Of a stretch of 60,797 nucleotides of DNA, positions 1 to 60,797 are shown piece by piece. Numbering within the stretch: position 1 is the first letter of the stretch; every line of letters begins with the position of its first letter. Source of the DNA: Gammaproteobacteria bacterium (GTDB taxonomy: Bacteria; Pseudomonadota; Gammaproteobacteria; UBA4575); assembly GCA_045105815.1 (NCBI GenBank), contig JBGCDX010000039.1, forward strand, positions 1 through 60,797, read 5' to 3'. Made by a program: the position numbers and the translations under genes. The notes under the pieces were generated by a model that searched no databases, was not told the DNA's origin, and worked only from the letters and a program-made list of their open reading frames with translations.

Positions 1-1010
1 TCTAGTTTTTTGGCTTTTATTTCCAAATTCTCTGCTTCATTATGTAATTCTTCCGCAGTTCTTAATGTTTCCATGCTGCGCAATAGCAATAATTCTTTTG
101 CTTGCTCTGCAATGCAATTTAAGAGACTTGGATCCCCCACATCTAACTCAAATATTGCTGCAGTTTCTGTAATTTCCTGTGATATACCTTCTAAGTTAAA
201 AAGAAATGCATCTTTATTCATGCCTAGTATTTTTTCACATACACTCGCTGCATAATGAAAGTCTTTCTTACATTCATCACTACAAATACAATCAGCAATA
301 ACATTTGATACTTCTATACAGTTTTCAGCAGGTGTCGCATTCCCTACGTTTTCATATCTTTCTTCGTTATGGCTAATGGCTACTAAATTAATTATCCTTT
401 CAGGCAAATTCCATTTTTCTAGCAGCCAAGCACCTACTGAAGCATGATCAGCGCCGACAATATCTTTTTCAATTTGTTGAACAATTTTATGTTGATGTTG
501 GTCAGTATTAATATCAAGGTAAATATCAGGCACTGCTTTATCTAAAGCCAACATTCCAATATCTTGTAATAAGCCTGGCAAAAACAAATCTTCTTTTCTA
601 CTATCTATACCTACAACTTTTCCTAAATGTTTTGCAGCTACTGCTGCAGACACTGACCGTTTCCAAAAAAAGTTATAGTCGAGTCCTTTCGACTTTGAGG
701 AATCTATTTTTGATACTAGTGAAAAACTAAGCGCTAAGTTTAAGGTGCCATTCCATCCAAACATCATCACTGCTTGCTCCAGACTATCCACAGACACAGC
801 TCGTGAGTACATCGGAGAATTTGCCATACGTAATACTTTTACTGTCAGAGCAGGATCTAAACTGACAACCTCAGCTAACACAGAAATATTACTGCTTGAA
901 TCTGCGCTTAATCCAATAATCTGCTCTGCCACACCTGGTGGTGTTGGCAAATCAATACAACGTTCTAGTCGAGCAATCAGATCTAGATTTTTAAGCACAG
1001 TGGTTTTCAT
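1..1010 (-). CDS. HDOD-domain signalling protein, N-terminal part (gene runs off the left edge)
   Basis: Absent from the ORF track because its stop is off-window. Manual minus-strand translation from ATG 1010-1008 stays open to position 1: MKTTVLKNLDLIARLERCIDLPTPPGVAEQIIGL...LDPALTVKVLRMANSPMYS...GADHASVGAWLLEKWNLPERI, a typical HDOD pattern. It ends in a coiled-coil-like stretch, so an output domain probably lies off-window. Confidence 0.7.
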   Translation of the reverse strand, partial: MKTTVLKNLDLIARLERCIDLPTPPGVAEQIIGLSADSSSNISVLAEVVSLDPALTVKVLRMANSPMYSRAVSVDSLEQAVMMFGWNGTLNLALSFSLVSKIDSSKSKGLDYNFFWKRSVSAAVAAKHLGKVVGIDSRKEDLFLPGLLQDIGMLALDKAVPDIYLDINTDQHQHKIVQQIEKDIVGADHASVGAWLLEKWNLPERIINLVAISHNEERYENVGNATPAENCIEVSNVIADCICSDECKKDFHYAASVCEKILGMNKDAFLFNLEGISQEITETAAIFELDVGDPSLLNCIAEQAKELLLLRSMETLRTAEELHNEAENLEIKAKKL

Positions 1011-1116
1011 CCATTTTTATTGAGGCTTTATCCTTAACTACCCAGTGAAAAAGTACTCAATTCACTTATATAGGTTAACGGTAAGAATCTTATAATCTTG
1101 AGCAAAAATCTGACCT

Positions 1117-3240
1117 CTAAGTAACTCTTTTTGGCTTGCCAACTCCATAACCTTGAGCATAGTCAACACCAATATCCTTGAGAATATCGAGTATTTCGTT
1201 ATTTTCGACAAATTCAGCAATAGTTTGCATGCCCATAGCTTTGGCTACTTCATTGATAGAGCGGACAATTGCACGGTCTTTGTCATTTTCGACGATATTC
1301 TTGACGAATGCCCCATCAATTTTAAGATAATCAACGGGAAGATCCTTAAGATAACCGAATGATGATAAACCACTACCAAAATCATCTAGTGCAAACTTGA
1401 CCCCTATTGCTTTAAGTTTGGTAATAATATTAATAGCTTTTTTAATGCTAGAAATCGCTGCTGTTTCAGTAATCTCAAAGCAAACAGACTCAGGTTTTAA
1501 TTGTGAAGCTTTTAACTCTGCCTCAATAAAGTCTAAAGTATATGGATCACTGACAGTATTACCTGATAGATTTATAGATATCACCACATCACTCTCAGCA
1601 TGTTCTTGTCTATGAAATTGAAATGCTTTCCTAATAACAAAGCGATCAACATCTGTAATCATGCCGTAGCGTTCAGCTACTCTAATGAAATCATTCGGCG
1701 AAATAATATTACCTTTAGCATCAAGTATTCTAGAAAGAACTTCATAGTGAGGTACCTCATCATCTAGATTTGTTACAGATACAATTGGTTGTTTCATTAA
1801 AAATAATCGATCATTGTTCAATGCATCATTGATTTCGCTTACATATGAAAATTCTGATGATCGTTCTATAATTGCAGTATCATTTGTATGGGCAATATGC
1901 ATTTGATTACGGCCCAATTCTTTAGCCCGATAACAAGCCATATCTGCTTGACTCATAACCATTGCTTCATTAGTTGAATTTTCATCTATTATTGCAATAC
2001 CTATGCTCACGCCCACCTTAAATCTTTGCTTGTCCCATTCAAAAACATATTGATTAATGCCACGTAAAATATTTTCACATACCGCTACAGCATTATCTAA
2101 TGGGCAACCTTCTAGTATTATCCCAAATTCATCACCCCCTAAACGCGCTACTATATCTGAAGCACGTACCTTATCTTCTAGTATTTGGCATAAGCATATT
2201 AAAAGATTATCACCTGCTGCATGGCCAGCAGCATCATTAACTACTTTAAAATGATCTAGGTCTAGGTAACATAATATTGAATCTTCTTTTTTATCTTTGA
2301 TGCCAGTAAGTATACGTTTGAGCTGTTTTTCAAATTCATTACGATTTACTAAACCTGTTAAAGAATCATGCTTAGCATCATATGCAATTCTTTCAAGCAA
2401 GGATTTTTCTTCTGTAATACTTCTTATGACACCACGATATCCTTCAAATTCATTCTTATCGTTAAATATAGGCTTGGCATTTACTCTAAAAATATCTACT
2501 TCTTTGTTTTCATTTTTTACATTGAAGGTGAAATTTGAGATATCTCCCTTTTTCTGTAATATTTTTGTATATTCGTCAAAGTCAAATTCACATTTTTTGC
2601 TGTTTGAAAATAGAGTTTCAAAGCTTTTTCCTAAAGGATATATAGAACATTCACCGATGAGATTTGAAATTGATCCTGATATATATGAATAATTTAGATC
2701 TTTATCTAATTCCCAAAATATATTTGCAGCAGTTTCTGCAAAGTCCTTAAATCTCTTTTCACTCTGAATGAGTTTTTCTTTGGCAATTCTATGTTGAGTG
2801 ATGTTTGTACTCACACCAAGCTCATATATTTTACTATTTGATTTATCTAATAATGGCTGCTTAGTAGTTTGTAGCCATAATTTTTTGCCTTCTTTATCTG
2901 TGATCGTTTCCTCAAGAATTACTCTTTCTTGTTTGCTATGCATCACTACCGTATCTATTTTGATACAACTTTCCATATTCCATTCTTTATGAGTGATATC
3001 TTCGTTACCTTTACCAATCAGTTCTTTTACTGAAAACCCATACATATTTGCTATTGCTTCATTAACTAAAACAAATCTTCCATCAGCATCACGTACAGAT
3101 ATTAAATTAGGAACTTTGTCGATCACTTCTTGTAGAAGATCCATATCTTTTTTGAGTTGATCAATCTGCAATTGATATGGTGATTTTTCTGACAGATCTT
3201 CATCATCGAGCAAAAATAATTTTTTTCTGTTTGATTGCAT
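1117..3240 (-). CDS. PAS-PAS-GGDEF-EAL c-di-GMP turnover protein (EAL phosphodiesterase motifs intact)
   Basis: 707 aa ORF. RASD I-site followed by RLGGDEFGIIL. EAL-domain motifs YEVLSRI, CFEITE, DDFGSG, LKIDG, AQGYG. N-terminal PAS-like repeats. Confidence 0.9.
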   Translation of the reverse strand: MQSNRKKLFLLDDEDLSEKSPYQLQIDQLKKDMDLLQEVIDKVPNLISVRDADGRFVLVNEAIANMYGFSVKELIGKGNEDITHKEWNMESCIKIDTVVMHSKQERVILEETITDKEGKKLWLQTTKQPLLDKSNSKIYELGVSTNITQHRIAKEKLIQSEKRFKDFAETAANIFWELDKDLNYSYISGSISNLIGECSIYPLGKSFETLFSNSKKCEFDFDEYTKILQKKGDISNFTFNVKNENKEVDIFRVNAKPIFNDKNEFEGYRGVIRSITEEKSLLERIAYDAKHDSLTGLVNRNEFEKQLKRILTGIKDKKEDSILCYLDLDHFKVVNDAAGHAAGDNLLICLCQILEDKVRASDIVARLGGDEFGIILEGCPLDNAVAVCENILRGINQYVFEWDKQRFKVGVSIGIAIIDENSTNEAMVMSQADMACYRAKELGRNQMHIAHTNDTAIIERSSEFSYVSEINDALNNDRLFLMKQPIVSVTNLDDEVPHYEVLSRILDAKGNIISPNDFIRVAERYGMITDVDRFVIRKAFQFHRQEHAESDVVISINLSGNTVSDPYTLDFIEAELKASQLKPESVCFEITETAAISSIKKAINIITKLKAIGVKFALDDFGSGLSSFGYLKDLPVDYLKIDGAFVKNIVENDKDRAIVRSINEVAKAMGMQTIAEFVENNEILDILKDIGVDYAQGYGVGKPKRVT

Positions 3241-3451
3241 AATTGCAAATACTTATTGTTATTTAATGTGGTCCACAGCACTAAGCTGATTTGACATAAT
3301 TATTGAATTACCATAACAAGGGCATGTGCTTTCAGGATTCATTTTAATAGTTATTATGATTGGCTCACGCATGTAACTTATTTAATAAGTATATTTAGTT
3401 GATAGTTAATAAATGAAGATCAATCACTCCAAAACTATAGGCACTAATAAC

Positions 3452-3478
3452 TTATCGGCTTCATCAATAACTACTTTA
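3452..3478 (-). promoter_or_regulatory. sigma-28 (FliA)-type promoter facing the GGDEF-EAL gene
   Basis: Minus strand reads TAAA-GTAGTTATTGATGAA-GCCGATAA, an exact TAAA-N15-GCCGATAA match. It lies about 210 nt upstream of the ATG at 3240, with no convincing ORF between. Confidence 0.6.
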
Positions 3479-3511
3479 AGATCATATAACCTATTGTAAT
3501 TATTGAATTAT

Positions 3512-3712
3512 TTATGCTGAGTTAACTGAATCAAGTTCTGGCGGATGTATTAAATCTTTTTTACGGGAGTTAGATTTAGCCCCGTGAGCGGATAATGAGC
3601 ATGCAGCATTACAGTAAACTCCAAATCCTGGACTTAACTGTAAAAATCCTTGTGTGTAATAAATTGGCTGAAAAGTTATTCTTTCTTTACACCATGTACA
3701 TTTATGATACAT
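3512..3712 (-). CDS. small Cys-rich hypothetical protein (CxxC ... CxxxC, zinc-ribbon-like)
   Basis: 66 aa ORF MYHKCTWCKERITF...GVYCNAACSLS. A sigma-28-type promoter sits 27 nt upstream of its ATG. No family recognised. Confidence 0.45.
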   Translation of the reverse strand: MYHKCTWCKERITFQPIYYTQGFLQLSPGFGVYCNAACSLSAHGAKSNSRKKDLIHPPELDSVNSA

Positions 3713-3738
3713 ATCGATACGTCCGTATATAAGAAACC

Positions 3739-3765
3739 GTATCGACTAATATTCATAATACTTTA
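3739..3765 (-). promoter_or_regulatory. sigma-28-type promoter in front of the Cys-rich small ORF
   Basis: Minus strand reads TAAA-GTATTATGAATATTA-GTCGATAC (N15 spacing, CGATA core kept). The -10 box is one arm of an 8-bp inverted repeat (TCGATACG/CGTATCGA, 3714-3721 and 3738-3745). Confidence 0.45.
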
Positions 3766-3813
3766 ATTAAATAAATCTAAGTATCTGAAAAATATTGGAT
3801 TAAATGAATTTCA

Positions 3814-4275
3814 TCAAGCCGCTTTTGAATTTGAGTGTAGAGCTAATATTAATTCTGCTTCTGACTCTGTAAGCGAACATAATGAAATAATATCTTCTCT
3901 AGCATACCCTCGTCGCGCCAGTTGAACAGCCTGGGTATACGGCGCATTATTAAATAACTTTCCATCATTACTTGATGCTTCATCCGTTACAGATTTTTTC
4001 TCAACACTGTTTAGTGCCTTATTAAGCTCGTTTTGCCCAAGCTTCAACATTCCTAATTCCTCATCAATCAAACGATTAAAGCCCGTAATATCATCTATTT
4101 CATTAAATTGGGTTTTTTCTAACTTAATAACCTTTCTACTTACTATGAATGTCGACACTAGCATTACTAGCACCGAGAATAGTAAAACAGATTGTTCATA
4201 GCTAGCTCCAAATGCCAGGCCTATTTCATTCAAAAGACTCGTAATAGAATCATAATTAAAACTATAAATTTCCAT
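3814..4275 (-). CDS. DUF2802-like flagellar-cluster protein (single N-terminal TM, C-terminal helix-turn-helix-like tail)
   Basis: 153 aa. TM segment SVLLFSVLVMLVSTFIV. C-terminal YTQAVQLARRGYAREDIISLCSLTESEAELILAL resembles DUF2802 proteins, which sit at the end of fliA/che operons in Vibrio and Pseudomonas. Confidence 0.55.
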   Translation of the reverse strand: MEIYSFNYDSITSLLNEIGLAFGASYEQSVLLFSVLVMLVSTFIVSRKVIKLEKTQFNEIDDITGFNRLIDEELGMLKLGQNELNKALNSVEKKSVTDEASSNDGKLFNNAPYTQAVQLARRGYAREDIISLCSLTESEAELILALHSNSKAA

Positions 4276-4292
4276 AATTTCCTCTGTTTAGA

Positions 4293-4463
4293 TCATACGT
4301 ATTCATCAATTATCGTATCACCAGGATCTCTGCTTTCATCATTAGACTTAGGTTTATCATCTTGCTTTTTTTTATGCTGATTATTCTGATCAGGAGGATC
4401 TTTTTTAATTGGCTGTGCTGGCCAAGTCCTGGTTAAAGAACCAATTTTATTACTATCAACCAT
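4293..4463 (-). CDS. possible 56-aa lysine/aspartate-rich disordered protein between fliA and DUF2802
   Basis: Manual translation: MVDSNKIGSLTRTWPAQPIKKDPPDQNNQHKKKQDDKPKSNDESRDPGDTIIDEYV. Below the ORF-track size cutoff, with a weak RBS. It fills an otherwise 258-nt gap inside an operon. Confidence 0.25.
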   Translation of the reverse strand: MVDSNKIGSLTRTWPAQPIKKDPPDQNNQHKKKQDDKPKSNDESRDPGDTIIDEYV

Positions 4464-4533
4464 TTCAAAACTCTTAGATCATTAAATTATTCCTAATAGT
4501 CCTTTATGTGAATTAAATTAGTCCTTTTTACAG

Positions 4534-5268
4534 CTAGTTTTTATTTTCTAACCATTCGCTCAATCTTGCTCGTAACATTACTAAAGCTTTACCATGTATT
4601 TGACAAACACGTGATTCACTTACTTCTAAAAGTGCACCTATTTCACGCAAATTCATTTCTTCTTCATAATAAAGTGACATCACTAATCTTTCCCGCTCTG
4701 GCAATTGATTAATTGTAGAAGTTAATTCTGAATGAAATTTTTCATCTATATATTCTTTATCAGGATCTGAGTCAGAACTCATTTCCATTTTATAGTCGGT
4801 TGAATCTTCACTTTCATCAATGCTATAAATTTGAGCTACAGATGAATCTCGTAAAATTTTATTATATTCATTTAGTTCAACGCCCATCTCCTGAGCAATT
4901 TCTGTGTCTGTGGCACTTGATAATGTCCGATTTTCTACTTTCCGTATAGCTTCCATCATATCTCTAGACTTACGGTGGACAGATCTAGGAGTCCAATCAC
5001 CGCGTCTAATCTCATCTAACATTGCTCCACGAATTCGTATCCCTGCATAAGTTTCAAAACTAGCACCTTGAGTAGGATTAAAATTTCTAGCTGCTTCCAA
5101 TAAACCAACCATACCTGATTGAATTAAGTCATCTACTAAAACAGTATCAGGCAACCTTCCTTTTAAATGATATGCAATTCTTTTTACTAGAGAAGCATGC
5201 TGAGTAACAACACCTTCAATATCTAGATTTTGAACTGCCGTGTAACTAGCTGTTGCTGCATCATTCAT
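4534..5268 (-). CDS. fliA: flagellar sigma factor FliA (sigma-28)
   Basis: 244 aa. Sigma-70-family region 2 (DLIQSGMVGLLEAARNF) and region 4.2 HTH (LREIGALLEVSESRVCQIH). Located directly after flhG. Confidence 0.93.
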   Translation of the reverse strand: MNDAATASYTAVQNLDIEGVVTQHASLVKRIAYHLKGRLPDTVLVDDLIQSGMVGLLEAARNFNPTQGASFETYAGIRIRGAMLDEIRRGDWTPRSVHRKSRDMMEAIRKVENRTLSSATDTEIAQEMGVELNEYNKILRDSSVAQIYSIDESEDSTDYKMEMSSDSDPDKEYIDEKFHSELTSTINQLPERERLVMSLYYEEEMNLREIGALLEVSESRVCQIHGKALVMLRARLSEWLENKN

Positions 5269-5285
5269 AATATTCTTTTATTTTA

Positions 5286-6161
5286 TTATTGGTTTGACAA
5301 CTGGCGTTCTAGAAACAGTTCTACTGAACCACTAGCATTACTTGATATAGGCAGACTATTTACATGTCTGGCTAATCGAACAAAACCTAATGAGGAACGA
5401 CTAGCAGGATAAGCATCTATCACCGATTGCTGCTTCTTGATTGCCTTTTTTACATAATTATCATTTGGAATGTATCCACAATATTCTAATGAAGCTTCTA
5501 AAAAGTGATTTGAAACTTTTTCTAGTTGTGAAAATAATCTTTGGCCATGAGCACTCGACTCAACCATATTGGTAATAATCTGAAATTTTTGTTTTACACC
5601 TTTTTTACTTAATATTTTTATCAAAGCATACGCATCAGCTAATGATGCAGGCTCATCACAGACTACAATTAATATATTATTAGCTAGTTGTGTAAATAGA
5701 GAAACATTCTCACTTATGCCTGGAGCAGTATCGATAATGAAGTAATCTAAAGATGGGTTAAACTGACTGATTGAATCAATAATGCCCATATGTTCCCGGG
5801 CACTTAAATTAGCCATCTCTCTAACACCTGAAGCTGCAGGGATAATCTGAACTCCATGGGGTCCATTAAGTACAATATCTTCAATACCACACTCATTCTT
5901 TAATACATGGTGTAAATTCTTTCTTGCACGCATCCCTAACATTACATCAATATTAGATAACCCAAAGTCTGCGTCCAATAACATTACTCTTCTCTGAAGG
6001 TCTGCAAGCGCAATTGCTAAATTTATAGCAATATTGGATTTACCAACGCCTCCTTTACCACCCGTAATTGCTAATACATTAATCTCATCAATAACATTCA
6101 TATTTCTCAGCGATGAAGCTTGATCTATCGGCGTAACACTACAATTTTTCTGCTCAAACAT
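5286..6161 (-). CDS. flhG: MinD/ParA-type flagellar number regulator FlhG (FleN)
   Basis: 291 aa. Deviant Walker A GGKGGVGKS. Overlaps the flhF stop by 8 nt. Confidence 0.9.
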   Translation of the reverse strand: MFEQKNCSVTPIDQASSLRNMNVIDEINVLAITGGKGGVGKSNIAINLAIALADLQRRVMLLDADFGLSNIDVMLGMRARKNLHHVLKNECGIEDIVLNGPHGVQIIPAASGVREMANLSAREHMGIIDSISQFNPSLDYFIIDTAPGISENVSLFTQLANNILIVVCDEPASLADAYALIKILSKKGVKQKFQIITNMVESSAHGQRLFSQLEKVSNHFLEASLEYCGYIPNDNYVKKAIKKQQSVIDAYPASRSSLGFVRLARHVNSLPISSNASGSVELFLERQLSNQ

Positions 6162-7335
6162 TTTTTACTAACTCACTATATAATTCAGTTGAATGTAGAG
6201 ACTCCATACTTCCAAATCTCTCCCCATAATCTAAAGCTTTTGCTATTATTTCATCTTGATTTGGTCGACAAATATCTTCCGGAACGCTTTGGCCTGTAGT
6301 TTCATAAGCCAGTGACAGATTTTGTTCTATAAGTGCAGTCAAAATCCCACCAATCTGTGAAGCTTCATCAGTTTTACTCACTACAACACCACTTAGACCC
6401 TCTGACATAAAGTTATTAATGGTTTCTTTTTGAACACAGAGCTGTGAGTTTGCTGAGATGACTAAATAAGTAATCAAATCTTTTGATAATTTACTTAGTG
6501 CAAGCATTTCTTCTTTCACACGTGGATCACGTTGACTTAACCCAGCAGTATCAATCAGTATAAGTTTTTTATTTTTAACCACATGAAGTGCTTTAAGAAG
6601 TTCAGTTTCATTATTGGCCGTAAGCACAGGGACGTTAAGGATACTTCCATAGATACTTATCTGATCATGTGCTCCTATACGATAGTGATCAGTACTAATT
6701 ATCGCTACATCTTGATTACCATGTTGCATAGCATATTGAGCCGCTATTTTGGCAATTGTAGTAGTTTTCCCAACTCCTGTAGGACCCACTAATGCAACCA
6801 TACCGCCATCTTCTATGACATTACCTTGAGTAATCGACACCTTATCTTTCAAATTACTTTCTATTAAGCTCCATGATTCATCAAAATTATTAATATTTTT
6901 AGCAACATCTAATAATTTTTTGCTTAAATTAAACCCAAAACCACTTATAGATAACTTTTGTAATAATTTCCTAGTAGATGTGTTTTGAGAAATAATTTTT
7001 CTCCAACTAATTAATTCCGTTTGAGACTCAATAATTGCACGCAATTGGCTAATTTCTTGCTGTATAGCTGATGTATCAAACTCATGAACTAAAGGTTCAT
7101 GGAATGACTGACTATTTGTTTCTGATTTCTCATTTACAATAGCATCACTTTCATAAACTTTTGAGCTTGATACAACATCACTATTTGCAACAGCTTCGTA
7201 ATCTGTTGCAGCTACCACTTCAACTCCAGTCGAATTCTGATTTGAGGAAATAATTACAGCATCATCACCAAGTTCTTCACGGATTTTCTGAAGAGCTGTA
7301 TGCATATTTTTCTCATTAAATCTTTTCATGTCCAT
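6154..7335 (-). CDS. flhF: SRP-type GTPase FlhF (flagellar placement)
   Basis: 393 aa. GPTGVGKTTT, DTAG and SKTDE G-motifs. N-terminal MKRFNEKNMHTALQKIREELGDDAVIIS is typical of FlhF. The start may be the second Met at 7329. Confidence 0.9.
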   Translation of the reverse strand: MDMKRFNEKNMHTALQKIREELGDDAVIISSNQNSTGVEVVAATDYEAVANSDVVSSSKVYESDAIVNEKSETNSQSFHEPLVHEFDTSAIQQEISQLRAIIESQTELISWRKIISQNTSTRKLLQKLSISGFGFNLSKKLLDVAKNINNFDESWSLIESNLKDKVSITQGNVIEDGGMVALVGPTGVGKTTTIAKIAAQYAMQHGNQDVAIISTDHYRIGAHDQISIYGSILNVPVLTANNETELLKALHVVKNKKLILIDTAGLSQRDPRVKEEMLALSKLSKDLITYLVISANSQLCVQKETINNFMSEGLSGVVVSKTDEASQIGGILTALIEQNLSLAYETTGQSVPEDICRPNQDEIIAKALDYGERFGSMESLHSTELYSELVKNV

Positions 7336-7381
7336 ATTTTTAATCCTTTCATATTTAACTAACCAAAAATATAATAGTTAG

Positions 7382-9502
7382 TTAAGCAGCCGTAGCTGAA
7401 AGCTGTTGTATAGCATCATTCTGCTCACCTACGCTTGCTGTAATATTTATCCTCTTTGATTCTGGTATTTCATCAAATGACAAAATATGCAGATTTTTAA
7501 CACTGGTTTTAAATAATTTTGACAACATAATTCGTAAACCACTTGTTACTAATAACACTGGAGGCAAACCTACAGCTTCCTGTTGTTGAGCTAAATCACG
7601 AACTGAATCTTGCATCTTCTCTGCTAAGGTCGGCTCTAAAGCAAAATAATTATCAGGTCCCTCATGTATAGTCTTCTGCAATAACTGTTCCAACTTTGGA
7701 GAAAGTGTAAACACGGACAAATCTTTACGCATCCCATTGATTTCCTGAACAATTGCTCTTCGTAAAGCAATGCGCACAATAGATGTTAAAGCGTCAGCAT
7801 TTTGGCTAGTGTTTGCCGCATCCGCCAATGTTTCAACGATTGTCCTAATGTCTTTTATAGGTACACCTTCTTGCAGCAAATTTTGCATTACCTTCACAAC
7901 CGTACTCATAGGTAATGTTTTAGGCACTAAATCTTCAACAAGTTGTGGTGATTTTTCAGCTAAAGAATCAAGCAATTGCTTGGTTTCTTCATAACCTAAG
8001 AAGTAATGAGCACTTTCACGTAGTATTTTACTAAGGTGAGTAGCTACTACAGTGCTTGGATCGACAACGGTATACCCTAAGGTCTGAGCTTGATCACGCT
8101 GCCCTGGTTCAATCCAAATAGCTTCCATTTCAAAAGCTGGATCTTTCGTTACAATTCCATCAATCTTTCCGCTTACATTGCCTGGATTAATCGCTAACTC
8201 ACGATCAGTGAATACCTCACCTTCACCCTCAGTAACCCCTTGAATGACAATGCGGTAATTATTTGCCGGCAAATCTAAGTTGTCTCTTATGTGAACAGGT
8301 TGTAGCAAGAAGCCAAGATCTTGAGAAACTTTTTTACGAACACCTTTAATGCGACCAATTAATTCACCTTGTTGTTCTTTATCTACTAAGGAAATTAATC
8401 GATAACCTACTTCTAAACGAATAACGTCTACAGTTTGCATGTCACCCCAACTAAGCTCTACCTCATCTGGTGAAGCGTTAGATTCATTTTCATCATCTAC
8501 ATCCTCTACATTATTCTCTTCGGCATCTATAAGATTTGAAGTCATTTTTGCAAAAAATAAACACATTCCCGCTATCATTAAAAAAACAACATTAGGCATA
8601 CCAGGAATAAGACCCATACCACCAATAATTGAAGCCGTGATATACCAGACACGTTTATCTTTAAATATTTGATTAACAACAGTAGCTCCCATATTTTGAG
8701 AAGCTGATACACGCGTTACAATTATCGCAGTAGCAGTTGATAATAATAGGGATGGAATTTGCGCAACTAATCCATCACCAATAGATAACAATAAATAATT
8801 CTGTGTAGCCACTGCAAAACTTAGATCATGTTGAGCCATACCAATGGTCAAACCACCGATAATATTTATAAAAATAATTAATATTCCAGCGATAGCATCG
8901 CCACGTACAAATTTACTTGCACCATCCATGGAGCCATAAAAATCTGCCTCATTCGAAATATCTTCTCTTCTTTGTAATGCATCTTCTTGTGAAATCAATC
9001 CAGAATTTAAATCTGCATCAATTGCCATCTGTTTACCAGGCATTGCGTCTAATGTGAATCGTGCGCTTACTTCAGACACGCGCCCCGCACCTTTTGTAAC
9101 TACAACAAAATTTATAATCACAAGAATGGTAAATATGACAAAACCAACCGCATAATTACCTCCTACAACAAAGTTACCAAACGATTCAATCACATTCCCA
9201 GCAGCCCCTGTGCCTGTATGACCATTAATCAGTACCACGCGAGTTGATGCAACATTAAGAGCTAAACGCAGCATGGTTGCGACAAGCAACACTGTTGGGA
9301 AAACTGCAAAATCTAATGGCCTAAGGGTATAAATGCTTACCAAAATAATAATTAATGCCAAGGCAATATTAAATGTGAAAACCAAATCCAATGCAAAAGG
9401 TGGTAATGGCACAATCATCATACTGAACATTAAGATCAGTAATAATGGTGTACCTAATCCATTTTTTGAGAATTCTTTGAATGTACCTAAAGCGCTATCC
9501 AC
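7382..9502 (-). CDS. flhA: flagellar export apparatus protein FlhA
   Basis: 706 aa. Polytopic N-terminus plus cytoplasmic domain. FHIPEP signature RFTLDAMPGKQMAIDADLN. Confidence 0.95.
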   Translation of the reverse strand: MDSALGTFKEFSKNGLGTPLLLILMFSMMIVPLPPFALDLVFTFNIALALIIILVSIYTLRPLDFAVFPTVLLVATMLRLALNVASTRVVLINGHTGTGAAGNVIESFGNFVVGGNYAVGFVIFTILVIINFVVVTKGAGRVSEVSARFTLDAMPGKQMAIDADLNSGLISQEDALQRREDISNEADFYGSMDGASKFVRGDAIAGILIIFINIIGGLTIGMAQHDLSFAVATQNYLLLSIGDGLVAQIPSLLLSTATAIIVTRVSASQNMGATVVNQIFKDKRVWYITASIIGGMGLIPGMPNVVFLMIAGMCLFFAKMTSNLIDAEENNVEDVDDENESNASPDEVELSWGDMQTVDVIRLEVGYRLISLVDKEQQGELIGRIKGVRKKVSQDLGFLLQPVHIRDNLDLPANNYRIVIQGVTEGEGEVFTDRELAINPGNVSGKIDGIVTKDPAFEMEAIWIEPGQRDQAQTLGYTVVDPSTVVATHLSKILRESAHYFLGYEETKQLLDSLAEKSPQLVEDLVPKTLPMSTVVKVMQNLLQEGVPIKDIRTIVETLADAANTSQNADALTSIVRIALRRAIVQEINGMRKDLSVFTLSPKLEQLLQKTIHEGPDNYFALEPTLAEKMQDSVRDLAQQQEAVGLPPVLLVTSGLRIMLSKLFKTSVKNLHILSFDEIPESKRINITASVGEQNDAIQQLSATAA

Positions 9503-9518
9503 GTCAATATCCTTTTAC

Positions 9519-10646
9519 TTAATCAACTCTATATTCATTTGGTATTTCTAATTCATCCGGTGGATCCGGATACTTTCCTGGCATTGCATTTTTTAATTGA
9601 AATACGTAAGCCAATACCTTAGCGACTGAAACATACAATCCATAAGGTATTTCTTTATTTAATTCGGTACTATAATAAACAGCTCTTGCTAATGCAGGTG
9701 CACAAAAAACATTGACTTCATTTTTTAATGCAATTTCTTTTATTTTTTCTGCTACAAAATCAATACCCTTAGCGACTACTAATGGTGCTTTAGATTTATC
9801 TACATCGTATTTTAATGCAACTGCAAAGTGTGTTGGATTAGTAATAATTACATCTGCATCTGGCACATCTTCCATCATCCTTTTTTGTGCTAATTCTCTT
9901 TGTAAATTTCGCATGCGTCCTTTATTTTCTGGATTTCCCTCAGTTTCTTTGAGCTCATCTTTAACTTCTTGCAAGGTCATGCGTAACTGCTTATTGTGGT
10001 TCCAAAATTGGTAAGGCGCATCTATCAATGCCACCAGTATTAATCCAGCTGATGCCACAGTAAAAATAAGAATTATCAACTTATATGAATGTGCAATACT
10101 ATTTTGAGTGGTTTCAAATCCTAGATTCAATATTTCTGGTGTGAACATTCTTAGCAGTGTGTAAACAATGAAACCAATTAGTCCAACTTTTAACAATGCT
10201 TTTAATAATTCAACAAGGCCTTGTACCCCAAACATGCGTTTGAAACCAGAAAATGGGCTTAATCTACTCATTTTGAAAGCCATTGCTTTCGTAGAGAACG
10301 ACATTCCGCCAATCATCATTGGGCCAAATAATGCGATAACAAACATAAATGCCATATAAGGAAGAAGTGCGAATAATGCTGTGAGACTACTTTCTGTAAA
10401 ATGCGGGAGCATATAGTTTTTATCCATAATATGACTAATTGGTAATTGAAAATTATGTAATAAAATTTTATGCAAACTTTCAGAGATCGTGCCTGTAAAA
10501 AATATCAATGAGCATGAACCGATAAATGTAACCAACATCGTATTTAGTTCACGCGATCTAGGCACTTGCCCTTTTTTGCGTGAATCATCTAATCGTTTCT
10601 GTGTAGGTTCTTGTGTTTTATCTTGCTGTGCAGTTTTATCTGACAT
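9519..10646 (-). CDS. flhB: flagellar export switch protein FlhB
   Basis: 375 aa. Four TM segments and the NPTH autocleavage site (VIITNPTHFAVALKY). Confidence 0.95.
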   Translation of the reverse strand: MSDKTAQQDKTQEPTQKRLDDSRKKGQVPRSRELNTMLVTFIGSCSLIFFTGTISESLHKILLHNFQLPISHIMDKNYMLPHFTESSLTALFALLPYMAFMFVIALFGPMMIGGMSFSTKAMAFKMSRLSPFSGFKRMFGVQGLVELLKALLKVGLIGFIVYTLLRMFTPEILNLGFETTQNSIAHSYKLIILIFTVASAGLILVALIDAPYQFWNHNKQLRMTLQEVKDELKETEGNPENKGRMRNLQRELAQKRMMEDVPDADVIITNPTHFAVALKYDVDKSKAPLVVAKGIDFVAEKIKEIALKNEVNVFCAPALARAVYYSTELNKEIPYGLYVSVAKVLAYVFQLKNAMPGKYPDPPDELEIPNEYRVD

Positions 10647-10658
10647 ACATGCCTCCCC

Positions 10659-11426
10659 TTATCTAATGAGAGGCATTTTTTCAAATGCAGCGTTTAATAA
10701 ATTCTGAAAAACAGTGGCCATACTAGGTAATGTTAATGCTATAACTACTAAGCCCAAGATTATCGTAATCGGAAATCCTACTGAGAATACATTTAACTGA
10801 GGTGCAGCACGTGTCATCAATGCAAGTGCAGAGTTAGCAATTAAAAGAGCAGTAATCGCTGGTATAGCCACCATTAATGCACCTGAGAACATATTCGTTG
10901 CCCATGAAACTACATCCCACAAAGCATTTTGGTGCTGAAATGTAGATCCAATAGGTATGTATGTGAAACTATCAAACAACATATTAATTAGTGCCAAATG
11001 CCCGTCTAATGCCAAAAACAATAATGTCGCAGATATTGTTAAAAATTGACTAACAATAGGCACGGTTACACCGTTAACTGGATCAGTTATTTGAGCGAAA
11101 CCTAAACCCATAGTTACAGCAATATTCTCACCAGCAATCGTTAAAGCTGAAAATACCAATCTCAGCATAAAGCCCATTAACAAACCAATCAGAATTTGAA
11201 TGCCAATTTGAATGAAGCCGACAGATGAAAAAAGTATGACTTCTTGCGAATTTGTTAATAAAGGAAACATAAATATAGTTATTACTGAAGCTATAGCTAC
11301 TTTTATTCTTAACTGCAAAAAAGGACTACTCAATATAGGTGCTACTGAAAATAGTGCAGCAACTCTTGAAAATGGCAAAATAAAATCACCAACATTAGAC
11401 ATTAATTCATTAATTTGAAAAACCAT
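10659..11426 (-). CDS. fliR: flagellar export gate protein FliR
   Basis: 255 aa polytopic membrane protein between fliQ and flhB. Confidence 0.9.
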   Translation of the reverse strand: MVFQINELMSNVGDFILPFSRVAALFSVAPILSSPFLQLRIKVAIASVITIFMFPLLTNSQEVILFSSVGFIQIGIQILIGLLMGFMLRLVFSALTIAGENIAVTMGLGFAQITDPVNGVTVPIVSQFLTISATLLFLALDGHLALINMLFDSFTYIPIGSTFQHQNALWDVVSWATNMFSGALMVAIPAITALLIANSALALMTRAAPQLNVFSVGFPITIILGLVVIALTLPSMATVFQNLLNAAFEKMPLIR

Positions 11427-11442
11427 CTGATTATTTCTATAT

Positions 11443-11712
11443 CTAAATCAGCAAAGTTGGAATATTTGTAATCAAATTAGTGACATATGTTGTTAATGTA
11501 CTAAGCATCCATGGGCCAGCTATCAAAAGTGTTAGAAACAAAACTATTAACTTAGGTATAAAACTCAATGTCATTTCATTAATTTGAGTAGCTGCTTGTA
11601 GCATTCCTATAAATACGCCAATTGCTAAAACAGCAAGTAATATTGGTGCCGCAACAATGACTGTTATCCATAATGCATTGTTTAATAGTGTTAATGTTGC
11701 TTCTGGCGTCAT
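11443..11712 (-). CDS. fliQ: flagellar export gate protein FliQ
   Basis: 89 aa from ATG 11712 (MTPEATLTLLNNALWITV...). The track ORF extends to 11772, which would overlap the fliP 3' end. The shorter start leaves an 11-nt gap after the fliP stop. Confidence 0.9.
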   Translation of the reverse strand: MTPEATLTLLNNALWITVIVAAPILLAVLAIGVFIGMLQAATQINEMTLSFIPKLIVLFLTLLIAGPWMLSTLTTYVTNLITNIPTLLI

Positions 11713-11723
11713 ATTAAATCCAA

Positions 11724-12464
11724 TTAAATTATATAAAAACTCGATGCCAACATACCTAATACCAATGACCATCCATCTACCAATACAAACAACATTAATT
11801 TAAATGGCAATGAAATAATCAAAGGTGACAACATCATCATACCCATTGACATCAATACACTTGCAACGACTAAATCAATTATCAAAAAGGGAATAAATAA
11901 AATAAACCCAATCTGAAATGCTGTTTTAAGTTCACTTGTAATAAATGCAGGTAATAAAATACTTAACGATACATCTTCAGGTTTATCTATCATTTCAATA
12001 CCAGAGAGGTCAGCAAATAATGCGATATCTGTTTCACGTGTTTGAGCAATCATAAATTCTTTAATTGGTACGATCGCATTATTAATTGCAGTTTGTGCAT
12101 CAATGTCTTCTGACATGTATGGTGTAACAGAACTCTCGTAAACTTCTGTTAATACTGGAGTCATAACAAAAAATGTTATAAATAAAGCAAGACCTAATAA
12201 TATTTGATTTGAAGGTGTTTGAGCGGTGCCTAATGCTTGTCGCAATATCGCGAGTACAATAATAATTCTTGTGAAAGATGTCATAGTAAGAAGTATTCCA
12301 GGTAATAATGTTAAACCTGTCATCAATGCCAATACTTGCAAACTTAAAGAATATGATTGACCTCCATCTGCAGTAGTTTCTACCGTAATTGCAGGAAGTC
12401 CTGACTGTGCAAACACATCAGGAGAAAAAAGACTTGCCATAAACAATATAATTAGCTTAAGCAT
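11724..12464 (-). CDS. fliP: flagellar export gate protein FliP
   Basis: 246 aa. Signal peptide and conserved [22 protein letters not shown] segment. Confidence 0.95.
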
Positions 12465-12915
12465 GTCGGTTTTTACTCATCAGATTTACAAAAATATTTG
12501 TAAACTCATTTTTTTTAGTATCATTTTCTGACATACTTTTACCAACTTCCTCTTTATCCAAAGTATGTATTTTTCTAATACCTGACACAGAAGAACCTAA
12601 AAGCAAATAATCTGAACCTACTCTTACAATCAATAATTTTTCTTTTTGTGAGATGGGAAAACTATGAACGACCTCCAATAAACCTTGATTGGGTGGCACG
12701 GCAAACCGTGTTTTTTTCAATAGCAATAAAGCAATAATTATTATTACAATTATGAATATTGTTGCAGTTGTGATTTGACCATAATTAATAGTAGGACCAC
12801 CAAATTCTGCTGAAAAAGGCTCTTTAATTACTTCTTCGCCATAAGCACTCATTGATACACTAAGCATTATAATTTGCAGAAATAGTGTATTTACAATTTT
12901 TATATATTTATTCAT
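12457..12915 (-). CDS. fliO: flagellar protein FliO
   Basis: 152 aa. Single TM ([16 protein letters not shown]). Located between fliN and fliP, with an 8-nt overlap with fliP. Confidence 0.8.
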
Positions 12916-12923
12916 TAATTAAG

Positions 12924-13262
12924 TTAATTTTTAAGCTTCTCTACGCGTTTTTCTGGACTAACTACATCAGTAATTCTTGCACCAAACTTGTTATCAACTA
13001 CTACTACTTCTGCTTTAGCCACAAGCTTTCCGTTAACTAATACATCAACTGGTTCATCCACTAAACGATTTAATTCAATAACTGAACCTTGACTTAATTC
13101 AATTAAACTCTGTAAATCTACTGTTGCCCTACCTAACTCTAGCGATACATCTACAGGTATATTCAATACAACGTCTAAGTTATTCAAACCTGGTATCGCC
13201 ACGCCTGAACTATCTGCTGATTGATTCTGAATGTTATTTTCGTTTGTCTGGTCTTCACTCAT
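12924..13262 (-). CDS. fliN: C-ring protein FliN
   Basis: 112 aa. SpoA-type C-terminus VDVLVNGKLVAKAEVVVVDNKFGARITDV. Confidence 0.93.
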   Translation of the reverse strand: MSEDQTNENNIQNQSADSSGVAIPGLNNLDVVLNIPVDVSLELGRATVDLQSLIELSQGSVIELNRLVDEPVDVLVNGKLVAKAEVVVVDNKFGARITDVVSPEKRVEKLKN

Positions 13263-13288
13263 ATTAAATTCCTAATAATATTTATCAC

Positions 13289-14440
13289 TTATTGTTCCCT
13301 AATCCATGAATTTATACTGATGGCAACTGCATCATTTACTGACCCAATTTTACCTGTGAATATTGGTGTAGAACTCGAATATACGGTCACAGCCTCTGGC
13401 ATTGAAAATGGAATAACATCGCCTGTCTTAAGCTTAATAACTTCATCAACAGTTAAGTTAAACTCTGCTAATATTGTTTTTAATTCGATCGGTGCAGCTT
13501 TAACACTATTAAAAAACTTTATTTTCCATTGCCCATCATCACTTTCACCACGCTCAGGCACCATGCTCCGTAAACTTTTTTTAATTGAATCTAAACCTTT
13601 GTATGGATAAGCAATCCTTATGTAACTTGCTTCTTCATCTAAAGACACTTTGAATTGACACACCACAACAAGCTGAGTCTCTTCAATCAAGTTTATTAAT
13701 TTTGGTTGCGACTCTCTTTGTACAAATTCGAAATCTAATGGCTCTGTTTTTTCCCAAGCTGACTTATTAGACATAAGAAACATTTCTAGTATTTTATTAC
13801 TTAGATTAAATTCTGTATCAGTAAATTCTTGTTTATCACTTGCTTCACTTAACTTGCCTTCTCCACCAAAATACGAATCCATTACAATTTCTATTAATGC
13901 TCCATCAATACAAACAAGTGACTGAACATCAATTTTGCTAATATTAACTATGCTTGTATCAACTAAAACTGGAAGTGAATGTATGAAATCTCCATAACGC
14001 GTTATATCCACATCTCCCGTTGTTACAACAACCTCTCGTTGCAATAAGTTCGTTAAACCTTCAGTCATCAACTCTATAAGTTTTTCATTAATTACAGCTA
14101 ATGTTGGGAAACTAGATTTATTAATATGTGCAGGAGAATAGAAATCATATGTAGTAACTCCTAATTCATCTGTCAATTGTTCCACTTCACCAGACAGAGC
14201 ATCACGTTCTTCATCACTCAGAATTTCATTCTCAGCTTCTTTCCCTTTATCTGAATCGCTCCAAGGCCGATCTTCTGATCGCCTATCTTCTCCATCCCAA
14301 TCTTCATCACCTTCTACAGCAGAGGATTTTTCTGATTTATCTTCTGTAGTATCTTCAGCTTCAGAATTCTGGTCAGGTGTTGACTCTTCCACAGAGTCTT
14401 GTGTAGTTTCTGGATTTGCTTCTGGGTCTGTAGCACTCAT
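13289..14440 (-). CDS. fliM: C-ring switch protein FliM with a roughly 73-aa acidic N-terminal extension
   Basis: 383 aa. The CheY-P-binding-like motif ILSDEERDALSG sits at residues about 73-84 rather than at the extreme N-terminus. The rest is FliM-like, and the gene is followed by fliN. Confidence 0.9.
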   Translation of the reverse strand: MSATDPEANPETTQDSVEESTPDQNSEAEDTTEDKSEKSSAVEGDEDWDGEDRRSEDRPWSDSDKGKEAENEILSDEERDALSGEVEQLTDELGVTTYDFYSPAHINKSSFPTLAVINEKLIELMTEGLTNLLQREVVVTTGDVDITRYGDFIHSLPVLVDTSIVNISKIDVQSLVCIDGALIEIVMDSYFGGEGKLSEASDKQEFTDTEFNLSNKILEMFLMSNKSAWEKTEPLDFEFVQRESQPKLINLIEETQLVVVCQFKVSLDEEASYIRIAYPYKGLDSIKKSLRSMVPERGESDDGQWKIKFFNSVKAAPIELKTILAEFNLTVDEVIKLKTGDVIPFSMPEAVTVYSSSTPIFTGKIGSVNDAVAISINSWIREQ

Positions 14441-14460
14441 AATCTATATCTCGTTTAAAA

Positions 14461-14928
14461 TCATTGCATTACGAGTTTTGTGAAATAAATGTCTTCTACT
14501 AACTTTTCATCATAGAGTTCTTGCATAACTGCCTGTGCTGTCATCAAAACATCTTTTCTAAGCATTTCTTTCGCATCATTAGTTGATAATTCGTCACTAT
14601 CTTTTCCAGACATCAATAAAATTAAGTTATTACGCACTACAGGCACATGCATCTTAAATTTATCTCTTGCATCCATACTGTAAAATTTTGCAACCATATC
14701 TACTTGCATGAAATTTTTCTTTGAGCCATCAATAAAGTTAATAGTAAAAGCTGGATGTATATCTTCATAAATTGCATCTTTAGCTTCAGGCACCATTTCT
14801 TCTTCAGCCATCATTTCATCTTCAGGCATTTCTTCAGGAGATTTGAGAAAGAACATAGCGCCACCAATACCTGCACCAATTAGTACAATTGCGCCAACCG
14901 CGATAATAATAATTTTTTTCATTTGCAA
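14461..14928 (-). CDS. fliL: flagellar basal-body-associated protein FliL
   Basis: 155 aa. N-terminal TM (IIIIAVGAIVLIGAGIGGAMFFL). First gene after a sigma-54 promoter. Confidence 0.88.
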   Translation of the reverse strand: MQMKKIIIIAVGAIVLIGAGIGGAMFFLKSPEEMPEDEMMAEEEMVPEAKDAIYEDIHPAFTINFIDGSKKNFMQVDMVAKFYSMDARDKFKMHVPVVRNNLILLMSGKDSDELSTNDAKEMLRKDVLMTAQAVMQELYDEKLVEDIYFTKLVMQ

Positions 14929-14965
14929 ACCTTCATAATTAGAAATATTTATTTCATATTATGAA

Positions 14966-14982
14966 TTGCAACCAACGTGCCA
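14966..14982 (-). promoter_or_regulatory. sigma-54 promoter of fliL operon
   Basis: Minus strand reads TGGCACGTTGGTTGCAA (perfect TGGCAC-N5-TTGCA), 38 nt upstream of the fliL ATG. Confidence 0.8.
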
Positions 14983-15041
14983 ACTTTTACAGAATATTAA
15001 TCCTATAATTATCAATTACTTATGAATTCAATACTTTAAGA

Positions 15042-15059
15042 CAGCCAATTATTTGGCTG
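15042..15059 (-). terminator. stem-loop downstream of fliK (possible terminator)
   Basis: CAGCCAA-ttat-TTGGCTG, a 7-bp perfect stem with a 4-nt loop, between the fliK stop and the fliL sigma-54 promoter. No clear U-tract. Confidence 0.35.
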
Positions 15060-15127
15060 ATGAGACTTATTACTAATCGGTTACCGTCAAAGATTTGTTG
15101 ATCAATCTGAGGATAGATTAAGATTAT

Positions 15128-16534
15128 TTATACATATGCATCTAATAAATTGAGAGATGTTGATTTATTGACATGTTCTAATGAAGCTAATTCAATCTCG
15201 TCAGCACCATTTGCATCCAAGTTATTATCAAATTGGCTTGAGTCATTATCATTTAAACCTGAAAAGTGCGAATCTTGATTAGATTGATGATTAAACCGCG
15301 TCTCAACATTCACTTCTTGTAAGTTAATACCATTTTCACCGAATTGACTCTTCAATGTAGCGATACTTGCTTCGATCAATTCTTTTGTAGCATTATTAGT
15401 AGCGATGAAATTCAACTTCAAATTTGAATCCTCCAAGTTTAAAGCAATATTCACTTGGCCCAAAGACTCAGGAAAAACATTAATTTTTGCATTCTGTACT
15501 TTATTACTAATTAACCACTTAACATTTTGTTCAATCGACTGATCTACACTCTGCTGTATTTGTTCAGGGGCAACTCCTTGTTTAATTAACAAAGGTATGG
15601 GAGCCTCAACAGGTCTATTAATTAATGATCCAGTATTGAGATTATTATAAGTATCCACACCACTTGATATATTTAGATTCAACTGGCTAATATCTGATTT
15701 AACTATATTTATATTCTGCTGAAATACTTCTGAGCTTAGAATTTGATTCTTTGACATAATTTTTGAACTATTATCGTCCGATAAATAGTTGGAAATGAAA
15801 TTGTTCAATTCATCTAACGTACTTTCAGCAGAATCAAATTTTTGTGGGCTTCCATAATTCACAATATTATCTACCAATACATTAGATTTATTATTAATAC
15901 TAGGAACTTCAACATCTATAGATGCTGGCAAAGTACGTTGATTATCTATGGCACCTGGTGTAGATGTAAGCTCAGCGACTTGTGTAGTTAAAGTAGGTAA
16001 TACTTGATTAGGATTTACTGATATTGGCGTTACAATTAGTTCTTCACTTACTTCGGTAACTATTTCGCTTATATTTTGAATTTCTGAGTCAATATTTTGC
16101 TCAAGCTCTGAAACTAAGCTCGATACTGTTGGCAGAATATTGGTAGATACTGTATCGAACTGATCCTGAAGATTAAGAGCATTGACTTTCAGAATATCCT
16201 GAGGTATTGGATTTAACGAGCGGGAATCAATATCGTCTAATTGAATACCATTAACCAAGGATTGCGCATTAGAGCGAAGTTCTTTTAAAGCAATAGCTTG
16301 AATTGCTTCGGATTGCAATGTTTCGGGTTGTATTGCTAGCGGCAATTTTTTGCCGTCAATGGGCAACACTTCACCGCTATTGATTGCTAATTCTTTAAGA
16401 GAATCATTAAGCTGAGCACTAAAATCACCACTTAAACTTATGTTCTGCCCATTCGTCTCTACCGAGGCACAACTGATGCATGAACTCGACGAAGTTTGCA
16501 AGTTGGTATTTAATATTAGTTCTGTTTCAGCCAT
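15128..16534 (-). CDS. fliK: hook-length control protein FliK
   Basis: 468 aa. Ser/Asn/Gln-rich with a C-terminal Flg_hook-like segment NVFPESLGQVNIALNLEDSNLKLNFIATN. Confidence 0.85.
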   Translation of the reverse strand: MAETELILNTNLQTSSSSCISCASVETNGQNISLSGDFSAQLNDSLKELAINSGEVLPIDGKKLPLAIQPETLQSEAIQAIALKELRSNAQSLVNGIQLDDIDSRSLNPIPQDILKVNALNLQDQFDTVSTNILPTVSSLVSELEQNIDSEIQNISEIVTEVSEELIVTPISVNPNQVLPTLTTQVAELTSTPGAIDNQRTLPASIDVEVPSINNKSNVLVDNIVNYGSPQKFDSAESTLDELNNFISNYLSDDNSSKIMSKNQILSSEVFQQNINIVKSDISQLNLNISSGVDTYNNLNTGSLINRPVEAPIPLLIKQGVAPEQIQQSVDQSIEQNVKWLISNKVQNAKINVFPESLGQVNIALNLEDSNLKLNFIATNNATKELIEASIATLKSQFGENGINLQEVNVETRFNHQSNQDSHFSGLNDNDSSQFDNNLDANGADEIELASLEHVNKSTSLNLLDAYV

Positions 16535-16561
16535 ATCTAAATCATTCTTTGCATTAGATAT

Positions 16562-16577
16562 TGCATTTTTTAGGCCA
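16562..16577 (-). promoter_or_regulatory. sigma-54 promoter of fliK
   Basis: Minus strand reads TGGCCTAAAAAATGCA. GG and GC are at the canonical 12-nt register. It lies about 28 nt upstream of the fliK ATG. Confidence 0.6.
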
Positions 16578-16614
16578 ACTTTAACTTATTGTCCCTAATA
16601 GGTGCCCTCAACAG

Positions 16615-17040
16615 CTAAGCATCATAGTTCAACATGGCAAGAATTTGACTATCTAGTTCTTTTTGTTCATTACGATCTTTGATATCAAGCTCTTGTTTAT
16701 GATATCGCTTTACTAGAAGTCCTAATGCTCTATTTTGAGCTTGATCTTTTTGCAATAATAATATCTTCTGATTTACCTTATAGCCTAGGTCCTGCACGAT
16801 TTTATTTTGAGAATCAATTGCCAATTGAAGCTTATTCATTAAATTATAATGTATCTGGATACTGGAAATAGTTTGATTACTTTTAGCGCAGTTATATCCC
16901 TCTTGATATGAAATTAAGTCCTGTAACTTTTGTTCATTTTCTATTTTAATTTGCATAAGCTCTACTAATGATGACAACTGCTTATTTAACTTATAATCAA
17001 GAACTTCTAGTGCCGCATTAAGTTTCTGAGAACGCACCAT
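16615..17040 (-). CDS. fliJ: flagellar export chaperone/stalk protein FliJ
   Basis: 141 aa coiled-coil protein directly after fliI. Confidence 0.8.
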   Translation of the reverse strand: MVRSQKLNAALEVLDYKLNKQLSSLVELMQIKIENEQKLQDLISYQEGYNCAKSNQTISSIQIHYNLMNKLQLAIDSQNKIVQDLGYKVNQKILLLQKDQAQNRALGLLVKRYHKQELDIKDRNEQKELDSQILAMLNYDA

Positions 17041-17044
17041 AATA

Positions 17045-18436
17045 TTAAGAATTATTTATAGCTAAATTAGCACTTGGAATAAGTGCAGCATTCATTTGAC
17101 TTATCGATGCCTCATAATTAAAAGGCTCACGCATATCTTGTTTTAGAAAATCTAATAATCTTGGATAATACTCAATTGCCTGATCTATTCTCTCATCCGT
17201 ACCATGTTGATAAACGCCTAGATTAATCATATCTTCATGTTTTTTATAACGCCCATAAAACTCTCTGAAAGTTTGTGCACTCTTAATTTGTTCTGGTTTA
17301 GATATGGTATGGAATAACCTACTGACAGAAGCTTCTATATCTATTGCTGGATAATGGCCTGTTTCAGCTAAATCCCTCGACAAAGTTATATGACCATCAA
17401 GAATCGCTCTTGATGCATCTGCAATTGGGTCATTATGATCATCACCTTCTACTAGAACTGTATAGAATGCAGTAATGGAACCACCCGCAACACTAGAGTT
17501 TCCAGCACGTTCCACTAATGCAGGTATTTTAGCAAATACTGATGGTGGATAACCTTTAGTAGCTGGAGGCTCACCAATTGCGAGCGCTATCTCTCTATAT
17601 GATTGAGCGACTCTAGTTAGTGAATCCATCAATAGCAATACTCGTTTACCTTTATCACGAAAATATTCTGCAATGGTAGTGGAATATTTTGCCGCATGAA
17701 CTCTTTGCAATGGAGAACAGTCAGCGGGCGCAGCTACTACTACGGTTTTAGTCAAACCTTGCTGTCCTAATATCTGATCAATAAACTCTTTTACTTCTCT
17801 ACCACGCTCACCAATTAAACCTACAACAATTACATCTGCAGATGTGAATTTAGTCATCATACCTAGTAACACACTCTTTCCTACTCCACTACCAGCAAAC
17901 AACCCCATACGTTGACCAACACCTATACTTAATAATGCATTAATCGCCTTTACACCAACATCTAATGGCGCATCAATGGGAGTTCGTTCAAATGGGTTAA
18001 TATAAGTGCCTTCTAAGTCACGGCATTCACTAGTTTCTATTAATCCTTTGTTATCTAACGGATTTCCTGCACTATCAATCACACGGCCCAATAATTCGTC
18101 ACCAACAGGCAATTTATGATTATCTTTTGTGGGAATGACTCGCGCACCTAACACTGCACCTTGAATATTATCGATCGGCATCAAATAACTTTTACTACCA
18201 GAAAACCCAACTACTTCAGCTTCAATTTTTTGATTCGCAGGCGACACAATCAAGCATCGACCACCAATATTTACTTGGCAACCTTGCGCCTCAATAGTTA
18301 AACCAACAAGACGAGTTAGCTTTCCTTCTACCGTATAAGAATATGGAGTTAATGACTGTCTTGATTGATTTATTGCATCAATATATTTCTGCTTACGGAC
18401 CTCTAAACACGAGTGAACATTCGTTGTTTCATTCAT
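17045..18436 (-). CDS. fliI: flagellar export ATPase FliI
   Basis: Walker A GSGVGKS and Walker B VLLLMDSLTR. I place the start at ATG 18436 (MNETTNV...), which overlaps the fliH stop in ATGAATGA. The longer track ORF (to 18547) would overlap fliH by 119 nt. Confidence 0.93.
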   Translation of the reverse strand: MNETTNVHSCLEVRKQKYIDAINQSRQSLTPYSYTVEGKLTRLVGLTIEAQGCQVNIGGRCLIVSPANQKIEAEVVGFSGSKSYLMPIDNIQGAVLGARVIPTKDNHKLPVGDELLGRVIDSAGNPLDNKGLIETSECRDLEGTYINPFERTPIDAPLDVGVKAINALLSIGVGQRMGLFAGSGVGKSVLLGMMTKFTSADVIVVGLIGERGREVKEFIDQILGQQGLTKTVVVAAPADCSPLQRVHAAKYSTTIAEYFRDKGKRVLLLMDSLTRVAQSYREIALAIGEPPATKGYPPSVFAKIPALVERAGNSSVAGGSITAFYTVLVEGDDHNDPIADASRAILDGHITLSRDLAETGHYPAIDIEASVSRLFHTISKPEQIKSAQTFREFYGRYKKHEDMINLGVYQHGTDERIDQAIEYYPRLLDFLKQDMREPFNYEASISQMNAALIPSANLAINNS

Positions 18437-19031
18437 CAGAACGATCCACATTGCGCTGACTACCCAAAATGCTTGCAGCAATTTGGGCAATTTGCGAATC
18501 AATCGTTGCGTCAATAATTGAGTCGTCTGTAGCCAACTTGCAACCACCGCGTTGAACTGATGGGTCTTCTACCAATGAATAGCTAGTAACAATATCATCT
18601 TGATTAAACACTTTCTGCATTGCGCTTATATCATTAGGGTTTAGATGAATAATTAAACGGCTATTATCTAGTGGGAGTAACTTAATAGCCTCTTTCACTA
18701 CTGATACAACTTGATCTGAATTAGTTTGCAGTTCTCTTCTGATAATTTGTTTAGATATTGAAACAGCGAGTTGATTAATAGCTTCAACAACCTCATCATC
18801 GAATATTTTTACACTATCCTCTATAGCATTTATGACACCTTCAAAATTACTCTTATATTCACTAATTTCTTGTTGAGCTTTTTTTAATCCTTCTTCATAT
18901 CCTTTTTTTAATTCGTCATGATAAGAAGATTGTGGGCTTGAAACAGATAACTCTTGATCCATATATGGACCTTCTTTATTCAAACTAAATGATGATAATG
19001 ATGCACGCTGCCAATTTTCTTGATTCTCCAT
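18429..19031 (-). CDS. fliH: flagellar export protein FliH
   Basis: 200 aa, between fliG and fliI, acidic and coiled-coil N-terminus. Confidence 0.85.
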   Translation of the reverse strand: MENQENWQRASLSSFSLNKEGPYMDQELSVSSPQSSYHDELKKGYEEGLKKAQQEISEYKSNFEGVINAIEDSVKIFDDEVVEAINQLAVSISKQIIRRELQTNSDQVVSVVKEAIKLLPLDNSRLIIHLNPNDISAMQKVFNQDDIVTSYSLVEDPSVQRGGCKLATDDSIIDATIDSQIAQIAASILGSQRNVDRSDE

Positions 19032-19045
19032 ACGTAAATTATGAC

Positions 19046-20062
19046 TTAAAGAAAATCATCCCCTTTTCCACCCAACATTATGGTCCCTTCTTCAGCTAAC
19101 CTAAGCGCAACTTCTAATATTTCTTTCTGCGCATCTTCCACTTCGGCTAGACGAACTGGACCGGCAGTTTCAAGATCATCTTTAAGTAATTCTGCAGCAC
19201 GTTTCGACATATTTTTAAATATCTTATCTGCAATTTCCGCACTAGCACCTTTAAGCGCCACTACCAGCTTATCTTGTGGTGCTTCTCTAAGAATAGTTTG
19301 CATTCCTCTGTCATCTACAGAAAGTAAATTATCAAATACAAACATTTTTCCTTTTATTTCTTCACATAACTCTTTATCCACTTCTGTTAAGGTTTCAACG
19401 ATTCCGTTCTCAGTATCCTTATCAACATTATTTAATATGTCAGCTGCTGCTTTTATGCCACCTAGATTTTTAATTTTACTATCCGTTTCTTGAGTAAATC
19501 TATTTTCGATAAGGAGCTCAAGCTCCTTTAATGCTGATGAATTAACATCACCAAGCCTTGCTATTCTCATAATAACATTAGCCTTTTTATCACTATCTAA
19601 TAACTCCAATATCTGACCAGCTTGCTCATCCTTCAAATGCACTAATAAAATTGCAATAAGTTGTGGGTGCTCTTCTTTAATAGCATCTGCTATAACCGAA
19701 GGGTCTAACCATTTCAATGCTTCAAGACCACTCGCATTTGGTCCTAACTCGATCCTTGATAAAATACTATTGGCTTTTTGAGGACCAATTGCCTGAAAGA
19801 GTATTTTCTTTAAATAATCCTGCGCACCAATATCAAGTGGCGTCTTCTTCTGGTTAATCTCACCAAAATCATTTAATACGTCATAAATATGATCCTGTGA
19901 TACATCTTGAAGTGAACTAATTGCAGATCCAATAAGCTCTAACTCTTCAGGGTCCATGAACTTAAGTACTTTAGAGGCTTCTGACTCCCCTAGCACCATC
20001 ATTAAAATGGCAGCACGTTGCGCCCCATCTAAGTCACTAGCTTGTGATTCTTCATTCGCCAC
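19046..20062 (-). CDS. fliG: rotor/switch protein FliG
   Basis: 338 aa with conserved MFVFDNLL and RAAELLKDDLE segments. Confidence 0.95.
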   Translation of the reverse strand: MANEESQASDLDGAQRAAILMMVLGESEASKVLKFMDPEELELIGSAISSLQDVSQDHIYDVLNDFGEINQKKTPLDIGAQDYLKKILFQAIGPQKANSILSRIELGPNASGLEALKWLDPSVIADAIKEEHPQLIAILLVHLKDEQAGQILELLDSDKKANVIMRIARLGDVNSSALKELELLIENRFTQETDSKIKNLGGIKAAADILNNVDKDTENGIVETLTEVDKELCEEIKGKMFVFDNLLSVDDRGMQTILREAPQDKLVVALKGASAEIADKIFKNMSKRAAELLKDDLETAGPVRLAEVEDAQKEILEVALRLAEEGTIMLGGKGDDFL

Positions 20063-21695
20063 TTGGAGCCACCCAGTTTTTAACTATTTTAGCTACTTGC
20101 TTAGGATCCTGTGAAACTAATTCTTTTGCCATAGCAAGTTGTTGAACATAATTAGGATACGCACCAGCTGCACTAGTAGACATTGCAGTAGCACCTGCAT
20201 TATTTTCTAGCATAGCTCCAGAATCATCATTTGTTTTGCTACCCGTTGAACTATTTTTCCCTGATAAAGACTTAATAGCAGGTTTTACAAACATGAATAA
20301 TATGATTAACACAGATATACCAGCAAACACTTGCTTTATAATGGCTATCAACCAAGGTTGTTTCCAAATTGGAGTTGCTTCAGGCTCCTCTAAAACCTCT
20401 TCAGGGAGAAAACTACTGTTATAAACAGTAACACTATCACCACGCTCTTCATCAAAACCAATCGCATCTCGTACTATCCCACGTATTAATACAAAATCTT
20501 CACTTTCAAGTGGTGTTTTAATCGTTTCACCAGCCTCATTCACTACATCTTTATCGTCTACAACAATCGCTACTGTAATGCGATTAACCAAGCTTTTCGC
20601 TTCTTGCGTATAGCGCATAGTTTTATCCAACTCATAGTTTCTAGTAGAGTTTTGAGAAGTTGACAATGGCAATGAATTTTGTGCAGCCGTTTCATCACCT
20701 TCTTGTGGGTCTTCTTGCAAACTACCGCCCGCTGGGGGTTGATTGGTGAGCGCACCAGGTATCCCTATTGCATCGGCAGAACTGCCTCGATTACTTTGTT
20801 CCGAAATCTGTTCACTACGTACCTGAGTATTATCTGGATCATATAATTCCTCAGCGCTCTCACTTTTTGTAAACTCTACTTCTGCATTGACTTGTGCTTT
20901 AATTTTATTTCTACCATAAATTGGCGAAAGTAGATCTTCAATACGATTGGCATATGCTTGCTCAACTGAATTTTTATACGCTAGCTGTTTATTTGATTGT
21001 GCAACCACATCATCCTCACCAGTAGAACTAAGTAGTTGACCCCATTGATCCACAATGGTTACATTTGAAGCATTGAGATAAGGAACACTCGATGCTACTA
21101 AATGTGTTATCGATGATGCTTGTCCAGTTTCTAACACTCTACCTGGCATCAACTTAATCATTACTGATGCAGAGGTAAGACCTCTATTTCTAACAAATAC
21201 AGATTGTTTTGGAGTGGCGATATGCACCCTAGAATTTTCAATATTTCTCATCCCTGAAATAGTACGGCTTAACTCAGTTTCTAAAGCATGTTGATAACGT
21301 GCAGTCTCCATAAACTGACTTGTTCCCAAGGCAGGTTTATCGTTAAGCAGCTCATACCCAGTACCATTTGATTGTGGCAAACCTTCAGAAGCTAAAATTA
21401 TTTTAGCTTCGCCTATTTTGTCATTTGCTACCATTATCATGCCTGAAGAAGAATCCATTCTGAATGGAATTTTTGAACTGCGTAATACATCCGCAACCAT
21501 ACCTACATCAGCTTGTGATAAGTTTGAATAAACTGGACTATATTCAGGCTTGATTGACCATAATGTTACACCAACGCCAAGTGCCAACACCGCAGCCAAG
21601 GTCAATATTGTTCCTAGATGTGAAAACAACTGACGCAGGGATTCACCCAAATTAAATGAAGTAGGGACCTGAGTAGCTTCTAATGTAGCTGCCAT
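20052..21695 (-). CDS. fliF: MS-ring protein FliF
   Basis: 547 aa. N- and C-terminal TM segments and the conserved RVHIATPKQSVFVR block. Confidence 0.95.
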   Translation of the reverse strand: MAATLEATQVPTSFNLGESLRQLFSHLGTILTLAAVLALGVGVTLWSIKPEYSPVYSNLSQADVGMVADVLRSSKIPFRMDSSSGMIMVANDKIGEAKIILASEGLPQSNGTGYELLNDKPALGTSQFMETARYQHALETELSRTISGMRNIENSRVHIATPKQSVFVRNRGLTSASVMIKLMPGRVLETGQASSITHLVASSVPYLNASNVTIVDQWGQLLSSTGEDDVVAQSNKQLAYKNSVEQAYANRIEDLLSPIYGRNKIKAQVNAEVEFTKSESAEELYDPDNTQVRSEQISEQSNRGSSADAIGIPGALTNQPPAGGSLQEDPQEGDETAAQNSLPLSTSQNSTRNYELDKTMRYTQEAKSLVNRITVAIVVDDKDVVNEAGETIKTPLESEDFVLIRGIVRDAIGFDEERGDSVTVYNSSFLPEEVLEEPEATPIWKQPWLIAIIKQVFAGISVLIILFMFVKPAIKSLSGKNSSTGSKTNDDSGAMLENNAGATAMSTSAAGAYPNYVQQLAMAKELVSQDPKQVAKIVKNWVAPSGE

Positions 21696-21725
21696 GTAAT
21701 TATATTCTCTTGTTATATATTATTA

Positions 21726-22046
21726 TTAAACAGGCATTCTCATTACTTCTTGATACGCCGTGACTAATTGATTTCGTACTTGCTTAACCGCTTCAAATGA
21801 AACTCGTGCTTTCTGCATCTCTACCATTACTCTAGAAAGCTCAACGCTTGAATCTCCCTGTTCAAATCTCTTTGCTAAGTCAGCTGACATCATTTGTTGT
21901 TCATTAACTTTATCTACTGATGTCTTTAGCACTGATGAAAAGTTAGTAACTTCATTATTTTCATTTTTTACATTTATATTTGGCTGCACTTGACTAGATA
22001 TACTTCTAATCTGTGAAAGTAGTTCATTAATTTTAATATCACTCAT
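21726..22046 (-). CDS. fliE: hook-basal body protein FliE
   Basis: 106 aa. C-terminal VRNQLVTAYQEVMRMPV is typical of FliE. Only 26 nt separate it from the fleR stop. Confidence 0.9.
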   Translation of the reverse strand: MSDIKINELLSQIRSISSQVQPNINVKNENNEVTNFSSVLKTSVDKVNEQQMMSADLAKRFEQGDSSVELSRVMVEMQKARVSFEAVKQVRNQLVTAYQEVMRMPV

Positions 22047-22072
22047 ATTGAATTCCTTATAGAAAATTAAAT

Positions 22073-23431
22073 TTACATTCCCCTATAGGCAGAAGGCACT
22101 GGTACACCTTGGTCTTTCATTTTTGCTATTTTATATCTCAAGGTTCTTGGACTAATTCCAAGTTGTTCTGCAACAATCTTTCTATTTCCATGCTCCGAAA
22201 CTAATGCTTGAAGGATTAGATCTTGCTCATGTGATTTTAAATCTGTCGTTAAGTTGGTGACTACCTTCTCATCACCATCATCTTGCTCATCAAGCTCTAA
22301 TATATCTGCCTCAATCACACTACCCGTGCATAGAACAATAGATCGTTGAATAATATTTTCCAATTCCCTAACATTTCCCGTCCAAGTGTTTTTTGTTAAA
22401 CACTCACGAGCACTCTCTGAAAATTCTAATGATTGATTAGGAGAATGCTTATTTAACAACATATATGCTAATGGTAGAATATCTCCAGTCCTATCTCGCA
22501 AAGGCTGCAATGTGATTGGAAATACATTTAAACGATAGAATAAATCTTCTCTAAATGTGCCTTTTTTAACTTCATCTTTTAGATTCCTGTTTGAAGTGGC
22601 AATAATTCTTACATCCAGATCAATCAGTTTTTTCCCGCCAAGCCTCTCTACTTGTTTCTCTTGCAACACTCTTAACAGTTTTGCTTGTAACGCAAGATCC
22701 ATTTCAGAGATCTCATCTAATAATAATGTTCCTTGTTGTGCTTCTTCAAATTTCCCCGCTTTAGCCTGATGCGCACCGGTGTAAGCACCTTTCTCGTATC
22801 CAAACAAAACTGCCTCAAGCATGTTTTCAGGAATTGCAGCACAATTAATCGCTATAAATGGATTTTTTGAACGCGGTGAATTTGCATGAATAAAGCGTGC
22901 TAACACCTCCTTGCCTGTTCCACTTTCACCACGAATAAACACAGATACAGATGTAGTAGCGACACGTCTTGCTATTTTCTTTGTATCAATAGATTTTTTA
23001 TCGACTGAAATATAATTATCATTATTGATTTTTTTGGAAAACTTGACTTGAATATTATTTTTTACAATATTTAAGAGCAAATCTACATCAAATGGTTTTA
23101 CCAAATAATCACTAGCACCATTTTTAATGCAAGATACTGCTTTCTCAATCGTTCCATAAGCAGTCATTAGAACAACTGGTAATGATAAATACTTATGCTT
23201 AATAGCTTCTAATAATTGATAACCATCCGTAATAGCATCATCATCACTAACAGACTTATCAAACTGTATATCACTCAACACCATGTCAATATGTTCTCTT
23301 CCCAATAAACCCATCGCACTCATAGGGGATGATGATTCAAATGCAGTAAAACCATGATCACGAATAGTCCCCGCGATTGCATGACTTAGTTGAACATCAT
23401 CTTCGACAATTAATATATTTTTACCCTGCAT
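22073..23431 (-). CDS. fleR: sigma-54-dependent response regulator FleR/FlrC
   Basis: 452 aa. Receiver (D54 in MVLSDIQ), AAA+ ([14 protein letters not shown]) and a C-terminal Fis-type HTH. Confidence 0.9.
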   Translation of the reverse strand: MQGKNILIVEDDVQLSHAIAGTIRDHGFTAFESSSPMSAMGLLGREHIDMVLSDIQFDKSVSDDDAITDGYQLLEAIKHKYLSLPVVLMTAYGTIEKAVSCIKNGASDYLVKPFDVDLLLNIVKNNIQVKFSKKINNDNYISVDKKSIDTKKIARRVATTSVSVFIRGESGTGKEVLARFIHANSPRSKNPFIAINCAAIPENMLEAVLFGYEKGAYTGAHQAKAGKFEEAQQGTLLLDEISEMDLALQAKLLRVLQEKQVERLGGKKLIDLDVRIIATSNRNLKDEVKKGTFREDLFYRLNVFPITLQPLRDRTGDILPLAYMLLNKHSPNQSLEFSESARECLTKNTWTGNVRELENIIQRSIVLCTGSVIEADILELDEQDDGDEKVVTNLTTDLKSHEQDLILQALVSEHGNRKIVAEQLGISPRTLRYKIAKMKDQGVPVPSAYRGM

Positions 23432-23456
23432 AACTTACCCTTTTAAATCGTTTAAA

Positions 23457-24662
23457 CTAACTACTCAGAAGTCTTTGATTACTAGCACTAGCCATTGGAG
23501 AATAGCTCTGGTGTTTTGGAATTCTTATATCGACACATAAACCTTGAGGGATTTCATCTCTCGCCTCAACCGTGCCTCGATGCGCTTCGACTATAGACTT
23601 AACTACTGCTAACCCTAAGCCTGTGCCACCCGCTTTTGTAGTAAAAAATGGCTCAAATATTTTTAGTTTAAGTTCATCAGAAATTCCCACACCCTTGTCA
23701 TGAATAGATAAAACAACTTCTTTCCCTTCCGACTTAATTTCAATCAATACTTTTGCATCATATTCACTTGCTTGAATCGCATTATGAATAACATTCTTAA
23801 TGGCTCCCCAAAACGCAATATAGTTAATGGAAACTTGTGGATCATCAGTAGAAAATGATTCGTTTATTTCAATTAAATAACTACCAAATTCATGTTTTAT
23901 ATCATTTCGTATATATTTAACGAGCTGCTCTACACTCACTACATCACTAAGTTGCCACTCCCCTTTAGCAAAGGACAGCATGTCATTTACGGTTTCTTCT
24001 AAGCTATGCAAACAATGCTTAACATTCTCAACCAATTGAAATGATATACCTTGCTTACCAGTTCGCTTTTCCAAGCTAGACACGTATAGAAATGCTGCTG
24101 ACAATGGAGTTCTAACTTGATGCGCCAAAGAGGCCACCATATTACCGAGCGATTCTAATCTCTCTTTTCTATTTACAGATTCGTGATAATTGAATTCTTC
24201 AGTAACATCATTAATGATAATTACCTTTCCCTCACTACGTTGTTGAGATTCAATTTTTAATGATATGCGATTACCATTTTTTAAACTGACTTCGCAATTA
24301 CCTGAATAACCTGCTGCCAGGTATTTTTTGGCGATTTTGTTCCAAGACTCACCGAGTAATTGAGTGCCAATAAGGTTATTAGCGATCTCATTGTTTTCAA
24401 TAATGGTTCCATAATCATCCAGTACCACAATACCAACCGGTAAAGTACGTAGTAAGATGGATAACCTATCAGCGAGTTTTTCTTTTTCGATTAATTGATG
24501 AAACTTTTCATTTTTAGTTTCAGCCAATTCTTTTTGGAGATTATCAGCTCTATTTTCGAGCTGATCATATGCAGAGGTTAAATCTTCTGATACACGATTA
24601 AAATTATCAAAAGCACTTTCAAGTGCTAGCTTCCTATTATCAATTGCTACTTCCATTTGCAT
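23457..24662 (-). CDS. fleS: cytoplasmic PAS histidine kinase FleS/FlrB
   Basis: 401 aa. H-box SLAHQVRTPLS and G-box GTGLGLAVV. No TM segments. Confidence 0.88.
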   Translation of the reverse strand: MQMEVAIDNRKLALESAFDNFNRVSEDLTSAYDQLENRADNLQKELAETKNEKFHQLIEKEKLADRLSILLRTLPVGIVVLDDYGTIIENNEIANNLIGTQLLGESWNKIAKKYLAAGYSGNCEVSLKNGNRISLKIESQQRSEGKVIIINDVTEEFNYHESVNRKERLESLGNMVASLAHQVRTPLSAAFLYVSSLEKRTGKQGISFQLVENVKHCLHSLEETVNDMLSFAKGEWQLSDVVSVEQLVKYIRNDIKHEFGSYLIEINESFSTDDPQVSINYIAFWGAIKNVIHNAIQASEYDAKVLIEIKSEGKEVVLSIHDKGVGISDELKLKIFEPFFTTKAGGTGLGLAVVKSIVEAHRGTVEARDEIPQGLCVDIRIPKHQSYSPMASASNQRLLSS

Positions 24663-24715
24663 GTCCTCGCGTAGTAAATGTTAATGCGCATAAATTTGAC
24701 GCGCACTAACTACTA

Positions 24716-24731
24716 TGCAAACAACATGCCT
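24716..24731 (-). promoter_or_regulatory. sigma-54 promoter of fleSR
   Basis: Minus strand reads AGGCATGTTGTTTGCA with GG/GC in the canonical register, about 55 nt upstream of the fleS ATG. Confidence 0.65.
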
Positions 24732-24792
24732 ACTTTTGTTTTCCTTTATTTAACAGCAACTTAAGAAATTTTATCATGAATTGAAGTCAATA

Positions 24793-25932
24793 TTATGACG
24801 TTGTAACACGTTGGAATTGATGTTTTTTCAATTTTTCGACGAGTGTTGTGCGTCGTAAGCCTAATAATTTAGCTGCTTGTGCCACTACACCGTTAGCGAG
24901 TTCTAGAGCTTGTGATATATAAAACTGTTCCACTGAAGTAATGTGAGATTTTAAATCTAACCCATCCCTTGTAAGCACGGGCAATCCCACTGTGTTTTGA
25001 GTGTTACCTATATCGACATGAGTAGTTTCAGTAAACTCGTCATTAGAAATAGAATTATTTTCTGTTATCAGAACATTTGCTTCAAGATTGGGATTAGTGA
25101 AAGTACTGTATTTACTTGGTAGTTTTGCAGCATCAACTACTTTGTCAGGATACAATATACTGAGCCTTTCCAATAAATTAGATAGCTCTCTAACATTACC
25201 AGGCCAGGTATAACGCGCTAAAGCAGACATGGCATCTGGTGTCACTTTAACATCAGCACCTGTTTCTTTTTTTATTTTATCTGTAATCGCGTATACAAGT
25301 GATGGCAAGTCTTCAGAGCGTCGGCGCAAAGGTGGCAAATCAATTGGATAGACATGCAAACGATAGTAAAGATCTTCTCTAAATTCACCTTTAGCTACCA
25401 TATCTTCTAAATTTCGATGGGTTGCCGCTATTACGCGCACATTGGCTCTTATAGATTTCCCACTTCCAACTCTCTCATACACTTTTTCCTGCAGAACACG
25501 CAAGAGCTTAGCTTGCATATTAAGATCCATATCACCGATCTCATCGAGAAATAGCGTTCCACCCTCTGCTAGCTCAAACCTACCTTTACGATCAGTAATA
25601 GCACCTGTAAATGCACCTTTGACATGCCCAAATAATTCACTTTCTAGTAATTCTTGGGGGATCGCTGCACAATTGACTGGAACAAAATATTTTGAAGCAC
25701 GATTAGAAATGGTATGAATACTACGAGCAACAACTTCTTTACCCGTGCCAGACTCACCTAAAATAAGAACATTAGCGCTAGTATTAGCCACTCGTTCAAT
25801 CAAGTCACTAACTTGTTGAACAGCCTTGCTATGACCATCTAATAAAGATTTACTACTATTTCGACGACCCAAATCTTGACGGGTATCGGATATTAACTCG
25901 TGTGTTGCTTGTGCTGTTTGCTCTGCTTGCAT
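24793..25932 (-). CDS. fleQ: FleQ/FlrA-like sigma-54 activator lacking the N-terminal receiver-like domain
   Basis: 379 aa. The AAA+ core starts near residue 35 ([21 protein letters not shown]) and there is a C-terminal Fis HTH ([18 protein letters not shown]). In-frame stop at 25975-25977, 14 codons upstream of the ATG. Confidence 0.85.
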
Positions 25933-26313
25933 AACTCTAACCAGCCTTTTTAAATTAAAATTTAAAGCTTTTGATTATAGAGATGTACGCACCCCACTTG
26001 ATTATTGCGCTAGCAGATCTCCTTCCCTGCTGGTCCCCTACTATGTATTTAAGTGTAGCTTATTTTTTTCTAACTCACATTAAAATAGTTGAAGCTAAGT
26101 TTAAAGATACAATACTTTTTCTAAGGATACAAAATTATTTCCCGAACGATAATGTTACAAATAGCAATTATTTTCTGACAATAATTTTTAAACGTTTAAG
26201 ATAAATTTTGCACATCAATAGTGCAATTTGAATAGCGCAATTATAATAAATTAATAAATAATTGACGTGAATACATATAGATTACATGAAATTCCACATA
26301 TACTGATTAAAAT

Positions 26314-26634
26314 TTATGCAGTTTTGTTATAGAACTGAATTGCTGTACGAGTATGTTCATTCTCTTGAATTTGCGTCAATACTTTGGCACGCAAATCAAT
26401 TAAGCGCTTTTCTATAATGGTATTTTGAGATGAAATATTCTCAATTTCATTTTTCATCGTTATAAATTGTTTGGCAGATAAACTTTGTACAAATCTACGG
26501 ATTTTTGCATCCCACTTTTGACTAAGTATTTTTGTTTCATCCCACAGTTCATTTTCAATATTCTCAAGCAATTCATTAGCTAAATTATTGAGCTGGGAAA
26601 TTTCTGCTTTAACATTCATATTACAAGCTAACAA
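26314..26634 (-). CDS. FliT-like helical protein (putative export chaperone); start uncertain (TTG 26634 or ATG 26619)
   Basis: About 100-aa all-helical-looking ORF immediately after fliS, in the position occupied by fliT or fleP-type genes in other clusters. No diagnostic motif. Confidence 0.4.
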   Translation of the reverse strand: MLACNMNVKAEISQLNNLANELLENIENELWDETKILSQKWDAKIRRFVQSLSAKQFITMKNEIENISSQNTIIEKRLIDLRAKVLTQIQENEHTRTAIQFYNKTA

Positions 26635-26651
26635 GGCAATCTATCGAGTAA

Positions 26652-27053
26652 CTATTTGCGAGCCTCATTGGGTATCATATTCCATGCTTCTTGAATCTCT
26701 CGCAATAACCCCATCACCTCATCTATGATTGATGTATTGTTATCGGCATTTGCAACTACTAATTGTCGTTGCATGTAGTCATATAAATCATCTAAATTTT
26801 GTGCAATCTCGCCACCCTCCACAAGATTAAGACTAGACCTTAAACCATCTAATATTGCGATTGCCTTAGAGATTCTCACTGTTTTTTCTTGTATTTGCTT
26901 ACGTTCAATATAGCCATTCGCAGCTAAAAGATGATCGATTGCACCTTTGAAAAGTAAGCTTACTAATCCATGCGCATCCGAGCGTTCAACATTTCCTAAC
27001 ACACCACTACTTCGGTATTCATCTATAGCGAGTGTTGCTGCTGTCATGTTCAT
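26652..27053 (-). CDS. fliS: flagellin chaperone FliS
   Basis: 133 aa. YRSSGVLGNVERSDAHGLVSLLFKGAIDHL is typical of FliS. Follows fliD. Confidence 0.92.
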   Translation of the reverse strand: MNMTAATLAIDEYRSSGVLGNVERSDAHGLVSLLFKGAIDHLLAANGYIERKQIQEKTVRISKAIAILDGLRSSLNLVEGGEIAQNLDDLYDYMQRQLVVANADNNTSIIDEVMGLLREIQEAWNMIPNEARK

Positions 27054-27071
27054 ATTAAGTATCCTTTAAGA

Positions 27072-28448
27072 TTAACTATTTATTAAGTTATTTGTCGGCA
27101 GATTAGCCAGCTGCTGAGTCAAAAAACTACTCGTTGCATTCAATTGCCCGACCAAACCATCGAGAGCACCATATTGTCTTCGTAATCTACGTTCGGTAAG
27201 AGCAACACGATCTTCTATTCGTTCAATATTGCCATCAATTTGAGATCGGCTATCACTCAATCCATCTGTACGTGCTTGAATTAAACCACCGGTTTGCACA
27301 TAGCTAGATAGAATTGAATCGATGGCTTGTGAAAAACCATTATCAGGATTAGCAAACAATTGCACAACACCATTAAAATCTTCTTCGATAGCTGCATCAT
27401 ATTTCTCAGTGTCTAAGCTCAACACACCATCACGATCAAACGTTAACCCTACTTCAAATAAATATTGATAGTTGCTACCCTCTACATTTAATCTATTAGT
27501 AAACACTTGACGTACTCGTGTTTCAATACCGAGCAGTAAAGACTCACCTTGCAAGGTTGATTCACGTTGTGTATTTAAACCAATAATTAAATCATTGTAA
27601 GCAGTGACTGCTGCTTCAATTCCACTTCTTCCAACAGAACGATCTTCACTAACAGACAATGAAGCCGTGCCAATGTCTTTTAAAGACAAGGTCACACCTT
27701 CGATAACATCCGAGATTTCATTCGAAGAACGGGTAACATCAAAACCATCTACAGTAAGTGTCGCGTCTTGAGCAATATCAATTTCTTGTAAATTTTGTGT
27801 GCCGCCCGCAACAAATACTAATGCAGAAAGACCTGCAGCATCCGTGTCATTACCGTCACCATCTCCGGTTACGGTCACATTTATCGCACTTAATGTGCCA
27901 CTTTCTTCAGAAGTTAAGATCAGATGACTGCCATCATCTGCAGTTATAATAGATGCTGACACGCCTGCATTATCGGCATTATCATTTATCGCATCGCGTA
28001 TACCGAGCAATGTATTATTATTATCATTAATACTAATAGAAAATGCATCTGTACCTACCGAAATATTTAACTCTCCATTTCCTACTACACTATCACCATT
28101 AACAAAGGCTGAAGAAGCTAATTTACTTTTTTGTGCCAAAGTTAAAACTTCTATATCACTAGCAATAGGCACAGAGCCTTCACCTACTGATGCTGTAATC
28201 ACCGCATCATCACTAGAAGTAACGCTAAAAGACCTAAAGCCAGAAGATAAATTTAAATCAGCAACACCTGACTGAAAATTTGCTACGGTATCCCTTACAG
28301 CACCTAATGCACTAATCTGGATATCAATTTCAGTTTGACGTGTTTGAAGTAATTGAATAGGTCGGCGTTCAACGGCTACTAATTGATTTACGATTGATTC
28401 GATATCAATCCCTGAACCGATACCTAATGATGTTATTGAACCTGCCAT
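27072..28448 (-). CDS. fliD: filament cap protein FliD
   Basis: 458 aa. N-terminal ITSLGIGSGIDIESIVNQLVAVERRPI and conserved C-terminal heptads. Confidence 0.93.
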   Translation of the reverse strand: MAGSITSLGIGSGIDIESIVNQLVAVERRPIQLLQTRQTEIDIQISALGAVRDTVANFQSGVADLNLSSGFRSFSVTSSDDAVITASVGEGSVPIASDIEVLTLAQKSKLASSAFVNGDSVVGNGELNISVGTDAFSISINDNNNTLLGIRDAINDNADNAGVSASIITADDGSHLILTSEESGTLSAINVTVTGDGDGNDTDAAGLSALVFVAGGTQNLQEIDIAQDATLTVDGFDVTRSSNEISDVIEGVTLSLKDIGTASLSVSEDRSVGRSGIEAAVTAYNDLIIGLNTQRESTLQGESLLLGIETRVRQVFTNRLNVEGSNYQYLFEVGLTFDRDGVLSLDTEKYDAAIEEDFNGVVQLFANPDNGFSQAIDSILSSYVQTGGLIQARTDGLSDSRSQIDGNIERIEDRVALTERRLRRQYGALDGLVGQLNATSSFLTQQLANLPTNNLINS

Positions 28449-28497
28449 AACGTTTTAATTCCAATCTATCCTTATATACTATTCTTGCATGATAACT

Positions 28498-28513
28498 AGC
28501 AATATTAATGCCA
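28498..28513 (-). promoter_or_regulatory. sigma-54 promoter of fliD
   Basis: Minus strand reads TGGCATTAATATTGCT, canonical register, about 50 nt upstream of the fliD ATG. Confidence 0.65.
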
Positions 28514-28520
28514 GTTGATA

Positions 28521-28919
28521 CTACCCTTGTGCATTCAATAAGAATCCAGCTTTTTCTATATCTGCTGCTATCGCTTCACGGATTATATTTGCCACTGCGA
28601 GGGCTTCTTTTGCCGGAATTTGGCGTATAACCTCCCCTGATTGAGTATCTGTAACCGTCACTACAGATTGGCCACTACCTTCATCAACAGAAAATCTTAA
28701 GTTTGTCTGAATTTTCTCAGTGAATTCGTTTAATTCTTTTGCAGCATTACGCACAACTTCGATATTCTGTGCAGCTTGCTCTGCAATTTGCTTTGCTTTT
28801 TCAGTATCAACCTTTGTATTGTTCGCAGGTGTTTTAGAAACATCTGCCGCAGCTCCGGGTTGTGTGGATTGAAAATTATTAGTAGCTACATTTGGTAATT
28901 TAATTACTTGTGCAACCAT
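28521..28919 (-). CDS. flaG: FlaG family protein
   Basis: 132 aa. LRFSVDEGSGQSVVTVTDTQSGEVIRQIP block. Located between the flagellin gene and fliD. Confidence 0.88.
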   Translation of the reverse strand: MVAQVIKLPNVATNNFQSTQPGAAADVSKTPANNTKVDTEKAKQIAEQAAQNIEVVRNAAKELNEFTEKIQTNLRFSVDEGSGQSVVTVTDTQSGEVIRQIPAKEALAVANIIREAIAADIEKAGFLLNAQG

Positions 28920-28950
28920 TATGAATCTCCTATTAAAACCTTTCGGCTAT

Positions 28951-28983
28951 GCATCTGGAAGGGATAGGTAGAGTTCCAGATGC
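28951..28983 (-). terminator. stem-loop after the flagellin gene (terminator/attenuator)
   Basis: GCATCTGGAA-13 nt-TTCCAGATGC, a 10-bp perfect stem 25 nt after the fliC stop. It is followed on the minus strand by AGCCGAAAGGTTTT (small GAAA-loop hairpin plus T-run) and then the flaG RBS. Confidence 0.5.
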
Positions 28984-29007
28984 ATAAACACGAAAGTTAA
29001 TTGTCCA

Positions 29008-30354
29008 TTACTGAAGTAGTGACAATACGTTCTGAGGCAAAGAATTTGCCTGAGAAACAATTGCTAGACCTGCCTGTTGTAGAATCTGCGAACGGGTTAA
29101 GTTTGCAGTTTCTGCAGCAAAGTCAGCGTCTTGAATACGCGAACGTGCAGCAGTCAAGTTCTCAACCGTAATCTGAAGGTTAGAAATAGTGGATTCAAAA
29201 CGTGTTTGAACCGAACCTAATTCAGATCGCAAGGTATTAATTTGTTGCAATGCCGCATCAACCGTTAATAACGTAGCGTTAGAATCTGCTTGAGTCAAAA
29301 TGCTAATGCCGTTTGCGGTTTGGTCTGCACCACCCGCACCCACTGCATTACCACTTAGCACTGTTGGTGCAGTACCACCCACTACCGCTGGAGTACCCAC
29401 CTCAGATGAAAGTGTAATACCGGCCTGAACCGTTTGTGCAGCACCACCTAATCCCACGCCATTATCAATTTCAATGGTAGAACCGTTAGTGTTACTTAAC
29501 ACAATCGCTCCAGTGGTACCTGAAGCAGTAACACCAGTTTGTGCTGAGAAATTGTTAATGGTATCAAGATCCGTAGCATCACCCGCAAGCGTCAATGAAA
29601 CACCATTAATATTTGCAGCGCCCGCAGCGTTAACCAATGGTCCAGTAGTAACCGTAGTATTAACCTGAGCTGAAACACCAGAAGTAGCTGTCACATTATT
29701 AATAGCATTGGCAAGCTGTGTAGTGGTTGCTCCTGCAGCCAAGCCAGAAAAATCCACTGCAACACCTTGTACAGTTAAATCATTTGCTGCCACGGAAGCA
29801 TCAACTTGAGCCTGCTCAATAGATCCACTTACAGAAACGTTCGCACCCAAAGTAGAACCACGTGCATCTACACCATCTACGCTAATAGTCTGGTTTTGAT
29901 TTGCACCAACCTGGAATACTAATGTACTTGCAGTACCATCCAGAATGTTTTGACCGTTAAATTGTGTGCTGTTTGAAATACGATTCACTTCAGCAATTAA
30001 CTGCTGCACTTCATTATTAAGTGCTTGGCGGTCAGTAGATGAGTTAGTATCGTTAGCAGACTGTACGGCTAGCTCACGAACACGCTGTAATGCATCGGTT
30101 GCCGTTGACAACGCGCCTTCAGCGGTTTGTGAAAACGAAATACCATCATTTGAGTTACGAATAGCTTGGTTCAGACCACGAATTTGTGAAGTAAATCGTT
30201 CTGCAATCGCTAGACCGGCAGCATCATCACTTGCACTGTTAATTCGCAAACCTGAAGACAAACGCTCCAATGAGGTTTGTAACGAACCTTGCGTTGTATT
30301 TAAGTTTCGTTGAGCATTCAACGAAAACAAGTTTGTGTTAATAATTTGAGGCAT
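29008..30354 (-). CDS. fliC: flagellin
   Basis: 448 aa. N-terminal INTNLFSLNAQRNLN...LSSGLRINSASDDAAGLAI and C-terminal ...ILQQAGLAIVSQANSLPQNVLSLLQ. Confidence 0.97.
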   Translation of the reverse strand: MPQIINTNLFSLNAQRNLNTTQGSLQTSLERLSSGLRINSASDDAAGLAIAERFTSQIRGLNQAIRNSNDGISFSQTAEGALSTATDALQRVRELAVQSANDTNSSTDRQALNNEVQQLIAEVNRISNSTQFNGQNILDGTASTLVFQVGANQNQTISVDGVDARGSTLGANVSVSGSIEQAQVDASVAANDLTVQGVAVDFSGLAAGATTTQLANAINNVTATSGVSAQVNTTVTTGPLVNAAGAANINGVSLTLAGDATDLDTINNFSAQTGVTASGTTGAIVLSNTNGSTIEIDNGVGLGGAAQTVQAGITLSSEVGTPAVVGGTAPTVLSGNAVGAGGADQTANGISILTQADSNATLLTVDAALQQINTLRSELGSVQTRFESTISNLQITVENLTAARSRIQDADFAAETANLTRSQILQQAGLAIVSQANSLPQNVLSLLQ

Positions 30355-30452
30355 TTTACTTACTCCTTAGTAGTTCATCCTTTATTAAGTCCAAAATCTC
30401 TAAGAGACTTCGACACCGTAAAGAACCAAGCCTCTACGTTGTCCTGCTAAGC

Positions 30453-30479
30453 TTATCGGCGTGTGATTTAAATCCTTTA
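30453..30479 (-). promoter_or_regulatory. sigma-28 promoter of flagellin gene
   Basis: Minus strand reads TAAA-GGATTTAAATCACAC-GCCGATAA, an exact consensus match, about 100 nt upstream of the fliC ATG. Confidence 0.8.
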
Positions 30480-30509
30480 AGGATATTTGTGAAAAAATGT
30501 AAGAAATTC

Positions 30510-30538
30510 AATCAACTACACATGGCAGCAAGTTGATT
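30510..30538 (-). terminator. stem-loop after flgL (possible terminator)
   Basis: AATCAACT-13 nt-AGTTGATT, an 8-bp AT-rich stem between the flgL stop and the fliC promoter, with T-rich flanks. Confidence 0.3.
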
Positions 30539-30601
30539 TTCTTTAATGGTAAAACTTATAGAGAGTAGTTTTATCCGACGAAGGGTCAATTTAATTTAGA
30601 A

Positions 30602-31804
30602 TTAAAGAAAGTTAAATAAACTTTGACCACGAACTTGTGAAAATGCACCTTGTATTGCCTGCAAAGTGGTTTGTTGTAATTGCAGTTGTGTAATGGCTTG
30701 TGCGTAATCTAAGTCTTCAATTTGTGAACGCGTAGTTTGTAATTCAATTTTTGCACCCTCATTTTCTATATTTGCGGTCTCAATTGAATTTTGTCGCGTA
30801 CCAATAAAGGTACGAGTATTAAGTATATTGGTCAATGCGTTATCTACATCACCGATGGTTCGATCTAATGCTTGAGTATAACGTGCTTGATCAGCAGGAT
30901 CTGAAGGATCAGTCTCCAACGCATCAATAAAAATCTGCAGTGTCGCAAACACATCTTGTCTTCGACTTGCATTCGATTGAAATTCATCACCCGCTTGCGG
31001 TTCACCTGATATCACGATTTCTGCACCATTAAAATTAATCGCTTGACCCGAAACATAATTCTGACCCGCTAAAACTGTAGTAGCCGTTGTGTTATTAACG
31101 ACATCAAATATCGTTGGCGATGTAAACGTTATACTAAAATCATTTGCTTGAAAACCAGCGCTATCAATCACAGATCCCGCCGTTATAATCCCATCACCTG
31201 CATTAGTAGCATTTGATGTGGTTGCAAAATTACCATTACCATTCTTGATATTTACAAAAACATCGTATCCAGACTCAGAAGACACAATGTTGCGATTGGC
31301 AGAAACTTTTAGAGAAAGTTGATTTTGATCGCCGTTATACTCTACACCTGTTGCAGTTTGCGTAAATGGCTCCGTACGGTTCTTAGAACCTGAGAACAAA
31401 TAATTTCCATTCCCATCACGTGCATTAGCGTAATCAAGAATTTCTTCCAGTCTTTGCTCTACTTCAGCTCGAATAATGGCGCGTGTTTCACCTGTTTGAC
31501 TACCGCTATTCGCCTGTAAAGCCAAATCTCTAACGCGTTGCAATGAATTATTCACACTGGATAAGGTAGCGTCCTCTAGACCTAAGCGCTGATTAGCAAA
31601 TATACTATTACGTTGAAATTGATCAATACTTCCAATAGCTTGATTCAAATCAATGATTCGCGCTGTTTCTGCAGGCCCATCAGAAGGCTTATTGATGCGC
31701 TTACCTGTTCCAATTTGATTTTGAATTTCTGAAATTTCAAATTGTTGTTTAGCGATATCCACCGCAGTCTTTTGAAATAAATAAGCTGTAGTAACTCTAG
31801 TCAT
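30602..31804 (-). CDS. flgL: hook-filament junction protein FlgL
   Basis: 400 aa. Flagellin-like conserved termini. Follows flgK. Confidence 0.9.
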   Translation of the reverse strand: MTRVTTAYLFQKTAVDIAKQQFEISEIQNQIGTGKRINKPSDGPAETARIIDLNQAIGSIDQFQRNSIFANQRLGLEDATLSSVNNSLQRVRDLALQANSGSQTGETRAIIRAEVEQRLEEILDYANARDGNGNYLFSGSKNRTEPFTQTATGVEYNGDQNQLSLKVSANRNIVSSESGYDVFVNIKNGNGNFATTSNATNAGDGIITAGSVIDSAGFQANDFSITFTSPTIFDVVNNTTATTVLAGQNYVSGQAINFNGAEIVISGEPQAGDEFQSNASRRQDVFATLQIFIDALETDPSDPADQARYTQALDRTIGDVDNALTNILNTRTFIGTRQNSIETANIENEGAKIELQTTRSQIEDLDYAQAITQLQLQQTTLQAIQGAFSQVRGQSLFNFL

Positions 31805-31814
31805 AATATATTTA

Positions 31815-33713
31815 CTATCGTATTGCGGCTAAAAAGGTATCAAACAATGTATTTGAAGTAGAAATTACTTGTGCTGCTGCTTGATATGCTTGTTGATATC
31901 TCACTAGATCAACCGCCTCTTCATCCAAATTTACACCAGAAACACTATCTCTTGTTTGCACTGCTTGATCAAATAACGCTTGTTGTGTTTGGCTACTGAT
32001 ACTAGTTTGTCTACTCACTGTGCCGATTTGGCTTACTAACGAGCCATAACCTTCTTGCAAAGTTGCAGTACCACCCAGCGTTTGTGAAGTTTGCAAACCA
32101 AGCAATGCCACTACATTACTATTATCGCCCACTCCTCCGGTGTTTCTCTCAATGGTAAAAACATCACCCGCTTCAGGTTGATTTTGTATTTGTACACGTA
32201 TGCCATTAACATCAATGTCTGCATTATCTGTATAAGCTACGCCTGCAGAAACTGTGGCACCATCCGTTACATTTACAATATCAAACGTTGATGCTGGTGA
32301 ATTAAATCGAATTTCAACCGTATCAAAAAAGTCCGCATTATTTACATCGAGAACTTCGGTAGCCGTAATAACACCACTGCCAATATTCGATGTATTCTCC
32401 AAACTACGCACTGGAGATGCAGCAGCTATCTGACTTGTATTATTAAGTAACAAATCAATGCCTGATGCGCCATTTCTTGTTGGCTGAACCAAAAAGCTAT
32501 CACCAGATACTGCGGCACCTGCAATATCTACCTGTATACCATCAATATTTAGCGGACCGGTCGCTGCACTCGTATTCACACCATCGCTTAAACGCGTGAG
32601 CGTATAATTACTGCCATCAAAGCTTAATTCATAATCTGAACTGGTCAATTGACTAAAGTCAGTAATGGATGTGGTTACAGATGCAGCGCCTGTGTTATTT
32701 TGACTCGCTAATGTTTGCGGTTGAGACGTTGCAAAAAATTGTGCGCCCAACGAACCATTTGTATCCAAACCCGATTGATGCTGGCCATTAAACTCGTTAG
32801 CTAGCACTAACGCTAAACGACCGGTTTGATTTCGTATCTCACCAAGCTGCTCTGATCTAAAATCCAACAAACCACTTAAGCTCCCACCCGTAATTTTATC
32901 TGTTATATCAAACGAGCTTGCACCAACTTCTACACCTACACTTAATTCACCAGGGTTGGTGGGATCATTGAGTGCTACTAACTGTCTTGACAAGTTTCCA
33001 ATGACAACCGATTCACCCCCACCTACAAAGACATTAAGCGAACCATCGCTAAGTTCAACTGTATTGACAGCAATACGTTCAGATAAGCGTCCCACCAATA
33101 CATTTCTTTGATCTACTAAATCATTTGGCACGCCACCCGCAGATGATGCTGCCCTCGCTTCTACTACCGCTTTATTTAAATCTGCAATTCCAGATGTCAG
33201 ACTATTAATATCATTAACATCACCTCTCAAGCGTGTGTTTATTTCTTGATTAATATCATTAAAGCTTGAATCTAAGTCTTTAAATCGAGCAACCAATGTT
33301 TCAGAGTTACTTAATACTACTTGGCGAGCTGGCACTGATGCAGGATCATTTGAAAGATCTTGCAAACTGTTAAAAAAGTTTTGTAGTGCACTATCTAATC
33401 CACCTTGAGAGCCCGCTACTTGATTTTCTACACGCTGAATTAATCCAAGATATGAATCTAAACGTGCAACATCCGAAGCACTAGATTGCACTCGTGCATT
33501 GAGAAATTGATCTTCAATACGTTGTACGCCAGAAACTTTTGAACCGCTACCAAAAAACCCATCACCAAAAGCTTGTGAGGGTCGCGTTGTAATGTCTACA
33601 CGTTGACGTGTATACCCTTCTGTACCAACATTGGCCACATTATTCGCAGTCGTTGCAAGTGCTCGTTGAAATACTTGCAATCCTGTTATCGCTACACTTG
33701 CTGGATCTGCCAC
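31815..33713 (-). CDS. flgK: hook-filament junction protein FlgK
   Basis: 632 aa. N-terminal ITGLQVFQRALATTANNVANVGTEGYTRQ. Confidence 0.93.
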   Translation of the reverse strand: MADPASVAITGLQVFQRALATTANNVANVGTEGYTRQRVDITTRPSQAFGDGFFGSGSKVSGVQRIEDQFLNARVQSSASDVARLDSYLGLIQRVENQVAGSQGGLDSALQNFFNSLQDLSNDPASVPARQVVLSNSETLVARFKDLDSSFNDINQEINTRLRGDVNDINSLTSGIADLNKAVVEARAASSAGGVPNDLVDQRNVLVGRLSERIAVNTVELSDGSLNVFVGGGESVVIGNLSRQLVALNDPTNPGELSVGVEVGASSFDITDKITGGSLSGLLDFRSEQLGEIRNQTGRLALVLANEFNGQHQSGLDTNGSLGAQFFATSQPQTLASQNNTGAASVTTSITDFSQLTSSDYELSFDGSNYTLTRLSDGVNTSAATGPLNIDGIQVDIAGAAVSGDSFLVQPTRNGASGIDLLLNNTSQIAAASPVRSLENTSNIGSGVITATEVLDVNNADFFDTVEIRFNSPASTFDIVNVTDGATVSAGVAYTDNADIDVNGIRVQIQNQPEAGDVFTIERNTGGVGDNSNVVALLGLQTSQTLGGTATLQEGYGSLVSQIGTVSRQTSISSQTQQALFDQAVQTRDSVSGVNLDEEAVDLVRYQQAYQAAAQVISTSNTLFDTFLAAIR

Positions 33714-33730
33714 GTTACTATCTCTTTATC

Positions 33731-34789
33731 TTAATGGGTTTTATTGGTTTCAAAACTAGAAACCACGTCGCCAGTGGTCTCACTAGCTGATGTTGATGTA
33801 TTTAATGAATGGATAGCATTATTCAAAATGCTACCATTTAAGATCGAATTAACCTTTTTTGCATAATTTGGATCTGTTGCATAACCCGCTTTTTGCAATT
33901 CATTAACAAATACATTTGCATCAGCACGGTTATTGATTGCATCTTGATAACGAGGATTACTCAGCAAAAACTCTGCAAAATCGTTAAACGACTCTGCGGG
34001 TGTATCATAAGCTCTAAAGTTATCTTGAATTTTAATCATTTTTTCACCATCAAATTCTTTTGTGACATTAGAAACTTCTGGACCTTGCCAATTGTTTGCT
34101 TTAATACCGAAATAATTAAAGGAATCTTTCCCTAATTTAGCTTGCGGTGTATGCAAACCCCAGCCTGTCTCTAGTGCTGCTATTGCAACTAATACATCGG
34201 CAGATACATTCAATTTTGTAGCTGCCTGCTCTGCATGCGGGTAAACTAATGTTACAAACTGCTCTGGTATAGATAAGTTCTTATTATTTGTAATCTCAAT
34301 ATTTTCATCTATTTCTTTAGTAACTAATTGTTTTAAAGTAGTTTTAAATGAATCTATAGCATTAATTTTAGGTGCCTCAATCGAAGCTACCACTGTAGTA
34401 GGAGTGGATCCTTCTGAGGAAACGGCTGAAGATGAATAAGCACTACGGCGAAACAATGCGTCTGGTTGCAAACTCGAACTCTCTATAGATGGATCTGTAT
34501 TACCGATAAACTGTCCGCGAAGTAATTTAGCCACTGCAAAAGTTTCTTGTGAGGCAAGGTCAGTTGCCAATTGTTGATCATGCCATTCTTGATAAAAATC
34601 TGATTTATCACTATCAAGCAGCCCTGTTGACAACGAGGCTGTTCGCATGCTCTTAAGCATTGATTGAATAAAAAAAGCTTCAAATTTCTGTGCGGCTTTG
34701 GCAATCTCTTCGGACTGCTCGTTTGCACCTTGCTGTGTAGACTTCAAGTAATCACTCAGTCCTTTTACTACATTTATACTCGATTCCAT
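33731..34789 (-). CDS. flgJ: rod cap/peptidoglycan hydrolase FlgJ
   Basis: 352 aa. N-terminal rod-binding segment (AQKFEAFFIQSMLKSMR) plus a C-terminal glucosaminidase domain (IAALETGWG, NYFGIKA). Confidence 0.92.
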   Translation of the reverse strand: MESSINVVKGLSDYLKSTQQGANEQSEEIAKAAQKFEAFFIQSMLKSMRTASLSTGLLDSDKSDFYQEWHDQQLATDLASQETFAVAKLLRGQFIGNTDPSIESSSLQPDALFRRSAYSSSAVSSEGSTPTTVVASIEAPKINAIDSFKTTLKQLVTKEIDENIEITNNKNLSIPEQFVTLVYPHAEQAATKLNVSADVLVAIAALETGWGLHTPQAKLGKDSFNYFGIKANNWQGPEVSNVTKEFDGEKMIKIQDNFRAYDTPAESFNDFAEFLLSNPRYQDAINNRADANVFVNELQKAGYATDPNYAKKVNSILNGSILNNAIHSLNTSTSASETTGDVVSSFETNKTH

Positions 34790-34805
34790 CGCACCAGGAC
34801 CTTCA

Positions 34806-35918
34806 TTATATAATCACTAGTTCAGCACGTAACGAACCTGCTTGTTTAAGCGCTTCTAAAATAGCCACCAAATCACCTGGAGCTGCACCCACTTGATTAA
34901 CCGCATTAACAATCTCGTTAAGCGTAACTCCTGGTCCAAATACAAACATCCGATTTGATTCTTGCTCTATTTCAATATTCGTACGATCGACAACAACGGT
35001 TTCACCATCTGAAAATTCGTTGGGCTGACTCACTAATGGATCTGAAGTGATCGTAACCGCTAAGCTACCATGCGTGACTGCGGCTGGCGTAACACTTACG
35101 TTTGATCCAATCACTACCGTACCAGTCCTAGAATTAACAATTACTTTAGCTGCAGCTTCACCAGGTATTAATTCAATGTTTTCAATGTCTGCCACATATG
35201 CCACCTTTGAAACCTGTCCAAATGGCGCGTCAATTTTTACGGTCACAGCATCTACCGCATAAGCTACATTTTGTTTGAAGTGTTTATTAATTCGATTTTG
35301 AACACGTCTAGCGGTTGTAAAGTCAGCTGCATGTAAATTTAAGTATAATTCCTCACTTTCAGCAAAGGGAGAAGGCACAGAACGTTCAACAGTCGCACCG
35401 TTAGGAATGCGTCCTGCGGTAGGGATATTAATGCTAATACTTGAGCCATCACTCCCTTGCACACCTAAACCACCGACAACAAGGTTACCTTGTGCAATGG
35501 CATAAACTTGGCCATCGATACCACGTAATGGTGTTATTAACAGACTCCCTCCACGCAAGCTCTTAGCATTACCCAATGAAGAGATCGTTATATCAATATT
35601 TTGGCCAGGTTTAGTAAATGGTGATAACTCTGCATGCACAGTTACCGCAGCCACATTTTTTAATTGTGGGTTAATATCAGGTGGAATGGTTACACCATAT
35701 TGTTTTAAAAAACTTTTTAAACTTTGAATAGTAAAAGGTGTTTGTGAGGTTTGATCACCTGTACCATCCAAACCCACCACCAATCCATAACCAAGCAACT
35801 GGTTAGTTCGTACACCAGCAAAAGATGAAATATCTTTTATACGTTCCGCATAAACATTATTAGCAAGTAGAAATAACGTTAATGTAAATCCAAATATAAT
35901 TAATTTTTTTATCATCAT
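34806..35918 (-). CDS. flgI: P-ring protein FlgI
   Basis: 370 aa. Signal peptide and the conserved [30 protein letters not shown] block. Confidence 0.96.
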
Positions 35919-35923
35919 AATTT

Positions 35924-36586
35924 TTAATATGGTAAAAGCGCTGAAAAGAAAAATTTAGTTAACCAACCCGGCTTACTGCTATCACTAACAATCCCTTTAC
36001 CTTTATAAGTAATCTGCGCATTAGCCACCTGGTTTGAAAGAACGGTATTGTCAGTTGTAACATCATATGGCCGAACAATTCCTGAAACTCTGACCACTTC
36101 ACTTCCTTCATTCAATTCTATTAGTTTTTCACCTTTAACAAGCAAATACCCATTTGAATAAACTTGATGGACCATTACAGTTATGTTTCCCTCTATACTA
36201 TTTTCTTGCGTAGTCTCACCTTCACCATTGAATTCTTGCGCAGACTCAATATCATTTACAATTTCATTTAAACGATTATTCTTTCCAAATAATGTTGGAG
36301 CTGGAATACCAATCGTTGAATCTTTATCTGCTTCTGTACTAGCTGATTTAGATGCATTAATACTTTCCTCAAGTACTACGGTAATCAAATCACCCACTCT
36401 CCTTGCTTTTACATCTTCAAATAAAAATAAGTTTGAAGATGGATCATAAATAGCACCATCCACAGTTGCTTTTGCTTCTGGCATCATAGCTTCGCTAGGG
36501 GCGTACTCTGGATCTTTAAGACCACCAACTGAAGAGCACCCAGCATTAATCCAACTCAATATCAATATAGTGATTATGTATTTCAT
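35924..36586 (-). CDS. flgH: L-ring lipoprotein FlgH
   Basis: 220 aa. Lipobox INAGC and the conserved [10 protein letters not shown] block. Confidence 0.95.
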
Positions 36587-36600
36587 ATTTTTATAACAAA

Positions 36601-37389
36601 TTAGATTGTATTGTTAGCAAACTCAATCATGCTGCTAATGGTTTCTATTGCACGCGAATTAACTTCATATACACGTTGCGTCTCGATCATATTAATCAAT
36701 TCAGTAACAATATTTACATTGGAGGTTTCCAAAGAACCTTGGTCAAGTGCACCCAAGCCATTTTCACCTGGTGTGCCAATTTGTGGTGTGCCTGATGCAG
36801 CTGTTTCAAAAAGTAAATTACTTCCACGTGCTTGCAAACCTGTTGGGTTTACAAAATCTGCTAATTGAATATTGCCGACTTGAGTAGGTGCTGCTGAACC
36901 ACTAACTTGTGCCGATACAGTACCGTCCGCACCAACCGTTATATTTACAACATTGGGTGGAATGGTTATCGAAGGTTGCAGAACATATCCGCTAGAATTT
37001 ACAATTTGTCCTGTAGAATCTAATGTGAATGTTCCATCCCGCGTATACCCAATGGTGCCATCAGGCTGTAGAATTTGAAAAAAGCCATTTCCTTGAATCG
37101 CCATATCTAATGAACCTTCAGTTCGAGTTAAATTACCTTGAGTAAATAACTTCTCTGTAGCTACCAAACGAACACCTGTTCCGACCTGTAAACCGGTTGG
37201 GAATTGAGTGTCTTGTGAAGACTGCGCACCGGGCTGCCTTACTGTTTGATAAAACAGATCCTCAAATACGGCTCGATCACTTTTAAAACCAGTTGTATTA
37301 GCGTTAGCCAAGTTATTTGCAATCACAGCTATTCTAGTTTGCTGTGTATCTAAACCTGTTTTTGCATTCCAAAGCGCTGTACTACTCAT
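36601..37389 (-). CDS. flgG: distal rod protein FlgG
   Basis: 262 aa. N-terminal NNLANANTTGFK and C-terminal SNVNIVTELINMIETQRVYEVNS. Confidence 0.96.
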   Translation of the reverse strand: MSSTALWNAKTGLDTQQTRIAVIANNLANANTTGFKSDRAVFEDLFYQTVRQPGAQSSQDTQFPTGLQVGTGVRLVATEKLFTQGNLTRTEGSLDMAIQGNGFFQILQPDGTIGYTRDGTFTLDSTGQIVNSSGYVLQPSITIPPNVVNITVGADGTVSAQVSGSAAPTQVGNIQLADFVNPTGLQARGSNLLFETAASGTPQIGTPGENGLGALDQGSLETSNVNIVTELINMIETQRVYEVNSRAIETISSMIEFANNTI

Positions 37390-37410
37390 ATTTTTTCCCT
37401 AAATATATAT

Positions 37411-38151
37411 TTAATTAATTCTTAACAACTGAGTTGTTGCTGAGTCATTTTCTTCAATGGCTTTCATCATCTTTACATGCATTTCAAAATTTCGTGTCAA
37501 TTCAATCATATCGAGCAACTCAGATACTGTATTTACATTACTAGATTCCAAAACACCCGATGTAACAGTTACCGATGCGTCCGCCTCAAGAGACACACCG
37601 GGAACCGCCCTTAACAACCCATCTTCACCTTTTACTAAATCCTCTGGCCCAGCATTGATCAATTTAATACGATCAATCGTGGCAAGAGTGGTAGCCTCTT
37701 GCCCTACAGGAAGAATTGAAATAGTCCCGTCTGAACCCACTTCAAGTTTTTCGAACGGAGGTAACGCAATCGGGCCATCATTTCCCATCACAGGATGGCC
37801 AGCTCCCGTTTCCAATAAACCTGCAGATGTAGTGTGTAAATCTCCAGCTCTTGTATATGCACTGCTTCCATCAGGCGCTTGCACTTCAATAAAACCGTTT
37901 CCACTAACCGCGATATCTAGTTCTCTACCTGTTTGTTGTATCGCACCGCTACTAAAATCTATACCGCTACGTTCATCTTGATTATAGATTCTACTTTCAT
38001 AACCCGGACCCACTACAGTCAGGCTATTAAAAGCATCAAAGTCTGCACGAAAACCAGTAGTACTCGCATTTGCAAGATTGTTAGTATTCGTAGCCTGGTG
38101 AAGCTGAACTTGCTTCGCACCATTCATTGCTACATACAATGCACGATCCAT
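37411..38151 (-). CDS. flgF: proximal rod protein FlgF
   Basis: 246 aa rod-family protein upstream of flgG. NNLANASTTGFR and SNVNTVSELLDMIELTRNFE. Confidence 0.93.
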   Translation of the reverse strand: MDRALYVAMNGAKQVQLHQATNTNNLANASTTGFRADFDAFNSLTVVGPGYESRIYNQDERSGIDFSSGAIQQTGRELDIAVSGNGFIEVQAPDGSSAYTRAGDLHTTSAGLLETGAGHPVMGNDGPIALPPFEKLEVGSDGTISILPVGQEATTLATIDRIKLINAGPEDLVKGEDGLLRAVPGVSLEADASVTVTSGVLESSNVNTVSELLDMIELTRNFEMHVKMMKAIEENDSATTQLLRIN

Positions 38152-38177
38152 AATCTATCTATATCCTTAATTTTTTA

Positions 38178-39407
38178 TTAACGAATATTAATAATGGTTT
38201 GAGTAATCGTATCTGCCGTACTAATTACCTGGGCATTCGCTTGAAAATTACGTTGTGTTTGAATAAGGCTAATCAACTCACCCGTAACATCCACGTTTGA
38301 CTCTTCTAGAGATCCTGATTGAACTAAACCCAAATCTGCAGACCCAGGCGAACCAATAAGCGGCTGACCTGAAGCGAAACTTTCTGTCCATAATGAATTA
38401 CCTACCGGACGTAAGCCTTGTGTATTAGCAAAGTTAGCTAAAGCAACTTGTCCCAAGGCTAATGATTCACCATTGGTATAGCGTGCAAACAAGGTTCCCG
38501 ATTGATCAAAGTCCAATGAACTTAAACGGCCGGTTGAAAAACCATTTTGATCGATTGCACTGATACCGAAGCCGCCACCAAATTGAGTGATATCTCCATA
38601 ATCAACTGTGAAGGTAGTAGGTGCGCCAACACCTCCCGGTACAAATGCTGCAGAAGTAGCGGTTGATGCACCTGCAGTACCATTAATGGCTGTTAAAGCA
38701 CCAAACGCATCAAATGTTAATGTATCAGGACCTGATACTTGGGTGTTATCTACAAACTGAAATACTTCCCAATCTGTTGCAGTATTCTTTCTGAAATAAT
38801 TTGTACTCACATGCTCACCACCCAAAGAATCAAATACCGTATAGGAAGCTGCATGGTTATAAGTAGCAGGATCTGGCCCCGTTGCACCCACCAAGAAAGC
38901 GGGAAGAATCGGTTCTGATGCATCAATATTAGCATCAAGATTTATCGTGCTGGTTACATTTGGTGCAACGTTTGCTCGACTAATGGCAAGTGGTCCTTGT
39001 GCACCGGTTAAATTTCCAGCTGCATCTGACTGAAACCCCACTAAACCATTCCCAGATGTATTTACAATATTTCCAAGATTATCTACTTGGAAGGCGCCAG
39101 CACGCGAGAAGGTTTGCACACCGCCATCATCTAATACAAAAAAACCACCGCCTGAAATCGCAAGGTCTAATGAGTTATCCGTAAAAGTAATATCGCCATC
39201 TGTAAACTGTTGAGTGATTGCTGCAACTTGCACACCTTGACCAATTGCATTACTAGATGTTCCAAATTCAGAAGTTGCATACAAATCTGCAAACTCTGCC
39301 CTTGATCGTTTAAAACCTGTTGTTTCACTATTGGCAATGTTGTTCGAAATAACCTGTAAATCGTTTTGAGCTGCATTCAGTCCTGTAAGTGCAATATCAA
39401 ATGGCAT
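38178..39407 (-). CDS. flgE: hook protein FlgE
   Basis: 409 aa. N-terminal FDIALTGLNAAQNDLQVISNNIANSETTGFK and C-terminal SNVDVTGELISLIQTQRNFQAN. Confidence 0.95.
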   Translation of the reverse strand: MPFDIALTGLNAAQNDLQVISNNIANSETTGFKRSRAEFADLYATSEFGTSSNAIGQGVQVAAITQQFTDGDITFTDNSLDLAISGGGFFVLDDGGVQTFSRAGAFQVDNLGNIVNTSGNGLVGFQSDAAGNLTGAQGPLAISRANVAPNVTSTINLDANIDASEPILPAFLVGATGPDPATYNHAASYTVFDSLGGEHVSTNYFRKNTATDWEVFQFVDNTQVSGPDTLTFDAFGALTAINGTAGASTATSAAFVPGGVGAPTTFTVDYGDITQFGGGFGISAIDQNGFSTGRLSSLDFDQSGTLFARYTNGESLALGQVALANFANTQGLRPVGNSLWTESFASGQPLIGSPGSADLGLVQSGSLEESNVDVTGELISLIQTQRNFQANAQVISTADTITQTIINIR

Positions 39408-39450
39408 AATAATTCTCCCTATTTATTAATAAAATTAACTTCATGATTTT

Positions 39451-40116
39451 TTATTCAATTTTCAATATCTCAGATATATTTAATTCTCCACCGTTTTCTA
39501 TATTCAAGCGTACTGAACTTGAACTTTCACCGAGTGAAATGCTTTCAATCTGCTTATATGCATAAGTATCTAAAGAAACACTTTCCTCACCTTGAGAGCC
39601 CACAACTGAGAAGAAGTACTCTCCTTCAGGAGCTTGATTACCACTAGCATCAGTGCCATCCCATTCAAAATCTTGTAATTCTTGATTAACCACTCCCAGT
39701 GGTACGCTTTGCACCAAGTTTCCTGCTGCATCAAAAATACTAACGTTTACGTTATTTGTAGGAGAACTGGTACCGATAGCCCCTTTAACAGACTCACCAT
39801 CTTTTAAATTCAAACTATCTGATGGAATTAATGCATTCTTTCCAATCAAGTTTGTAGCACCAAGTGTTTGACTTGAAAGTAATGAGCTTGCCAGATTACT
39901 GACTGAGTTATTTAATTCTCCAATTCCTGATACGGTTCCAAACTCTGCGAGCTGCCCTATAAACTCTCCACTCTGCAAAGGCTCAAATGGATCTTGATTC
40001 TGTAATTGAGTAACCATAAGCTCTAGAAAATCTTCTTGCCCAAGATCATCTGAACCAGATTCTTGTGTCTGAGGTGAATTAATTAAACTTAAAATATCTG
40101 ATGAGATTGCTTGCAT
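39451..40116 (-). CDS. flgD: hook cap protein FlgD
   Basis: 221 aa. FLELMVTQLQNQDPFEPL block. Confidence 0.93.
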   Translation of the reverse strand: MQAISSDILSLINSPQTQESGSDDLGQEDFLELMVTQLQNQDPFEPLQSGEFIGQLAEFGTVSGIGELNNSVSNLASSLLSSQTLGATNLIGKNALIPSDSLNLKDGESVKGAIGTSSPTNNVNVSIFDAAGNLVQSVPLGVVNQELQDFEWDGTDASGNQAPEGEYFFSVVGSQGEESVSLDTYAYKQIESISLGESSSSVRLNIENGGELNISEILKIE

Positions 40117-40131
40117 ATTTATTTACCTTTT

Positions 40132-40557
40132 TTATAACCTGCCCAAACGTAATGTTTGCAACAATAATTCTTTAGATGTGTTTAACACTTCAATATTAGA
40201 TTGATAGCTACTTTTAGCTGACATCATATTTGTCATTTCTTCCATAACATTCACATTTGACAAATATATATAACCTTCTTCGTTTGCCAATGGGTTTCCA
40301 GGTTGATATTGAGCAACATTTTCAGCTTGGCTTTCTACTATTCCAACCGTACGCAACCCAGCACTAGCAGAAGCATTAGGACCATTTAACTGACCTTGCA
40401 ACTCTGCTGCAAATACTGGTTGTCTAGATCTATATGCATCTTCGGGTGTGCTCGATATTGATTCTGCATTTGCCAAATTACTTGCAACTGTATTTAAACG
40501 TGTATTTTGAGCACTTAAACCACTTGCTGAGATATCAAATATATTAAATAGTGACAT
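40132..40557 (-). CDS. flgC: proximal rod protein FlgC
   Basis: 141 aa. ISASGLSAQNTRLNTVASNLANAES. Confidence 0.95.
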   Translation of the reverse strand: MSLFNIFDISASGLSAQNTRLNTVASNLANAESISSTPEDAYRSRQPVFAAELQGQLNGPNASASAGLRTVGIVESQAENVAQYQPGNPLANEEGYIYLSNVNVMEEMTNMMSAKSSYQSNIEVLNTSKELLLQTLRLGRL

Positions 40558-40559
40558 TT

Positions 40560-40964
40560 TTATTCGCCCTTCAAGTTATTTATTAAACCTTGAATTTTAT
40601 TGTTAAGCATCGTTAAACTAATCTGATAACGTACTGCGTTTTCAGCAAACTTACCTTTCTCAACATGACTATCTACTGTATTGCCATCTAATGACGCATG
40701 TTCAGGAATACGGTATTTTGTTTGTAATGCATATGAGTCTGTTGAACTACTGGAAATATGATTCCCATGACTAGTAACGATAGACACAGGTTTTATTGAT
40801 CCAACATTTTTATTAGAATTAAGAATAGAAGCAAAATCTAAATCTTTAGCTTTGTAGTTTGGCGTATCAGCATTGATGATATTTGATGCTAATATTTCTG
40901 CACGCTTTGACCGTGCTAAAACAGATTGCGCACTAATGCCAAAATGATTATCTATTATGCTCAC
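40560..40964 (-). CDS. flgB: proximal rod protein FlgB
   Basis: 134 aa. RAEILASNIINADTPNYKAKDLDF. First gene after a sigma-54 promoter. Confidence 0.93.
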   Translation of the reverse strand: MSIIDNHFGISAQSVLARSKRAEILASNIINADTPNYKAKDLDFASILNSNKNVGSIKPVSIVTSHGNHISSSSTDSYALQTKYRIPEHASLDGNTVDSHVEKGKFAENAVRYQISLTMLNNKIQGLINNLKGE

Positions 40965-40997
40965 AATGATCTTTTTGAATTAATAATGTTATTTACA

Positions 40998-41015
40998 TTG
41001 CAAATGCCATGCCAA
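40998..41015 (-). promoter_or_regulatory. sigma-54 promoter of flgB operon
   Basis: Minus strand reads TTGGCATGGCATTTGCAA (TGGCAT-N5-TTGCA), about 35 nt upstream of the flgB ATG. Confidence 0.75.
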
Positions 41016-41273
41016 CATTAATTAGTTCTTAATAAACTATAATTGATGTTAATTAAGGAAATATTTCTATGAATATAAGTATAGACCCGGCAAGTATTGC
41101 CGCAATACGGCAAAAATATCTCGGCAACAGTCTTGTTCACAAGTAAAACCGTAAAGATATTTTAGGTATGTATTTTGCATTATAAATATCAAGTTACTAA
41201 CCAATATTCAAAGTGAATATAAATTTAGGACAGATGGAGTTCACTTAACACTAACTAATAACGATAATTAGCT

Positions 41274-41975
41274 ATGCAAAAATATTTACTAACCATAACT
41301 CTAACTCTCTTCGCAACATTCATTAACATGAGTGCGGCCTATGCCAATATCCAAAGCCATGCAAGTTTGCATAAAGCGGTCTTAAGCTTCTTAGAAACAG
41401 AAACTCAAGATAGTCAAGACTCTGAGATTAGCGTACGAGATTTTGATAAACGATTACGACTCCACCAATGCTCCGCTCCACTAAAGGCATTCTGGCCGAT
41501 GGGTAATAAGCGCTTTGGCAATACAACGGTTGGTGTTAGGTGCTCGGGCGACAAGCCTTGGAAAATCTTTGTTGGCGCACATATACATATATATAAGAGT
41601 GTATGGGTATCGAATACTGGCCTAAACCGTAACCAAATACTTGATTTAGGCTCGGTTAGTAAAGAAAAGCGTGATATTACACGACTAACTTCGGGTTATT
41701 TGCTTTCAGACACTCCTATTGCTGGAATGCAGATAAAAAGAAATATTCCATCAAATCATGTACTTACCAACACCATGTTAGATTCACAAAAGATGGTGAA
41801 GCGTGGAGACCGAATCACTATTATCTCTAGAGCTGGTGGAATTGAAGTCCGTGCAACAGGTGTTGCCTTAAGTGATGGGAGCAAAGGTGAGCGAATTAGG
41901 GTTAAAAACACTAGCTCTAAGCGTGAAATTGAGGCCTACGTCTCCGGTAGACACTTAGTATTGGTAACTCTTTGA
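41274..41975 (+). CDS. flgA: P-ring assembly chaperone FlgA
   Basis: 233 aa. Signal peptide and C-terminal VKRGDRITIISRAGGIEVRATGVALSDGSKGERIRVKN. Divergent from flgB. Confidence 0.9.
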   Translation: MQKYLLTITLTLFATFINMSAAYANIQSHASLHKAVLSFLETETQDSQDSEISVRDFDKRLRLHQCSAPLKAFWPMGNKRFGNTTVGVRCSGDKPWKIFVGAHIHIYKSVWVSNTGLNRNQILDLGSVSKEKRDITRLTSGYLLSDTPIAGMQIKRNIPSNHVLTNTMLDSQKMVKRGDRITIISRAGGIEVRATGVALSDGSKGERIRVKNTSSKREIEAYVSGRHLVLVTL

Positions 41976-42005
41976 CAGAAATCACAAAAAAATCAGTTAA
42001 AGTTC

Positions 42006-42032
42006 TAAAGTTAATATAAAAACAGCCGATAA
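42006..42032 (+). promoter_or_regulatory. sigma-28 promoter of flgMN
   Basis: TAAA-GTTAATATAAAAACA-GCCGATAA, an exact consensus match, 30 nt upstream of the flgM ATG. Confidence 0.8.
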
Positions 42033-42061
42033 GCAGCTTAGAGAAAACGAGAATAGAGACC

Positions 42062-42370
42062 ATGACAGACAAAATTAACAATATAAGTGGGCCGATAAAC
42101 GGTAGCAACTTACAAAACACTTCTAAGGGTGCGAGCAATACTAATTCAAAGGTTAGTGGAAATGAATCCGCTAATGTCGCTAGCTCGGGCAAAGTCGACA
42201 TTTCTTCCGCCCAAACCCTAGATAAGATCAGAGAAAGCTTGGCATCGGAGCCAGTTATTGATCGACAGAAAGTCGAGACAGTGAAACAAGCGTTACAAGA
42301 TGGAACTTACAATATAAATTCGGAGAATATCGCGACCAAGCTTATTGAGATCGAACAACTCTTGAAGTAG
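42062..42370 (+). CDS. flgM: anti-sigma-28 factor FlgM
   Basis: 102 aa. C-terminal VETVKQALQDGTYNINSENIATKLIE. Confidence 0.9.
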   Translation: MTDKINNISGPINGSNLQNTSKGASNTNSKVSGNESANVASSGKVDISSAQTLDKIRESLASEPVIDRQKVETVKQALQDGTYNINSENIATKLIEIEQLLK

Positions 42371-42373
42371 TTT

Positions 42374-42886
42374 ATGAGTTCATCCGATCCCAGCATTAAT
42401 ACGGGCCTGCATAATGACCCCTATGCGACCTCCACTATTGAGGGCTTTCTTACACACTTCAATAAAAAGCTAGAGGCTTTTGTTGAGATATTACAGCATG
42501 ATCAAGAGACCTTAATTAAAGGTAGTGCGGACGAAATCAGTCAGTCTGCACAGAACAAGCTGACATATATACAAACTTTATCTGACTTTATTGCTAACTA
42601 TTTTAATAATACATCAAACAGCAACAGTCTTGAGGAATCACTCAAGATGATGAATGTGATTTGTATCGAGAAAAAAATACAACAATGGAATGAATCACTA
42701 GATTTAATTCATTTTTGTCGAGAGTTATCTGATGAAAACAGTATATTACTTGCTAACCGCCTAAAATCTACTAACAACGCACTTGATACCCTTTACTCAT
42801 TAACAGGCTCTCAACAAACAAAAACTTATGACGACAGTGGTCATTCCAAGCATTCACATATATCTAGACAATTAGCTTCCGTCTAA
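42374..42886 (+). CDS. flgN: FlgK/FlgL chaperone FlgN
   Basis: 170 aa helical protein, 3 nt after flgM. Confidence 0.75.
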   Translation: MSSSDPSINTGLHNDPYATSTIEGFLTHFNKKLEAFVEILQHDQETLIKGSADEISQSAQNKLTYIQTLSDFIANYFNNTSNSNSLEESLKMMNVICIEKKIQQWNESLDLIHFCRELSDENSILLANRLKSTNNALDTLYSLTGSQQTKTYDDSGHSKHSHISRQLASV

Positions 42887-42966
42887 TTCTTTTCATCCAA
42901 TATAGATAACATATTTTGTGTATTGAAATATTTTCAATATGCACTGTATATTTACTTAAATTACAC

Positions 42967-43013
42967 TTTACATTTACATGTAATATCTAAATTTAGTTTA
43001 CATTTACAGGTAA
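42967..43013 (+). repeat. two 17-bp direct repeats (TTTACATTTACAkGTAA) 30 bp apart, upstream of the degenerate GGDEF gene
   Basis: 42967-42983 tttacatttacatgtaa and 42997-43013 tttacatttacaggtaa. Each repeat is itself a TTTACA doublet. Confidence 0.7.
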
Positions 43014-43299
43014 CTCTTGCCGCAAATAGTATATTTGTAAAAATATTTACTTAATAATGTGTTTCACATCACACGCATTATGTTAACTCTATTCATAAAT
43101 TAAACCGAAACTAAACATAGTTAACATAACGAATACATAGTCATATATTTTATAACTAATATAAATTTTATTTGAACTGATTAACATTAGCATTAGCTAA
43201 TCTTCCACATAATGTTTTAAGCAGATGGTTAAGTAAGTGATATAGAGGTGTCATTTACCTGCATAAGTACGTAAGAACATTATTCTAAGGAGAGAACTT

Positions 43300-44229
43300 A
43301 TGAATAGCTCTAGTGTTGAAAGATTCACCACTAGCTCTAATCATGCGCTAGAAATTGCAACTGCAATAACAGCTAATAAGCCGATTAATCGATCTATTAC
43401 TGCGTTAGTATTAAAGCTACAAACCACATTAAATATAAATCAGATCATTGAAACGTTCTTTGAGTCCCTTAGAGCAGAAATGAACTTATGTGGTATCGAG
43501 TATGAGTATCCATTACTTTATACACACATCCATCATGGTAGAAAAACTAATTGCTCATGCAGTTATCTTTTAGATGTAGATAATGACACATGGGGCAATA
43601 TAACAATCTATAGCGATGTTGATTTAACAGAAGATGAAAAAAATTACTTAGATGAATTTGTCTCAGTAATAATATTTCCTTTGCGCAATGCTATCCAATA
43701 TGAAAATGCCTTAACTGTATCATCAAGTGAATCGTATATAGGCCTACCTAATTGGGGTCTAATGGAAGGACAAATAACTAGGGAAGCAAAACTAGCACTT
43801 AGAGAGAAGAAACCTTTAAGCCTAGTTCTACTAGATATTGACCGTTTTATGACATTGAAAGATAAAAATGGGAAATTATTTGGTGACTTTATTATTCGTC
43901 ATGTGTACGAAACCATTCAGAAAACTTTAAGGGATACAGATATTTTAAATAGATTTGGATATGACCAATTCTCTTTAATCTTAAGCAACACTCAAGCACA
44001 AGATGCAAATATGATTGCGAATAGAATTAGATTAGCTATATCTAATCATGAACTTGAAAATAGTGAAGCAAATAAAAATGTACGCACCACAGTGAGTGTA
44101 GGTGTTACAGAGTTAAATTCAGACGATTCAGTAGAGTCTTTGTACGCAAGAGCATACAATGCATTAAAACTGGCTAAAAATTCAGGAAGAAATATAGTTA
44201 AAGTAGCTGATGGAAAATTTTTACGTTAA
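43300..44229 (+). CDS. GAF-like/degenerate GGDEF protein (GYDQF; RxxD I-site retained)
   Basis: 309 aa. C-terminal GGDEF fold (LVLLDIDRFMTLKDKNG ... SVGVTEL) with RDTD-ILNRF-GYDQF in place of RxxD-x5-GG(D/E)EF. Strong RBS AAGGAG. Confidence 0.8.
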   Translation: MNSSSVERFTTSSNHALEIATAITANKPINRSITALVLKLQTTLNINQIIETFFESLRAEMNLCGIEYEYPLLYTHIHHGRKTNCSCSYLLDVDNDTWGNITIYSDVDLTEDEKNYLDEFVSVIIFPLRNAIQYENALTVSSSESYIGLPNWGLMEGQITREAKLALREKKPLSLVLLDIDRFMTLKDKNGKLFGDFIIRHVYETIQKTLRDTDILNRFGYDQFSLILSNTQAQDANMIANRIRLAISNHELENSEANKNVRTTVSVGVTELNSDDSVESLYARAYNALKLAKNSGRNIVKVADGKFLR

Positions 44230-44232
44230 CAC

Positions 44233-45672
44233 TTATTCAGCTACATAAATATTAACTCGATTACGTCCATCTTCTTTTGCGGCATATAATGCTTTATCTG
44301 CTCGCTCAAATATAGATTGAGCGGTGTCTTTATGGTGGATATTAGAAATTCCACAAGAAACTGTTATTTTTACCTGCTTGCCTTTGACCATAAATACAGT
44401 ATTGGAAACCTCAATTCTTATATGATCTGCAAATTCCTTTGATAGCTCTACTGTTAAATCTGGCACTAACATTGCGAACTCTTCGCCACCAAATCTTGCT
44501 AAAAAATAATCTTTTTTAAGCAATTTACTTAATTTCTCAGAAACTGTTTTGAGTACTTTATCTCCAACAACATGGCCATATTGATCATTAAATTTTTTGA
44601 AATGATCAATATCCCATATCAACAATGAAAAATTATCATAACTCTCTATTGTTGAAATAACTTCAGATATTTTTTCATTATATGCTTGTCGATTATATAA
44701 ACCCGTAAGAGGATCATGCAATGCATGCTCTTTTTCCAGTTGCACGCGATCTCTTAATTCTTGCGCTTCTTTCTTAAGCTCATTAACTTGATTAACAAGG
44801 ACTTTTACATTCTCATTAACTCGTGTCTCTTGAACTTTAACAACTTGCCTTTCTTCTTCAACAATTTCTTGCAATGCATCCAATTGGACCTTAACTATGT
44901 TTTTCAATGACACTAAGTCATTTTCAGAACTAATATTGTTATTGATAAGTGTAACTGTATTGCTCATTCGCTCATTCAGCTCGCCTTGAAGCTTAATATC
45001 TGATGCTTGTTCTTCAGCGACATTATGTAATTTATCTCCAATACGACTAATTTGTGCTCCAATATTAAACAAGAAGTTTTCCAATTCTTCTTTATCGGAA
45101 TACGTGTCCTGGTATACAATATAAAACAACTCATAGATACCTTGTAAACTAGAATTTAAATCAGCAACTGATCTTATATTCTCGCATTTCTTTCTCAATA
45201 ATTTACTTTTATCATGATAGTTTTTTGAGAATTTGAATTTTTTAATAATCTCTAATGGCAGTCCAAAAACATTGTCTTGCTGCTCAATTACATATTTATT
45301 ACTTACTTTTTTTACTACATTTACTATCGAAAATAGAACATCATTAGCCTCTGACAAATCAGTTATCTGACTTGCCATATTTTTAACCGAGCCAAATGCA
45401 TCAGAATTATAAAATATTGATTGTGTAGCATTGATCATATTGACCAATGATTTTGACATATCTCTTACATCTTCATCTCTATCATCAATATCAGCCTCAT
45501 AGGATTCAAGCTCGGATTCAGACTCAGGCATAGTCTCAGTAACATTAGACTCTTGGTTTTCAGCCATGGATTCACCGTTTGCATATAATTTTTTAATAAA
45601 TGCAGCAGGTACCGAAAGAAGACCAGAAGACTTACTTTCAAGTTCTTTATTATCAGAATCAGATGAAACCAT
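44233..45672 (-). CDS. diguanylate cyclase (coiled-coil N-terminus, GGEEF, no I-site)
   Basis: 479 aa. LTGLYNRQAY, IDHFKKFNDQYGH, RFGGEEFAML. Position -9/-6 relative to GG is K/Y, so there is no RxxD. Confidence 0.88.
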   Translation of the reverse strand: MVSSDSDNKELESKSSGLLSVPAAFIKKLYANGESMAENQESNVTETMPESESELESYEADIDDRDEDVRDMSKSLVNMINATQSIFYNSDAFGSVKNMASQITDLSEANDVLFSIVNVVKKVSNKYVIEQQDNVFGLPLEIIKKFKFSKNYHDKSKLLRKKCENIRSVADLNSSLQGIYELFYIVYQDTYSDKEELENFLFNIGAQISRIGDKLHNVAEEQASDIKLQGELNERMSNTVTLINNNISSENDLVSLKNIVKVQLDALQEIVEEERQVVKVQETRVNENVKVLVNQVNELKKEAQELRDRVQLEKEHALHDPLTGLYNRQAYNEKISEVISTIESYDNFSLLIWDIDHFKKFNDQYGHVVGDKVLKTVSEKLSKLLKKDYFLARFGGEEFAMLVPDLTVELSKEFADHIRIEVSNTVFMVKGKQVKITVSCGISNIHHKDTAQSIFERADKALYAAKEDGRNRVNIYVAE

Positions 45673-45680
45673 AATATTAC

Positions 45681-47327
45681 TTAATCAATTGTCCCATTAA
45701 TTTTCTTAAGAGGAATATTTATCACTGTATTTTCTAAATCTTCATCAGAAGACTGTTTTTTATCAGGCCAAGGACGTGTTTCTAAGTTCCTACGCTCATT
45801 AAAAGGCATCACTTTTTCTATTGGATACATAACATTAAGGGGTACAGATAAACCATTAGATTGCACTACACGCGCATGACGCCTATCTAATTCACGCGGA
45901 TGCTTGACACCACATGAGTGCGCAATCATTCCAACTTCATGAACAATATTTTTAACATAATTTGCAACTCTTTCTGACTTTACTTTTGGATTTAAGCCAC
46001 GTTGCAATCTTTTATTATGTGTAGTAATTCCTGTAGGGCAAGTATCTTTATTACATTGCAAAGCTTGAATACATCCTAATGCAAACATGAAACCACGCGC
46101 AGAAGTAACAAAATTAGCTCCCAAACATAATGCCCAAGCTACATCAGCAGGAGTTACTAACTTACCTGATGAAATCACTTTCACTCTGCCATACAAATTA
46201 TATTGTTTAAGTTTATTAACTAAAATAGGTAAACTTTCATTCAAAGGCAAGCCCATATCATCGAGCAATGGCATAGGTGCAGCACCTGTTCCTCCATCTG
46301 CACTATCAACGGTTATAAAATCTGGTGCATATAACTTCCCACGCTGACCAATCAAGGTAAATAAATTATCCAACCATTCTTCAGAACCAATAACACTCTT
46401 TATTCCAACAGGTTTCCCAGTGATCTCACGAATGTATCCAATCATTTCTAATAAATCTTCATCATTACTAATTTCTGGATGACGATTAGGGCTTATTGAA
46501 TCCTCACCTTGACGAACACCGCGTATACCAGCAACTTCTTTAGTTACTTTTGCACCTGGTAGTATGCCTCCTTTTCCAGGCTTACCCCCTTGACTAAGTT
46601 TTATTTCAAACATTTTTACTTGGTCGTAGTTAGCTATTTCAATCAACTTAGATTCACTTAATCTTCCACTTATTGGGTCCCTTACACCATACTTTGCAGT
46701 ACCAATTTGAAATACAATGTCACAACCACTTCTCAAGTGATATTTTGAAAGACCACCTTCACCTGTGTTTAACCAACAACCTGAAATTTTTGCTCCTTCT
46801 GCAAGTGCCAGCACAGCAGGTTTAGAAATTGCACCATAACTCATGGCTGATATGTTGAATATTGATTTTGTTGTAAATGGAACTCTGCAATCTGGCCCAA
46901 TGGTTTGTTCCGACACAGGCACTGCATCTTCACCCAAAGTTGGGTATGGGCAATTTGAAAACAATACGGTTCCTACTTTTTTCAAATCTCGTGTTGAACC
47001 AAAAGCAATGGTATTGCTAATATCTTTTGCAGCACGATACACCCATGATCGTTGCGCACGATTAAATGGCATCTCTTCACGGTCCATAGAAAAGAAATAT
47101 TGTCTGAAAAATTCACCGACATGTTCAAAAAAATATCGAAAGCGACCGATAACAGGAAAGTTTCGTCTTACTGCATGTTTTGACTGAGTGATATCGCTTA
47201 TATATAAAATTGGCAAGCAAACCAATAAAGTCAGAAATAATATAGAAAATAGATCTTGTGATATTTCAAGACCATAGCTTATCCAGGTTTTACCCAGTCG
47301 TAATATTTCATCCATGTTGATATTCAT
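45681..47327 (-). CDS. membrane-anchored FMN-binding glutamate-synthase-family (GltB domain 2-like) protein
   Basis: 548 aa. N-terminal TM. KLSQGGKPGKGGILPG, DFITVDSADGGTGAAP and SGKLVTPADVAWALCLGANF are typical of the Glu_synthase FMN domain. Confidence 0.8.
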   Translation of the reverse strand: MNINMDEILRLGKTWISYGLEISQDLFSILFLTLLVCLPILYISDITQSKHAVRRNFPVIGRFRYFFEHVGEFFRQYFFSMDREEMPFNRAQRSWVYRAAKDISNTIAFGSTRDLKKVGTVLFSNCPYPTLGEDAVPVSEQTIGPDCRVPFTTKSIFNISAMSYGAISKPAVLALAEGAKISGCWLNTGEGGLSKYHLRSGCDIVFQIGTAKYGVRDPISGRLSESKLIEIANYDQVKMFEIKLSQGGKPGKGGILPGAKVTKEVAGIRGVRQGEDSISPNRHPEISNDEDLLEMIGYIREITGKPVGIKSVIGSEEWLDNLFTLIGQRGKLYAPDFITVDSADGGTGAAPMPLLDDMGLPLNESLPILVNKLKQYNLYGRVKVISSGKLVTPADVAWALCLGANFVTSARGFMFALGCIQALQCNKDTCPTGITTHNKRLQRGLNPKVKSERVANYVKNIVHEVGMIAHSCGVKHPRELDRRHARVVQSNGLSVPLNVMYPIEKVMPFNERRNLETRPWPDKKQSSDEDLENTVINIPLKKINGTID

Positions 47328-47352
47328 ATCGATACTGTTTCAGATACCTTAT

Positions 47353-47379
47353 ATATCGACTGTAGATGAATATTCTTTA
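47353..47379 (-). promoter_or_regulatory. sigma-28-type promoter in front of the FMN-enzyme/cyclase pair
   Basis: Minus strand reads TAAA-GAATATTCATCTACA-GTCGATAT (N15), 26 nt upstream of the ATG at 47327. Confidence 0.5.
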
Positions 47380-47433
47380 ATGAAAAAAATTATAAGTTAT
47401 TGAATTCAATGGCAACTTGAGCGATCAAATACA

Positions 47434-48042
47434 TCAAGCAAAATTCTTTTCTCGAATGAGCTTGATCTCTTTACCACGTACATGAGCATGAATTGCCTCT
47501 CTATCTTCAGCATTGATATGCGTGAACTCAAGCCCTATTGTAGATTGGCCCTCATACTGCTCAGCTTGCTCACAGCGCACTATTTTTCCATACGCTAATA
47601 TGTAGTTGGAAATTTGTGAAAGCTGCAGCCTTAATTCTACATATGACCCCATATCCAAAGGATCATCATAGCTAAAGCTAATACCACTAGCGCTTATATT
47701 AACTTCATGCCAATTTAAATCAGGGATCATTGAGCATCCTGAAAACTGTCTTCTAGCTAAAGTATTAATTTTATCGTCTAGCAAAGTTAAATACTTGGCC
47801 ACCTCAGGATAACGCCTACGCACTAATGCGAACTGGTCTGTTAACACTTTAGAAGTGTCAGTAAAATTATTCAATAATTGCAATTCTGAATTATTCTCAG
47901 GATATTTTTTTAATACTTCTTTTATTTGATCATCTGGAATTAAACGCAATGATAATAAAATATTATCATCTATTCTAAACGCACTCCGATTTTCAATTTC
48001 AGCATGCATGTCTTTTTCTTGTGATAGATTTATGTCATCCAT
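47434..48042 (-). CDS. PilZ-domain protein with widely separated RxxxR and NxSxxG motifs
   Basis: 202 aa. RSAFR at residues 19-23 and NISASG at 115-120, followed by beta-barrel-like SFSYDDPLDMGSYVELRLQL...GKIVRCE...IGLEFTHI. The start lies 18 nt after the motB stop. Confidence 0.75.
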   Translation of the reverse strand: MDDINLSQEKDMHAEIENRSAFRIDDNILLSLRLIPDDQIKEVLKKYPENNSELQLLNNFTDTSKVLTDQFALVRRRYPEVAKYLTLLDDKINTLARRQFSGCSMIPDLNWHEVNISASGISFSYDDPLDMGSYVELRLQLSQISNYILAYGKIVRCEQAEQYEGQSTIGLEFTHINAEDREAIHAHVRGKEIKLIREKNFA

Positions 48043-48060
48043 ATCAATTGACCATGAGAT

Positions 48061-48954
48061 TTAATTATTTTTTGAAGCACTATTTTGTGCATCATCATCG
48101 TATTCATAAAATAAATGTTTATCTCCCAATATTGAAATTTCAACACGTCTGTTTTTAGAGCGACTATCTTCTGTGTAATTAGTAAAAATAGGTTTAGTGT
48201 CACCATAAGCTCGAATTTGCAGACGATCTTCATGAATATCTTCCTTAGCCTCTAAATGATGCACTACCGCAGCAGCACGTGCTGCTGACAGCACCCAATT
48301 TGACGGGAACCTTGATGTATTTATTGGCCGATTATCTGTATGACCAGAAACTATAATATTTCCATCCACTTCTTTTAGTGCTGAAGCTATTTTTTTCAAT
48401 AATAAGGCAAATGCACCATCAATATGGTCATCACCTGATGAAAACGTGCCCCGCTCTCTAATACGAATAATGATTTCACGATCTGTCCAATCAACCTCAA
48501 CGGTCCCCGTATCAATTTCATTTTTTAATACTTCAGTAATTCTTTCTGCTTCTTCTTGCATTCTTTTTACTGCTGCATTATAAATTTCTTTGGCAATCTG
48601 TTTTTTATCTACATCTTCTCCACCACTTGAAAAATCCAAGTTAGCTTTGCTCTCATCCGTAGTTTGTTGCCGCATTATTTTCAATAATGTCTCATTATCA
48701 GGTTTACCTGGACTGAATTCAGATGTCACCACACTTGTGCCTTTAGGCAGCTCATTTGCAGGTACATCTCGTTGCACACCAAAAGCTCTAGATAGAGAGC
48801 CAGATAATTCTTTAAATTTATTAACATCCATTTCAGAGAATGATAGAAGCAGCACAAAGAAACACATTAGCAATGACATTAAGTCTGCAAATGTTGCCAT
48901 CCATGCAGGGGAACCGGAAGATTCTGCTGCTTTTGCTGGAGGTGCATCAGACAT
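48061..48954 (-). CDS. motB: stator protein MotB/PomB family
   Basis: 297 aa. N-terminal TM with conserved Asp (WMATFADLMSLLMCFFV). C-terminal OmpA-like GHTDNRPI...SNWVLSAARAAAV. Confidence 0.92.
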   Translation of the reverse strand: MSDAPPAKAAESSGSPAWMATFADLMSLLMCFFVLLLSFSEMDVNKFKELSGSLSRAFGVQRDVPANELPKGTSVVTSEFSPGKPDNETLLKIMRQQTTDESKANLDFSSGGEDVDKKQIAKEIYNAAVKRMQEEAERITEVLKNEIDTGTVEVDWTDREIIIRIRERGTFSSGDDHIDGAFALLLKKIASALKEVDGNIIVSGHTDNRPINTSRFPSNWVLSAARAAAVVHHLEAKEDIHEDRLQIRAYGDTKPIFTNYTEDSRSKNRRVEISILGDKHLFYEYDDDAQNSASKNN

Positions 48955-48967
48955 AACTTAACCTTAA

Positions 48968-49750
48968 TTATGCAGCTTCTTTTTCTTGACTCGATTCACC
49001 TACTTGATCACGCTTACTATTTGGTAAATAAGTGGCAAGTATCTGCTCAACAACTCTTGGATTAGTTCCTGCCTGAATTGCTGATACTGATTCAAGTATT
49101 AAATCTTTGCTAAGTCGCTCTTCCATTGCAATCTTCTTTAACTTATCCGCTAATGGAAGCGCTACTGCATTCGCAATAACTGCTCCATAAAGAGTAGTTA
49201 ATAATGCAACTGCCATTGCAGGGCCAATAGACTTAGGGTCATCCATGTTAGACAACATCTGCACTAATCCAATAAGCGTGCCGATCATACCCATCGCAGG
49301 CGCTGCATCACCAATAGATTTAAACATTTCTCTACCCGTTTCATGACGCTCAATAGAAAGATTAATATCTTTACCCAACATTTTTTGAACGACCTCAGTT
49401 GGATGTCCGTCAATACATAAATTGATGCCTTGCTCTAAAAATGGATGTCCGATTTCTTTACCCTCTAGTGCAAGTACACCTTCTTTTCTGGCCACATCAG
49501 CAAGTGCAACCGCTTCTTCAATAAGTTTTGTTAGGCTTACCGCTTTATGAAGCAATGTAGTTAAAACAAGCTTAAATGAACCAAAAAAGTCTCCTAAAGA
49601 AATTCGCGTTAAGGTAGCAGCAAAAGTGCCCCCAATAACAACAGCCAGTGATGGTACATTCATGAAGGTCCCAGCTGACCCCCCTAAGACGATCGCTAAC
49701 ACAATCACAGCCATAGCCCCCACCAAGCCTATTAGAGTGGCTAAATCCAT
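48968..49750 (-). CDS. motA: stator protein MotA/PomA family (closest in look to PomA/MotC type)
   Basis: 260 aa. MDLATLIGLVG..., APAMGMIGTLIGLVQMLSNMDDPKSIGPAMAVALLTTLYGA. Confidence 0.93.
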   Translation of the reverse strand: MDLATLIGLVGAMAVIVLAIVLGGSAGTFMNVPSLAVVIGGTFAATLTRISLGDFFGSFKLVLTTLLHKAVSLTKLIEEAVALADVARKEGVLALEGKEIGHPFLEQGINLCIDGHPTEVVQKMLGKDINLSIERHETGREMFKSIGDAAPAMGMIGTLIGLVQMLSNMDDPKSIGPAMAVALLTTLYGAVIANAVALPLADKLKKIAMEERLSKDLILESVSAIQAGTNPRVVEQILATYLPNSKRDQVGESSQEKEAA

Positions 49751-49857
49751 TTACAAACGCTCCTTATTTAACTAATTTTCAACCAGTACATTTTTATAAC
49801 TTACTGTTTTATATATGTTTTTATTTGCTGCGAAGATAGACTCTTGCGACATAGTTA

Positions 49858-49884
49858 GTAACGGCCAAAACATATAAATATTTA
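49858..49884 (-). promoter_or_regulatory. sigma-28-type promoter of the motAB-pilZ operon (variant -10 GCCGTTAC)
   Basis: Minus strand reads TAAA-TATTTATATGTTTTG-GCCGTTAC (N15). The same variant -10 octamer recurs with the same spacing at 59839-59865. Confidence 0.5.
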
Positions 49885-49964
49885 GCTATTAGCCAATAAT
49901 TAGGTGCTTTACTGACGGGTGAACTTAGTAGTATTTGAAATCCAAGGAATTTTCAAAAAATGCT

Positions 49965-49990
49965 TAAAAATCAAGTAAATATGCCGATAC
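49965..49990 (+). promoter_or_regulatory. sigma-28-type promoter of the CheY-like gene
   Basis: TAAA-AATCAAGTAAATAT-GCCGATAC (N14), 58 nt upstream of the ATG at 50049. Divergent from the motA promoter. Confidence 0.45.
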
Positions 49991-50048
49991 AAGCTCATGA
50001 AGTAGCAACAAAATTGATGTGTATCTAGATTAAAATGAGCCTGTTTGT

Positions 50049-50408
50049 ATGAAAATCCTAATTGTTGATGATAGTCAGGCAATGCGCAAAATCATCAAGT
50101 GGACAATTAAATTAGCTGATATGAATGCTGATGAGTTTTTTGAAGCCTCTTGTAGTGATGATGCTCTTTTAATATCAGAAACCAAAAAACTAGATTTAAT
50201 AATTACAGATTGGAATATGCCAGAAATGGGTGGCTTAGCATTACTTAAAGCGTTAAGAGATTCTCAAAATATGGTTAGATTCGGATTTGTTGTTACACAA
50301 TCGTCAACAAATATTTATAACTTAGCAAAAGATGCGGGCGCAAACTTCATCATATCTAATCCAAGCTCTTCCAATACATTTAAAGCTCAAGTAAACCAAA
50401 CATTATAA
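50049..50408 (+). CDS. single-domain CheY-like receiver with Asn at the conserved Lys (K109-equivalent) position
   Basis: 119 aa. DD (7-8), ITDWNMPEMGG phospho-acceptor context and VVTQ Thr are present, but FIISNP replaces the YVVKP-type motif. Confidence 0.85.
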   Translation: MKILIVDDSQAMRKIIKWTIKLADMNADEFFEASCSDDALLISETKKLDLIITDWNMPEMGGLALLKALRDSQNMVRFGFVVTQSSTNIYNLAKDAGANFIISNPSSSNTFKAQVNQTL

Positions 50409-50622
50409 ATATGTAATCACAAAAAGTTAGCTTCTAACCAATCTCAGTAAAATTATAATTTTATAAGTAAGCTTGAAACGTCAAAAATTTGACTACTTTA
50501 AAAATTTATAATTGTTATCACTAGTCTGCTCAGTTTTTCTGGTATCTTCTTTACTAAATTATTAAACGTCGAATATTTGGCATTTAATATTATTCTTAGA
50601 TTCATATTATAAAACTGCACAC

Positions 50623-51600
50623 ATGTCACAAAATTTCTCTAGCAAAAGAAACATTATCTCGTTTTTATCTATTGCTGCAATGTTAATACTACTAGTTTAC
50701 ATATCTTCAAACCCATATGTGAGCAAACAAGAAACACTTAGAATTGGAATTACCGAATGGCCAGGTTTTGAATATTTATTTATTGCTAAAAAACAAGGAT
50801 TTTTTAAAAAAGCCGGTCTTAATATTGAGCTTGTAGAACTTAGCTCACTAGCAGAAGTTCGCCGTGCTTTTGAAAGAGGGAAAGTAGATGGAATGGCCGC
50901 AACACTAGTAGAAGTATTGGAGGCTTATAAATACTCTGGGCAAATTGCCCAACCTATAGCAGTAATTGATTACTCAAATGGTGCTGATGAAATCCTAGGC
51001 AATAAAAACTTGAAAAATATTAATGATCTTAAAGGCAAAAAAATTGGTGTTGAAGCAGGAAGCATGAGCGCCTATCTTGTTAGTCGGGCATTAGAAATCA
51101 ATAACATAGACTATTCAGATGTAATCATTATCCCTATGAGTTTACTCAAACTACCTAAAGCATTAAAAACTGGAAAAGTGGATGCGATAACATCATACCC
51201 CCCTGTTTCAATAGCTATCAAAAAACAAATTGAAATAAACGTCTTATTTGATAGTTCACTCATCCCACGGAAATTAATAGATGTAATTGCGATCAATAAA
51301 AATGTACTCAAGCACAATCCGAAGTTGAGACAATCGTTCTTACAAGCATGGGGGGAAACATTAAGATATGCAGAAGAAAATCCTGAATCTTCGTATCAAA
51401 CTTTAACTGAGCGACTTCATATATCAATACAAGAATTTAAGAACTCAATGTCCTTGATAAACTTGGTTGGTATCGACGAACAAGATCAATATTTTAACCA
51501 AGACATTATAAAAGATAACTTAGTTAAAACGGGTGATATTGTTTTTAAACACTTAGATACTTCTAAAGTAGATTATTCAGAATTTATATACGCTAATTAA
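50623..51600 (+). CDS. membrane-anchored NMT1/SsuA-like substrate-binding protein
   Basis: 325 aa. N-terminal anchor. RIGITEWPGFEYLFIAKKQGFFKKAGLNIELVE is typical of nitrate/sulfonate/bicarbonate-type SBPs. Confidence 0.7.
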   Translation: MSQNFSSKRNIISFLSIAAMLILLVYISSNPYVSKQETLRIGITEWPGFEYLFIAKKQGFFKKAGLNIELVELSSLAEVRRAFERGKVDGMAATLVEVLEAYKYSGQIAQPIAVIDYSNGADEILGNKNLKNINDLKGKKIGVEAGSMSAYLVSRALEINNIDYSDVIIIPMSLLKLPKALKTGKVDAITSYPPVSIAIKKQIEINVLFDSSLIPRKLIDVIAINKNVLKHNPKLRQSFLQAWGETLRYAEENPESSYQTLTERLHISIQEFKNSMSLINLVGIDEQDQYFNQDIIKDNLVKTGDIVFKHLDTSKVDYSEFIYAN

Positions 51601-51623
51601 TTAAATAATTTAATGAAATTAAT

Positions 51624-53978
51624 ATGAGCATAACTTTTGAAAAATATAAAACATCTTCACAGAAGCGAATTATTTTATCGTTTTTATTAGTGTTTTTTAT
51701 CTCAATACTCACTATTTGCATTCTAATGTATAAAATATTTAGCAATAATCTTTCTGAAAATTTACATACCCGCGCACTAGAAGTGATCGATATTGTAGAT
51801 TATATGGCTCAGACCTCAGGAGAGTCCCCAGAATTAATTAGAGGCATAAATACTTTAGCAGCCAATCGTGATATCAAGCTTATTATAGTAAGAATTGACG
51901 AGCCACCCGTTGTGATTGCATCAAATAAAGCAGCATTAATTGGCTTACCTACAAATAAAATATTTTCCAATGACACAAGCAGTCAATCATTCAGCTTTGA
52001 TTCCAACAATGATGAATACACGGCCATATCATCGATATGGTTAGAGAATAAATTTAGCAATGGACAATTCACAAAAGCACACATTGGCGTGGTATTTAAT
52101 ACTTACAAAACTCGCATCTTGCTTCAGGAACAGATACTACAGACTGCAATTTATTTAATACTCACAACAATATTTGCGATTGGATTAGTATATTTCTTGA
52201 CTAATAAATATATATTTCAACCTTTAGAAATTATAAATTCAACCTTAAATAAAAATGATATAAATAAAGAATTTTCACCAATTGCATTTTCTACAAATGA
52301 TGAGATTGGATCTGTAGCTAAAACCCTCAATCAATTATTTACAGATATATATGAATCGAAAAGAACACTGCGTGAAAACACCGAACGGTATGATCTTGCA
52401 CTACAGGGCACTAAAGTTGGCTTGGTAGATTGGAACATTGCTACCAATGATCTTTATTACTCATCTAGCTTAATGCAAGTATTAGGTATAGCCAAAAATA
52501 TTATCAAACCTAGTATTGGTTGGTTTGAAGAACGCACACACCCAGATGATAGAGAAACTGCCCAAGCTTCACTTATTTCTCACCTTAAATTTAATACTGA
52601 ATATGATGTTGAAGGTAGATTGCGTCACGAGAATGGTGATTATATTTGGATGCGAGTACGCGGCCAAGCTGTACGCGATGACGAAGGAAAAGCTATTCGC
52701 ATGGTCGGGTATTATGTAGATATATCTAATCGTAAAGCAAATGAACACTTAATGAATTCTCTATACTTACTTAGCGCTGATGCAACGTTGTCACTCAACA
52801 AAAAGATTAATTGCATACTCGAAGAAGGCGTTAATTATTTAGGTTTAGACTGTGGAATTATTTGCAATGTAAATGAAAACTGTTTATCGGTTAAATATTT
52901 GAAATCACCAAAAAAATACCAAATCTATGCAGGTACAGTTTTTGCTCTAAGTGATACATTTTGCTCTCATACTGTGAAAGAAAATGACATGTTAGCGATA
53001 CATGATATAAAAAACTCAGCCCTAAACTACTTGCCTGAACATACGGAATCTGGAATTAATTGTTACATAGGCACACCCTTATATGTACATGGGAGAATTT
53101 ATGGGACAGTTAGTTTTTCTGATTATAAAACTAAATTAAGGCCTTTTACTGAGCAAGAAAAGTCATTTATTAGATTAGTAGCCCAATGGATTGGCAATGA
53201 AATGATGAGGTCACAGTACATAGACTACTTGCATGAAACTGAAAGTAGATTGGAAGATGCAGTTGAAGAGCTTACTAACACCAACTCTGAGCTAGAAAGC
53301 TTTACATATGTTGCGTCACATGACCTTCAAGAGCCTTTACGAATGATTACTAACTTTACGGGTCTTTTAGAAGCCAACTACAGCAAAAATTTAGACGGTA
53401 CAGCCCTGGATTATTTGAAAATATTATCCAAATCTGCCAGCCAAATGCGTATTTTAATTAAGGGCTTATTGGACTATGCACACACTAATAGAGAAAACGA
53501 AAAAATTGAAAACATTGACCTAAATCATATATTAAAAAACATATATACCAATCTTGAAAAGCAAATTTGTGAAGCTAAACCTGAAATAATTGTTAACAAT
53601 CTACCCTCCATTCAAGCCAATAAAGCAAGTATAATAAGCTTGTTACAAAATTTAGTTAGTAATGCTATTAAATTTCAAACAGAAGGAAGCAAGGCTGTAA
53701 TTGAAGTCAATGCTTATCAACAAAAAGATTCGTGCGTAATCAGTATTTCAGACAACGGCATTGGCATTGAAACAGAATACCAAGAGAAGGTATTTGAACC
53801 ATTTAAACGACTGCATGCTAAGAATGAATATATAGGCACCGGTATTGGATTAGCAGTATGCAAAAAAATTGTTACTAGAATGGGTGGAACGATGTGGGTT
53901 GAATCTGAAAAAGGCACTGGAAGTACTTTTTTTGTTTCAATTCCTAACCTAATAACTCAAACAGGAAAAGCAGCATGA
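51624..53978 (+). CDS. sensor histidine kinase (periplasmic domain-HAMP-PAS-GAF-HisKA-HATPase)
   Basis: 784 aa. Two TM segments. PAS (RHENGDYIWMRVRGQAVRDDEGK), H-box FTYVASHDLQEPLRMI, G-box GTGIGLAVCKKIV. Confidence 0.88.
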   Translation: MSITFEKYKTSSQKRIILSFLLVFFISILTICILMYKIFSNNLSENLHTRALEVIDIVDYMAQTSGESPELIRGINTLAANRDIKLIIVRIDEPPVVIASNKAALIGLPTNKIFSNDTSSQSFSFDSNNDEYTAISSIWLENKFSNGQFTKAHIGVVFNTYKTRILLQEQILQTAIYLILTTIFAIGLVYFLTNKYIFQPLEIINSTLNKNDINKEFSPIAFSTNDEIGSVAKTLNQLFTDIYESKRTLRENTERYDLALQGTKVGLVDWNIATNDLYYSSSLMQVLGIAKNIIKPSIGWFEERTHPDDRETAQASLISHLKFNTEYDVEGRLRHENGDYIWMRVRGQAVRDDEGKAIRMVGYYVDISNRKANEHLMNSLYLLSADATLSLNKKINCILEEGVNYLGLDCGIICNVNENCLSVKYLKSPKKYQIYAGTVFALSDTFCSHTVKENDMLAIHDIKNSALNYLPEHTESGINCYIGTPLYVHGRIYGTVSFSDYKTKLRPFTEQEKSFIRLVAQWIGNEMMRSQYIDYLHETESRLEDAVEELTNTNSELESFTYVASHDLQEPLRMITNFTGLLEANYSKNLDGTALDYLKILSKSASQMRILIKGLLDYAHTNRENEKIENIDLNHILKNIYTNLEKQICEAKPEIIVNNLPSIQANKASIISLLQNLVSNAIKFQTEGSKAVIEVNAYQQKDSCVISISDNGIGIETEYQEKVFEPFKRLHAKNEYIGTGIGLAVCKKIVTRMGGTMWVESEKGTGSTFFVSIPNLITQTGKAA

Positions 53979-54430
53979 TAGATAAGCACAGAACAGCTGA
54001 AATTTTACTGATAGAAGATAATGTAGGTGACGTACTGTTAACTAAAGAAGCTTTTCGCTCAACTCATTTTAAGTACAACCTCCGCGTTGCAAAAGACGGT
54101 GATGAAGCATTAAGAATGCTCAGCCAACAAGGCCAATATAATGCCTCACCACTTCCCGATCTAATTTTATTGGATTTAAGCTTGCCCAAGATTGATGGCC
54201 GTGAAGTGCTTGAATCAATTAAGAATAATTCAACCTTAAAAGCTATTCCTGTGATTATTTTATCTGGCTCTGCAGCAGAATCAGATATGACTTCTAGTTA
54301 TGACTTACATGCTAACTCTTATGTTGTTAAACCAGATAACTTTGAAGACTTTAAGGAAATTGTCGCTTCAATTGAAAATTACTGGTTCAAAAAACAAGAT
54401 CACAATACTTTAGATAAGACTGTGCATTAG
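53975..54430 (+). CDS. single-domain response regulator (Rcp1-like)
   Basis: 151 aa. LLIEDNVGD, LILLDLSLPKIDG, YVVKP. Overlaps the kinase stop by 4 nt. Confidence 0.88.
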   Translation: MIDKHRTAEILLIEDNVGDVLLTKEAFRSTHFKYNLRVAKDGDEALRMLSQQGQYNASPLPDLILLDLSLPKIDGREVLESIKNNSTLKAIPVIILSGSAAESDMTSSYDLHANSYVVKPDNFEDFKEIVASIENYWFKKQDHNTLDKTVH

Positions 54431-54445
54431 CAATATTATATATTT

Positions 54446-55801
54446 TTAGCGTTCCTGGAATGCATTCTGAAAACCACGATAAATAGGCTTCAATAGATAA
54501 TCTAATACTGACTTTTCCCCAGTTTTAATATCAGCTTGTACAGTCATTCCAGGAATAATTCGATATTTATTCGTTTCATCTCCAATATAACTTTTATCTA
54601 AAGCAATTGTTGCCTGAAAATAAGGAATATGTTGTTCATCTAAAAAAGTCGACGCACTTATCTTTTGTACTTTACCCATTATAGTACCAAATCGATGAGG
54701 ATCATAACTATTAACTTTAACTTCAGCCTTCTGACCTAAATTTATATGCCCAATATCGGATGTTGTAACTTTTGATTCAACCACTAAAACATCATCACCA
54801 GGTATAATTTCCATTATTACTTGACCTGGCTTAATCACACTTTGAATAGAATTCACCACTAAGCCCTTCACAATACCAGAAACAGGTGCAGTAATATCCA
54901 GTCTACTCACACGGTCCTGAAGCTTAATAATATTCTTATCTAACTCAGCCATTTCGCCCATCACCTTTCCTATATCTTTCTTGATAGACTCATAAAACTT
55001 ATTTTCAACATCTACAACTGATTGATACGCTTCTTCTTTTGCTTCATTTGAGACTAAAATGTTAGACAAAGTTTGCTGATATTGTGTCTCAGTTTCTGCT
55101 AAATTTACTTTCCTATCCAGATACTCTGCATTTGATACTAAACCTTGTTCAACCAATCCCTTGCGCATATTCGCCTGTTGCCTAAGAACGTTAGTTTCAC
55201 GTTTTAGATACTTGGCTTTAATCTTCTCTCTCGTTAGCTCTTCTTCACGCTGTTTTATCTTTGTTTGCGCTAAATCAATCTGTGATATATAACTTTTTAA
55301 CTGTGCTTTATAAATATTAACTTCGCTTGCTACCAAATCCGCGTATTCATCTTTATATTTATCAAAGTTTGGCTCACCTTCTTTTAATATTGCATGCAAC
55401 CTAATCAACTGAAGATCTAGTACAGTATGACGTGCTTCTATTTGTTGCAAATCTGACTCAGTAGAGGTCGGCGCTATACGTACTAATACATCACCTTCAT
55501 TAACTATTTCACCATCATTTACGTATATTTCTTTTATAATTCCACCTTCTAAATGTTGAACCACGTGATTATGTCCTGTTGGCACAACCTCACCTTGAGT
55601 TACTGCCACTTCATTTACCGGAGTTACGTAAGCCCAGACAACCATAGCAACGCATAAAAAAGCAATTGTCATGATCACGATACTAACGACACCGGGTGCG
55701 TCTGACTCTTCTAATTGAATAGACTGTGCTATAAAACGTGCACGAGCTCTAGGAACTTCTGACTTAACCTTATCGGATAACGATAAATCTTCCTCTATCA
55801 T
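54446..55801 (-). CDS. HlyD-family type I secretion membrane fusion protein
   Basis: 451 aa. N-terminal TM, long coiled coil, C-terminal beta-barrel. 4-nt overlap with the upstream ABC gene. Confidence 0.88.
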   Translation of the reverse strand: MIEEDLSLSDKVKSEVPRARARFIAQSIQLEESDAPGVVSIVIMTIAFLCVAMVVWAYVTPVNEVAVTQGEVVPTGHNHVVQHLEGGIIKEIYVNDGEIVNEGDVLVRIAPTSTESDLQQIEARHTVLDLQLIRLHAILKEGEPNFDKYKDEYADLVASEVNIYKAQLKSYISQIDLAQTKIKQREEELTREKIKAKYLKRETNVLRQQANMRKGLVEQGLVSNAEYLDRKVNLAETETQYQQTLSNILVSNEAKEEAYQSVVDVENKFYESIKKDIGKVMGEMAELDKNIIKLQDRVSRLDITAPVSGIVKGLVVNSIQSVIKPGQVIMEIIPGDDVLVVESKVTTSDIGHINLGQKAEVKVNSYDPHRFGTIMGKVQKISASTFLDEQHIPYFQATIALDKSYIGDETNKYRIIPGMTVQADIKTGEKSVLDYLLKPIYRGFQNAFQER

Positions 55802-57987
55802 TTCTTCATCTCCGTTAAATACTTGATTGCTTCACCTGGTGTACCCACATGAGCGACCATTCCGTTAACCATTACGATTGCCTTATCCGCCAACCGTATA
55901 TGTGAAGGTCGATGACTCACCATTAAAATAGTTTGTTTGCCACGCATTGTTTCTAAATGATCCATCAAATTCTGATCCGTAATTTTATCTAAAGAAGTTC
56001 CTGGCTCATCCATTAAAAATATTGGCGCCTTTCTAACGTAAGAACGCGCTAAGCAAATACCATTGACAAGACCGGAAGGTAATCGAGATGTAGTGTGATC
56101 ACCCACTAAAGTATCAAAGCCTTTAGGAAGATCCTTAATCGCGGGCAATATACCGGCCTGCTCTGCAGCTACAATTAATTGCTTATCTGTTGCAAGCGGT
56201 TGATTTAAACGAATATTCTGCCCGATAGTTCCATAAAATAAGCTTGGCTTTTGAGGCATATACGCAATAACTCGACGTAAGTCAGTAGCATTCATCTGAC
56301 GCACATCAGTATCATCAATGGTTAATGAACCACCCTGAGCGCGATACATTCCTGCCACCAGCTTTAACACAGTAGATTTACCCGAACCATTGCCACCAAC
56401 TATGGCAACAAAATCACCTGGGTTGATTGCAAAAGTAGCGCCCACCAAAGCTGGGTCTTCATTCGGGGCATACCTGAAAGTAACGCGATCAAAGTTAATT
56501 TGGCCAGTGATTTTCGGCATAATCAAACCAGCTTTGTAGCTATTAGGTTCAGAAGGGACACGCATTAATTGATTCAATTGTTGAACGCTTTGTTTAATTT
56601 GATCGATTTGCAACATTGCCAAACAGACACCTTGCAATGGTGATAATACCCTCCAAATTAAAGCCATTACTGCAATAAGAGCACCAATCGTCATATCACC
56701 ATTCATAACTTTCAAAGTACCAAGTGCTAATACACATATACCAGCAATCGTCATTAGAGATTGAGCAACACTATTAATTAATGCATGGCTAGTTGAAGTC
56801 TTAAACGTCCGCGTCATCGCTTCACCAGATGCTTCTCGATATAATTCTTTCCAAGCACCTTCAGCTCCCAAAGCTTTAAGTTCACGCAATCCAGAAAATG
56901 TTTCCATTAACATTCGTTGTCTAGCTGAACGTGCATGACCTGCATGAACTAACTTTTTATTTAAACTAGGAAACCATAGCCATCCAAAAATTGTATATAT
57001 TCCTATCATCGCCACTGGCACTAGTGCAATACTTCCACCTAAGATTGTAAGCAAAACAATAAATAACAACACAAATGGCAGTTCCAAGAATAAAGTCGCA
57101 CTTGGACCTGAAAAGAAATCTCTAATCGATTCAAACTGTCGTAAACGAGATAACTGAGAAATAACAGTTGAACGCTCTGTTAGCGTAGGTGGTAATGACA
57201 TTATTTTTTTAAATGTCTCAACACCAATTATATAGTCCAATCGACCCGCTAATAGCCCTAATGTTTTTGACCTAACTAACCTAAATATTAACTCACAAGC
57301 AAGTGCTACAGAAATGCCTACCATAAGAAAAGGAATACTATGCGTTGATCTTGCACCAATTACATTATCGTACACAACCATTATAAAAAGTGGCACAAAC
57401 ATAGCGATAATATTTAACATAAATGTCATCGCTACTAAATGCTTTAATAGCTTACGAAATCTTTTTAGTACCTGAGAAAACCATTGCTCACTAGATTGCT
57501 CCAACCCAGTCATCGCATGCGTTGGATGCATATCAGTAAAGTAATATGCAGTGCCTTTTTCTTTTAGAATATTATCTGTAAAATACTTATTTTTATGTGC
57601 ATCAAAATAAGTAGCTGAATCCTCAGATTTTTCTTTTATTACATATACACCACCAGCATCTGACTCAAACAAACAAGGCAAAAGTGTTGGGCATATTTTC
57701 CCTATCGATGTACTTTTTTCATCACTTTCATAACCCAATGTTACTAACATGTTTCTCAAATCAACCAAATCAATTTGATTGGAAAAATGTGGGATCGATT
57801 CAATCAATTCTCGTTTATATGAGCGCCACCCTAACTCAGTAAGAATTGGCATTATGCAAGCAGCATAAGGTGAAAGCTCTGCTATTTTAGAGTACGTTTT
57901 ATTTCTAATAGCATTAGACAATCGCTCAGACATTGGCAAGCGTTCATCATCAGTTAATTTTTTAATATCTTCTATGGTTACACTCAT
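55798..57987 (-). CDS. T1SS ABC transporter with N-terminal C39-like domain; degenerate signature motif (LPSGL)
   Basis: 729 aa. Roughly 150-aa N-terminal domain, six-TM region, Walker A GGNGSGKST, Walker B IFLMDEPGTSLD, H-loop VSHRPS. LPSGLVNG replaces LSGGQRQ. Confidence 0.88.
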   Translation of the reverse strand: MSVTIEDIKKLTDDERLPMSERLSNAIRNKTYSKIAELSPYAACIMPILTELGWRSYKRELIESIPHFSNQIDLVDLRNMLVTLGYESDEKSTSIGKICPTLLPCLFESDAGGVYVIKEKSEDSATYFDAHKNKYFTDNILKEKGTAYYFTDMHPTHAMTGLEQSSEQWFSQVLKRFRKLLKHLVAMTFMLNIIAMFVPLFIMVVYDNVIGARSTHSIPFLMVGISVALACELIFRLVRSKTLGLLAGRLDYIIGVETFKKIMSLPPTLTERSTVISQLSRLRQFESIRDFFSGPSATLFLELPFVLLFIVLLTILGGSIALVPVAMIGIYTIFGWLWFPSLNKKLVHAGHARSARQRMLMETFSGLRELKALGAEGAWKELYREASGEAMTRTFKTSTSHALINSVAQSLMTIAGICVLALGTLKVMNGDMTIGALIAVMALIWRVLSPLQGVCLAMLQIDQIKQSVQQLNQLMRVPSEPNSYKAGLIMPKITGQINFDRVTFRYAPNEDPALVGATFAINPGDFVAIVGGNGSGKSTVLKLVAGMYRAQGGSLTIDDTDVRQMNATDLRRVIAYMPQKPSLFYGTIGQNIRLNQPLATDKQLIVAAEQAGILPAIKDLPKGFDTLVGDHTTSRLPSGLVNGICLARSYVRKAPIFLMDEPGTSLDKITDQNLMDHLETMRGKQTILMVSHRPSHIRLADKAIVMVNGMVAHVGTPGEAIKYLTEMKK

Positions 57988-57995
57988 TTTCTAAC

Positions 57996-59750
57996 CTATT
58001 CGTTTATTGCTTGGTTAGCATTTAACGTAGGAGCATCTTTTTTATTTGGTTTGAACTGGATTTTTTCAAGCTTCCCATCACCTAATTTAAAATGTCTATC
58101 ACAAATATTTAATAGCGATGGCCGATGAGAAATAATTACCATCGTTAATCCATTACGGTTTTCTTGCAAATAATTCTGTAAACGTGCTTCATTACCAAAA
58201 TCTAAACATGAATTTGCATCATCAAATAAAACGATTTTTGGATGACCATAAGAAACATCACCAATCATTGATCGCACTAAAATTATCTGCTGTCGAACAC
58301 CTGCAGGTATTGCATCAACATTAGCACCACCAATCCTTGTATCTAATCCATTAGGAAGTTTTGTAATCGCTTTTGTTAACCCAAATATTTCAGCGAGCTC
58401 AATAGCTTGATCTACCGCATAGCCTTCCCTAAACAATGTTAAGTTATCAAGTATAGTGCCGTCATAAATTGTGCCTTGTTGTGGCATTAAGGCTATCTGC
58501 GCACGCACAGATGAACCATCTAATGTTTGTATGCCTTTTCCATTCAGCATTACTTGGCCTTGCGTTGGATTAACAAAGCCCATAATTAGATTTATCAATG
58601 TCGTTTTACCAACACCATTTGCACCCATTATTCCTATTGCTTCACCTGGCTTAATATGAATAGAAACACCTGAAAGCAATTCAATATTGCTACCTTCATG
58701 TTGGAAATGCACATCATCAAGCTCAATCTCACCATTTAGTGTAATTGGTTGAGAGTTTTCTTTTAAGGCTTCATGAGGTAATGTCAATATATCATTAACT
58801 TTATCACCTGCAATATGCACCGCTTGAAGTTGAGTCCATAAACCCATGGCCTTTAATGCAGGTTGCAACACTCTCCCTGAAAGCATAGTGCCTGCAGCTA
58901 ATGCACCTATAGTTAACTCACCTGAAACAACAAATATACTTCCAATACCTACAAAACTAATCATTACTACTTGTGAAAAAGTTGCGCCTAGACCAGACAC
59001 CAAGCTATTTATTCTACTTACTTCATAAACACTTGCTGCAGATTGAGCTTGCAATCTTTCGTATCTACGAAGCATGAGCGCTTCCATTGCCATGGCTTTA
59101 ACTGTATGAATACCTTGCAAGGTTTCTATTAAAAAATTTTGTCTTCGCTCATCAGCAGATGATCTCTGCTCTAAAGCAATTTTTAATTTTTTACCAGTGA
59201 AATATGAGACAACAATAAAAATTGCGATTATTGTCACAGGAATTAATACCATTTTTCCTGAAAATAAAAATATCAAGCTTAAAAATATCAACACAAACGG
59301 AAGGTCAACTAACATTAGAATACTTTGACCTGAGTAAAACTCACGAACCTTCTTTAATCCTTCCATCTTATCTAAGTAAGATCCTATGGAGTTACTTTCA
59401 AACTTAACTAAATCAGCATGTACCACTCTGTCTATCGAGTGAATACTTTCGGTATGTTCATACTGCACACCTTTCCAAGTCAAAATTGCTGATCGAGCAA
59501 CACGTAAAACACCATCTAAAACTGCGGCTACTAGTAATCCAAACACTAATAACGAAAAGGTATCTGTCGCTTGATTAGGCAAAATACGATCGTACACTTG
59601 CAAAATAACCAGCGGCAATGCAAGTGTCGTAAGGTTAATAAACAATGACGCAAGTAAAACGTCCCAACGCTTCCAAGCTGTTGGTACTTTATGGTTATTT
59701 TCGTTTGAATCATTAACAGAAGTGTTTTCTGAAATAGATAATTGATCCAT
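57996..59750 (-). CDS. second T1SS-type ABC transporter without N-terminal domain; degenerate signature (IPAGV) and Walker B (DD)
   Basis: 584 aa. Walker A GANGVGKTT, IPAGVRQQ in place of LSGGQRQR, IVLFDDANSCLD in place of hhhhDE, H-loop ISHRPS. Confidence 0.88.
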   Translation of the reverse strand: MDQLSISENTSVNDSNENNHKVPTAWKRWDVLLASLFINLTTLALPLVILQVYDRILPNQATDTFSLLVFGLLVAAVLDGVLRVARSAILTWKGVQYEHTESIHSIDRVVHADLVKFESNSIGSYLDKMEGLKKVREFYSGQSILMLVDLPFVLIFLSLIFLFSGKMVLIPVTIIAIFIVVSYFTGKKLKIALEQRSSADERRQNFLIETLQGIHTVKAMAMEALMLRRYERLQAQSAASVYEVSRINSLVSGLGATFSQVVMISFVGIGSIFVVSGELTIGALAAGTMLSGRVLQPALKAMGLWTQLQAVHIAGDKVNDILTLPHEALKENSQPITLNGEIELDDVHFQHEGSNIELLSGVSIHIKPGEAIGIMGANGVGKTTLINLIMGFVNPTQGQVMLNGKGIQTLDGSSVRAQIALMPQQGTIYDGTILDNLTLFREGYAVDQAIELAEIFGLTKAITKLPNGLDTRIGGANVDAIPAGVRQQIILVRSMIGDVSYGHPKIVLFDDANSCLDFGNEARLQNYLQENRNGLTMVIISHRPSLLNICDRHFKLGDGKLEKIQFKPNKKDAPTLNANQAINE

Positions 59751-59790
59751 TCTTACTTTCTAGCTCCCTAATAAATACTCATACGCATAC

Positions 59791-59817
59791 AGCTCATCAC
59801 AACCTTGTGAATGAGCT
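59791..59817 (-). promoter_or_regulatory. stem-loop in the RTX-ABC intergenic region / 5' leader of the ABC genes
   Basis: AGCTCATCACAA-cc-TTGTGAATGAGCT: a 12-bp stem with one bulged A and no adjacent U-tract. Confidence 0.4.
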
Positions 59818-59838
59818 TGTATATAAATCTATGAATAT

Positions 59839-59865
59839 GTAACGGCTAAAGAATGAAACTCTTTA
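59839..59865 (-). promoter_or_regulatory. sigma-28-type promoter in front of the T1SS ABC genes
   Basis: Minus strand reads TAAA-GAGTTTCATTCTTTA-GCCGTTAC (N15). The -10 octamer is identical to the motA candidate. About 90 nt upstream of the ATG at 59750. Confidence 0.45.
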
Positions 59866-59948
59866 GAAATCAGTTGCTTGCTAGAATTGACTGATAAAAC
59901 CAACTTTTTTAAAGACAAAGGGCATTGATTCAAATTGCAATGTTAAAA

Positions 59949-60797
59949 CTACCACTGTATTTGCTCAACCCCATCAAATACTACCTCTGTACCATCTGCA
60001 AATGAAATCACACCAGATGCATCTGTACCCATATCAAGACCACCATCTTCCATACTAAACTCAACGCTTTCACCATTTACTTCGATACTCCATGGGTTAT
60101 TTTCATCTCCCGCTTCTTTCGATGAAACATCAATTTGTAAAACATCTGTCCAACCTTCACCTGTACCGCCGTGAATTACATCATTACCATCAAGTGAATC
60201 TAGCAAAAACAAATCACTACCATCACCACCGTAAGCATTGTCGTTACCTTCGCCAATAACAATTATATCATCACCACTTTCACCATATAAACGATCATCA
60301 CCATCACCACCAATTAATTTGTCATCACCATCTTGGCCATATAAATGATCGTTACCATCACCGCCTTCGATGACATCGTTTCCAGCACCACCACCTAAAT
60401 TATCATTGTGATCACTACCTATGATTTCATCATCACCACCTTTAGTACGCACAACAACTTGCTCATCGGAAGTACTCGCATCAATCTTATGATCCGCATC
60501 AGTTTGTGCATAAACACTTTCTACATTCGCCTCACCCATATTAAGTGAGATGTCTTCTTCACCGTAGGTGTACACACGATCAGAACCTTCACCACCATCT
60601 ATCTTGTCTTGTCCGTCGGTATAGATGTAATCGTTACCGGCACCGCCACTAATATCATCGGTGCCACCTTTGTGACTATAAATGCGATCATCACCGTCAC
60701 CGCCATCTAATTTATTTTCACCTTCACCGCCTGAGATGCTGTCGTTTTGATCAGATCCCACAACGTTGTCATCACCACCACGCATGCTTACCGTTAC
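59949..60797 (-). CDS. RTX (GGxGxD nonapeptide repeat) calcium-binding secreted protein, C-terminal part (gene continues past right edge)
   Basis: The frame is open to the window edge (VTVSMRGGDD...). Many GGxGxDxUx repeats (GGEGENKLDGGDGDDRIY, GGAGNDVIEGGDGNDHLYGQDGDDKLIGGDGDDRLYG). Acidic non-repeat C-terminus consistent with a T1SS signal. Confidence 0.88.
   Translation of the reverse strand, partial: VTVSMRGGDDNVVGSDQNDSISGGEGENKLDGGDGDDRIYSHKGGTDDISGGAGNDYIYTDGQDKIDGGEGSDRVYTYGEEDISLNMGEANVESVYAQTDADHKIDASTSDEQVVVRTKGGDDEIIGSDHNDNLGGGAGNDVIEGGDGNDHLYGQDGDDKLIGGDGDDRLYGESGDDIIVIGEGNDNAYGGDGSDLFLLDSLDGNDVIHGGTGEGWTDVLQIDVSSKEAGDENNPWSIEVNGESVEFSMEDGGLDMGTDASGVISFADGTEVVFDGVEQIQW

Follow-up and report, generated by a model that had tools for sequence, protein, structure and literature searches.

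c-di-GMP genes and a predicted tPilZ protein of the stator operon flanking a gammaproteobacterial polar-flagellum supercluster

FliA-tier c-di-GMP circuits and PilZ proteins of the stator

Upon completion of the hook-basal body FlgM is exported and FliA (sigma-28) is freed; in E. coli, PdeH and YcgR form a c-di-GMP circuit of this FliA tier, and at the level of transcription the activators FleQ and FlrA bind c-di-GMP. FliA-tier c-di-GMP circuits have also been described in P. putida, with the PAS-GGDEF-EAL protein PP2258 and FlgZ, the latter encoded in a flgM-flgN-flgZ operon (PMC6093933), and in Legionella, with lpp0952 (PMC5655016). Among the PilZ proteins, XCC6012 (3PH1/3RQA) and P. aeruginosa PA2989 are the founding tPilZ proteins, and their papers report no stator linkage for either (10.1101/814665; 10.1101/2020.02.11.943704). 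[quoted passage not shown] In Shewanella putrefaciens a stand-alone PilZ protein of the c-di-GMP type, MotL, is encoded behind motB (PMC8203827).

Gene content and conservation of the supercluster flanks

The window analyzed here spans an entire contig of 60.8 kb, derived from a gammaproteobacterium that is uncultured and low in GC (~35%), and carries one complete polar-flagellum supercluster (fliA through flgB, plus flgAMN) with c-di-GMP genes at both ends (Table 1). A Pfam profile search upheld every domain call that a first-pass annotation had made for five c-di-GMP genes, and the motif states it had noted (intact EAL, degenerate GGDEF with an I-site, GGEEF without one) were recovered in the translations.

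Table 1. Features of the window
Feature	Coordinates	Strand	Basis and remarks
HDOD-GGDEF diguanylate cyclase, N-terminal 336 aa	1..1010	(-)	Pfam HDOD 2e-53; C-terminus cut by contig end
Weak sigma-28-like element TCAAG-N15-ACCGTTAA	1074..1100, approximate	(-)	~64 nt upstream of HDOD-GGDEF start
PAS-GGDEF-EAL protein, 707 aa	1117..3240	(-)	Pfam PAS, GGDEF (2e-40), EAL (3e-66)
Exact sigma-28 motif TAAAG-N14-GCCGATAA	3452..3478	(-)	211 nt upstream of PAS-GGDEF-EAL start
DUF2802 protein	3814..4275	(-)	Pfam DUF2802 7e-12; last conserved gene of fliA operon region
fliA (sigma-28)	4534..5268	(-)	NCBIfam FliA 3e-87
Structural and regulatory flagellar genes	5286..40964	(-)	fleN, flhF, flhAB, fliRQPONML, fliK, fliJ-like, fliIHGFE, fleR/fleS-like, short FleQ-like activator, fliS, fliD, flaG, flagellin, flgLKJIHGFEDCB
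flgA, flgM, flgN	41274..42886	(+)	flgM preceded by an exact sigma-28 motif (42006-42032)
Degenerate GGDEF protein, 309 aa	43300..44229	(+)	Pfam GGDEF 1e-30; GYDQF
Coiled-coil GGEEF diguanylate cyclase, 479 aa	44233..45672	(-)	Pfam GGDEF 6e-43; weak DGCcoil match
Membrane-anchored FMN-binding glutamate-synthase-family (GltS-like) protein, 548 aa	45681..47327	(-)	Pfam Glu_synthase 1e-86
Sigma-28-type element TAAAG-N14-GTCGATAT	47353..47379	(-)	25 nt upstream of GltS-like gene
tPilZ, 202 aa	47434..48042	(-)	Pfam PilZ 2e-11; stand-alone PilZ with two-helix insert
motB	48061-48954	(-)	Pfam MotB_plug/OmpA; stator gene
motA	48968-49750	(-)	Pfam MotA_ExbB; stator gene
Sigma-28-type element CTAAAT-N13-GCCGTTAC	49858..49884	(-)	107 nt upstream of motA
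Sigma-28-type element TAAA-N14-GCCGATAC	49965-49990	(+)	precedes CheY-like receiver gene
CheY-like single-domain receiver	50049-50408	(+)	divergent from motA

On the left, the gene cut by the contig end had been listed as a plain HDOD protein and counted as a c-di-GMP component. The HDOD domain itself is neither writer, eraser, nor reader, and we rejected the plain HDOD identity, because the full-length orthologs from six left-side contigs (511-516 aa) are HDOD-GGDEF cyclases with a GGEEF motif and an RxxD I-site; a second, HDOD-only gene follows in the relatives. The adjacent PAS-GGDEF-EAL protein was correctly credited with intact EAL motifs (EVLSR, N, EITE, DDFGSG, KIDG, E, and QGY in its translation), but this description was incomplete, as its GGDEF half is also intact (RLGGDEF, with an RASD I-site). 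With both sets of motifs intact it is a candidate dual-function cyclase/phosphodiesterase, and its catalytic motifs are kept across six orthologs.

On the right, the degenerate GGDEF protein displays an RDTD I-site five residues upstream of GYDQF; in nine orthologs RDTD is invariant and the A-site is likewise degenerate (GYDQF, GYDKF, or GNDQF). A full-length homolog with an intact GGDEF occurs at a further locus (L025), and in another lineage a homolog adjoins flagellar genes. No sigma-28 site was found upstream of this gene in any locus examined. Given that it retains only the I-site and is not preceded by a sigma-28 motif, it is probably a second, FliA-independent c-di-GMP receptor. The coiled-coil cyclase has GGEEF and is devoid of RxxD, a state shared by nine orthologs. 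The GltS-like gene, kept in all nine right-side relatives, stands between the PilZ gene and this cyclase gene, and is apparently co-transcribed with the latter.

The same flanking c-di-GMP genes were found in every relative sampled, on the right in nine loci (L001-L009) and on the left in six independent contigs (L011-L013, L021, L023, L024), in agreement with the linkage to the flagellar locus that had been supposed. The right-side gene order is identical in nine species-level genomes, with GGEEF cyclase identity down to 44%, and this synteny is inseparable from shared ancestry because the sampled genomes show no breakpoints. The six left-side contigs share fliA, a 57-aa ORF, the DUF2802 gene (kept in all left-side loci), and the PAS-GGDEF-EAL, HDOD-GGDEF, and HDOD genes. 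The arrangement might be read as a gene order that a narrow clade has simply inherited, without functional coupling, with common c-di-GMP genes lying beside the cluster by chance; all close relatives indeed belong to one group of uncultured MAGs, and the right side is syntenic throughout, T1SS genes included. We regard this as very unlikely, given that left-side synteny stops directly after the second HDOD gene, beyond which the genes differ between contigs, and that the c-di-GMP genes have stayed in place despite the insertion or loss of an ion-channel gene within the region. The flagellar neighborhood of the degenerate-GGDEF homolog in another lineage, the recurrence of the motAB-tPilZ linkage in distant ones, and the promoter footprints described below further argue against it.

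Sigma-28-type promoters and the stator-linked tPilZ

The window contains three exact matches to TAAA-N15-GCCGATAA, one each ahead of the flagellin, flgM, and PAS-GGDEF-EAL genes, where 0.39 matches with at most one mismatch would be expected; the equivalents of the PAS-GGDEF-EAL site in all six left-side relatives have zero or one mismatch. The motA, GltS, and HDOD elements of the window are two or three bases off the E. coli consensus. The motA element keeps both its position and its core unchanged in nine relatives, the GltS-like equivalents match the consensus exactly in four, and the HDOD-GGDEF element (three mismatches) has the same position in 6/6 left-side relatives. Both the right-side footprints (motA, GltS/cyclase, receiver, and flgM; window and nine loci) and the left-side ones (PAS-GGDEF-EAL and HDOD-GGDEF; window and six loci) are fixed in position amid diverged spacers and flanks. 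As the first-pass annotation had noted, four of the five c-di-GMP transcription units carry such an upstream motif, the degenerate GGDEF gene being the exception. Because these elements lie at conserved positions, it is reasonable to place the c-di-GMP genes in the FliA tier. The neighboring RTX/T1SS genes also show a sigma-28-like site, and non-motor genes may therefore belong to the same regulon.

The PilZ gene had been described as fused into the stator operon; it is indeed the third gene of that operon, co-directional with the stator genes and starting 18 nt after motB, but there is no protein fusion. Its product had been taken as the reader of the set, and here the domain call stands, while the tPilZ type had gone unrecognized. 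It displays RSAFR (RxxxR, residues 19-23), NISASG (NxSxxG, 115-120), and, at 89-93, the interlocking motif DDKIN; its C-terminal helix is basic. An AlphaFold model of moderate confidence (pLDDT 74, pTM 0.63) places a pair of long helices between strands beta1 and beta2, and its top PDB match is the Xanthomonas tetrameric PilZ 3PH1/3RQA, over 172-181 columns. The protein did not match the Pfam tPilZ model PF16823, and its sequence similarity to XCC6012 is below detection. By its motifs and predicted fold it is a tPilZ rather than a YcgR-like PilZ. RxxxR and [D/N]xSxxG do not vary among the tPilZ proteins of the window's clade, where the interlocking motif is also conserved.

The order motA-motB-tPilZ is further found in Methylohalobius, Acidiferrobacteraceae, and two additional lineages. 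In a metagenome sample of the window tPilZ's family, the gene lies directly behind motA-motB in 48 of 64 informative loci, a figure (75%) that may not hold family-wide, as the sample was seeded from one tPilZ sub-branch. The sampled motAB-linked members have RxxxR in 53/53 and the strict [D/N]xSxxG in 41/53 cases. Neither the motAB-tPilZ operon nor a widespread pairing of this sensor type with stator genes was found in the searchable literature.

We propose, as a fairly probable reading, that FliA-tier c-di-GMP enzymes set the level of the ligand and that a stator-docked tPilZ senses it and changes the motor. Going by the conserved promoter motifs, freed FliA would transcribe the flagellin gene, motA-motB-tPilZ, the GltS-like and GGEEF cyclase genes, and those for the PAS-GGDEF-EAL protein and the CheY-like receiver, and probably also the HDOD-GGDEF and second HDOD genes, such that the cyclases and the EAL domain might set the c-di-GMP level when and where stators are made. 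The tPilZ is read, by analogy with FlgX, as a tetramer docking under the cytoplasmic face of MotA, but with its c-di-GMP-binding motifs kept; ligand binding could then alter torque or the engagement of stators, with the effect of a brake, clutch, or stabilizer, as analogy and operon linkage suggest. The main c-di-GMP target could instead be transcription, via the FleQ-like sigma-54 activator (cf. Pseudomonas FleQ and Vibrio FlrA), rather than the motor. This appears quite improbable: the activator is present (24793-25932) and keeps the post-Walker-A arginine, but at only 379 aa it is without the entire N-terminal FleQ/REC domain, shows K and S at the presumed equivalents of Pseudomonas R144 and N186, and would leave the tPilZ in the stator operon unexplained.

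Action on the motor is consistent with the earlier suggestion that the set is aimed at the stator, which draws qualified support from the motA-motB-PilZ operon, the tPilZ type, and, by analogy, FlgX-MotA binding (PMC11725899). Within such a stator-directed role, the tPilZ might be a constitutive structural or chaperone part like FlgX, outside c-di-GMP control, with the flanking enzymes serving adhesion, biofilm formation, or virulence and merely co-timed with motility. A purely structural role is possible because FlgX stabilizes the ring without c-di-GMP, and the RTX/T1SS site would allow for non-motor genes in the regulon; nevertheless, the retention of both motifs, which FlgX and XCC6012 have lost and the ligand-binding PA2989 keeps, makes this unlikely. 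We accordingly retain ligand sensing by the tPilZ as the preferred reading.

Comparison with described systems

The first-pass annotation regarded the configuration as undescribed, thereby overlooking PdeH/YcgR, PP2258/FlgZ, lpp0952, and MotL; the claim of a novel module was overstated because the regulatory logic has precedents in E. coli, P. putida, Legionella, and Shewanella. As in the FliA-tier circuits, the late flagellar sigma factor would drive a c-di-GMP enzyme and a motor-acting PilZ effector, and the FliA-linked enzyme is a PAS-GGDEF-EAL protein. However, the precedent genes are scattered or partly linked and their effector is of the YcgR/FlgZ type (PilZN + PilZ), whereas in the window the genes for the cyclases, EAL enzyme, tPilZ, and candidate I-site receptor are physically linked to one supercluster, on its two flanks.

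With FlgX the window tPilZ shares a predicted fold in which a beta-barrel carries a pair of long inserted helices and the C-terminal helix is charged, as well as a MotA/MotB association (operon linkage in the window); it differs in keeping both c-di-GMP motifs and in its gene being third in the stator operon, whereas flgX is not behind motB. MotL is similarly encoded immediately downstream of motA-motB within a flagellar cluster, but it is a canonical 144-aa protein without the two-helix insert and serves lateral flagella, in contrast to the 202-aa tPilZ of a polar-type cluster. XCC6012 is the best structural match, and both it and PA2989 share with the window protein the placement of RxxxR >90 residues from the second motif and the interlocking motif [DENH]x[KR]h[DEN]; the binding motifs are lost in XCC6012 and retained in PA2989, as in the window. 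Within the literature searched, what appears new is the placement of a sensor gene of the tPilZ type behind the stator genes, in a regulatory logic already known from other bacteria.

The PilZ protein encoded behind motA and motB

The protein encoded by the third gene of the motA-motB operon was compared with the tetramer-forming PilZ (tPilZ) family, using the fold and motif features set out in the Galperin and Chou preprint (10.1101/814665) and in PMC11725899. Its AlphaFold model contains the six-stranded PilZ β-barrel core (strands 26–35, 110–116, 120–125, 134–140, 147–159, and 167–175), of which the Pfam PilZ match (1.9e-11; residues 112–189) covers the C-terminal part only, together with two long helices predicted to be inserted between β1 and β2 (37–77 and 79–103; pLDDT 74) and the positively charged amphipathic C-terminal helix typical of the family (178–201; EDREAIHAHVRGKEIKLIREK). 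The protein is stand-alone, with no other domain in its 202 residues. The top PDB matches in Foldseek searches, 3RQA and 3PH1 (XCC6012, the tetrameric PilZ of Xanthomonas), extend over 172–181 columns, i.e., near full length (E 3e-5, TM 0.5–0.6), with the matches to MotI, Alg44, MrkH, and YcgR being confined to the barrel. DDKIN (D89-D-K91-I-N93) matches the tPilZ interlocking motif; within the clade D89, K91, and N93 never vary, K91 is also shared by all of 16 distant members, and the motif is matched in 74 of 80 metagenome copies. Neither the window protein nor two distant relatives matched Pfam PilZ_2 (PF16823), even with the threshold relaxed to E ≤ 10; since the Campylobacter jejuni tPilZ FlgX likewise escapes sequence models (PMC11725899), this weakens only a sequence-based membership. 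Searching PDB sequences with a profile of the PilZ alignment gave no meaningful hit, and the tPilZ link came from fold comparison alone. By modeled fold and motifs, albeit not by PF16823, the window PilZ is a tPilZ, with a predicted tetrameric state. An identity with the YcgR/FlgZ/MotI brake-clutch proteins was rejected, as the PilZN (YcgR_N) domain has no match in the window PilZ; three loci (L018, L019, and L025) have a PilZN-PilZ gene beside, and separate from, the tPilZ gene, indicating that the two are distinct proteins.

The protein further displays both motifs of c-di-GMP-binding PilZ domains, viz., RxxxR (R19-SAF-R23) and, about 90 residues away, NxSxxG (N115-I-S-A-S-G120), with R19, R23, and G120 invariant across the family, and is predicted to bind the nucleotide. 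Among tPilZ proteins, PA2989 binds c-di-GMP, and FlgX, which lacks the binding motifs, docks under MotA and stabilizes the stator ring (PMC11725899). The first of three alternatives, a purely structural tPilZ acting independently of c-di-GMP, would have its model in FlgX; however, unlike this c-di-GMP-blind stator partner, the window tPilZ keeps its binding motifs, and we regard the alternative as unlikely.

Proteins of the tPilZ family number in the thousands, with no assigned function (10.1101/814665; 10.1101/2020.02.11.943704). An exhaustive profile search revealed a large family, with 376 clusters at E ≤ 1e-30, rising to 2259 at E ≤ 1e-10; almost all are about 200 residues long. Among the sampled contexts outside the clade, the motA-motB-tPilZ arrangement recurs in Methylohalobius, Acidiferrobacteraceae, and two further lineages, and flgA-flgM-flgN-(FlgZ-like)-tPilZ in two lineages; one sampled context is non-flagellar. 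In a metagenome sample of 80 tPilZ loci, motA-motB lies directly upstream of tPilZ in 48 of the 64 whose upstream sequence spans 1 kb or more, a fraction that may not hold family-wide, as the sample was seeded with a narrower tPilZ-family alignment (A6) and is biased to one sub-branch. The motAB-linked metagenome copies retain RxxxR in 53/53 and the strict [D/N]xSxxG in 41/53. Downstream of motB, the searchable literature describes only the canonical 144-residue MotL. A PAS-GGDEF-EAL-like or HDOD gene is found within about 4 kb of motA-motB-tPilZ in several metagenome loci (L039, L040, L050, L055, L063, and L081; L064, L067, L068, L070, and L090) and also in L026; these look unrelated, though some may be from closely related genomes.

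Predicted writers, eraser, and readers of c-di-GMP around the flagellar genes

The window, comprising an entire contig of 60,797 bases (~35% G+C), carries by Pfam/NCBIfam domain calls a complete polar-type flagellar gene set in the order fliA, fleN, flhF, flhA, flhB, fliRQPONML, fliK, a fliJ-like gene, fliIHGFE, a FleR/FleS-like two-component pair, a short FleQ-like sigma-54 activator, fliS, fliD, flaG, a single flagellin, flgLKJIHGFEDCB, and the divergent flgA, flgM, and flgN. No chemotaxis (che) genes were seen from fliA to the DUF2802 gene, the interval in which Pseudomonas and Vibrio have theirs.

Features of the window and of three left-side contigs of relatives
Feature	Position	Strand	Observation
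HDOD gene	1-1010	-	Runs off the contig
PAS-GGDEF-EAL gene	1117-3240	-	Protein of 705-707 aa in the window and nearest relatives; 826-830 aa, with an N-terminus ~120 aa longer, in 5/6 left-side contigs
Cysteine-rich ORF, 66 aa	3513-3712	-	No Pfam match
Sigma-28-like element of the 66-aa ORF	3739-3765		TAAAG-N14-GTCGATAC; kept in L011, L013, L021, L024, with the corresponding ORF detected or called in 4/4
ORF of 56-57 aa, between fliA and DUF2802	~4304-4477	-	MVDSNKIG...DTIIDEYV; called in 6/6 left-side contigs, no Pfam family recorded there
Flagellar gene set	4534-42886
fliM	13289-14440	-	Acidic N-terminal extension of ~70 aa, then an ILSDEERDAL stretch resembling the CheY-binding motif
FleQ-like sigma-54 activator	24793-25932	-	379 aa only, without any N-terminal receiver/FleQ domain
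Degenerate GGDEF gene	43300-44229	+
GGEEF cyclase gene	44233-45672	-
Glutamate-synthase-family (GltS-like) gene	45681-47327	-	Membrane-anchored, FMN-binding protein
tPilZ gene	47434-48042	-	Third gene of the motA-motB operon
motB	48061-48954
motA	48968-49750
motA 5' leader	49751-49860	-	CAGTRAGTTAC block invariant ~55 nt upstream of the start codon, 9/9 sequences (alignment A4)
CheY-like single receiver gene	50049-50408	+	DWNMP motif present, conserved lysine missing (IISNP); conserved sigma-28 promoter, divergent from motA
NMT1-type binding protein, PAS-GAF histidine kinase, another receiver	50623-54430		Downstream of the CheY-like receiver; kept in all relatives
Type I secretion set (HlyD, two ABC proteins) and RTX-repeat protein	54446-60785	-	Right end of the window
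ABC gene	57996-59750
Sigma-28-like element upstream of the ABC gene	59839-59865		TAAAG...GCCGTTAC
Ion_trans gene (~343 aa), L011	8958-9989		Upstream of the PAS-GGDEF-EAL gene
Ion_trans gene (~343 aa), L013	8954-9982		Upstream of the PAS-GGDEF-EAL gene
Ion_trans gene (~343 aa), L023	6959-7990		Upstream of the PAS-GGDEF-EAL gene

The first-pass annotation had placed c-di-GMP genes on both sides of this set. Its domain calls (HDOD, PAS-GGDEF-EAL, two GGDEF proteins, and the PilZ behind MotB and MotA) were all recovered in Pfam searches, and the motif states are as it described: GYDQF with an RDTD I-site in a 309-residue protein, GGEEF without RxxD in one of 479 residues, and a full EAL catalytic set. 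It missed, however, that the HDOD gene has HDOD-GGDEF orthologs with a second HDOD gene downstream, that the GGDEF half of the EAL protein is also intact, with a RASD I-site, and that a 548-residue glutamate-synthase-family protein is encoded between the PilZ and cyclase genes.

Active EAL domains are marked by ExLxR, N, ExxE, the DDFG(T/S)G loop 6, and the catalytic K, E, and Q; in the translated PAS-GGDEF-EAL protein these residues are present in EVLSR, SINLS, EITE, DDFGSGLSS, KIDG, EFVE, and QGY and are kept in its orthologs, suggesting an active phosphodiesterase, which, as its GGDEF domain is intact too, is possibly bifunctional like Pseudomonas putida PP2258 (PMC6093933). Active diguanylate cyclases have a GG[D/E]EF A-site and upstream DxD/N/D GTP- and metal-binding residues, the RxxD I-site being optional. 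Accompanying RFGGEEF and DIDHFKKFND in the 479-residue protein is KKDY in place of the I-site, and GGEEF without RxxD recurs in nine orthologs; we predict it to be an active cyclase. Orthologs of the HDOD protein, 79% identical across the 336 residues seen, are HDOD-GGDEF proteins of 511–516 residues with GGEEF and RxxD, followed by an HDOD-only gene; hence, the left flank holds one more probable cyclase. In the degenerate GGDEF protein and its nine orthologs an RDTD five residues upstream of the A-site is invariant, beside an A-site that drifts between GYDQF, GYDKF, and GNDQF, which fits a candidate c-di-GMP receptor of the I-site-only kind with PelD/PopA-like logic. In another lineage, a full-length homolog of it whose GGDEF is intact adjoins DUF2802, motB, and flgAMN. 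All orthologs of the flanking c-di-GMP proteins keep the respective catalytic, I-site, or degenerate motifs. The pairing of the GltS-like gene with the cyclase gene is kept in 9/9 relatives, and the GltS-like product could supply the cyclase, itself devoid of a sensor domain, with redox or metabolic input.

With one genome scanned per species, the PilZ was detected at 72–90% identity in nine MAGs labeled Gammaproteobacteria or Thiotrichales. The order flgB..., flgAMN, degenerate GGDEF, cyclase, GltS-like, PilZ, motB, motA, and receiver is the same in all nine, even with cyclase identity down to 44%. On the left side, six independent contigs (6/6) keep fliA, the 57-residue ORF, DUF2802, PAS-GGDEF-EAL, HDOD-GGDEF, and HDOD, confirming the conserved linkage for both sides; genes beyond the second HDOD vary, and in three of the six, but not in the others, an ion-channel gene separates the EAL gene from the promoter. 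A right-side and a left-side locus (L003 and L011) lie about 47 kb apart on one 1.28-Mb contig, so the complete bracket exists in that genome. That such an order reflects simple inherited synteny is the second alternative, and one to which we give little credence.

Sigma-28-type promoters

TAAA-N15-GCCGATAA has three exact matches in the window, all intergenic and in the right orientation, upstream of flagellin, flgM, and PAS-GGDEF-EAL; shuffled sequence gives 0.39 matches to the sigma-28 consensus at ≤1 mismatch. Weaker elements, with two or three mismatches and positions kept across six to nine relatives, precede motA, the GltS/cyclase pair, and HDOD-GGDEF; the weak elements read GCCGTTAC at motA, GTCGATAT at the GltS-like gene, GCCGATAC at the CheY-like receiver, and TCAAG...ACCGTTAA at the HDOD gene. 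Such sites would be insufficient alone, yet, aligned across relatives, they are phylogenetic footprints. The motA element lies 107–109 nt from the start codon in nine relatives, with CTAAAT and GGCCGTTA invariant and the spacer variable; the GltS-like element is the exact consensus in four relatives and that of the receiver in five. In 6/6 left-side contigs a site with at most one mismatch precedes the PAS-GGDEF-EAL unit, and T(C/T)AAG-N15-(A/G)CCGTTA lies 84–98 nt upstream of HDOD-GGDEF; three relatives carry GCCGTTA instead of GCCGATA at flgM, so this −10 variant is usable in the clade. The earlier count of four units out of five with sigma-28-type promoters holds, with exact or position-conserved sites at four and, in every locus examined, no such element upstream of the degenerate GGDEF. 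We infer that the four c-di-GMP units with such sites depend on FliA. In 43000–50500, sigma-70 promoter matches were fewer than in shuffled controls, and no convincing terminator was found between the PilZ and GltS-like genes; the GltS-like and cyclase genes are apparently co-transcribed from their own sigma-28-type promoter. The CheY-like receiver may bring a signal other than chemotaxis to the motor switch.

A probable stator-associated tPilZ among known c-di-GMP systems

These observations are most likely explained by a FliA-timed c-di-GMP module, in which the stator-associated tPilZ would be the effector at the motor and the I-site-only GGDEF protein a second, FliA-independent receptor. 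The third alternative, that the FleQ-like activator is the main c-di-GMP target, was judged only at residue positions that we presume to be the relevant ones, and strikes us as improbable. The first-pass view of a c-di-GMP set tied to the FliA tier and aimed at the stator is in part supported; the motAB-tPilZ operon, the most interesting part of the finding, goes beyond what had been recognized. Tentatively, as a possibility somewhat short of even, we propose that motA-motB-tPilZ is the signature of a stator-bound class of c-di-GMP effectors, widespread but not yet described, with a tetrameric PilZ that would lie under the MotA pentamer like FlgX but be gated by c-di-GMP, supplied in this clade by its own FliA-timed cyclases and phosphodiesterase.

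How c-di-GMP is coupled to the motor has been studied extensively, yet solely for effectors of the YcgR/FlgZ/MotI type and canonical PilZ proteins, and a role for tPilZ is established only in Campylobacter, for FlgX, whose authors ask for study of the tPilZ-stator association in other phyla (PMC11725899). The window locus and the metagenome loci with a motif-intact tPilZ behind motA-motB offer a concrete genomic answer, and predict that tPilZ would be the c-di-GMP input to the stator in many proteobacteria. The clade provides a compact natural example, its writers, eraser, and two readers being co-located with the flagellar genes and apparently sigma-28-timed.

The earlier claim that this configuration is undescribed as a module is overstated, its logic having precedents in four organisms. 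In Escherichia coli, PdeH and YcgR are expressed as class 3 genes. In P. putida, PP2258 is linked to FlgZ, which is encoded in the FliA-driven flgM-flgN-flgZ operon (PMC6093933); the Legionella FliA regulon contains a PAS-GGDEF-EAL protein (PMC5655016); and in Shewanella MotL is located behind motB (PMC8203827). While the logic of the module is thus already known, it differs from these precedents in having its writers, eraser, and readers gathered physically around a single supercluster and in its tPilZ type of effector.

Follow-up and report, generated by a model that had tools for sequence, protein, structure and literature searches.

Gene content of the window

The window, by which we mean the whole 60,797-nt stretch analyzed here (positions 1–60,797 of contig JBGCDX010000039.1, assembly GCA_045105815.1), derives from an uncultured marine-type gammaproteobacterium (UBA4575). 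Its flagellar cluster encodes a sigma-54 activator (FleQ/FlrA), a FleS/FleR pair, FlhF/FleN, and FliA (Table 1). Of these, the putative FleQ is supported by hits to sigma-54 activator families and fliA is confirmed by NCBIfam; the remaining names were given on the basis of N-terminal sequence and gene order. FliA, which like FlgM is intact, can be aligned from end to end with the solved FliA structures 9wsf and 6pmi (245 and 194 bits), and regions 2 and 4.2 are conserved. The assignment of flgN is based on gene position and conservation in relatives. No chemotaxis operon was found in the flagellar cluster.

For several further genes of the window, the labels that a first-pass annotation had given (GGDEF-EAL, FMN-enzyme/cyclase, CheY-like, Cys-rich ORF, and T1SS ABC) proved correct: they encode a PAS-GGDEF-EAL protein, a Glu_synthase-type FMN protein with a GGDEF cyclase, a CheY-like receiver lacking K109, a small Cys4 open reading frame product, and a type I secretion ABC protein. 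The PAS-GGDEF-EAL protein has intact GGDEF and EVL motifs and a start codon that is conserved among orthologues. The FMN protein and its neighboring cyclase, which carries a GGEEF motif, are syntenic in all relatives. In the CheY-like receiver, Asn replaces Lys109 and Ile replaces Tyr106; its best NCBIfam match is CheY, at 55.9 bits and below the cutoff of 189. Only seven homologues of the small Cys4 protein were found, and 30 columns, among them C5, C8, C34, and C38, are invariant; the protein is conserved in relatives L089, L090, and L092 by tblastn, and searches of Pfam and NCBIfam returned no match to it. The secretion operon was recognized from matches to TIGR03375 and TIGR01843, from RTX repeat matches, and from Pfam ABC_membrane and ABC_tran, and it lies downstream of an RTX-repeat gene.

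Table 1. Genes, transcription units, and predicted sigma-28-type promoters in the window, with recurrence of the sites in syntenic relatives (L numbers are genome slices of relatives)
Feature	Positions	Strand	−10 box to start (nt)	Relatives with site	Description
HDOD-GGDEF gene, 5′ part	1–1010	−			Runs off left window edge; orthologues in L089–L093 (511–516 aa) have PF08668 HDOD and PF00990 GGDEF
Predicted HDOD-GGDEF promoter	1075–1101	−		4/4	TCAA-N15-ACCGTTAA; 64 nt upstream of gene
PAS-GGDEF-EAL protein	1117–3240	−			707 aa; Pfam EAL 3.4e-66, GGDEF 1.7e-40, PAS
Predicted GGDEF-EAL unit promoter	3452–3478	−	211 (leader)	4/4 (L089, L090/91, L092, L093)	TAAA-N15-GCCGATAA, exact
Cys4 protein	3512–3712	−			Clade-specific, 66 aa; CxxC...CxxxC, four invariant cysteines
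Predicted Cys-rich ORF promoter	3739–3765	−	26	3/3	TAAAG-N14-GTCGATAC
fliA	4534–5268	−			Sigma-28, presumed reader of the sites; NCBIfam NF005413, 292.5 bits (cutoff 201)
fliC	29008–30354	−			Flagellin; NCBIfam flagellin families, best E-value 3e-120
Predicted fliC promoter	30453–30479	−	98	L094, L095	TAAA-N15-GCCGATAA, exact; boxes identical and one spacer difference in both relatives
Predicted flgM-flgN promoter	42006–42032	+	29	8/8 (plus L014)	TAAA-N15-GCCGATAA, exact
flgM and flgN	42062–42886	+			FlgM (anti-sigma-28): TIGR03824, 62.4 bits (cutoff 40.75)
FMN-protein/cyclase unit	44233–47327	−			Two genes 8 nt apart
GGDEF cyclase	44233–45672	−			Pfam GGDEF 5.9e-43
FMN protein	45681–47327	−			Membrane Glu_synthase-type; Pfam Glu_synthase 1.4e-86
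Predicted FMN-protein/cyclase promoter	47353–47379	−	25	9/9 (plus more distant L014)	TAAAG-N14-GTCGATAT; boxes 92% and spacer 39% identical
pomA-pomB-PilZ unit	47434–49750	−			Stator operon
PilZ-domain protein	47434–48042	−			Pfam PilZ 1.9e-11
pomB	48061–48954	−			MotB family, NF006508, 335 bits
pomA	48968–49750	−			NF006527, 344 bits
Predicted pomA promoter	49858–49884	−	107 (leader)	10/10	TAAAT-N14-GCCGTTAC; box identity 0.98
Predicted CheY-like promoter	49965–49990	+	58	10/10	TAAA-N14-GCCGATAC; divergent from pomA promoter
CheY-like receiver	50049–50408	+			Single domain (DWNMPEM); Pfam Response_reg 2.3e-18
Type I secretion operon	54446–59750	−			HlyD-family adaptor 54446–55801, ABC729 55798–57987, ABC584 57996–59750
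Predicted secretion operon (ABC584) promoter	59839–59865	−	88 (leader)	4/4 to 7/7	TAAAG-N14-GCCGTTAC; in relatives CTGATTTCTAAAGrGTTT..AGCCGwTA
RTX-repeat gene	59949–60785				

Candidate signals for the earlier flagellar tiers were also seen. The pattern TGGCAC-N5-TTGCA matches exactly upstream of fliL and with one or two mismatches upstream of fliD, flgB, and fleS; these sigma-54-type sites are placed as would be expected for such tiers, although the pattern is only modestly enriched (49 matches in the window versus 32 expected). Because a terminator scan of the window gave results at chance level, transcription-unit boundaries were inferred from gene spacing only.

Sigma-28-type sites and their enrichment

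The first-pass annotation had listed eight sites of the form TAAA-N14/15-(G[CT]CG[AT]TA[ACT]), and all were found as written, at the places and on the strands given. As had been claimed, six of them begin with TAAAG, and every one is intergenic and oriented with its downstream gene. The distances from −10 box to start codon, put earlier at 26–210 nt, run from 25 to 211 nt. Among the genes so preceded are the expected FliA targets fliC, flgM, and the stator gene, labeled motA in the annotation and here identified as pomA. The exact textbook arrangement, TAAA-N15-GCCGATAA, occurs in only three sites, those of the GGDEF-EAL unit, fliC, and flgM. The other five depart from consensus by one mismatch (CheY-like) or two (the rest) and keep the CG.TA core intact. 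The spacer is 15 nt long, or 14 nt at the CheY-like site.

This degenerate pattern, which was fitted post hoc to the sites themselves, has nine matches in the window against 0.38 expected and a maximum of two in shuffled sequences. Intergenic DNA makes up 6.5% of the window yet holds eight of the nine (P = 2.6e-9), each oriented with a downstream gene, a rate above chance. The ninth match (51470–51496, minus strand), which the annotation had not listed, lies antisense inside an NMT1-type binding-protein gene and is unconserved even in a 98%-identical relative. It is therefore a chance match and was rejected as a promoter; used as a negative control, it decays at once in relatives.

A position weight matrix was then built from the fliC, flgM, and pomA promoters only, and all window positions were ranked by it. 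The top score, 29.2, belongs to the fliC site. The GGDEF-EAL, CheY-like, and Cys-rich ORF sites rank third, fifth, and eighth, whereas the ABC584 site (12.4, rank 11) and the FMN-protein site (9.5, rank 18) score no higher than several coding-sequence matches and fall within coding noise. For these two weakest sites, a motif match alone would not justify a promoter call. The matrix also picked up a site that the first-pass list lacked, upstream of the HDOD-GGDEF gene (score 15.6). With three mismatches to consensus (TCAA for TAAA and ACCGTTAA for GCCGATAA), this site lies outside the degenerate pattern.

Conservation across relatives

The prediction of promoters at these sites is carried by phylogenetic footprinting, not by motif strength alone. 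The relatives form a syntenic clade of uncultured gammaproteobacteria whose proteins are 45–98% identical to those of the window, and they were read as 20-kb genome slices. Wherever a relative covers a site, the site is present there at the orthologous position (Table 1), the relatives compared at the fliC site being close ones only. Box identity is 0.92–0.98, as against a mean intergenic identity of 0.51–0.75 and a spacer identity of 0.39–0.87, with the contrast weakest at the ABC584 site. In each alignment, the boxes rank first or close to first among sets of 4+8 columns. The five nonstructural units that had been put forward as FliA-type targets all keep their sites at orthologous positions, with conserved boxes and diverged spacers.

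The weak −10 boxes shift toward the consensus in relatives. At the FMN-protein site, GTCGATAT becomes GCCGATAA in L007, L010, L011, L013, and L014, and at the ABC584 site GCCGTTAC becomes GCCGATA in L085–L088. The HDOD-GGDEF site is kept as CTCAAG-N14-kACCGTTAAC (GGCCGTTAT in L093). In L089, L090/91, and L092, the Cys-rich ORF site lies at an unchanged offset from the DUF2802 stop. In L089 and L092, the predicted GGDEF-EAL promoter precedes an ion-channel gene, which is followed by GGDEF-EAL. The predicted ABC584 promoter also persists in relatives that have a different gene upstream of it, and in L082 and L088 RTX genes are themselves preceded by predicted sigma-28-type promoters. Conservation is high within the ABC584 spacer too (0.87), and a CTAAAG/CTTTAG palindrome lies in it; therefore, another factor may bind there also. 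No conserved promoter of its own was found for the PilZ gene.

Discussion

We consider it highly probable that the eight listed sites and the HDOD-GGDEF site are functional sigma-28 (FliA) promoters, forming the last tier of a polar flagellar hierarchy of the Vibrio/Pseudomonas type; that they depend on FliA is something we infer. The steps of the checkpoint are taken from established knowledge of FliA and FlgM. As long as the hook-basal body is incomplete, FliA would be kept inactive by FlgM; once it is complete, FlgM would be exported, and the RNA polymerase-FliA holoenzyme would fire the sites. The flagellar units switched on together would be fliC, flgMN (a feedback loop), and the sodium-type stator genes pomAB with their PilZ-domain gene. 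Along with them would come the divergent atypical CheY-like receiver, the Cys4 miniprotein, the RTX type I secretion operon, and three c-di-GMP units, namely PAS-GGDEF-EAL, HDOD-GGDEF, and the FMN protein with its GGDEF cyclase. Such an arrangement would probably serve to confine c-di-GMP turnover, a possible brake or effector, and the export of adhesins or toxins to cells with a finished flagellum.

The sites could instead be chance matches, picked post hoc, between a degenerate pattern and intergenic DNA that are both A+T-rich. Indeed, the sites themselves supplied the pattern, of its nine matches one is plainly fortuitous, and some 27 coding-sequence positions in the window also come within two mismatches of the consensus. 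Yet a null with intergenic composition predicts 0.027 matches where eight were observed, and three sites match an independent 12-base consensus exactly. Moreover, all sites recur in all covering relatives, at protein identities down to 45–55%, and the loci are not those of near-identical strains. The conservation data effectively refute an origin by chance, to which we assign a negligible probability.

A narrower reading would retain as sigma-28 promoters only the strong sites (fliC, flgM, pomA, GGDEF-EAL, and perhaps CheY-like) and attribute conservation of the Cys-rich ORF, FMN-protein, ABC584, and HDOD-GGDEF sites to a different regulator or to part of a sigma-70 promoter in AT-rich DNA. 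It draws on the failure of matrix scores to separate weak sites from coding noise in the window, and on the ABC584 site, where the palindrome is present and conservation reaches past the boxes into the spacer and the upstream GCAAG..CTGATTT. We judge it unlikely. The weak −10 boxes turn into perfect GCCGATAA or GCCGATA in relatives rather than drifting, the 15-nt spacing stays fixed while the spacer itself varies (39% identity at the FMN-protein site), and the weak sites all retain their orientation and short distance to a start codon; sigma-70-like hexamer pairs, which were looked for, are not enriched. It is less probable still that the sites are read by a sigma-28-family paralogue other than this FliA, encoded beyond the window, perhaps as part of a second flagellar system. 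The only flagellar cluster seen carries fliA, flgM, and all nine sites, its fliA is syntenic in all relatives, and the DNA-binding regions of the product align closely with those of solved FliA proteins. These observations weigh against a paralogue more than the facts that the sequence covered is the window, so that the rest of the genome could encode one, and that paralogues within the FliA/WhiG family have similar promoter motifs. FliA promoters at all nine positions remain our preferred reading.

It is useful to compare this predicted regulon with known ones. With class 3 of Escherichia coli and Salmonella it shares the TAAA(G)-N15-GCCGATAA grammar, the FlgM anti-sigma partner, and the fliC, flgMN, and motAB targets. 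The variant boxes of the window have counterparts in E. coli, where ChIP-seq found FliA bound at TCAAG −35 boxes and at ACCG, GTCGATA., and ..CGTTA. −10 boxes (PMC4183435). By contrast, the hierarchy here is of the polar FleQ/FleSR/sigma-54 type, whereas that of the enterics is headed by FlhDC; the PilZ gene lies inside the stator operon, and the cluster is without a chemotaxis operon. The set also includes at least three GGDEF-domain enzyme units, a type I secretion operon, and a clade-specific Cys4 protein. Finally, many E. coli sites are intragenic and poorly conserved, whereas those described here are intergenic and conserved.

Published work already places c-di-GMP enzymes, PilZ proteins, and RTX adhesins under FliA control, and "expanded" is thus a relative term for this regulon (PMC4183435, PMC6890996). 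The E. coli FliA regulon includes the c-di-GMP phosphodiesterase gene yhjH/pdeH and the PilZ protein gene ycgR (PMC4183435). In Vibrio cholerae, both the diguanylate cyclase CdgD and the RTX adhesin FrhA, a type I secretion substrate, require FliA and the flagellar hierarchy (PMC6890996, citing Syed et al. 2009, PMC2795290). These are direct precedents, and no new regulatory principle is revealed here. V. cholerae class IV resembles the present case in its polar flagellum, four-tier hierarchy, and PomAB-type stators, although the enzymes and their domain architectures are not orthologous. In V. cholerae, the dependence of frhA runs at least partly through CdgD, whereas here the secretion operon itself has a predicted sigma-28-type promoter. 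In Pseudomonas, c-di-GMP levels are affected by FliA (PMC4866697), and the GGDEF-EAL phosphodiesterase BifA of P. putida, which favors swimming, is partly FliA-controlled; the putative sigma-28 promoter of bifA was mutated and tested in that species (PMC5300878). In P. aeruginosa PAO1, the region upstream of bifA has no sigma-28 consensus and no significant similarity to its P. putida counterpart (PMC5300878). The GGDEF-EAL promoter predicted here differs in being an exact consensus that is conserved across the clade.

A further proposal, which we offer as possible and rather doubtful, is that the FlgM/FliA checkpoint does more than time assembly and works as a hard-wired switch of the kind "swim, then decide to stick." A finished flagellum would then raise a complete private c-di-GMP circuit and the RTX export machinery at once. 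The circuit would comprise two cyclase units, one of them tied to a membrane FMN enzyme through which redox or metabolic state could enter, the PAS-GGDEF-EAL protein, which may have been ancestrally cotranscribed with an ion channel, the PilZ protein of the stator operon, and the phosphorylation-atypical CheY. If so, surface commitment would be possible only in cells that were motile just before.

More broadly, these predictions supply one more independent example in which c-di-GMP enzymes and type I secretion would be controlled directly by the late flagellar sigma factor. They support the idea that tying motility to modules for second-messenger signaling and adhesion is a recurrent design and not a peculiarity of enterics and vibrios. 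We have some confidence that DNA alone suffices to read such a regulon in a lineage known from metagenomes only, given graded relatives for footprinting. Among the genes that this approach points to as candidates for a link with the flagellum are the clade-specific Cys4 miniprotein, the FMN-enzyme/cyclase pair, and the CheY lacking K109.

Results

Within the window lies the complete polar flagellar cluster, of Vibrio/Pseudomonas type, of an uncultured gammaproteobacterium whose nearest relatives are MAGs labelled Gammaproteobacteria or Thiotrichales; searching for the source contig by exact sequence matched a single 5-kb Logan contig only, and the organism is therefore placed through these relatives alone. 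The gene map, built from the ORF list with Pfam and NCBIfam searches, comprises flhA, flhF, fleN and fliA; fliE to fliR; fleQ, fleS and fleR; fliC, flaG, fliD and fliS; flgB to flgL; flgA, flgM and flgN; and pomA and pomB. Genes for both the sigma factor and its anti-sigma factor are present: FliA is intact (292 bits against NF005413), aligns over its full length with solved FliA structures and is strongly conserved in regions 2 and 4.2, and the NCBIfam search identified flgM.

The first-pass annotation had listed eight sigma-28 (FliA) promoters, named here by the downstream gene: GGDEF-EAL, Cys-ORF, fliC, flgM, FMN-protein (with a GGDEF cyclase), pomA, CheY-like, and ABC584, the first gene of a type I secretion operon near the window's right edge. 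Their coordinates and sequences were verified, six of the eight begin TAAAG, and all lie in intergenic DNA, oriented like the next gene on the map and 25–211 nt from its start codon. The pattern TAAA-N14/15-G[CT]CG[AT]TA[ACT] has nine matches in the 60.8 kb of the window, compared with 0.38 expected from dinucleotide-preserving shuffles (shuffle maximum 2) and 0.027 under a null with intergenic base composition. Intergenic DNA makes up 6.5% of the window and contains eight of the nine matches (binomial P = 2.6e-9). The remaining match, absent from the first-pass list, lies on the antisense strand inside an NMT1-type binding-protein gene; its −10 core is gone in two related loci (L002 and L003), more distant loci retain nothing recognisable, and we regard it as a chance match.

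Judged by motif strength, the sites are unequal. An independent textbook consensus, TAAA-N15-GCCGATAA, is matched exactly at GGDEF-EAL, fliC and flgM, and the other five listed sites depart from it by one mismatch (CheY-like) or two (the rest), a level also reached by ~27 positions within coding sequence. A canonical position weight matrix (PWM), built only from the promoters of fliC, flgM and pomA together with orthologous promoters, was used to rank sites among all window positions on both strands (see table). On this scale, several coding-sequence matches in the window score as high as the ABC584 and FMN-protein sites. Thus, motif matching alone cannot justify the weakest sites.

Conservation across relatives provides a more discriminating measure. 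A PomA scan of species-representative genomes yielded a graded series of relatives, 12 of which keep the ABC584-to-flgB gene order at protein identities of ~45% to 98%; extra loci covering the ABC584 upstream, fliA to GGDEF-EAL, and flgL to fliC regions were added through homologue look-ups and a scan of metagenomes. Every relative that covers a given region has the site at the orthologous position. At fliC, the −35 and −10 boxes are identical in the two close relatives found, with one difference in the spacer. The two boxes are 92–98% identical, compared with a mean intergenic identity of 51–75% and just 39% for the FMN-protein spacer. In each alignment, the box columns form the best or near-best set of 4+8 columns. 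Weak −10 boxes, moreover, turn consensus in relatives. The FMN-protein box, GTCGATAT in the window, becomes GCCGATAA in L007, L010, L011 and L013, and also in L014, a more distant relative whose enzyme shares only 70% identity; the ABC584 box, GCCGTTAC in the window, becomes GCCGATA in L085–L088 despite a different upstream gene there. One more conserved site emerged from the PWM, TCAA-N15-ACCGTTAA, bringing the intergenic, co-oriented sites to nine; the HDOD-GGDEF gene that it precedes by 64 nt is cut by the window's left edge.

Matches of other origin behaved as expected of controls. The antisense match in the NMT1-type gene decays at once, and matches inside flgM and pomB track peptides and lose core bases. 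The match inside flgM recurs in four of eight relatives; it follows the peptide G-P-I-N, and its CGA core is gone in L008 and L012. Those recurring inside pomB, where the −10 box is poor (GCAGTAAA), track the conserved peptide AKEIYNAAVK, and the window itself scores <6 there. Both were rejected. At the orthologous sites, the alignments show the boxes themselves to be under selection. Their conserved recurrence, the selection on their boxes and the presence of FliA and FlgM support the first-pass reading, and we consider it very probable that these sites are functional sigma-28 promoters.

Searches for further conserved sigma-28 sites serving flaG/fliD/fliS, GGDEF309, the NMT1/HK/RR unit and DUF2802 found none, and an Rfam scan of the long 5′ UTRs returned no riboswitches or known leaders. 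In terminator and sigma-70 consensus scans, intended to delimit transcription units, counts did not exceed those expected from shuffles and were uninformative; with the terminator scan at chance level, unit boundaries rest on gene spacing only.

Positions, canonical PWM ranks and scores, and conservation of sites and associated features (window coordinates unless a related locus is named)
Feature	Position	Strand	PWM rank	Score	Relatives with site
GGDEF-EAL site			3	21.0	4/4
CheY-like site			5	16.1	10/10
Cys-ORF site			8	14.7	3/3
ABC584 site			11	12.4	4/4 in PWM scan; seen in all 7 aligned
FMN-protein site			18	9.5	9/9
flgM site					8/8
pomA site					10/10
HDOD-GGDEF site	1075-1101	(-)			4/4
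Antisense match in NMT1-type gene	51470-51496	(-)			
Match inside flgM	42071-42098			16.1	4/8
RTX/cadherin-repeat gene site, L082	3111-3141	(+)		20.9	
RTX/cadherin-repeat gene site, L088	1007-1037	(+)		18.6	
Extra match, L014	18571-18601	(-)			
Extra match, L014	17120-17150	(+)			
Sigma-54-type match, fliL (exact)	14967-14982	(-)			
Sigma-54-type match, fliD	28498-28513	(-)			
Sigma-54-type match, flgB	40999-41014	(-)			
Sigma-54-type match, fleS	24716-24731	(-)			
Putative fleQ	24793-25932	(-)			
Gap upstream of putative fleQ	25933-26313				
Lysine-rich ORF	4293-4463	(-)			
GGDEF-EAL gene	1117-3240	(-)			
GGDEF-EAL leader	3241-3451				
Channel-gene remnant	3265-3327	(-)			
HDOD-GGDEF leader inverted repeat	~1044-1066	(-)			
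PilZ-domain gene	47434-48042	(-)			
CheY-like gene	50049-50408	(+)			
pomA leader	49751-49857	(-)			
ABC584 promoter	59839-59890	(-)			
ABC584 leader hairpin	59792-59816	(-)			

Discussion

In the established FliA/FlgM checkpoint, export of FlgM releases FliA. By analogy, completion of the hook-basal body here would lead to FlgM export and free FliA, which would transcribe fliC, flgMN, pomAB-pilZ, the CheY-like gene, the four-cysteine gene and the type I secretion operon, together with three units encoding GGDEF-domain enzymes. The promoter grammar and core targets are the same as those of the classical E. coli regulon. The genes driven by FliA in E. coli also include yhjH, for a phosphodiesterase, and ycgR, for a PilZ protein, and ChIP-seq there revealed FliA-bound sites with variant boxes equal to those in the window (PMC4183435). 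In V. cholerae, class 4 of the flagellar hierarchy includes the diguanylate cyclase gene cdgD and the RTX adhesin gene frhA (PMC6890996), and bifA of P. putida depends in part on FliA (PMC5300878). Given these precedents, the FliA regulon that we describe in an uncultured lineage, derived computationally and well supported, is of an already known sort. It establishes no new principle; what stands out is how many c-di-GMP units it takes in and that a secretion operon carries a sigma-28 promoter directly.

Sigma-54-type matches (TGGCAC-N5-TTGCA, 0–2 mismatches) lie upstream of fliL, fliD, flgB and fleS, and would fit a four-tier hierarchy in which earlier tiers use sigma-54 and the last sigma-28. 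The putative FleQ is only 379 aa long and seems to have no receiver or FleQ domain at its N-terminus, since NtrC-type models align only from about position 125–170 on; the ~380-nt gap upstream contains no ORF of at least 80 aa on the gene's strand. Between fliA and the DUF2802 gene lies a lysine-rich 56-aa ORF without family assignment, found at the same place (56–57 aa) in five of five related loci.

In L089 and L092, an intact Ion_trans channel gene separates the sigma-28 promoter from GGDEF-EAL, and the window's leader retains the last 21 codons of that gene (67% identical). The comparison indicates that the channel gene was deleted in the window lineage and the promoter kept, so that the 211-nt leader results from a deletion that left a 3′ remnant. 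The GGDEF-EAL protein itself has 707 aa in the window; many orthologues (compared: P0127, P0129, P0137 and P0144) reach ~830 aa through an additional PAS domain, absent from the window's form, that follows residue ~25. The 66-aa Cys-rich ORF holds up as a real, clade-restricted protein with four invariant cysteines. We rejected its derivation from a ~123-aa N-terminal extension of the 830-aa forms: the long forms share the N-terminus and gain the internal PAS domain. Just downstream of the HDOD-GGDEF site, the leader contains an inverted repeat, AGTGAA...TTCACT, which is conserved and also present in L089 and L090.

The PilZ-domain gene lies 18 nt after pomB and, with the pomB-internal matches rejected, has no promoter of its own; it therefore probably rides on the pomAB transcript. 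Of the signature for c-di-GMP binding, its product retains the NxSxxG half and no RxxxR, which makes such binding uncertain. The CheY-like receiver keeps the DWNMPEM signature, the acidic pocket and the phospho-acceptor Asp; it has Asn for Lys109, a residue present in nearly all receivers, and Ile for Tyr106, and its score falls well short of the CheY cutoff. The protein may be an atypical signaller or a phosphate sink. In the 107-nt pomA leader, two blocks (AAAyCAGTAAGTTA, and TATGTCGCAAGAGTCTATCTTCG immediately following the −10 box) are near-invariant across 13 genomes and have no Rfam match, the remainder diverging; they may constitute a post-transcriptional control element.

Secretion substrates may belong to the same regulon as the secretion operon, since RTX/cadherin-repeat genes upstream of the operon in L082 and L088 adjoin their own strong sigma-28-type sites; the equivalent region lies beyond the window's right edge. 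L014 has two extra strong matches without counterpart in the window, one upstream of flgA and one antisense towards flgM. The ABC584 promoter is conserved well beyond its boxes: the spacer is 87% identical, an upstream GCAAG...CTGATTT is kept, and a palindrome, CTAAAG-N9-CTTTAG, is present. The DNA there may be bound by a second factor. The leader contains a conserved hairpin (GCTCATTCAC...GTGATGAGC) that follows the −10 box by ~25 nt; among only five sequences compared, some of its pairings survive substitutions in both strands of the stem, and it could be a stability or attenuation element.

Follow-up and report, generated by a model that had tools for sequence, protein, structure and literature searches.

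A tetramer-type PilZ protein encoded behind a PomAB-type stator as a candidate c-di-GMP-responsive partner of the gammaproteobacterial flagellar motor

The locus described here carries a PilZ gene directly behind the two genes of a flagellar stator, which raises the question of what kind of PilZ protein this is and whether it could make the stator responsive to c-di-GMP. The known c-di-GMP-binding PilZ effectors of the motor are YcgR (E. coli), FlgZ (Pseudomonas), MotI/DgrA (B. subtilis), PlzD (Vibrio), and MotL (Shewanella); FlgZ targets the stator protein MotC and MotI the stator protein MotA. YcgR, FlgZ, MotI, and PlzD combine a PilZN with a PilZ domain, and MotL consists of one plain PilZ domain. 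All are monomeric or dimeric and lack a helical insert, and their genes usually lie away from those of the stator. The window analyzed is a stretch of 60,797 nucleotides, and the source organism is an uncultured MAG with a 2.28-Mb genome. Coordinates of the features discussed are collected in Table 1.

Table 1. Features of the stator–pilZ locus and its downstream unit (window positions)
Feature	Position	Strand	Properties and basis
FliA (sigma-28)-type promoter, TAAA-N15-GCCGTTAC	49858..49884	(-)	Read directly; predicted to serve pomA-pomB-tPilZ
pomA-like stator channel subunit	48968..49750	(-)	260 aa; NF006527 and MotA_ExbB
pomB-like plug/peptidoglycan-anchor stator subunit	48061..48954	(-)	297 aa; MotB_plug and OmpA (Pfam)
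pomB–pilZ junction	48043..48060	(-)	Exactly 18 nt, without terminator; read directly, hairpin scan
tPilZ gene	47434..48042	(-)	202 aa; intact c-di-GMP motifs, interlock motif, AF2 fold
Second sigma-28-type promoter, TAAAG-N14-GTCGATAT	47353..47379	(-)	Conservation in L001-L009; predicted to serve the next two genes
GltS-like FMN protein	45681..47327	(-)	Pfam Glu_synthase, 291 bits
Coiled-coil diguanylate cyclase, GGEEF active site	44233..45672	(-)	Pfam GGDEF, 146.9 bits

The pomA-like product was recognized by the NCBIfam PomA equivalog model NF006527 (344 bits against a cut-off of 341) and by Pfam MotA_ExbB at 94.6 bits; the genome encodes no other flagellar MotA. The pomB-like product matched the MotB family model NF006508 (335 bits, cut-off 259) and carries the conserved Asp24 in its transmembrane helix, within WMATFADLMSLL. 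With a MotA_ExbB channel, a MotB_plug/OmpA subunit, and the transmembrane Asp, the pair is by sequence a PomAB-type flagellar stator, of the sodium type as judged in the same way, and the only flagellar stator of the cell. A Shine–Dalgarno sequence, AAGGAG, precedes the pomA ATG and is invariant among relatives.

The three genes pomA, pomB, and pilZ lie head to tail, with 13 nt between pomA and pomB and 18 nt between the pomB stop codon (48063..48061) and the pilZ ATG (48042..48040). This last spacing, read directly at 48060..48043, is the one given in the initial annotation, and its statement that no hairpin intervenes was also upheld by a terminator scan of the junction. The sole sigma-70-like match nearby was weak (9/12, at 48091..48064). 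An internal pilZ promoter was considered and set aside as unlikely, as this lone weak match lies in AT-rich DNA and the scanned region held five sigma-70-like matches against 12.8 in shuffled sequences, fewer than expected. An Rfam scan of 43000..50700 revealed no riboswitch or other RNA; its only match, osmY at an E value of 0.43, was far below threshold. From this layout we infer co-transcription of pomA, pomB, and tPilZ, by which the PilZ protein would be produced along with the stator.

The sigma-28-type promoter reported before the stator genes was likewise recovered, beginning 134 nt before the pomA ATG. Both boxes are invariant and identically placed in nine of nine related MAG loci (L001-L009), with a variable spacer, and the genome holds 13 copies of TAAA-N15-GCCG[AT]TAN over its 2.28 Mb, where about 3.2 were expected; further copies precede flagellin (30479) and flgM (42006). 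Because of this conservation, the genome-wide enrichment, and the copies before flagellin and flgM, the motif was taken to exceed chance. The -10 box GCCGTTAC matches six of eight positions of a GCCGATAA-like FliA consensus, and fliA itself is present in the window (4534..5268). With boxes upstream of the operon, fliA in the genome, and the motif before late genes, pomA-pomB-tPilZ is best explained as a late flagellar operon whose expression is predicted to depend on FliA (sigma-28).

For characterization of the PilZ protein, motif reading was combined with profile searches and an AF2 model. Pfam PilZ matched residues 112-189 of the 202-aa product at 44.7 bits. Both motifs of canonical c-di-GMP-binding PilZ proteins are intact, RxxxR as R19-S-A-F-R23 and NxSxxG as N115-I-S117-A-S-G120, with 91 residues separating R23 from N115. 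Across 58 diverse homologues, no substitution occurs at R19, R23, or G120, at least 90% have S117, and the motifs are present in nearly all stator-linked copies that were read. Through these two motifs the protein is expected to bind c-di-GMP.

The architecture is that of a tetramer-forming PilZ (tPilZ), as defined by Galperin and Chou (10.1101/814665). In the AF2 monomer model (pLDDT 90.5), strands 24-35, 110-116, 120-125, 134-140, 147-159, and 167-176 form a six-stranded barrel. The C-terminal helix behind it (178-201) is amphipathic and positively charged, with many Arg, Lys, and His residues in its sequence, EDREAIHAHVRGKEIKLIREK. Helices were modeled at 37-45, 47-77, and 79-101, the last two making up an insert after strand 1 that corresponds to the two-helix insert of about 60 aa placed by the definition between barrel strands 1 and 2. 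The interlock motif published for tPilZ proteins is [DENH]x[KR]h[DEN] (10.1101/814665), and D89-D-K91-I-N93 fits it, D89, K91, and N93 being invariant in alignment A1. Equivalents (DQKLN, NEKLD, ESKID, DKKMD, ERKIE) were found in 17 of 18 distant linked homologues, with L037 lacking a match; this tally covers just the 18 whose frame was called correctly, and several high-GC loci with wrong-frame ORFs were included in the linkage counts via phmmer and left out of the motif statistics. The protein is stand-alone and present in one copy in the genome. It would assemble as a coiled-coil tetramer through the inserted helices.

A Foldseek search of the PDB placed chains of XCC6012 (3PH1/3RQA) in the top seven positions, aligned over 188-196 columns at 14-15% identity and TM-scores of 0.5-0.59; the next-best match, MotI, covered the barrel only. 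A profile of close homologues gave only chance matches against PDB sequences, and the kinship with XCC6012 was visible by fold alone. Nor did Pfam PilZ_2 (PF16823) match the protein or three distant homologues at E ≤ 10. The PilZ_2 model was seeded on xanthomonad sequences. FlgX of Campylobacter jejuni likewise escapes recognition by sequence (PMC11725899), and for both reasons the missing match was taken to reflect low sensitivity of the model and not exclusion from the class. On sequence motifs and modeled fold together, the 202-aa protein belongs to the same type of tPilZ as XCC6012, PA2989, and FlgX.

This assignment corrects the comparison with the YcgR, MotI, and FlgZ proteins on which the initial annotation had drawn. 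Profile searches detected no PilZN domain in the protein or anywhere in the genome, just 18 residues stand before RxxxR, and the barrel is split by helices, which together exclude an identity of the YcgR/FlgZ/MotI/PlzD type. With PilZN absent and a helix-split barrel present, the nearest precedent for its function is FlgX, a tPilZ tetramer that sits under each stator unit, at MotA (PMC11725899), and not one of the brakes or clutches. FlgX and the protein described here share the PilZ barrel, the two-helix insert, and the charged C-terminal helix, and both are stand-alone, single-copy, and stator-associated (MotA/PomA–MotB/PomB). However, FlgX has no c-di-GMP motifs, whereas all three motifs are kept here, and flgX lies between ubiA and flgW, outside the motAB operon, whereas the gene here is operonic with pomAB. 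The analogy is for these reasons one of fold only. Membership of the FlgX family, which is confined to Campylobacterota, was rejected: the fold is common to both, but the motifs are present and the neighbors are pomB and the GltS-like gene in place of a ubiA-flgX-flgW arrangement. The protein may nevertheless work like FlgX.

Among other members of the class, XCC6012/XC_2249 of Xanthomonas campestris is the best full-length structural match and has the same insert topology, with DAKLD as its interlock where DDKIN is found here. Flagellar-motion genes have been noted upstream of it, and knockout of xcc6012/XC2249 lowers motility (PMC3131395). Its c-di-GMP motifs are degenerate and it does not bind the ligand; loss of these motifs is a feature of both non-binding tPilZ lineages, FlgX and XCC6012 (10.1101/814665). 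PA2989 (Pseudomonas aeruginosa) and PlzB/VC1885 (Vibrio cholerae) are, like the present protein, stand-alone gammaproteobacterial tPilZ proteins (10.1101/814665), and PA2989 binds c-di-GMP with a Kd of 188 nM (PMC11725899). PA2989 keeps RxxxR, with SEGG replacing [D/N]hSxxG. To our knowledge, neither the PA2989 nor the PlzB gene adjoins stator genes.

The linkage was then surveyed in a sample of 400 Gammaproteobacteria genomes. The tPilZ family was carried by 93 of them (with a single match in 90), and in 56 of these carriers, spread over about 41 families, the gene lies directly 3′ of a PomB-type motB. Linkage of pomB to tPilZ is thus widespread and conserved and not peculiar to this MAG, and the initial annotation's view of a stator-adjacent PilZ as an exception has to be reversed, since for this PilZ type it is the usual arrangement. 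MotB was found in 91 of the 93 carriers against 196 of all 400 genomes (Fisher p ~1e-31, uncorrected for phylogeny). Where linked genomes possess an additional MotB scoring at least 75 bits with MotB_plug, the linked gene is always the lower-scoring, PomB-like one (63-75 bits). The order pomA-pomB-tPilZ is kept in all nine close relatives and also in Methylohalobius (32% identity); cultured carriers include Methylotuvimicrobium (M. alcaliphilum 20Z and M. buryatense 5GB1C; WP_014148396.1 / WP_017839397.1) and Thiogranum (T. longum; WP_132971236.1). PilZN proteins are encoded in 28 of the 56 linked genomes, compared with 66 of the 105 that have a stator but no tPilZ (p = 0.13), and the idea of tPilZ as a substitute for YcgR was dropped. 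As half of the linked genomes have a YcgR-type protein, tPilZ is not simply the brake of those organisms.

Downstream of pilZ, a second sigma-28-type promoter sits in a 106-nt gap. Its TAAAG box and the CGATA core of its -10 are invariant across L001-L009, the -10 reading GCCGATAA or GCCGATAT in L003 to L007; the gap contains no terminator-like hairpin (folding z-score 0.48). The cyclase gene starts 8 nt after the GltS-like gene, and its product gave a weak match to a DGC-associated coil, the GGEEF being read in the translation. Both genes are syntenic in L001-L009, and in this lineage a degenerate GGDEF gene also lies downstream; among loci L011-L040, the GltS-like neighbor was seen in this genus only (L019, L020). 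Being lineage-confined and having their own sigma-28-type promoter, the two genes were rejected as part of the conserved unit. The cyclase is likely a local, lineage-specific source of c-di-GMP.

Taken together, we favor, with a probability of roughly 0.6 and by analogy with FlgX, a tPilZ tetramer that binds c-di-GMP and is seated beneath the PomA ring, so that stator function comes to depend on c-di-GMP. The protein would be produced together with PomAB from the FliA-dependent late operon, its tetramer would bind c-di-GMP via the intact motifs, and it would attach to the PomA pentamer from the cytoplasmic side, in the manner of the c-di-GMP-blind FlgX of Campylobacter jejuni. Ligand would then alter stator stability, recruitment, or torque. 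On the sign of this effect we lean slightly towards a c-di-GMP-bound form that disables or releases stators, with an apo form that is neutral or supportive. The GltS-like/cyclase unit, under its own sigma-28-type promoter, would supply c-di-GMP at the time when stators are made. The dedicated stator-bound c-di-GMP sensor proposed in the initial annotation gains strength from the conserved gene order, while its binding to the stator and to c-di-GMP is what we infer.

The alternative that survives best is a constitutive, FlgX-like scaffold or chaperone that stabilizes the stator, with c-di-GMP having no regulatory part. Operonic, near-stoichiometric expression suits a subunit better than a regulator, and the coexistence of YcgR-type brakes with tPilZ in half of the linked genomes suggests a different job for the latter. 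Retention of the motifs across the 58 homologues and in nearly all linked copies that were read would, however, be unexpected if the ligand were irrelevant, the more so as the non-binders FlgX and XCC6012 have lost them (10.1101/814665), and we consider a pure scaffold unlikely. Still less probable is a YcgR-like brake that targets the rotor (FliG/FliM) or chemotaxis proteins instead of the stator and whose gene is merely co-regulated with late flagellar genes. YcgR and MapZ are examples of PilZ effectors that act on the rotor or on CheR (PMC11725899), some IMG records automatically apply the name "c-di-GMP-binding flagellar brake protein YcgR" to proteins of this family, and any late regulator of the motor might well be under sigma-28 control. 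Against this stand the missing PilZN domain, a linkage that runs to PomB-type motB and not to fliG, fliM, or che, and a fold whose sole characterized motor member binds MotA. That adjacency means nothing for the motor, and that tPilZ serves another c-di-GMP output (along the lines suggested for PlzB and XCC6012, it might control the downstream GltS-like/cyclase pair, pili, or virulence-type traits), is in keeping with the roughly 40% of family members found in unrelated contexts away from stator genes and with the cyclase and degenerate GGDEF genes downstream, but is very improbable given that those neighbors are lineage-confined, that pomAB-tPilZ is far wider, and that tPilZ is nearly absent without MotB (two of 93 carriers).

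The tPilZ family comprises more than 3,000 members. We know of no function established for it outside Campylobacterota. Within the literature searched, the family is already known, and its operon-level association with stators and its c-di-GMP-competent form are uncharacterized. The Discussion of the FlgX study left open whether tPilZ proteins associate with stators in other phyla (PMC11725899); linkage of a c-di-GMP-competent tPilZ in 56 of 93 carriers and stator carriage in 91 of 93 provide strong comparative evidence for a general tPilZ–stator association and for its control by ligand in these bacteria. The window alone adds one further member to the pomB–tPilZ pattern, in an uncultured MAG. 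More tentatively, tPilZ proteins as a class may be cytoplasmic partners of PomAB/MotCD-type 5:2 stators, with the c-di-GMP-sensing pomA-pomB-tPilZ arrangement ancestral and the ligand-blind FlgX and XCC6012 derived. If this is true, c-di-GMP would reach many gammaproteobacterial motors via a near-stoichiometric stator-bound tetramer, separately from the YcgR-type brake. The findings point to another way, besides YcgR, FlgZ, and MotI, in which c-di-GMP may reach the motor.

The three genes of the stator region run head to tail on the same strand in the order pomA–pomB–pilZ, with intergenic gaps of 13 and 18 nt. Asp24 in the PomB transmembrane segment and R88, K89, E96, and E99 of PomA could all be read in the translations; these residues correspond to the Vibrio numbering. 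A scan of the pomB–pilZ junction for a terminator-like hairpin found none, and promoter scanning returned a single weak σ70-like match at 48091..48064; such matches numbered 5 in the scanned region, below the 12.8 in shuffled sequence. Based on gene order, gaps, the missing hairpin, and the weakness of the one σ70-like match, the initial annotation of a motA–motB–pilZ operon with pilZ 18 nt after the motB stop was accurate, and we infer that the three genes are co-transcribed.

Features of the stator operon, its predicted promoters, and neighboring genes
Feature	Coordinates	Strand	Remarks
pomA-like, 260 aa	49750..48968	minus	NCBIfam PomA equivalog, 344 bits (cut-off 341); Pfam MotA_ExbB
pomB-like, 297 aa	48954..48061	minus	MotB_plug and OmpA domains; NF006508, 335 bits
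PilZ gene (tPilZ), 202 aa	48042..47434	minus	Pfam PilZ, residues 112-189
TAAA-N15-GCCGTTAC, predicted FliA-type promoter	49884..49858	minus	start 134 nt 5' of pomA ATG
Flagellin	29008..30354		motif copy directly upstream
flgM	42062..42370		motif copy directly upstream
fliA	4534..5268		inside window
Second sigma-28-type motif, TAAAG-N14-GTCGATAT	47379..47353	minus	in 106-nt gap after pilZ; conserved
GltS-like FMN protein	45681-47327	minus	first gene behind second motif
Coiled-coil GGEEF diguanylate cyclase	44233-45672	minus	8 nt past GltS-like gene
Convergent GGDEF protein, 309 aa	43300-44229	plus	GYDQF and RDTD I-site

The PilZ protein is a tetramer-type PilZ (tPilZ) with intact c-di-GMP motifs (RxxxR and NxSxxG). 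Its Pfam PilZ match is limited to the distal part of the domain, and RxxxR (R19–R23) lies 91 residues ahead of N115-I-S-A-S-G120; both motifs, together with DDKIN (D89, K91, N93), were invariant in 19 close homologues. The tPilZ class has a PilZ barrel into which ~60 residues forming two helices are inserted, carries the interlock motif [DENH]x[KR]h[DEN], is encoded by a stand-alone single-copy gene, and has >3,000 members, including XCC6012, PA2989, PlzB, and Lpg1926 (10.1101/814665; 10.1101/2020.02.11.943704). A whole-library HMMER search gave 534 clusters at E <= 1e-10, nearly all of 190–210 aa and matched over their full length. In an alignment of 58 sequences (~25–30% identity), R19, R23, G120, and H187 showed no variation, and S117, D26, and D180 almost none. 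This alignment was the input for an AlphaFold2 model (mean pLDDT 90.5), which predicted a strand (24–35), three helices (37–45, 47–77, and 79–101), five further strands, and a C-terminal helix (178–201). The seven top PDB matches of the model were all XCC6012 chains (3PH1 and 3RQA; 188–196 columns, TM-score 0.5–0.59), and the next was MotI, over the barrel only. No match to Pfam PilZ_2 was obtained, which we attribute to the narrowness of that model. Assignment to the YcgR type (PilZN–PilZ, the classical motor brake class) was rejected because a PilZN domain, sought in the protein and across its own genome, was found in neither, and because the insert, motif layout, and XCC6012-like model fold are those of a tPilZ. 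A single flagellar stator and four proteins with PilZ domains are encoded in the 2.28-Mb MAG, which lacks a YcgR-type protein and has several GGDEF/EAL genes clustered around the flagellar locus; apart from the tPilZ, none of its PilZ proteins is obviously directed at the motor.

The whole neighborhood is common to 9/9 close relatives, and the pomA–pomB–tPilZ order recurs in a Methylohalobius MAG whose tPilZ is 32% identical. For a census, the broad alignment was run against 400 gammaproteobacterial genomes, sampled evenly from the class; the family was present in 93 (74/320 genera), almost always as a single copy. Among the best 30 loci, PomA and PomB were directly upstream on the same strand at 23 of 28 evaluable ones. 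For the remaining carriers, tPilZ coordinates were compared with MotB_plug matches, whereby 33 further genomes had a tPilZ start 650–1,320 nt past the plug motif of a motB read in the same direction. This makes 56 linked genomes of 93 carriers, from about 41 GTDB families. The linked form is also known from the cultured Thiogranum longum and Methylotuvimicrobium buryatense/alcaliphilum and from Candidatus Thiodiazotropha symbionts. Unlinked copies adjoin unrelated genes. All linked MotB proteins scored 63–75 bits against MotB_plug and were strongly similar to the window's PomB; a MotB scoring >75 bits, where also present in a linked genome, was never the tPilZ-linked gene. MotB was found in 91/93 tPilZ carriers versus 196/400 genomes overall (odds ratio 87, p ~1e-31, uncorrected for phylogeny). 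In one sampled gammaproteobacterium (G354, contig C48, 46944-48978, minus), motB is immediately followed by a tandem pair of tPilZ genes, which departs from the single-copy rule described for this family.

The σ28-type promoter initially annotated before the stator genes also held up. Its boxes were invariant and identically placed in nine related MAG loci, with a variable spacer, and the motif TAAA-N15-GCCG[AT]TAN occurs 13 times genome-wide (~3.2 expected), five of these inside the window, including sites just 5' of flagellin and flgM. The comparative evidence is thus good for a predicted FliA-dependent late promoter. A divergent σ28-like motif, TAAA-N14-GCCGATAC (49965-49990, plus), also with boxes invariant across the nine relatives, lies 58 nt 5' of a single-domain CheY-like receiver gene (50049-50408), which is followed by genes for a periplasmic binding protein (50623-51600) and a PAS histidine kinase (51624-53978); the pomA upstream region therefore holds two back-to-back predicted FliA-type promoters. 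A perfect consensus, TAAA-N15-GCCGATAA (3452-3478, minus), was located ~210 nt 5' of a PAS–GGDEF–EAL gene (1117-3240) adjoining fliA, so that this further c-di-GMP turnover gene may be under FliA control. The same perfect consensus lies ~53 nt before the ATG of a DnaJ (J-domain)–zinc-ribbon–PilZ gene outside the window in the same genome (contig C10, 2856-3657, minus), the product of which may be a second PilZ protein of the flagellar regulon. The variant identical to that of pomA recurs at 59839-59865 (minus), 5' of 57996-59750, ahead of an operon for a type I secretion ABC transporter (54446-59750; two LssB/HlyB-like ATPases and an HlyD adaptor); FliA-type control of such a system would be unusual.

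No hairpin is present in the gap after pilZ, and five relatives (L003 to L007) have GCCGATAA or GCCGATAT as the −10 of the second σ28-type motif. With this motif before the cyclase, which has no RxxD I-site, a GGEEF c-di-GMP synthase is apparently part of the late flagellar regulon, suggesting that in the window's lineage c-di-GMP synthesis is switched on along with the stators. The GltS-like, cyclase, and GGDEF neighbors were found in the nine close relatives and, among the best loci of the class sample (L011-L040), only in L019 and L020; being confined to this lineage, they fall outside the general unit. The 309-aa GGDEF protein, syntenic in 9/9 close relatives, combines a degenerate active site with an I-site kept five residues upstream and may act as a c-di-GMP receptor, not as an enzyme.

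The tPilZ family itself is known, as is one member that binds a stator. FlgX of Campylobacter jejuni, the only tPilZ whose role is known, forms a stable tetramer beneath each MotA pentamer and is required for stator-ring assembly; it has lost its c-di-GMP motifs and its gene lies away from motAB (PMC11725899), whereas the window's tPilZ retains the motifs and adjoins pomB. According to the FlgX paper, tPilZ–stator association in other phyla is still to be established, and PA2989 binds c-di-GMP with a Kd of 188 nM. Knockout of XCC6012 (XC_2249) lowered motility, and its authors remarked on flagellar-motion genes upstream (PMC3131395). Apart from that passing 2011 remark, the literature searched, which covered few subscription journals, held no description of operonic tPilZ–PomAB linkage, its breadth across families, or the retention of ligand motifs.

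That RxxxR and SxxG are kept almost universally argues against a purely structural, ligand-blind role. That tPilZ stands in for YcgR was rejected, PilZN occurring in 28/56 linked genomes versus 66/105 stator-bearing genomes lacking tPilZ (p = 0.13), a result that favors some function other than that of the classical brake. Taken together, the precedents and the conserved operon are best read as pointing to a tPilZ that is probably made together with the stator, and for which we infer that it forms tetramers and binds both c-di-GMP and PomA. Such a protein would tetramerize via its inserted helices, bind c-di-GMP, and dock beneath PomA, and c-di-GMP would then control stator stability, recruitment, or torque.
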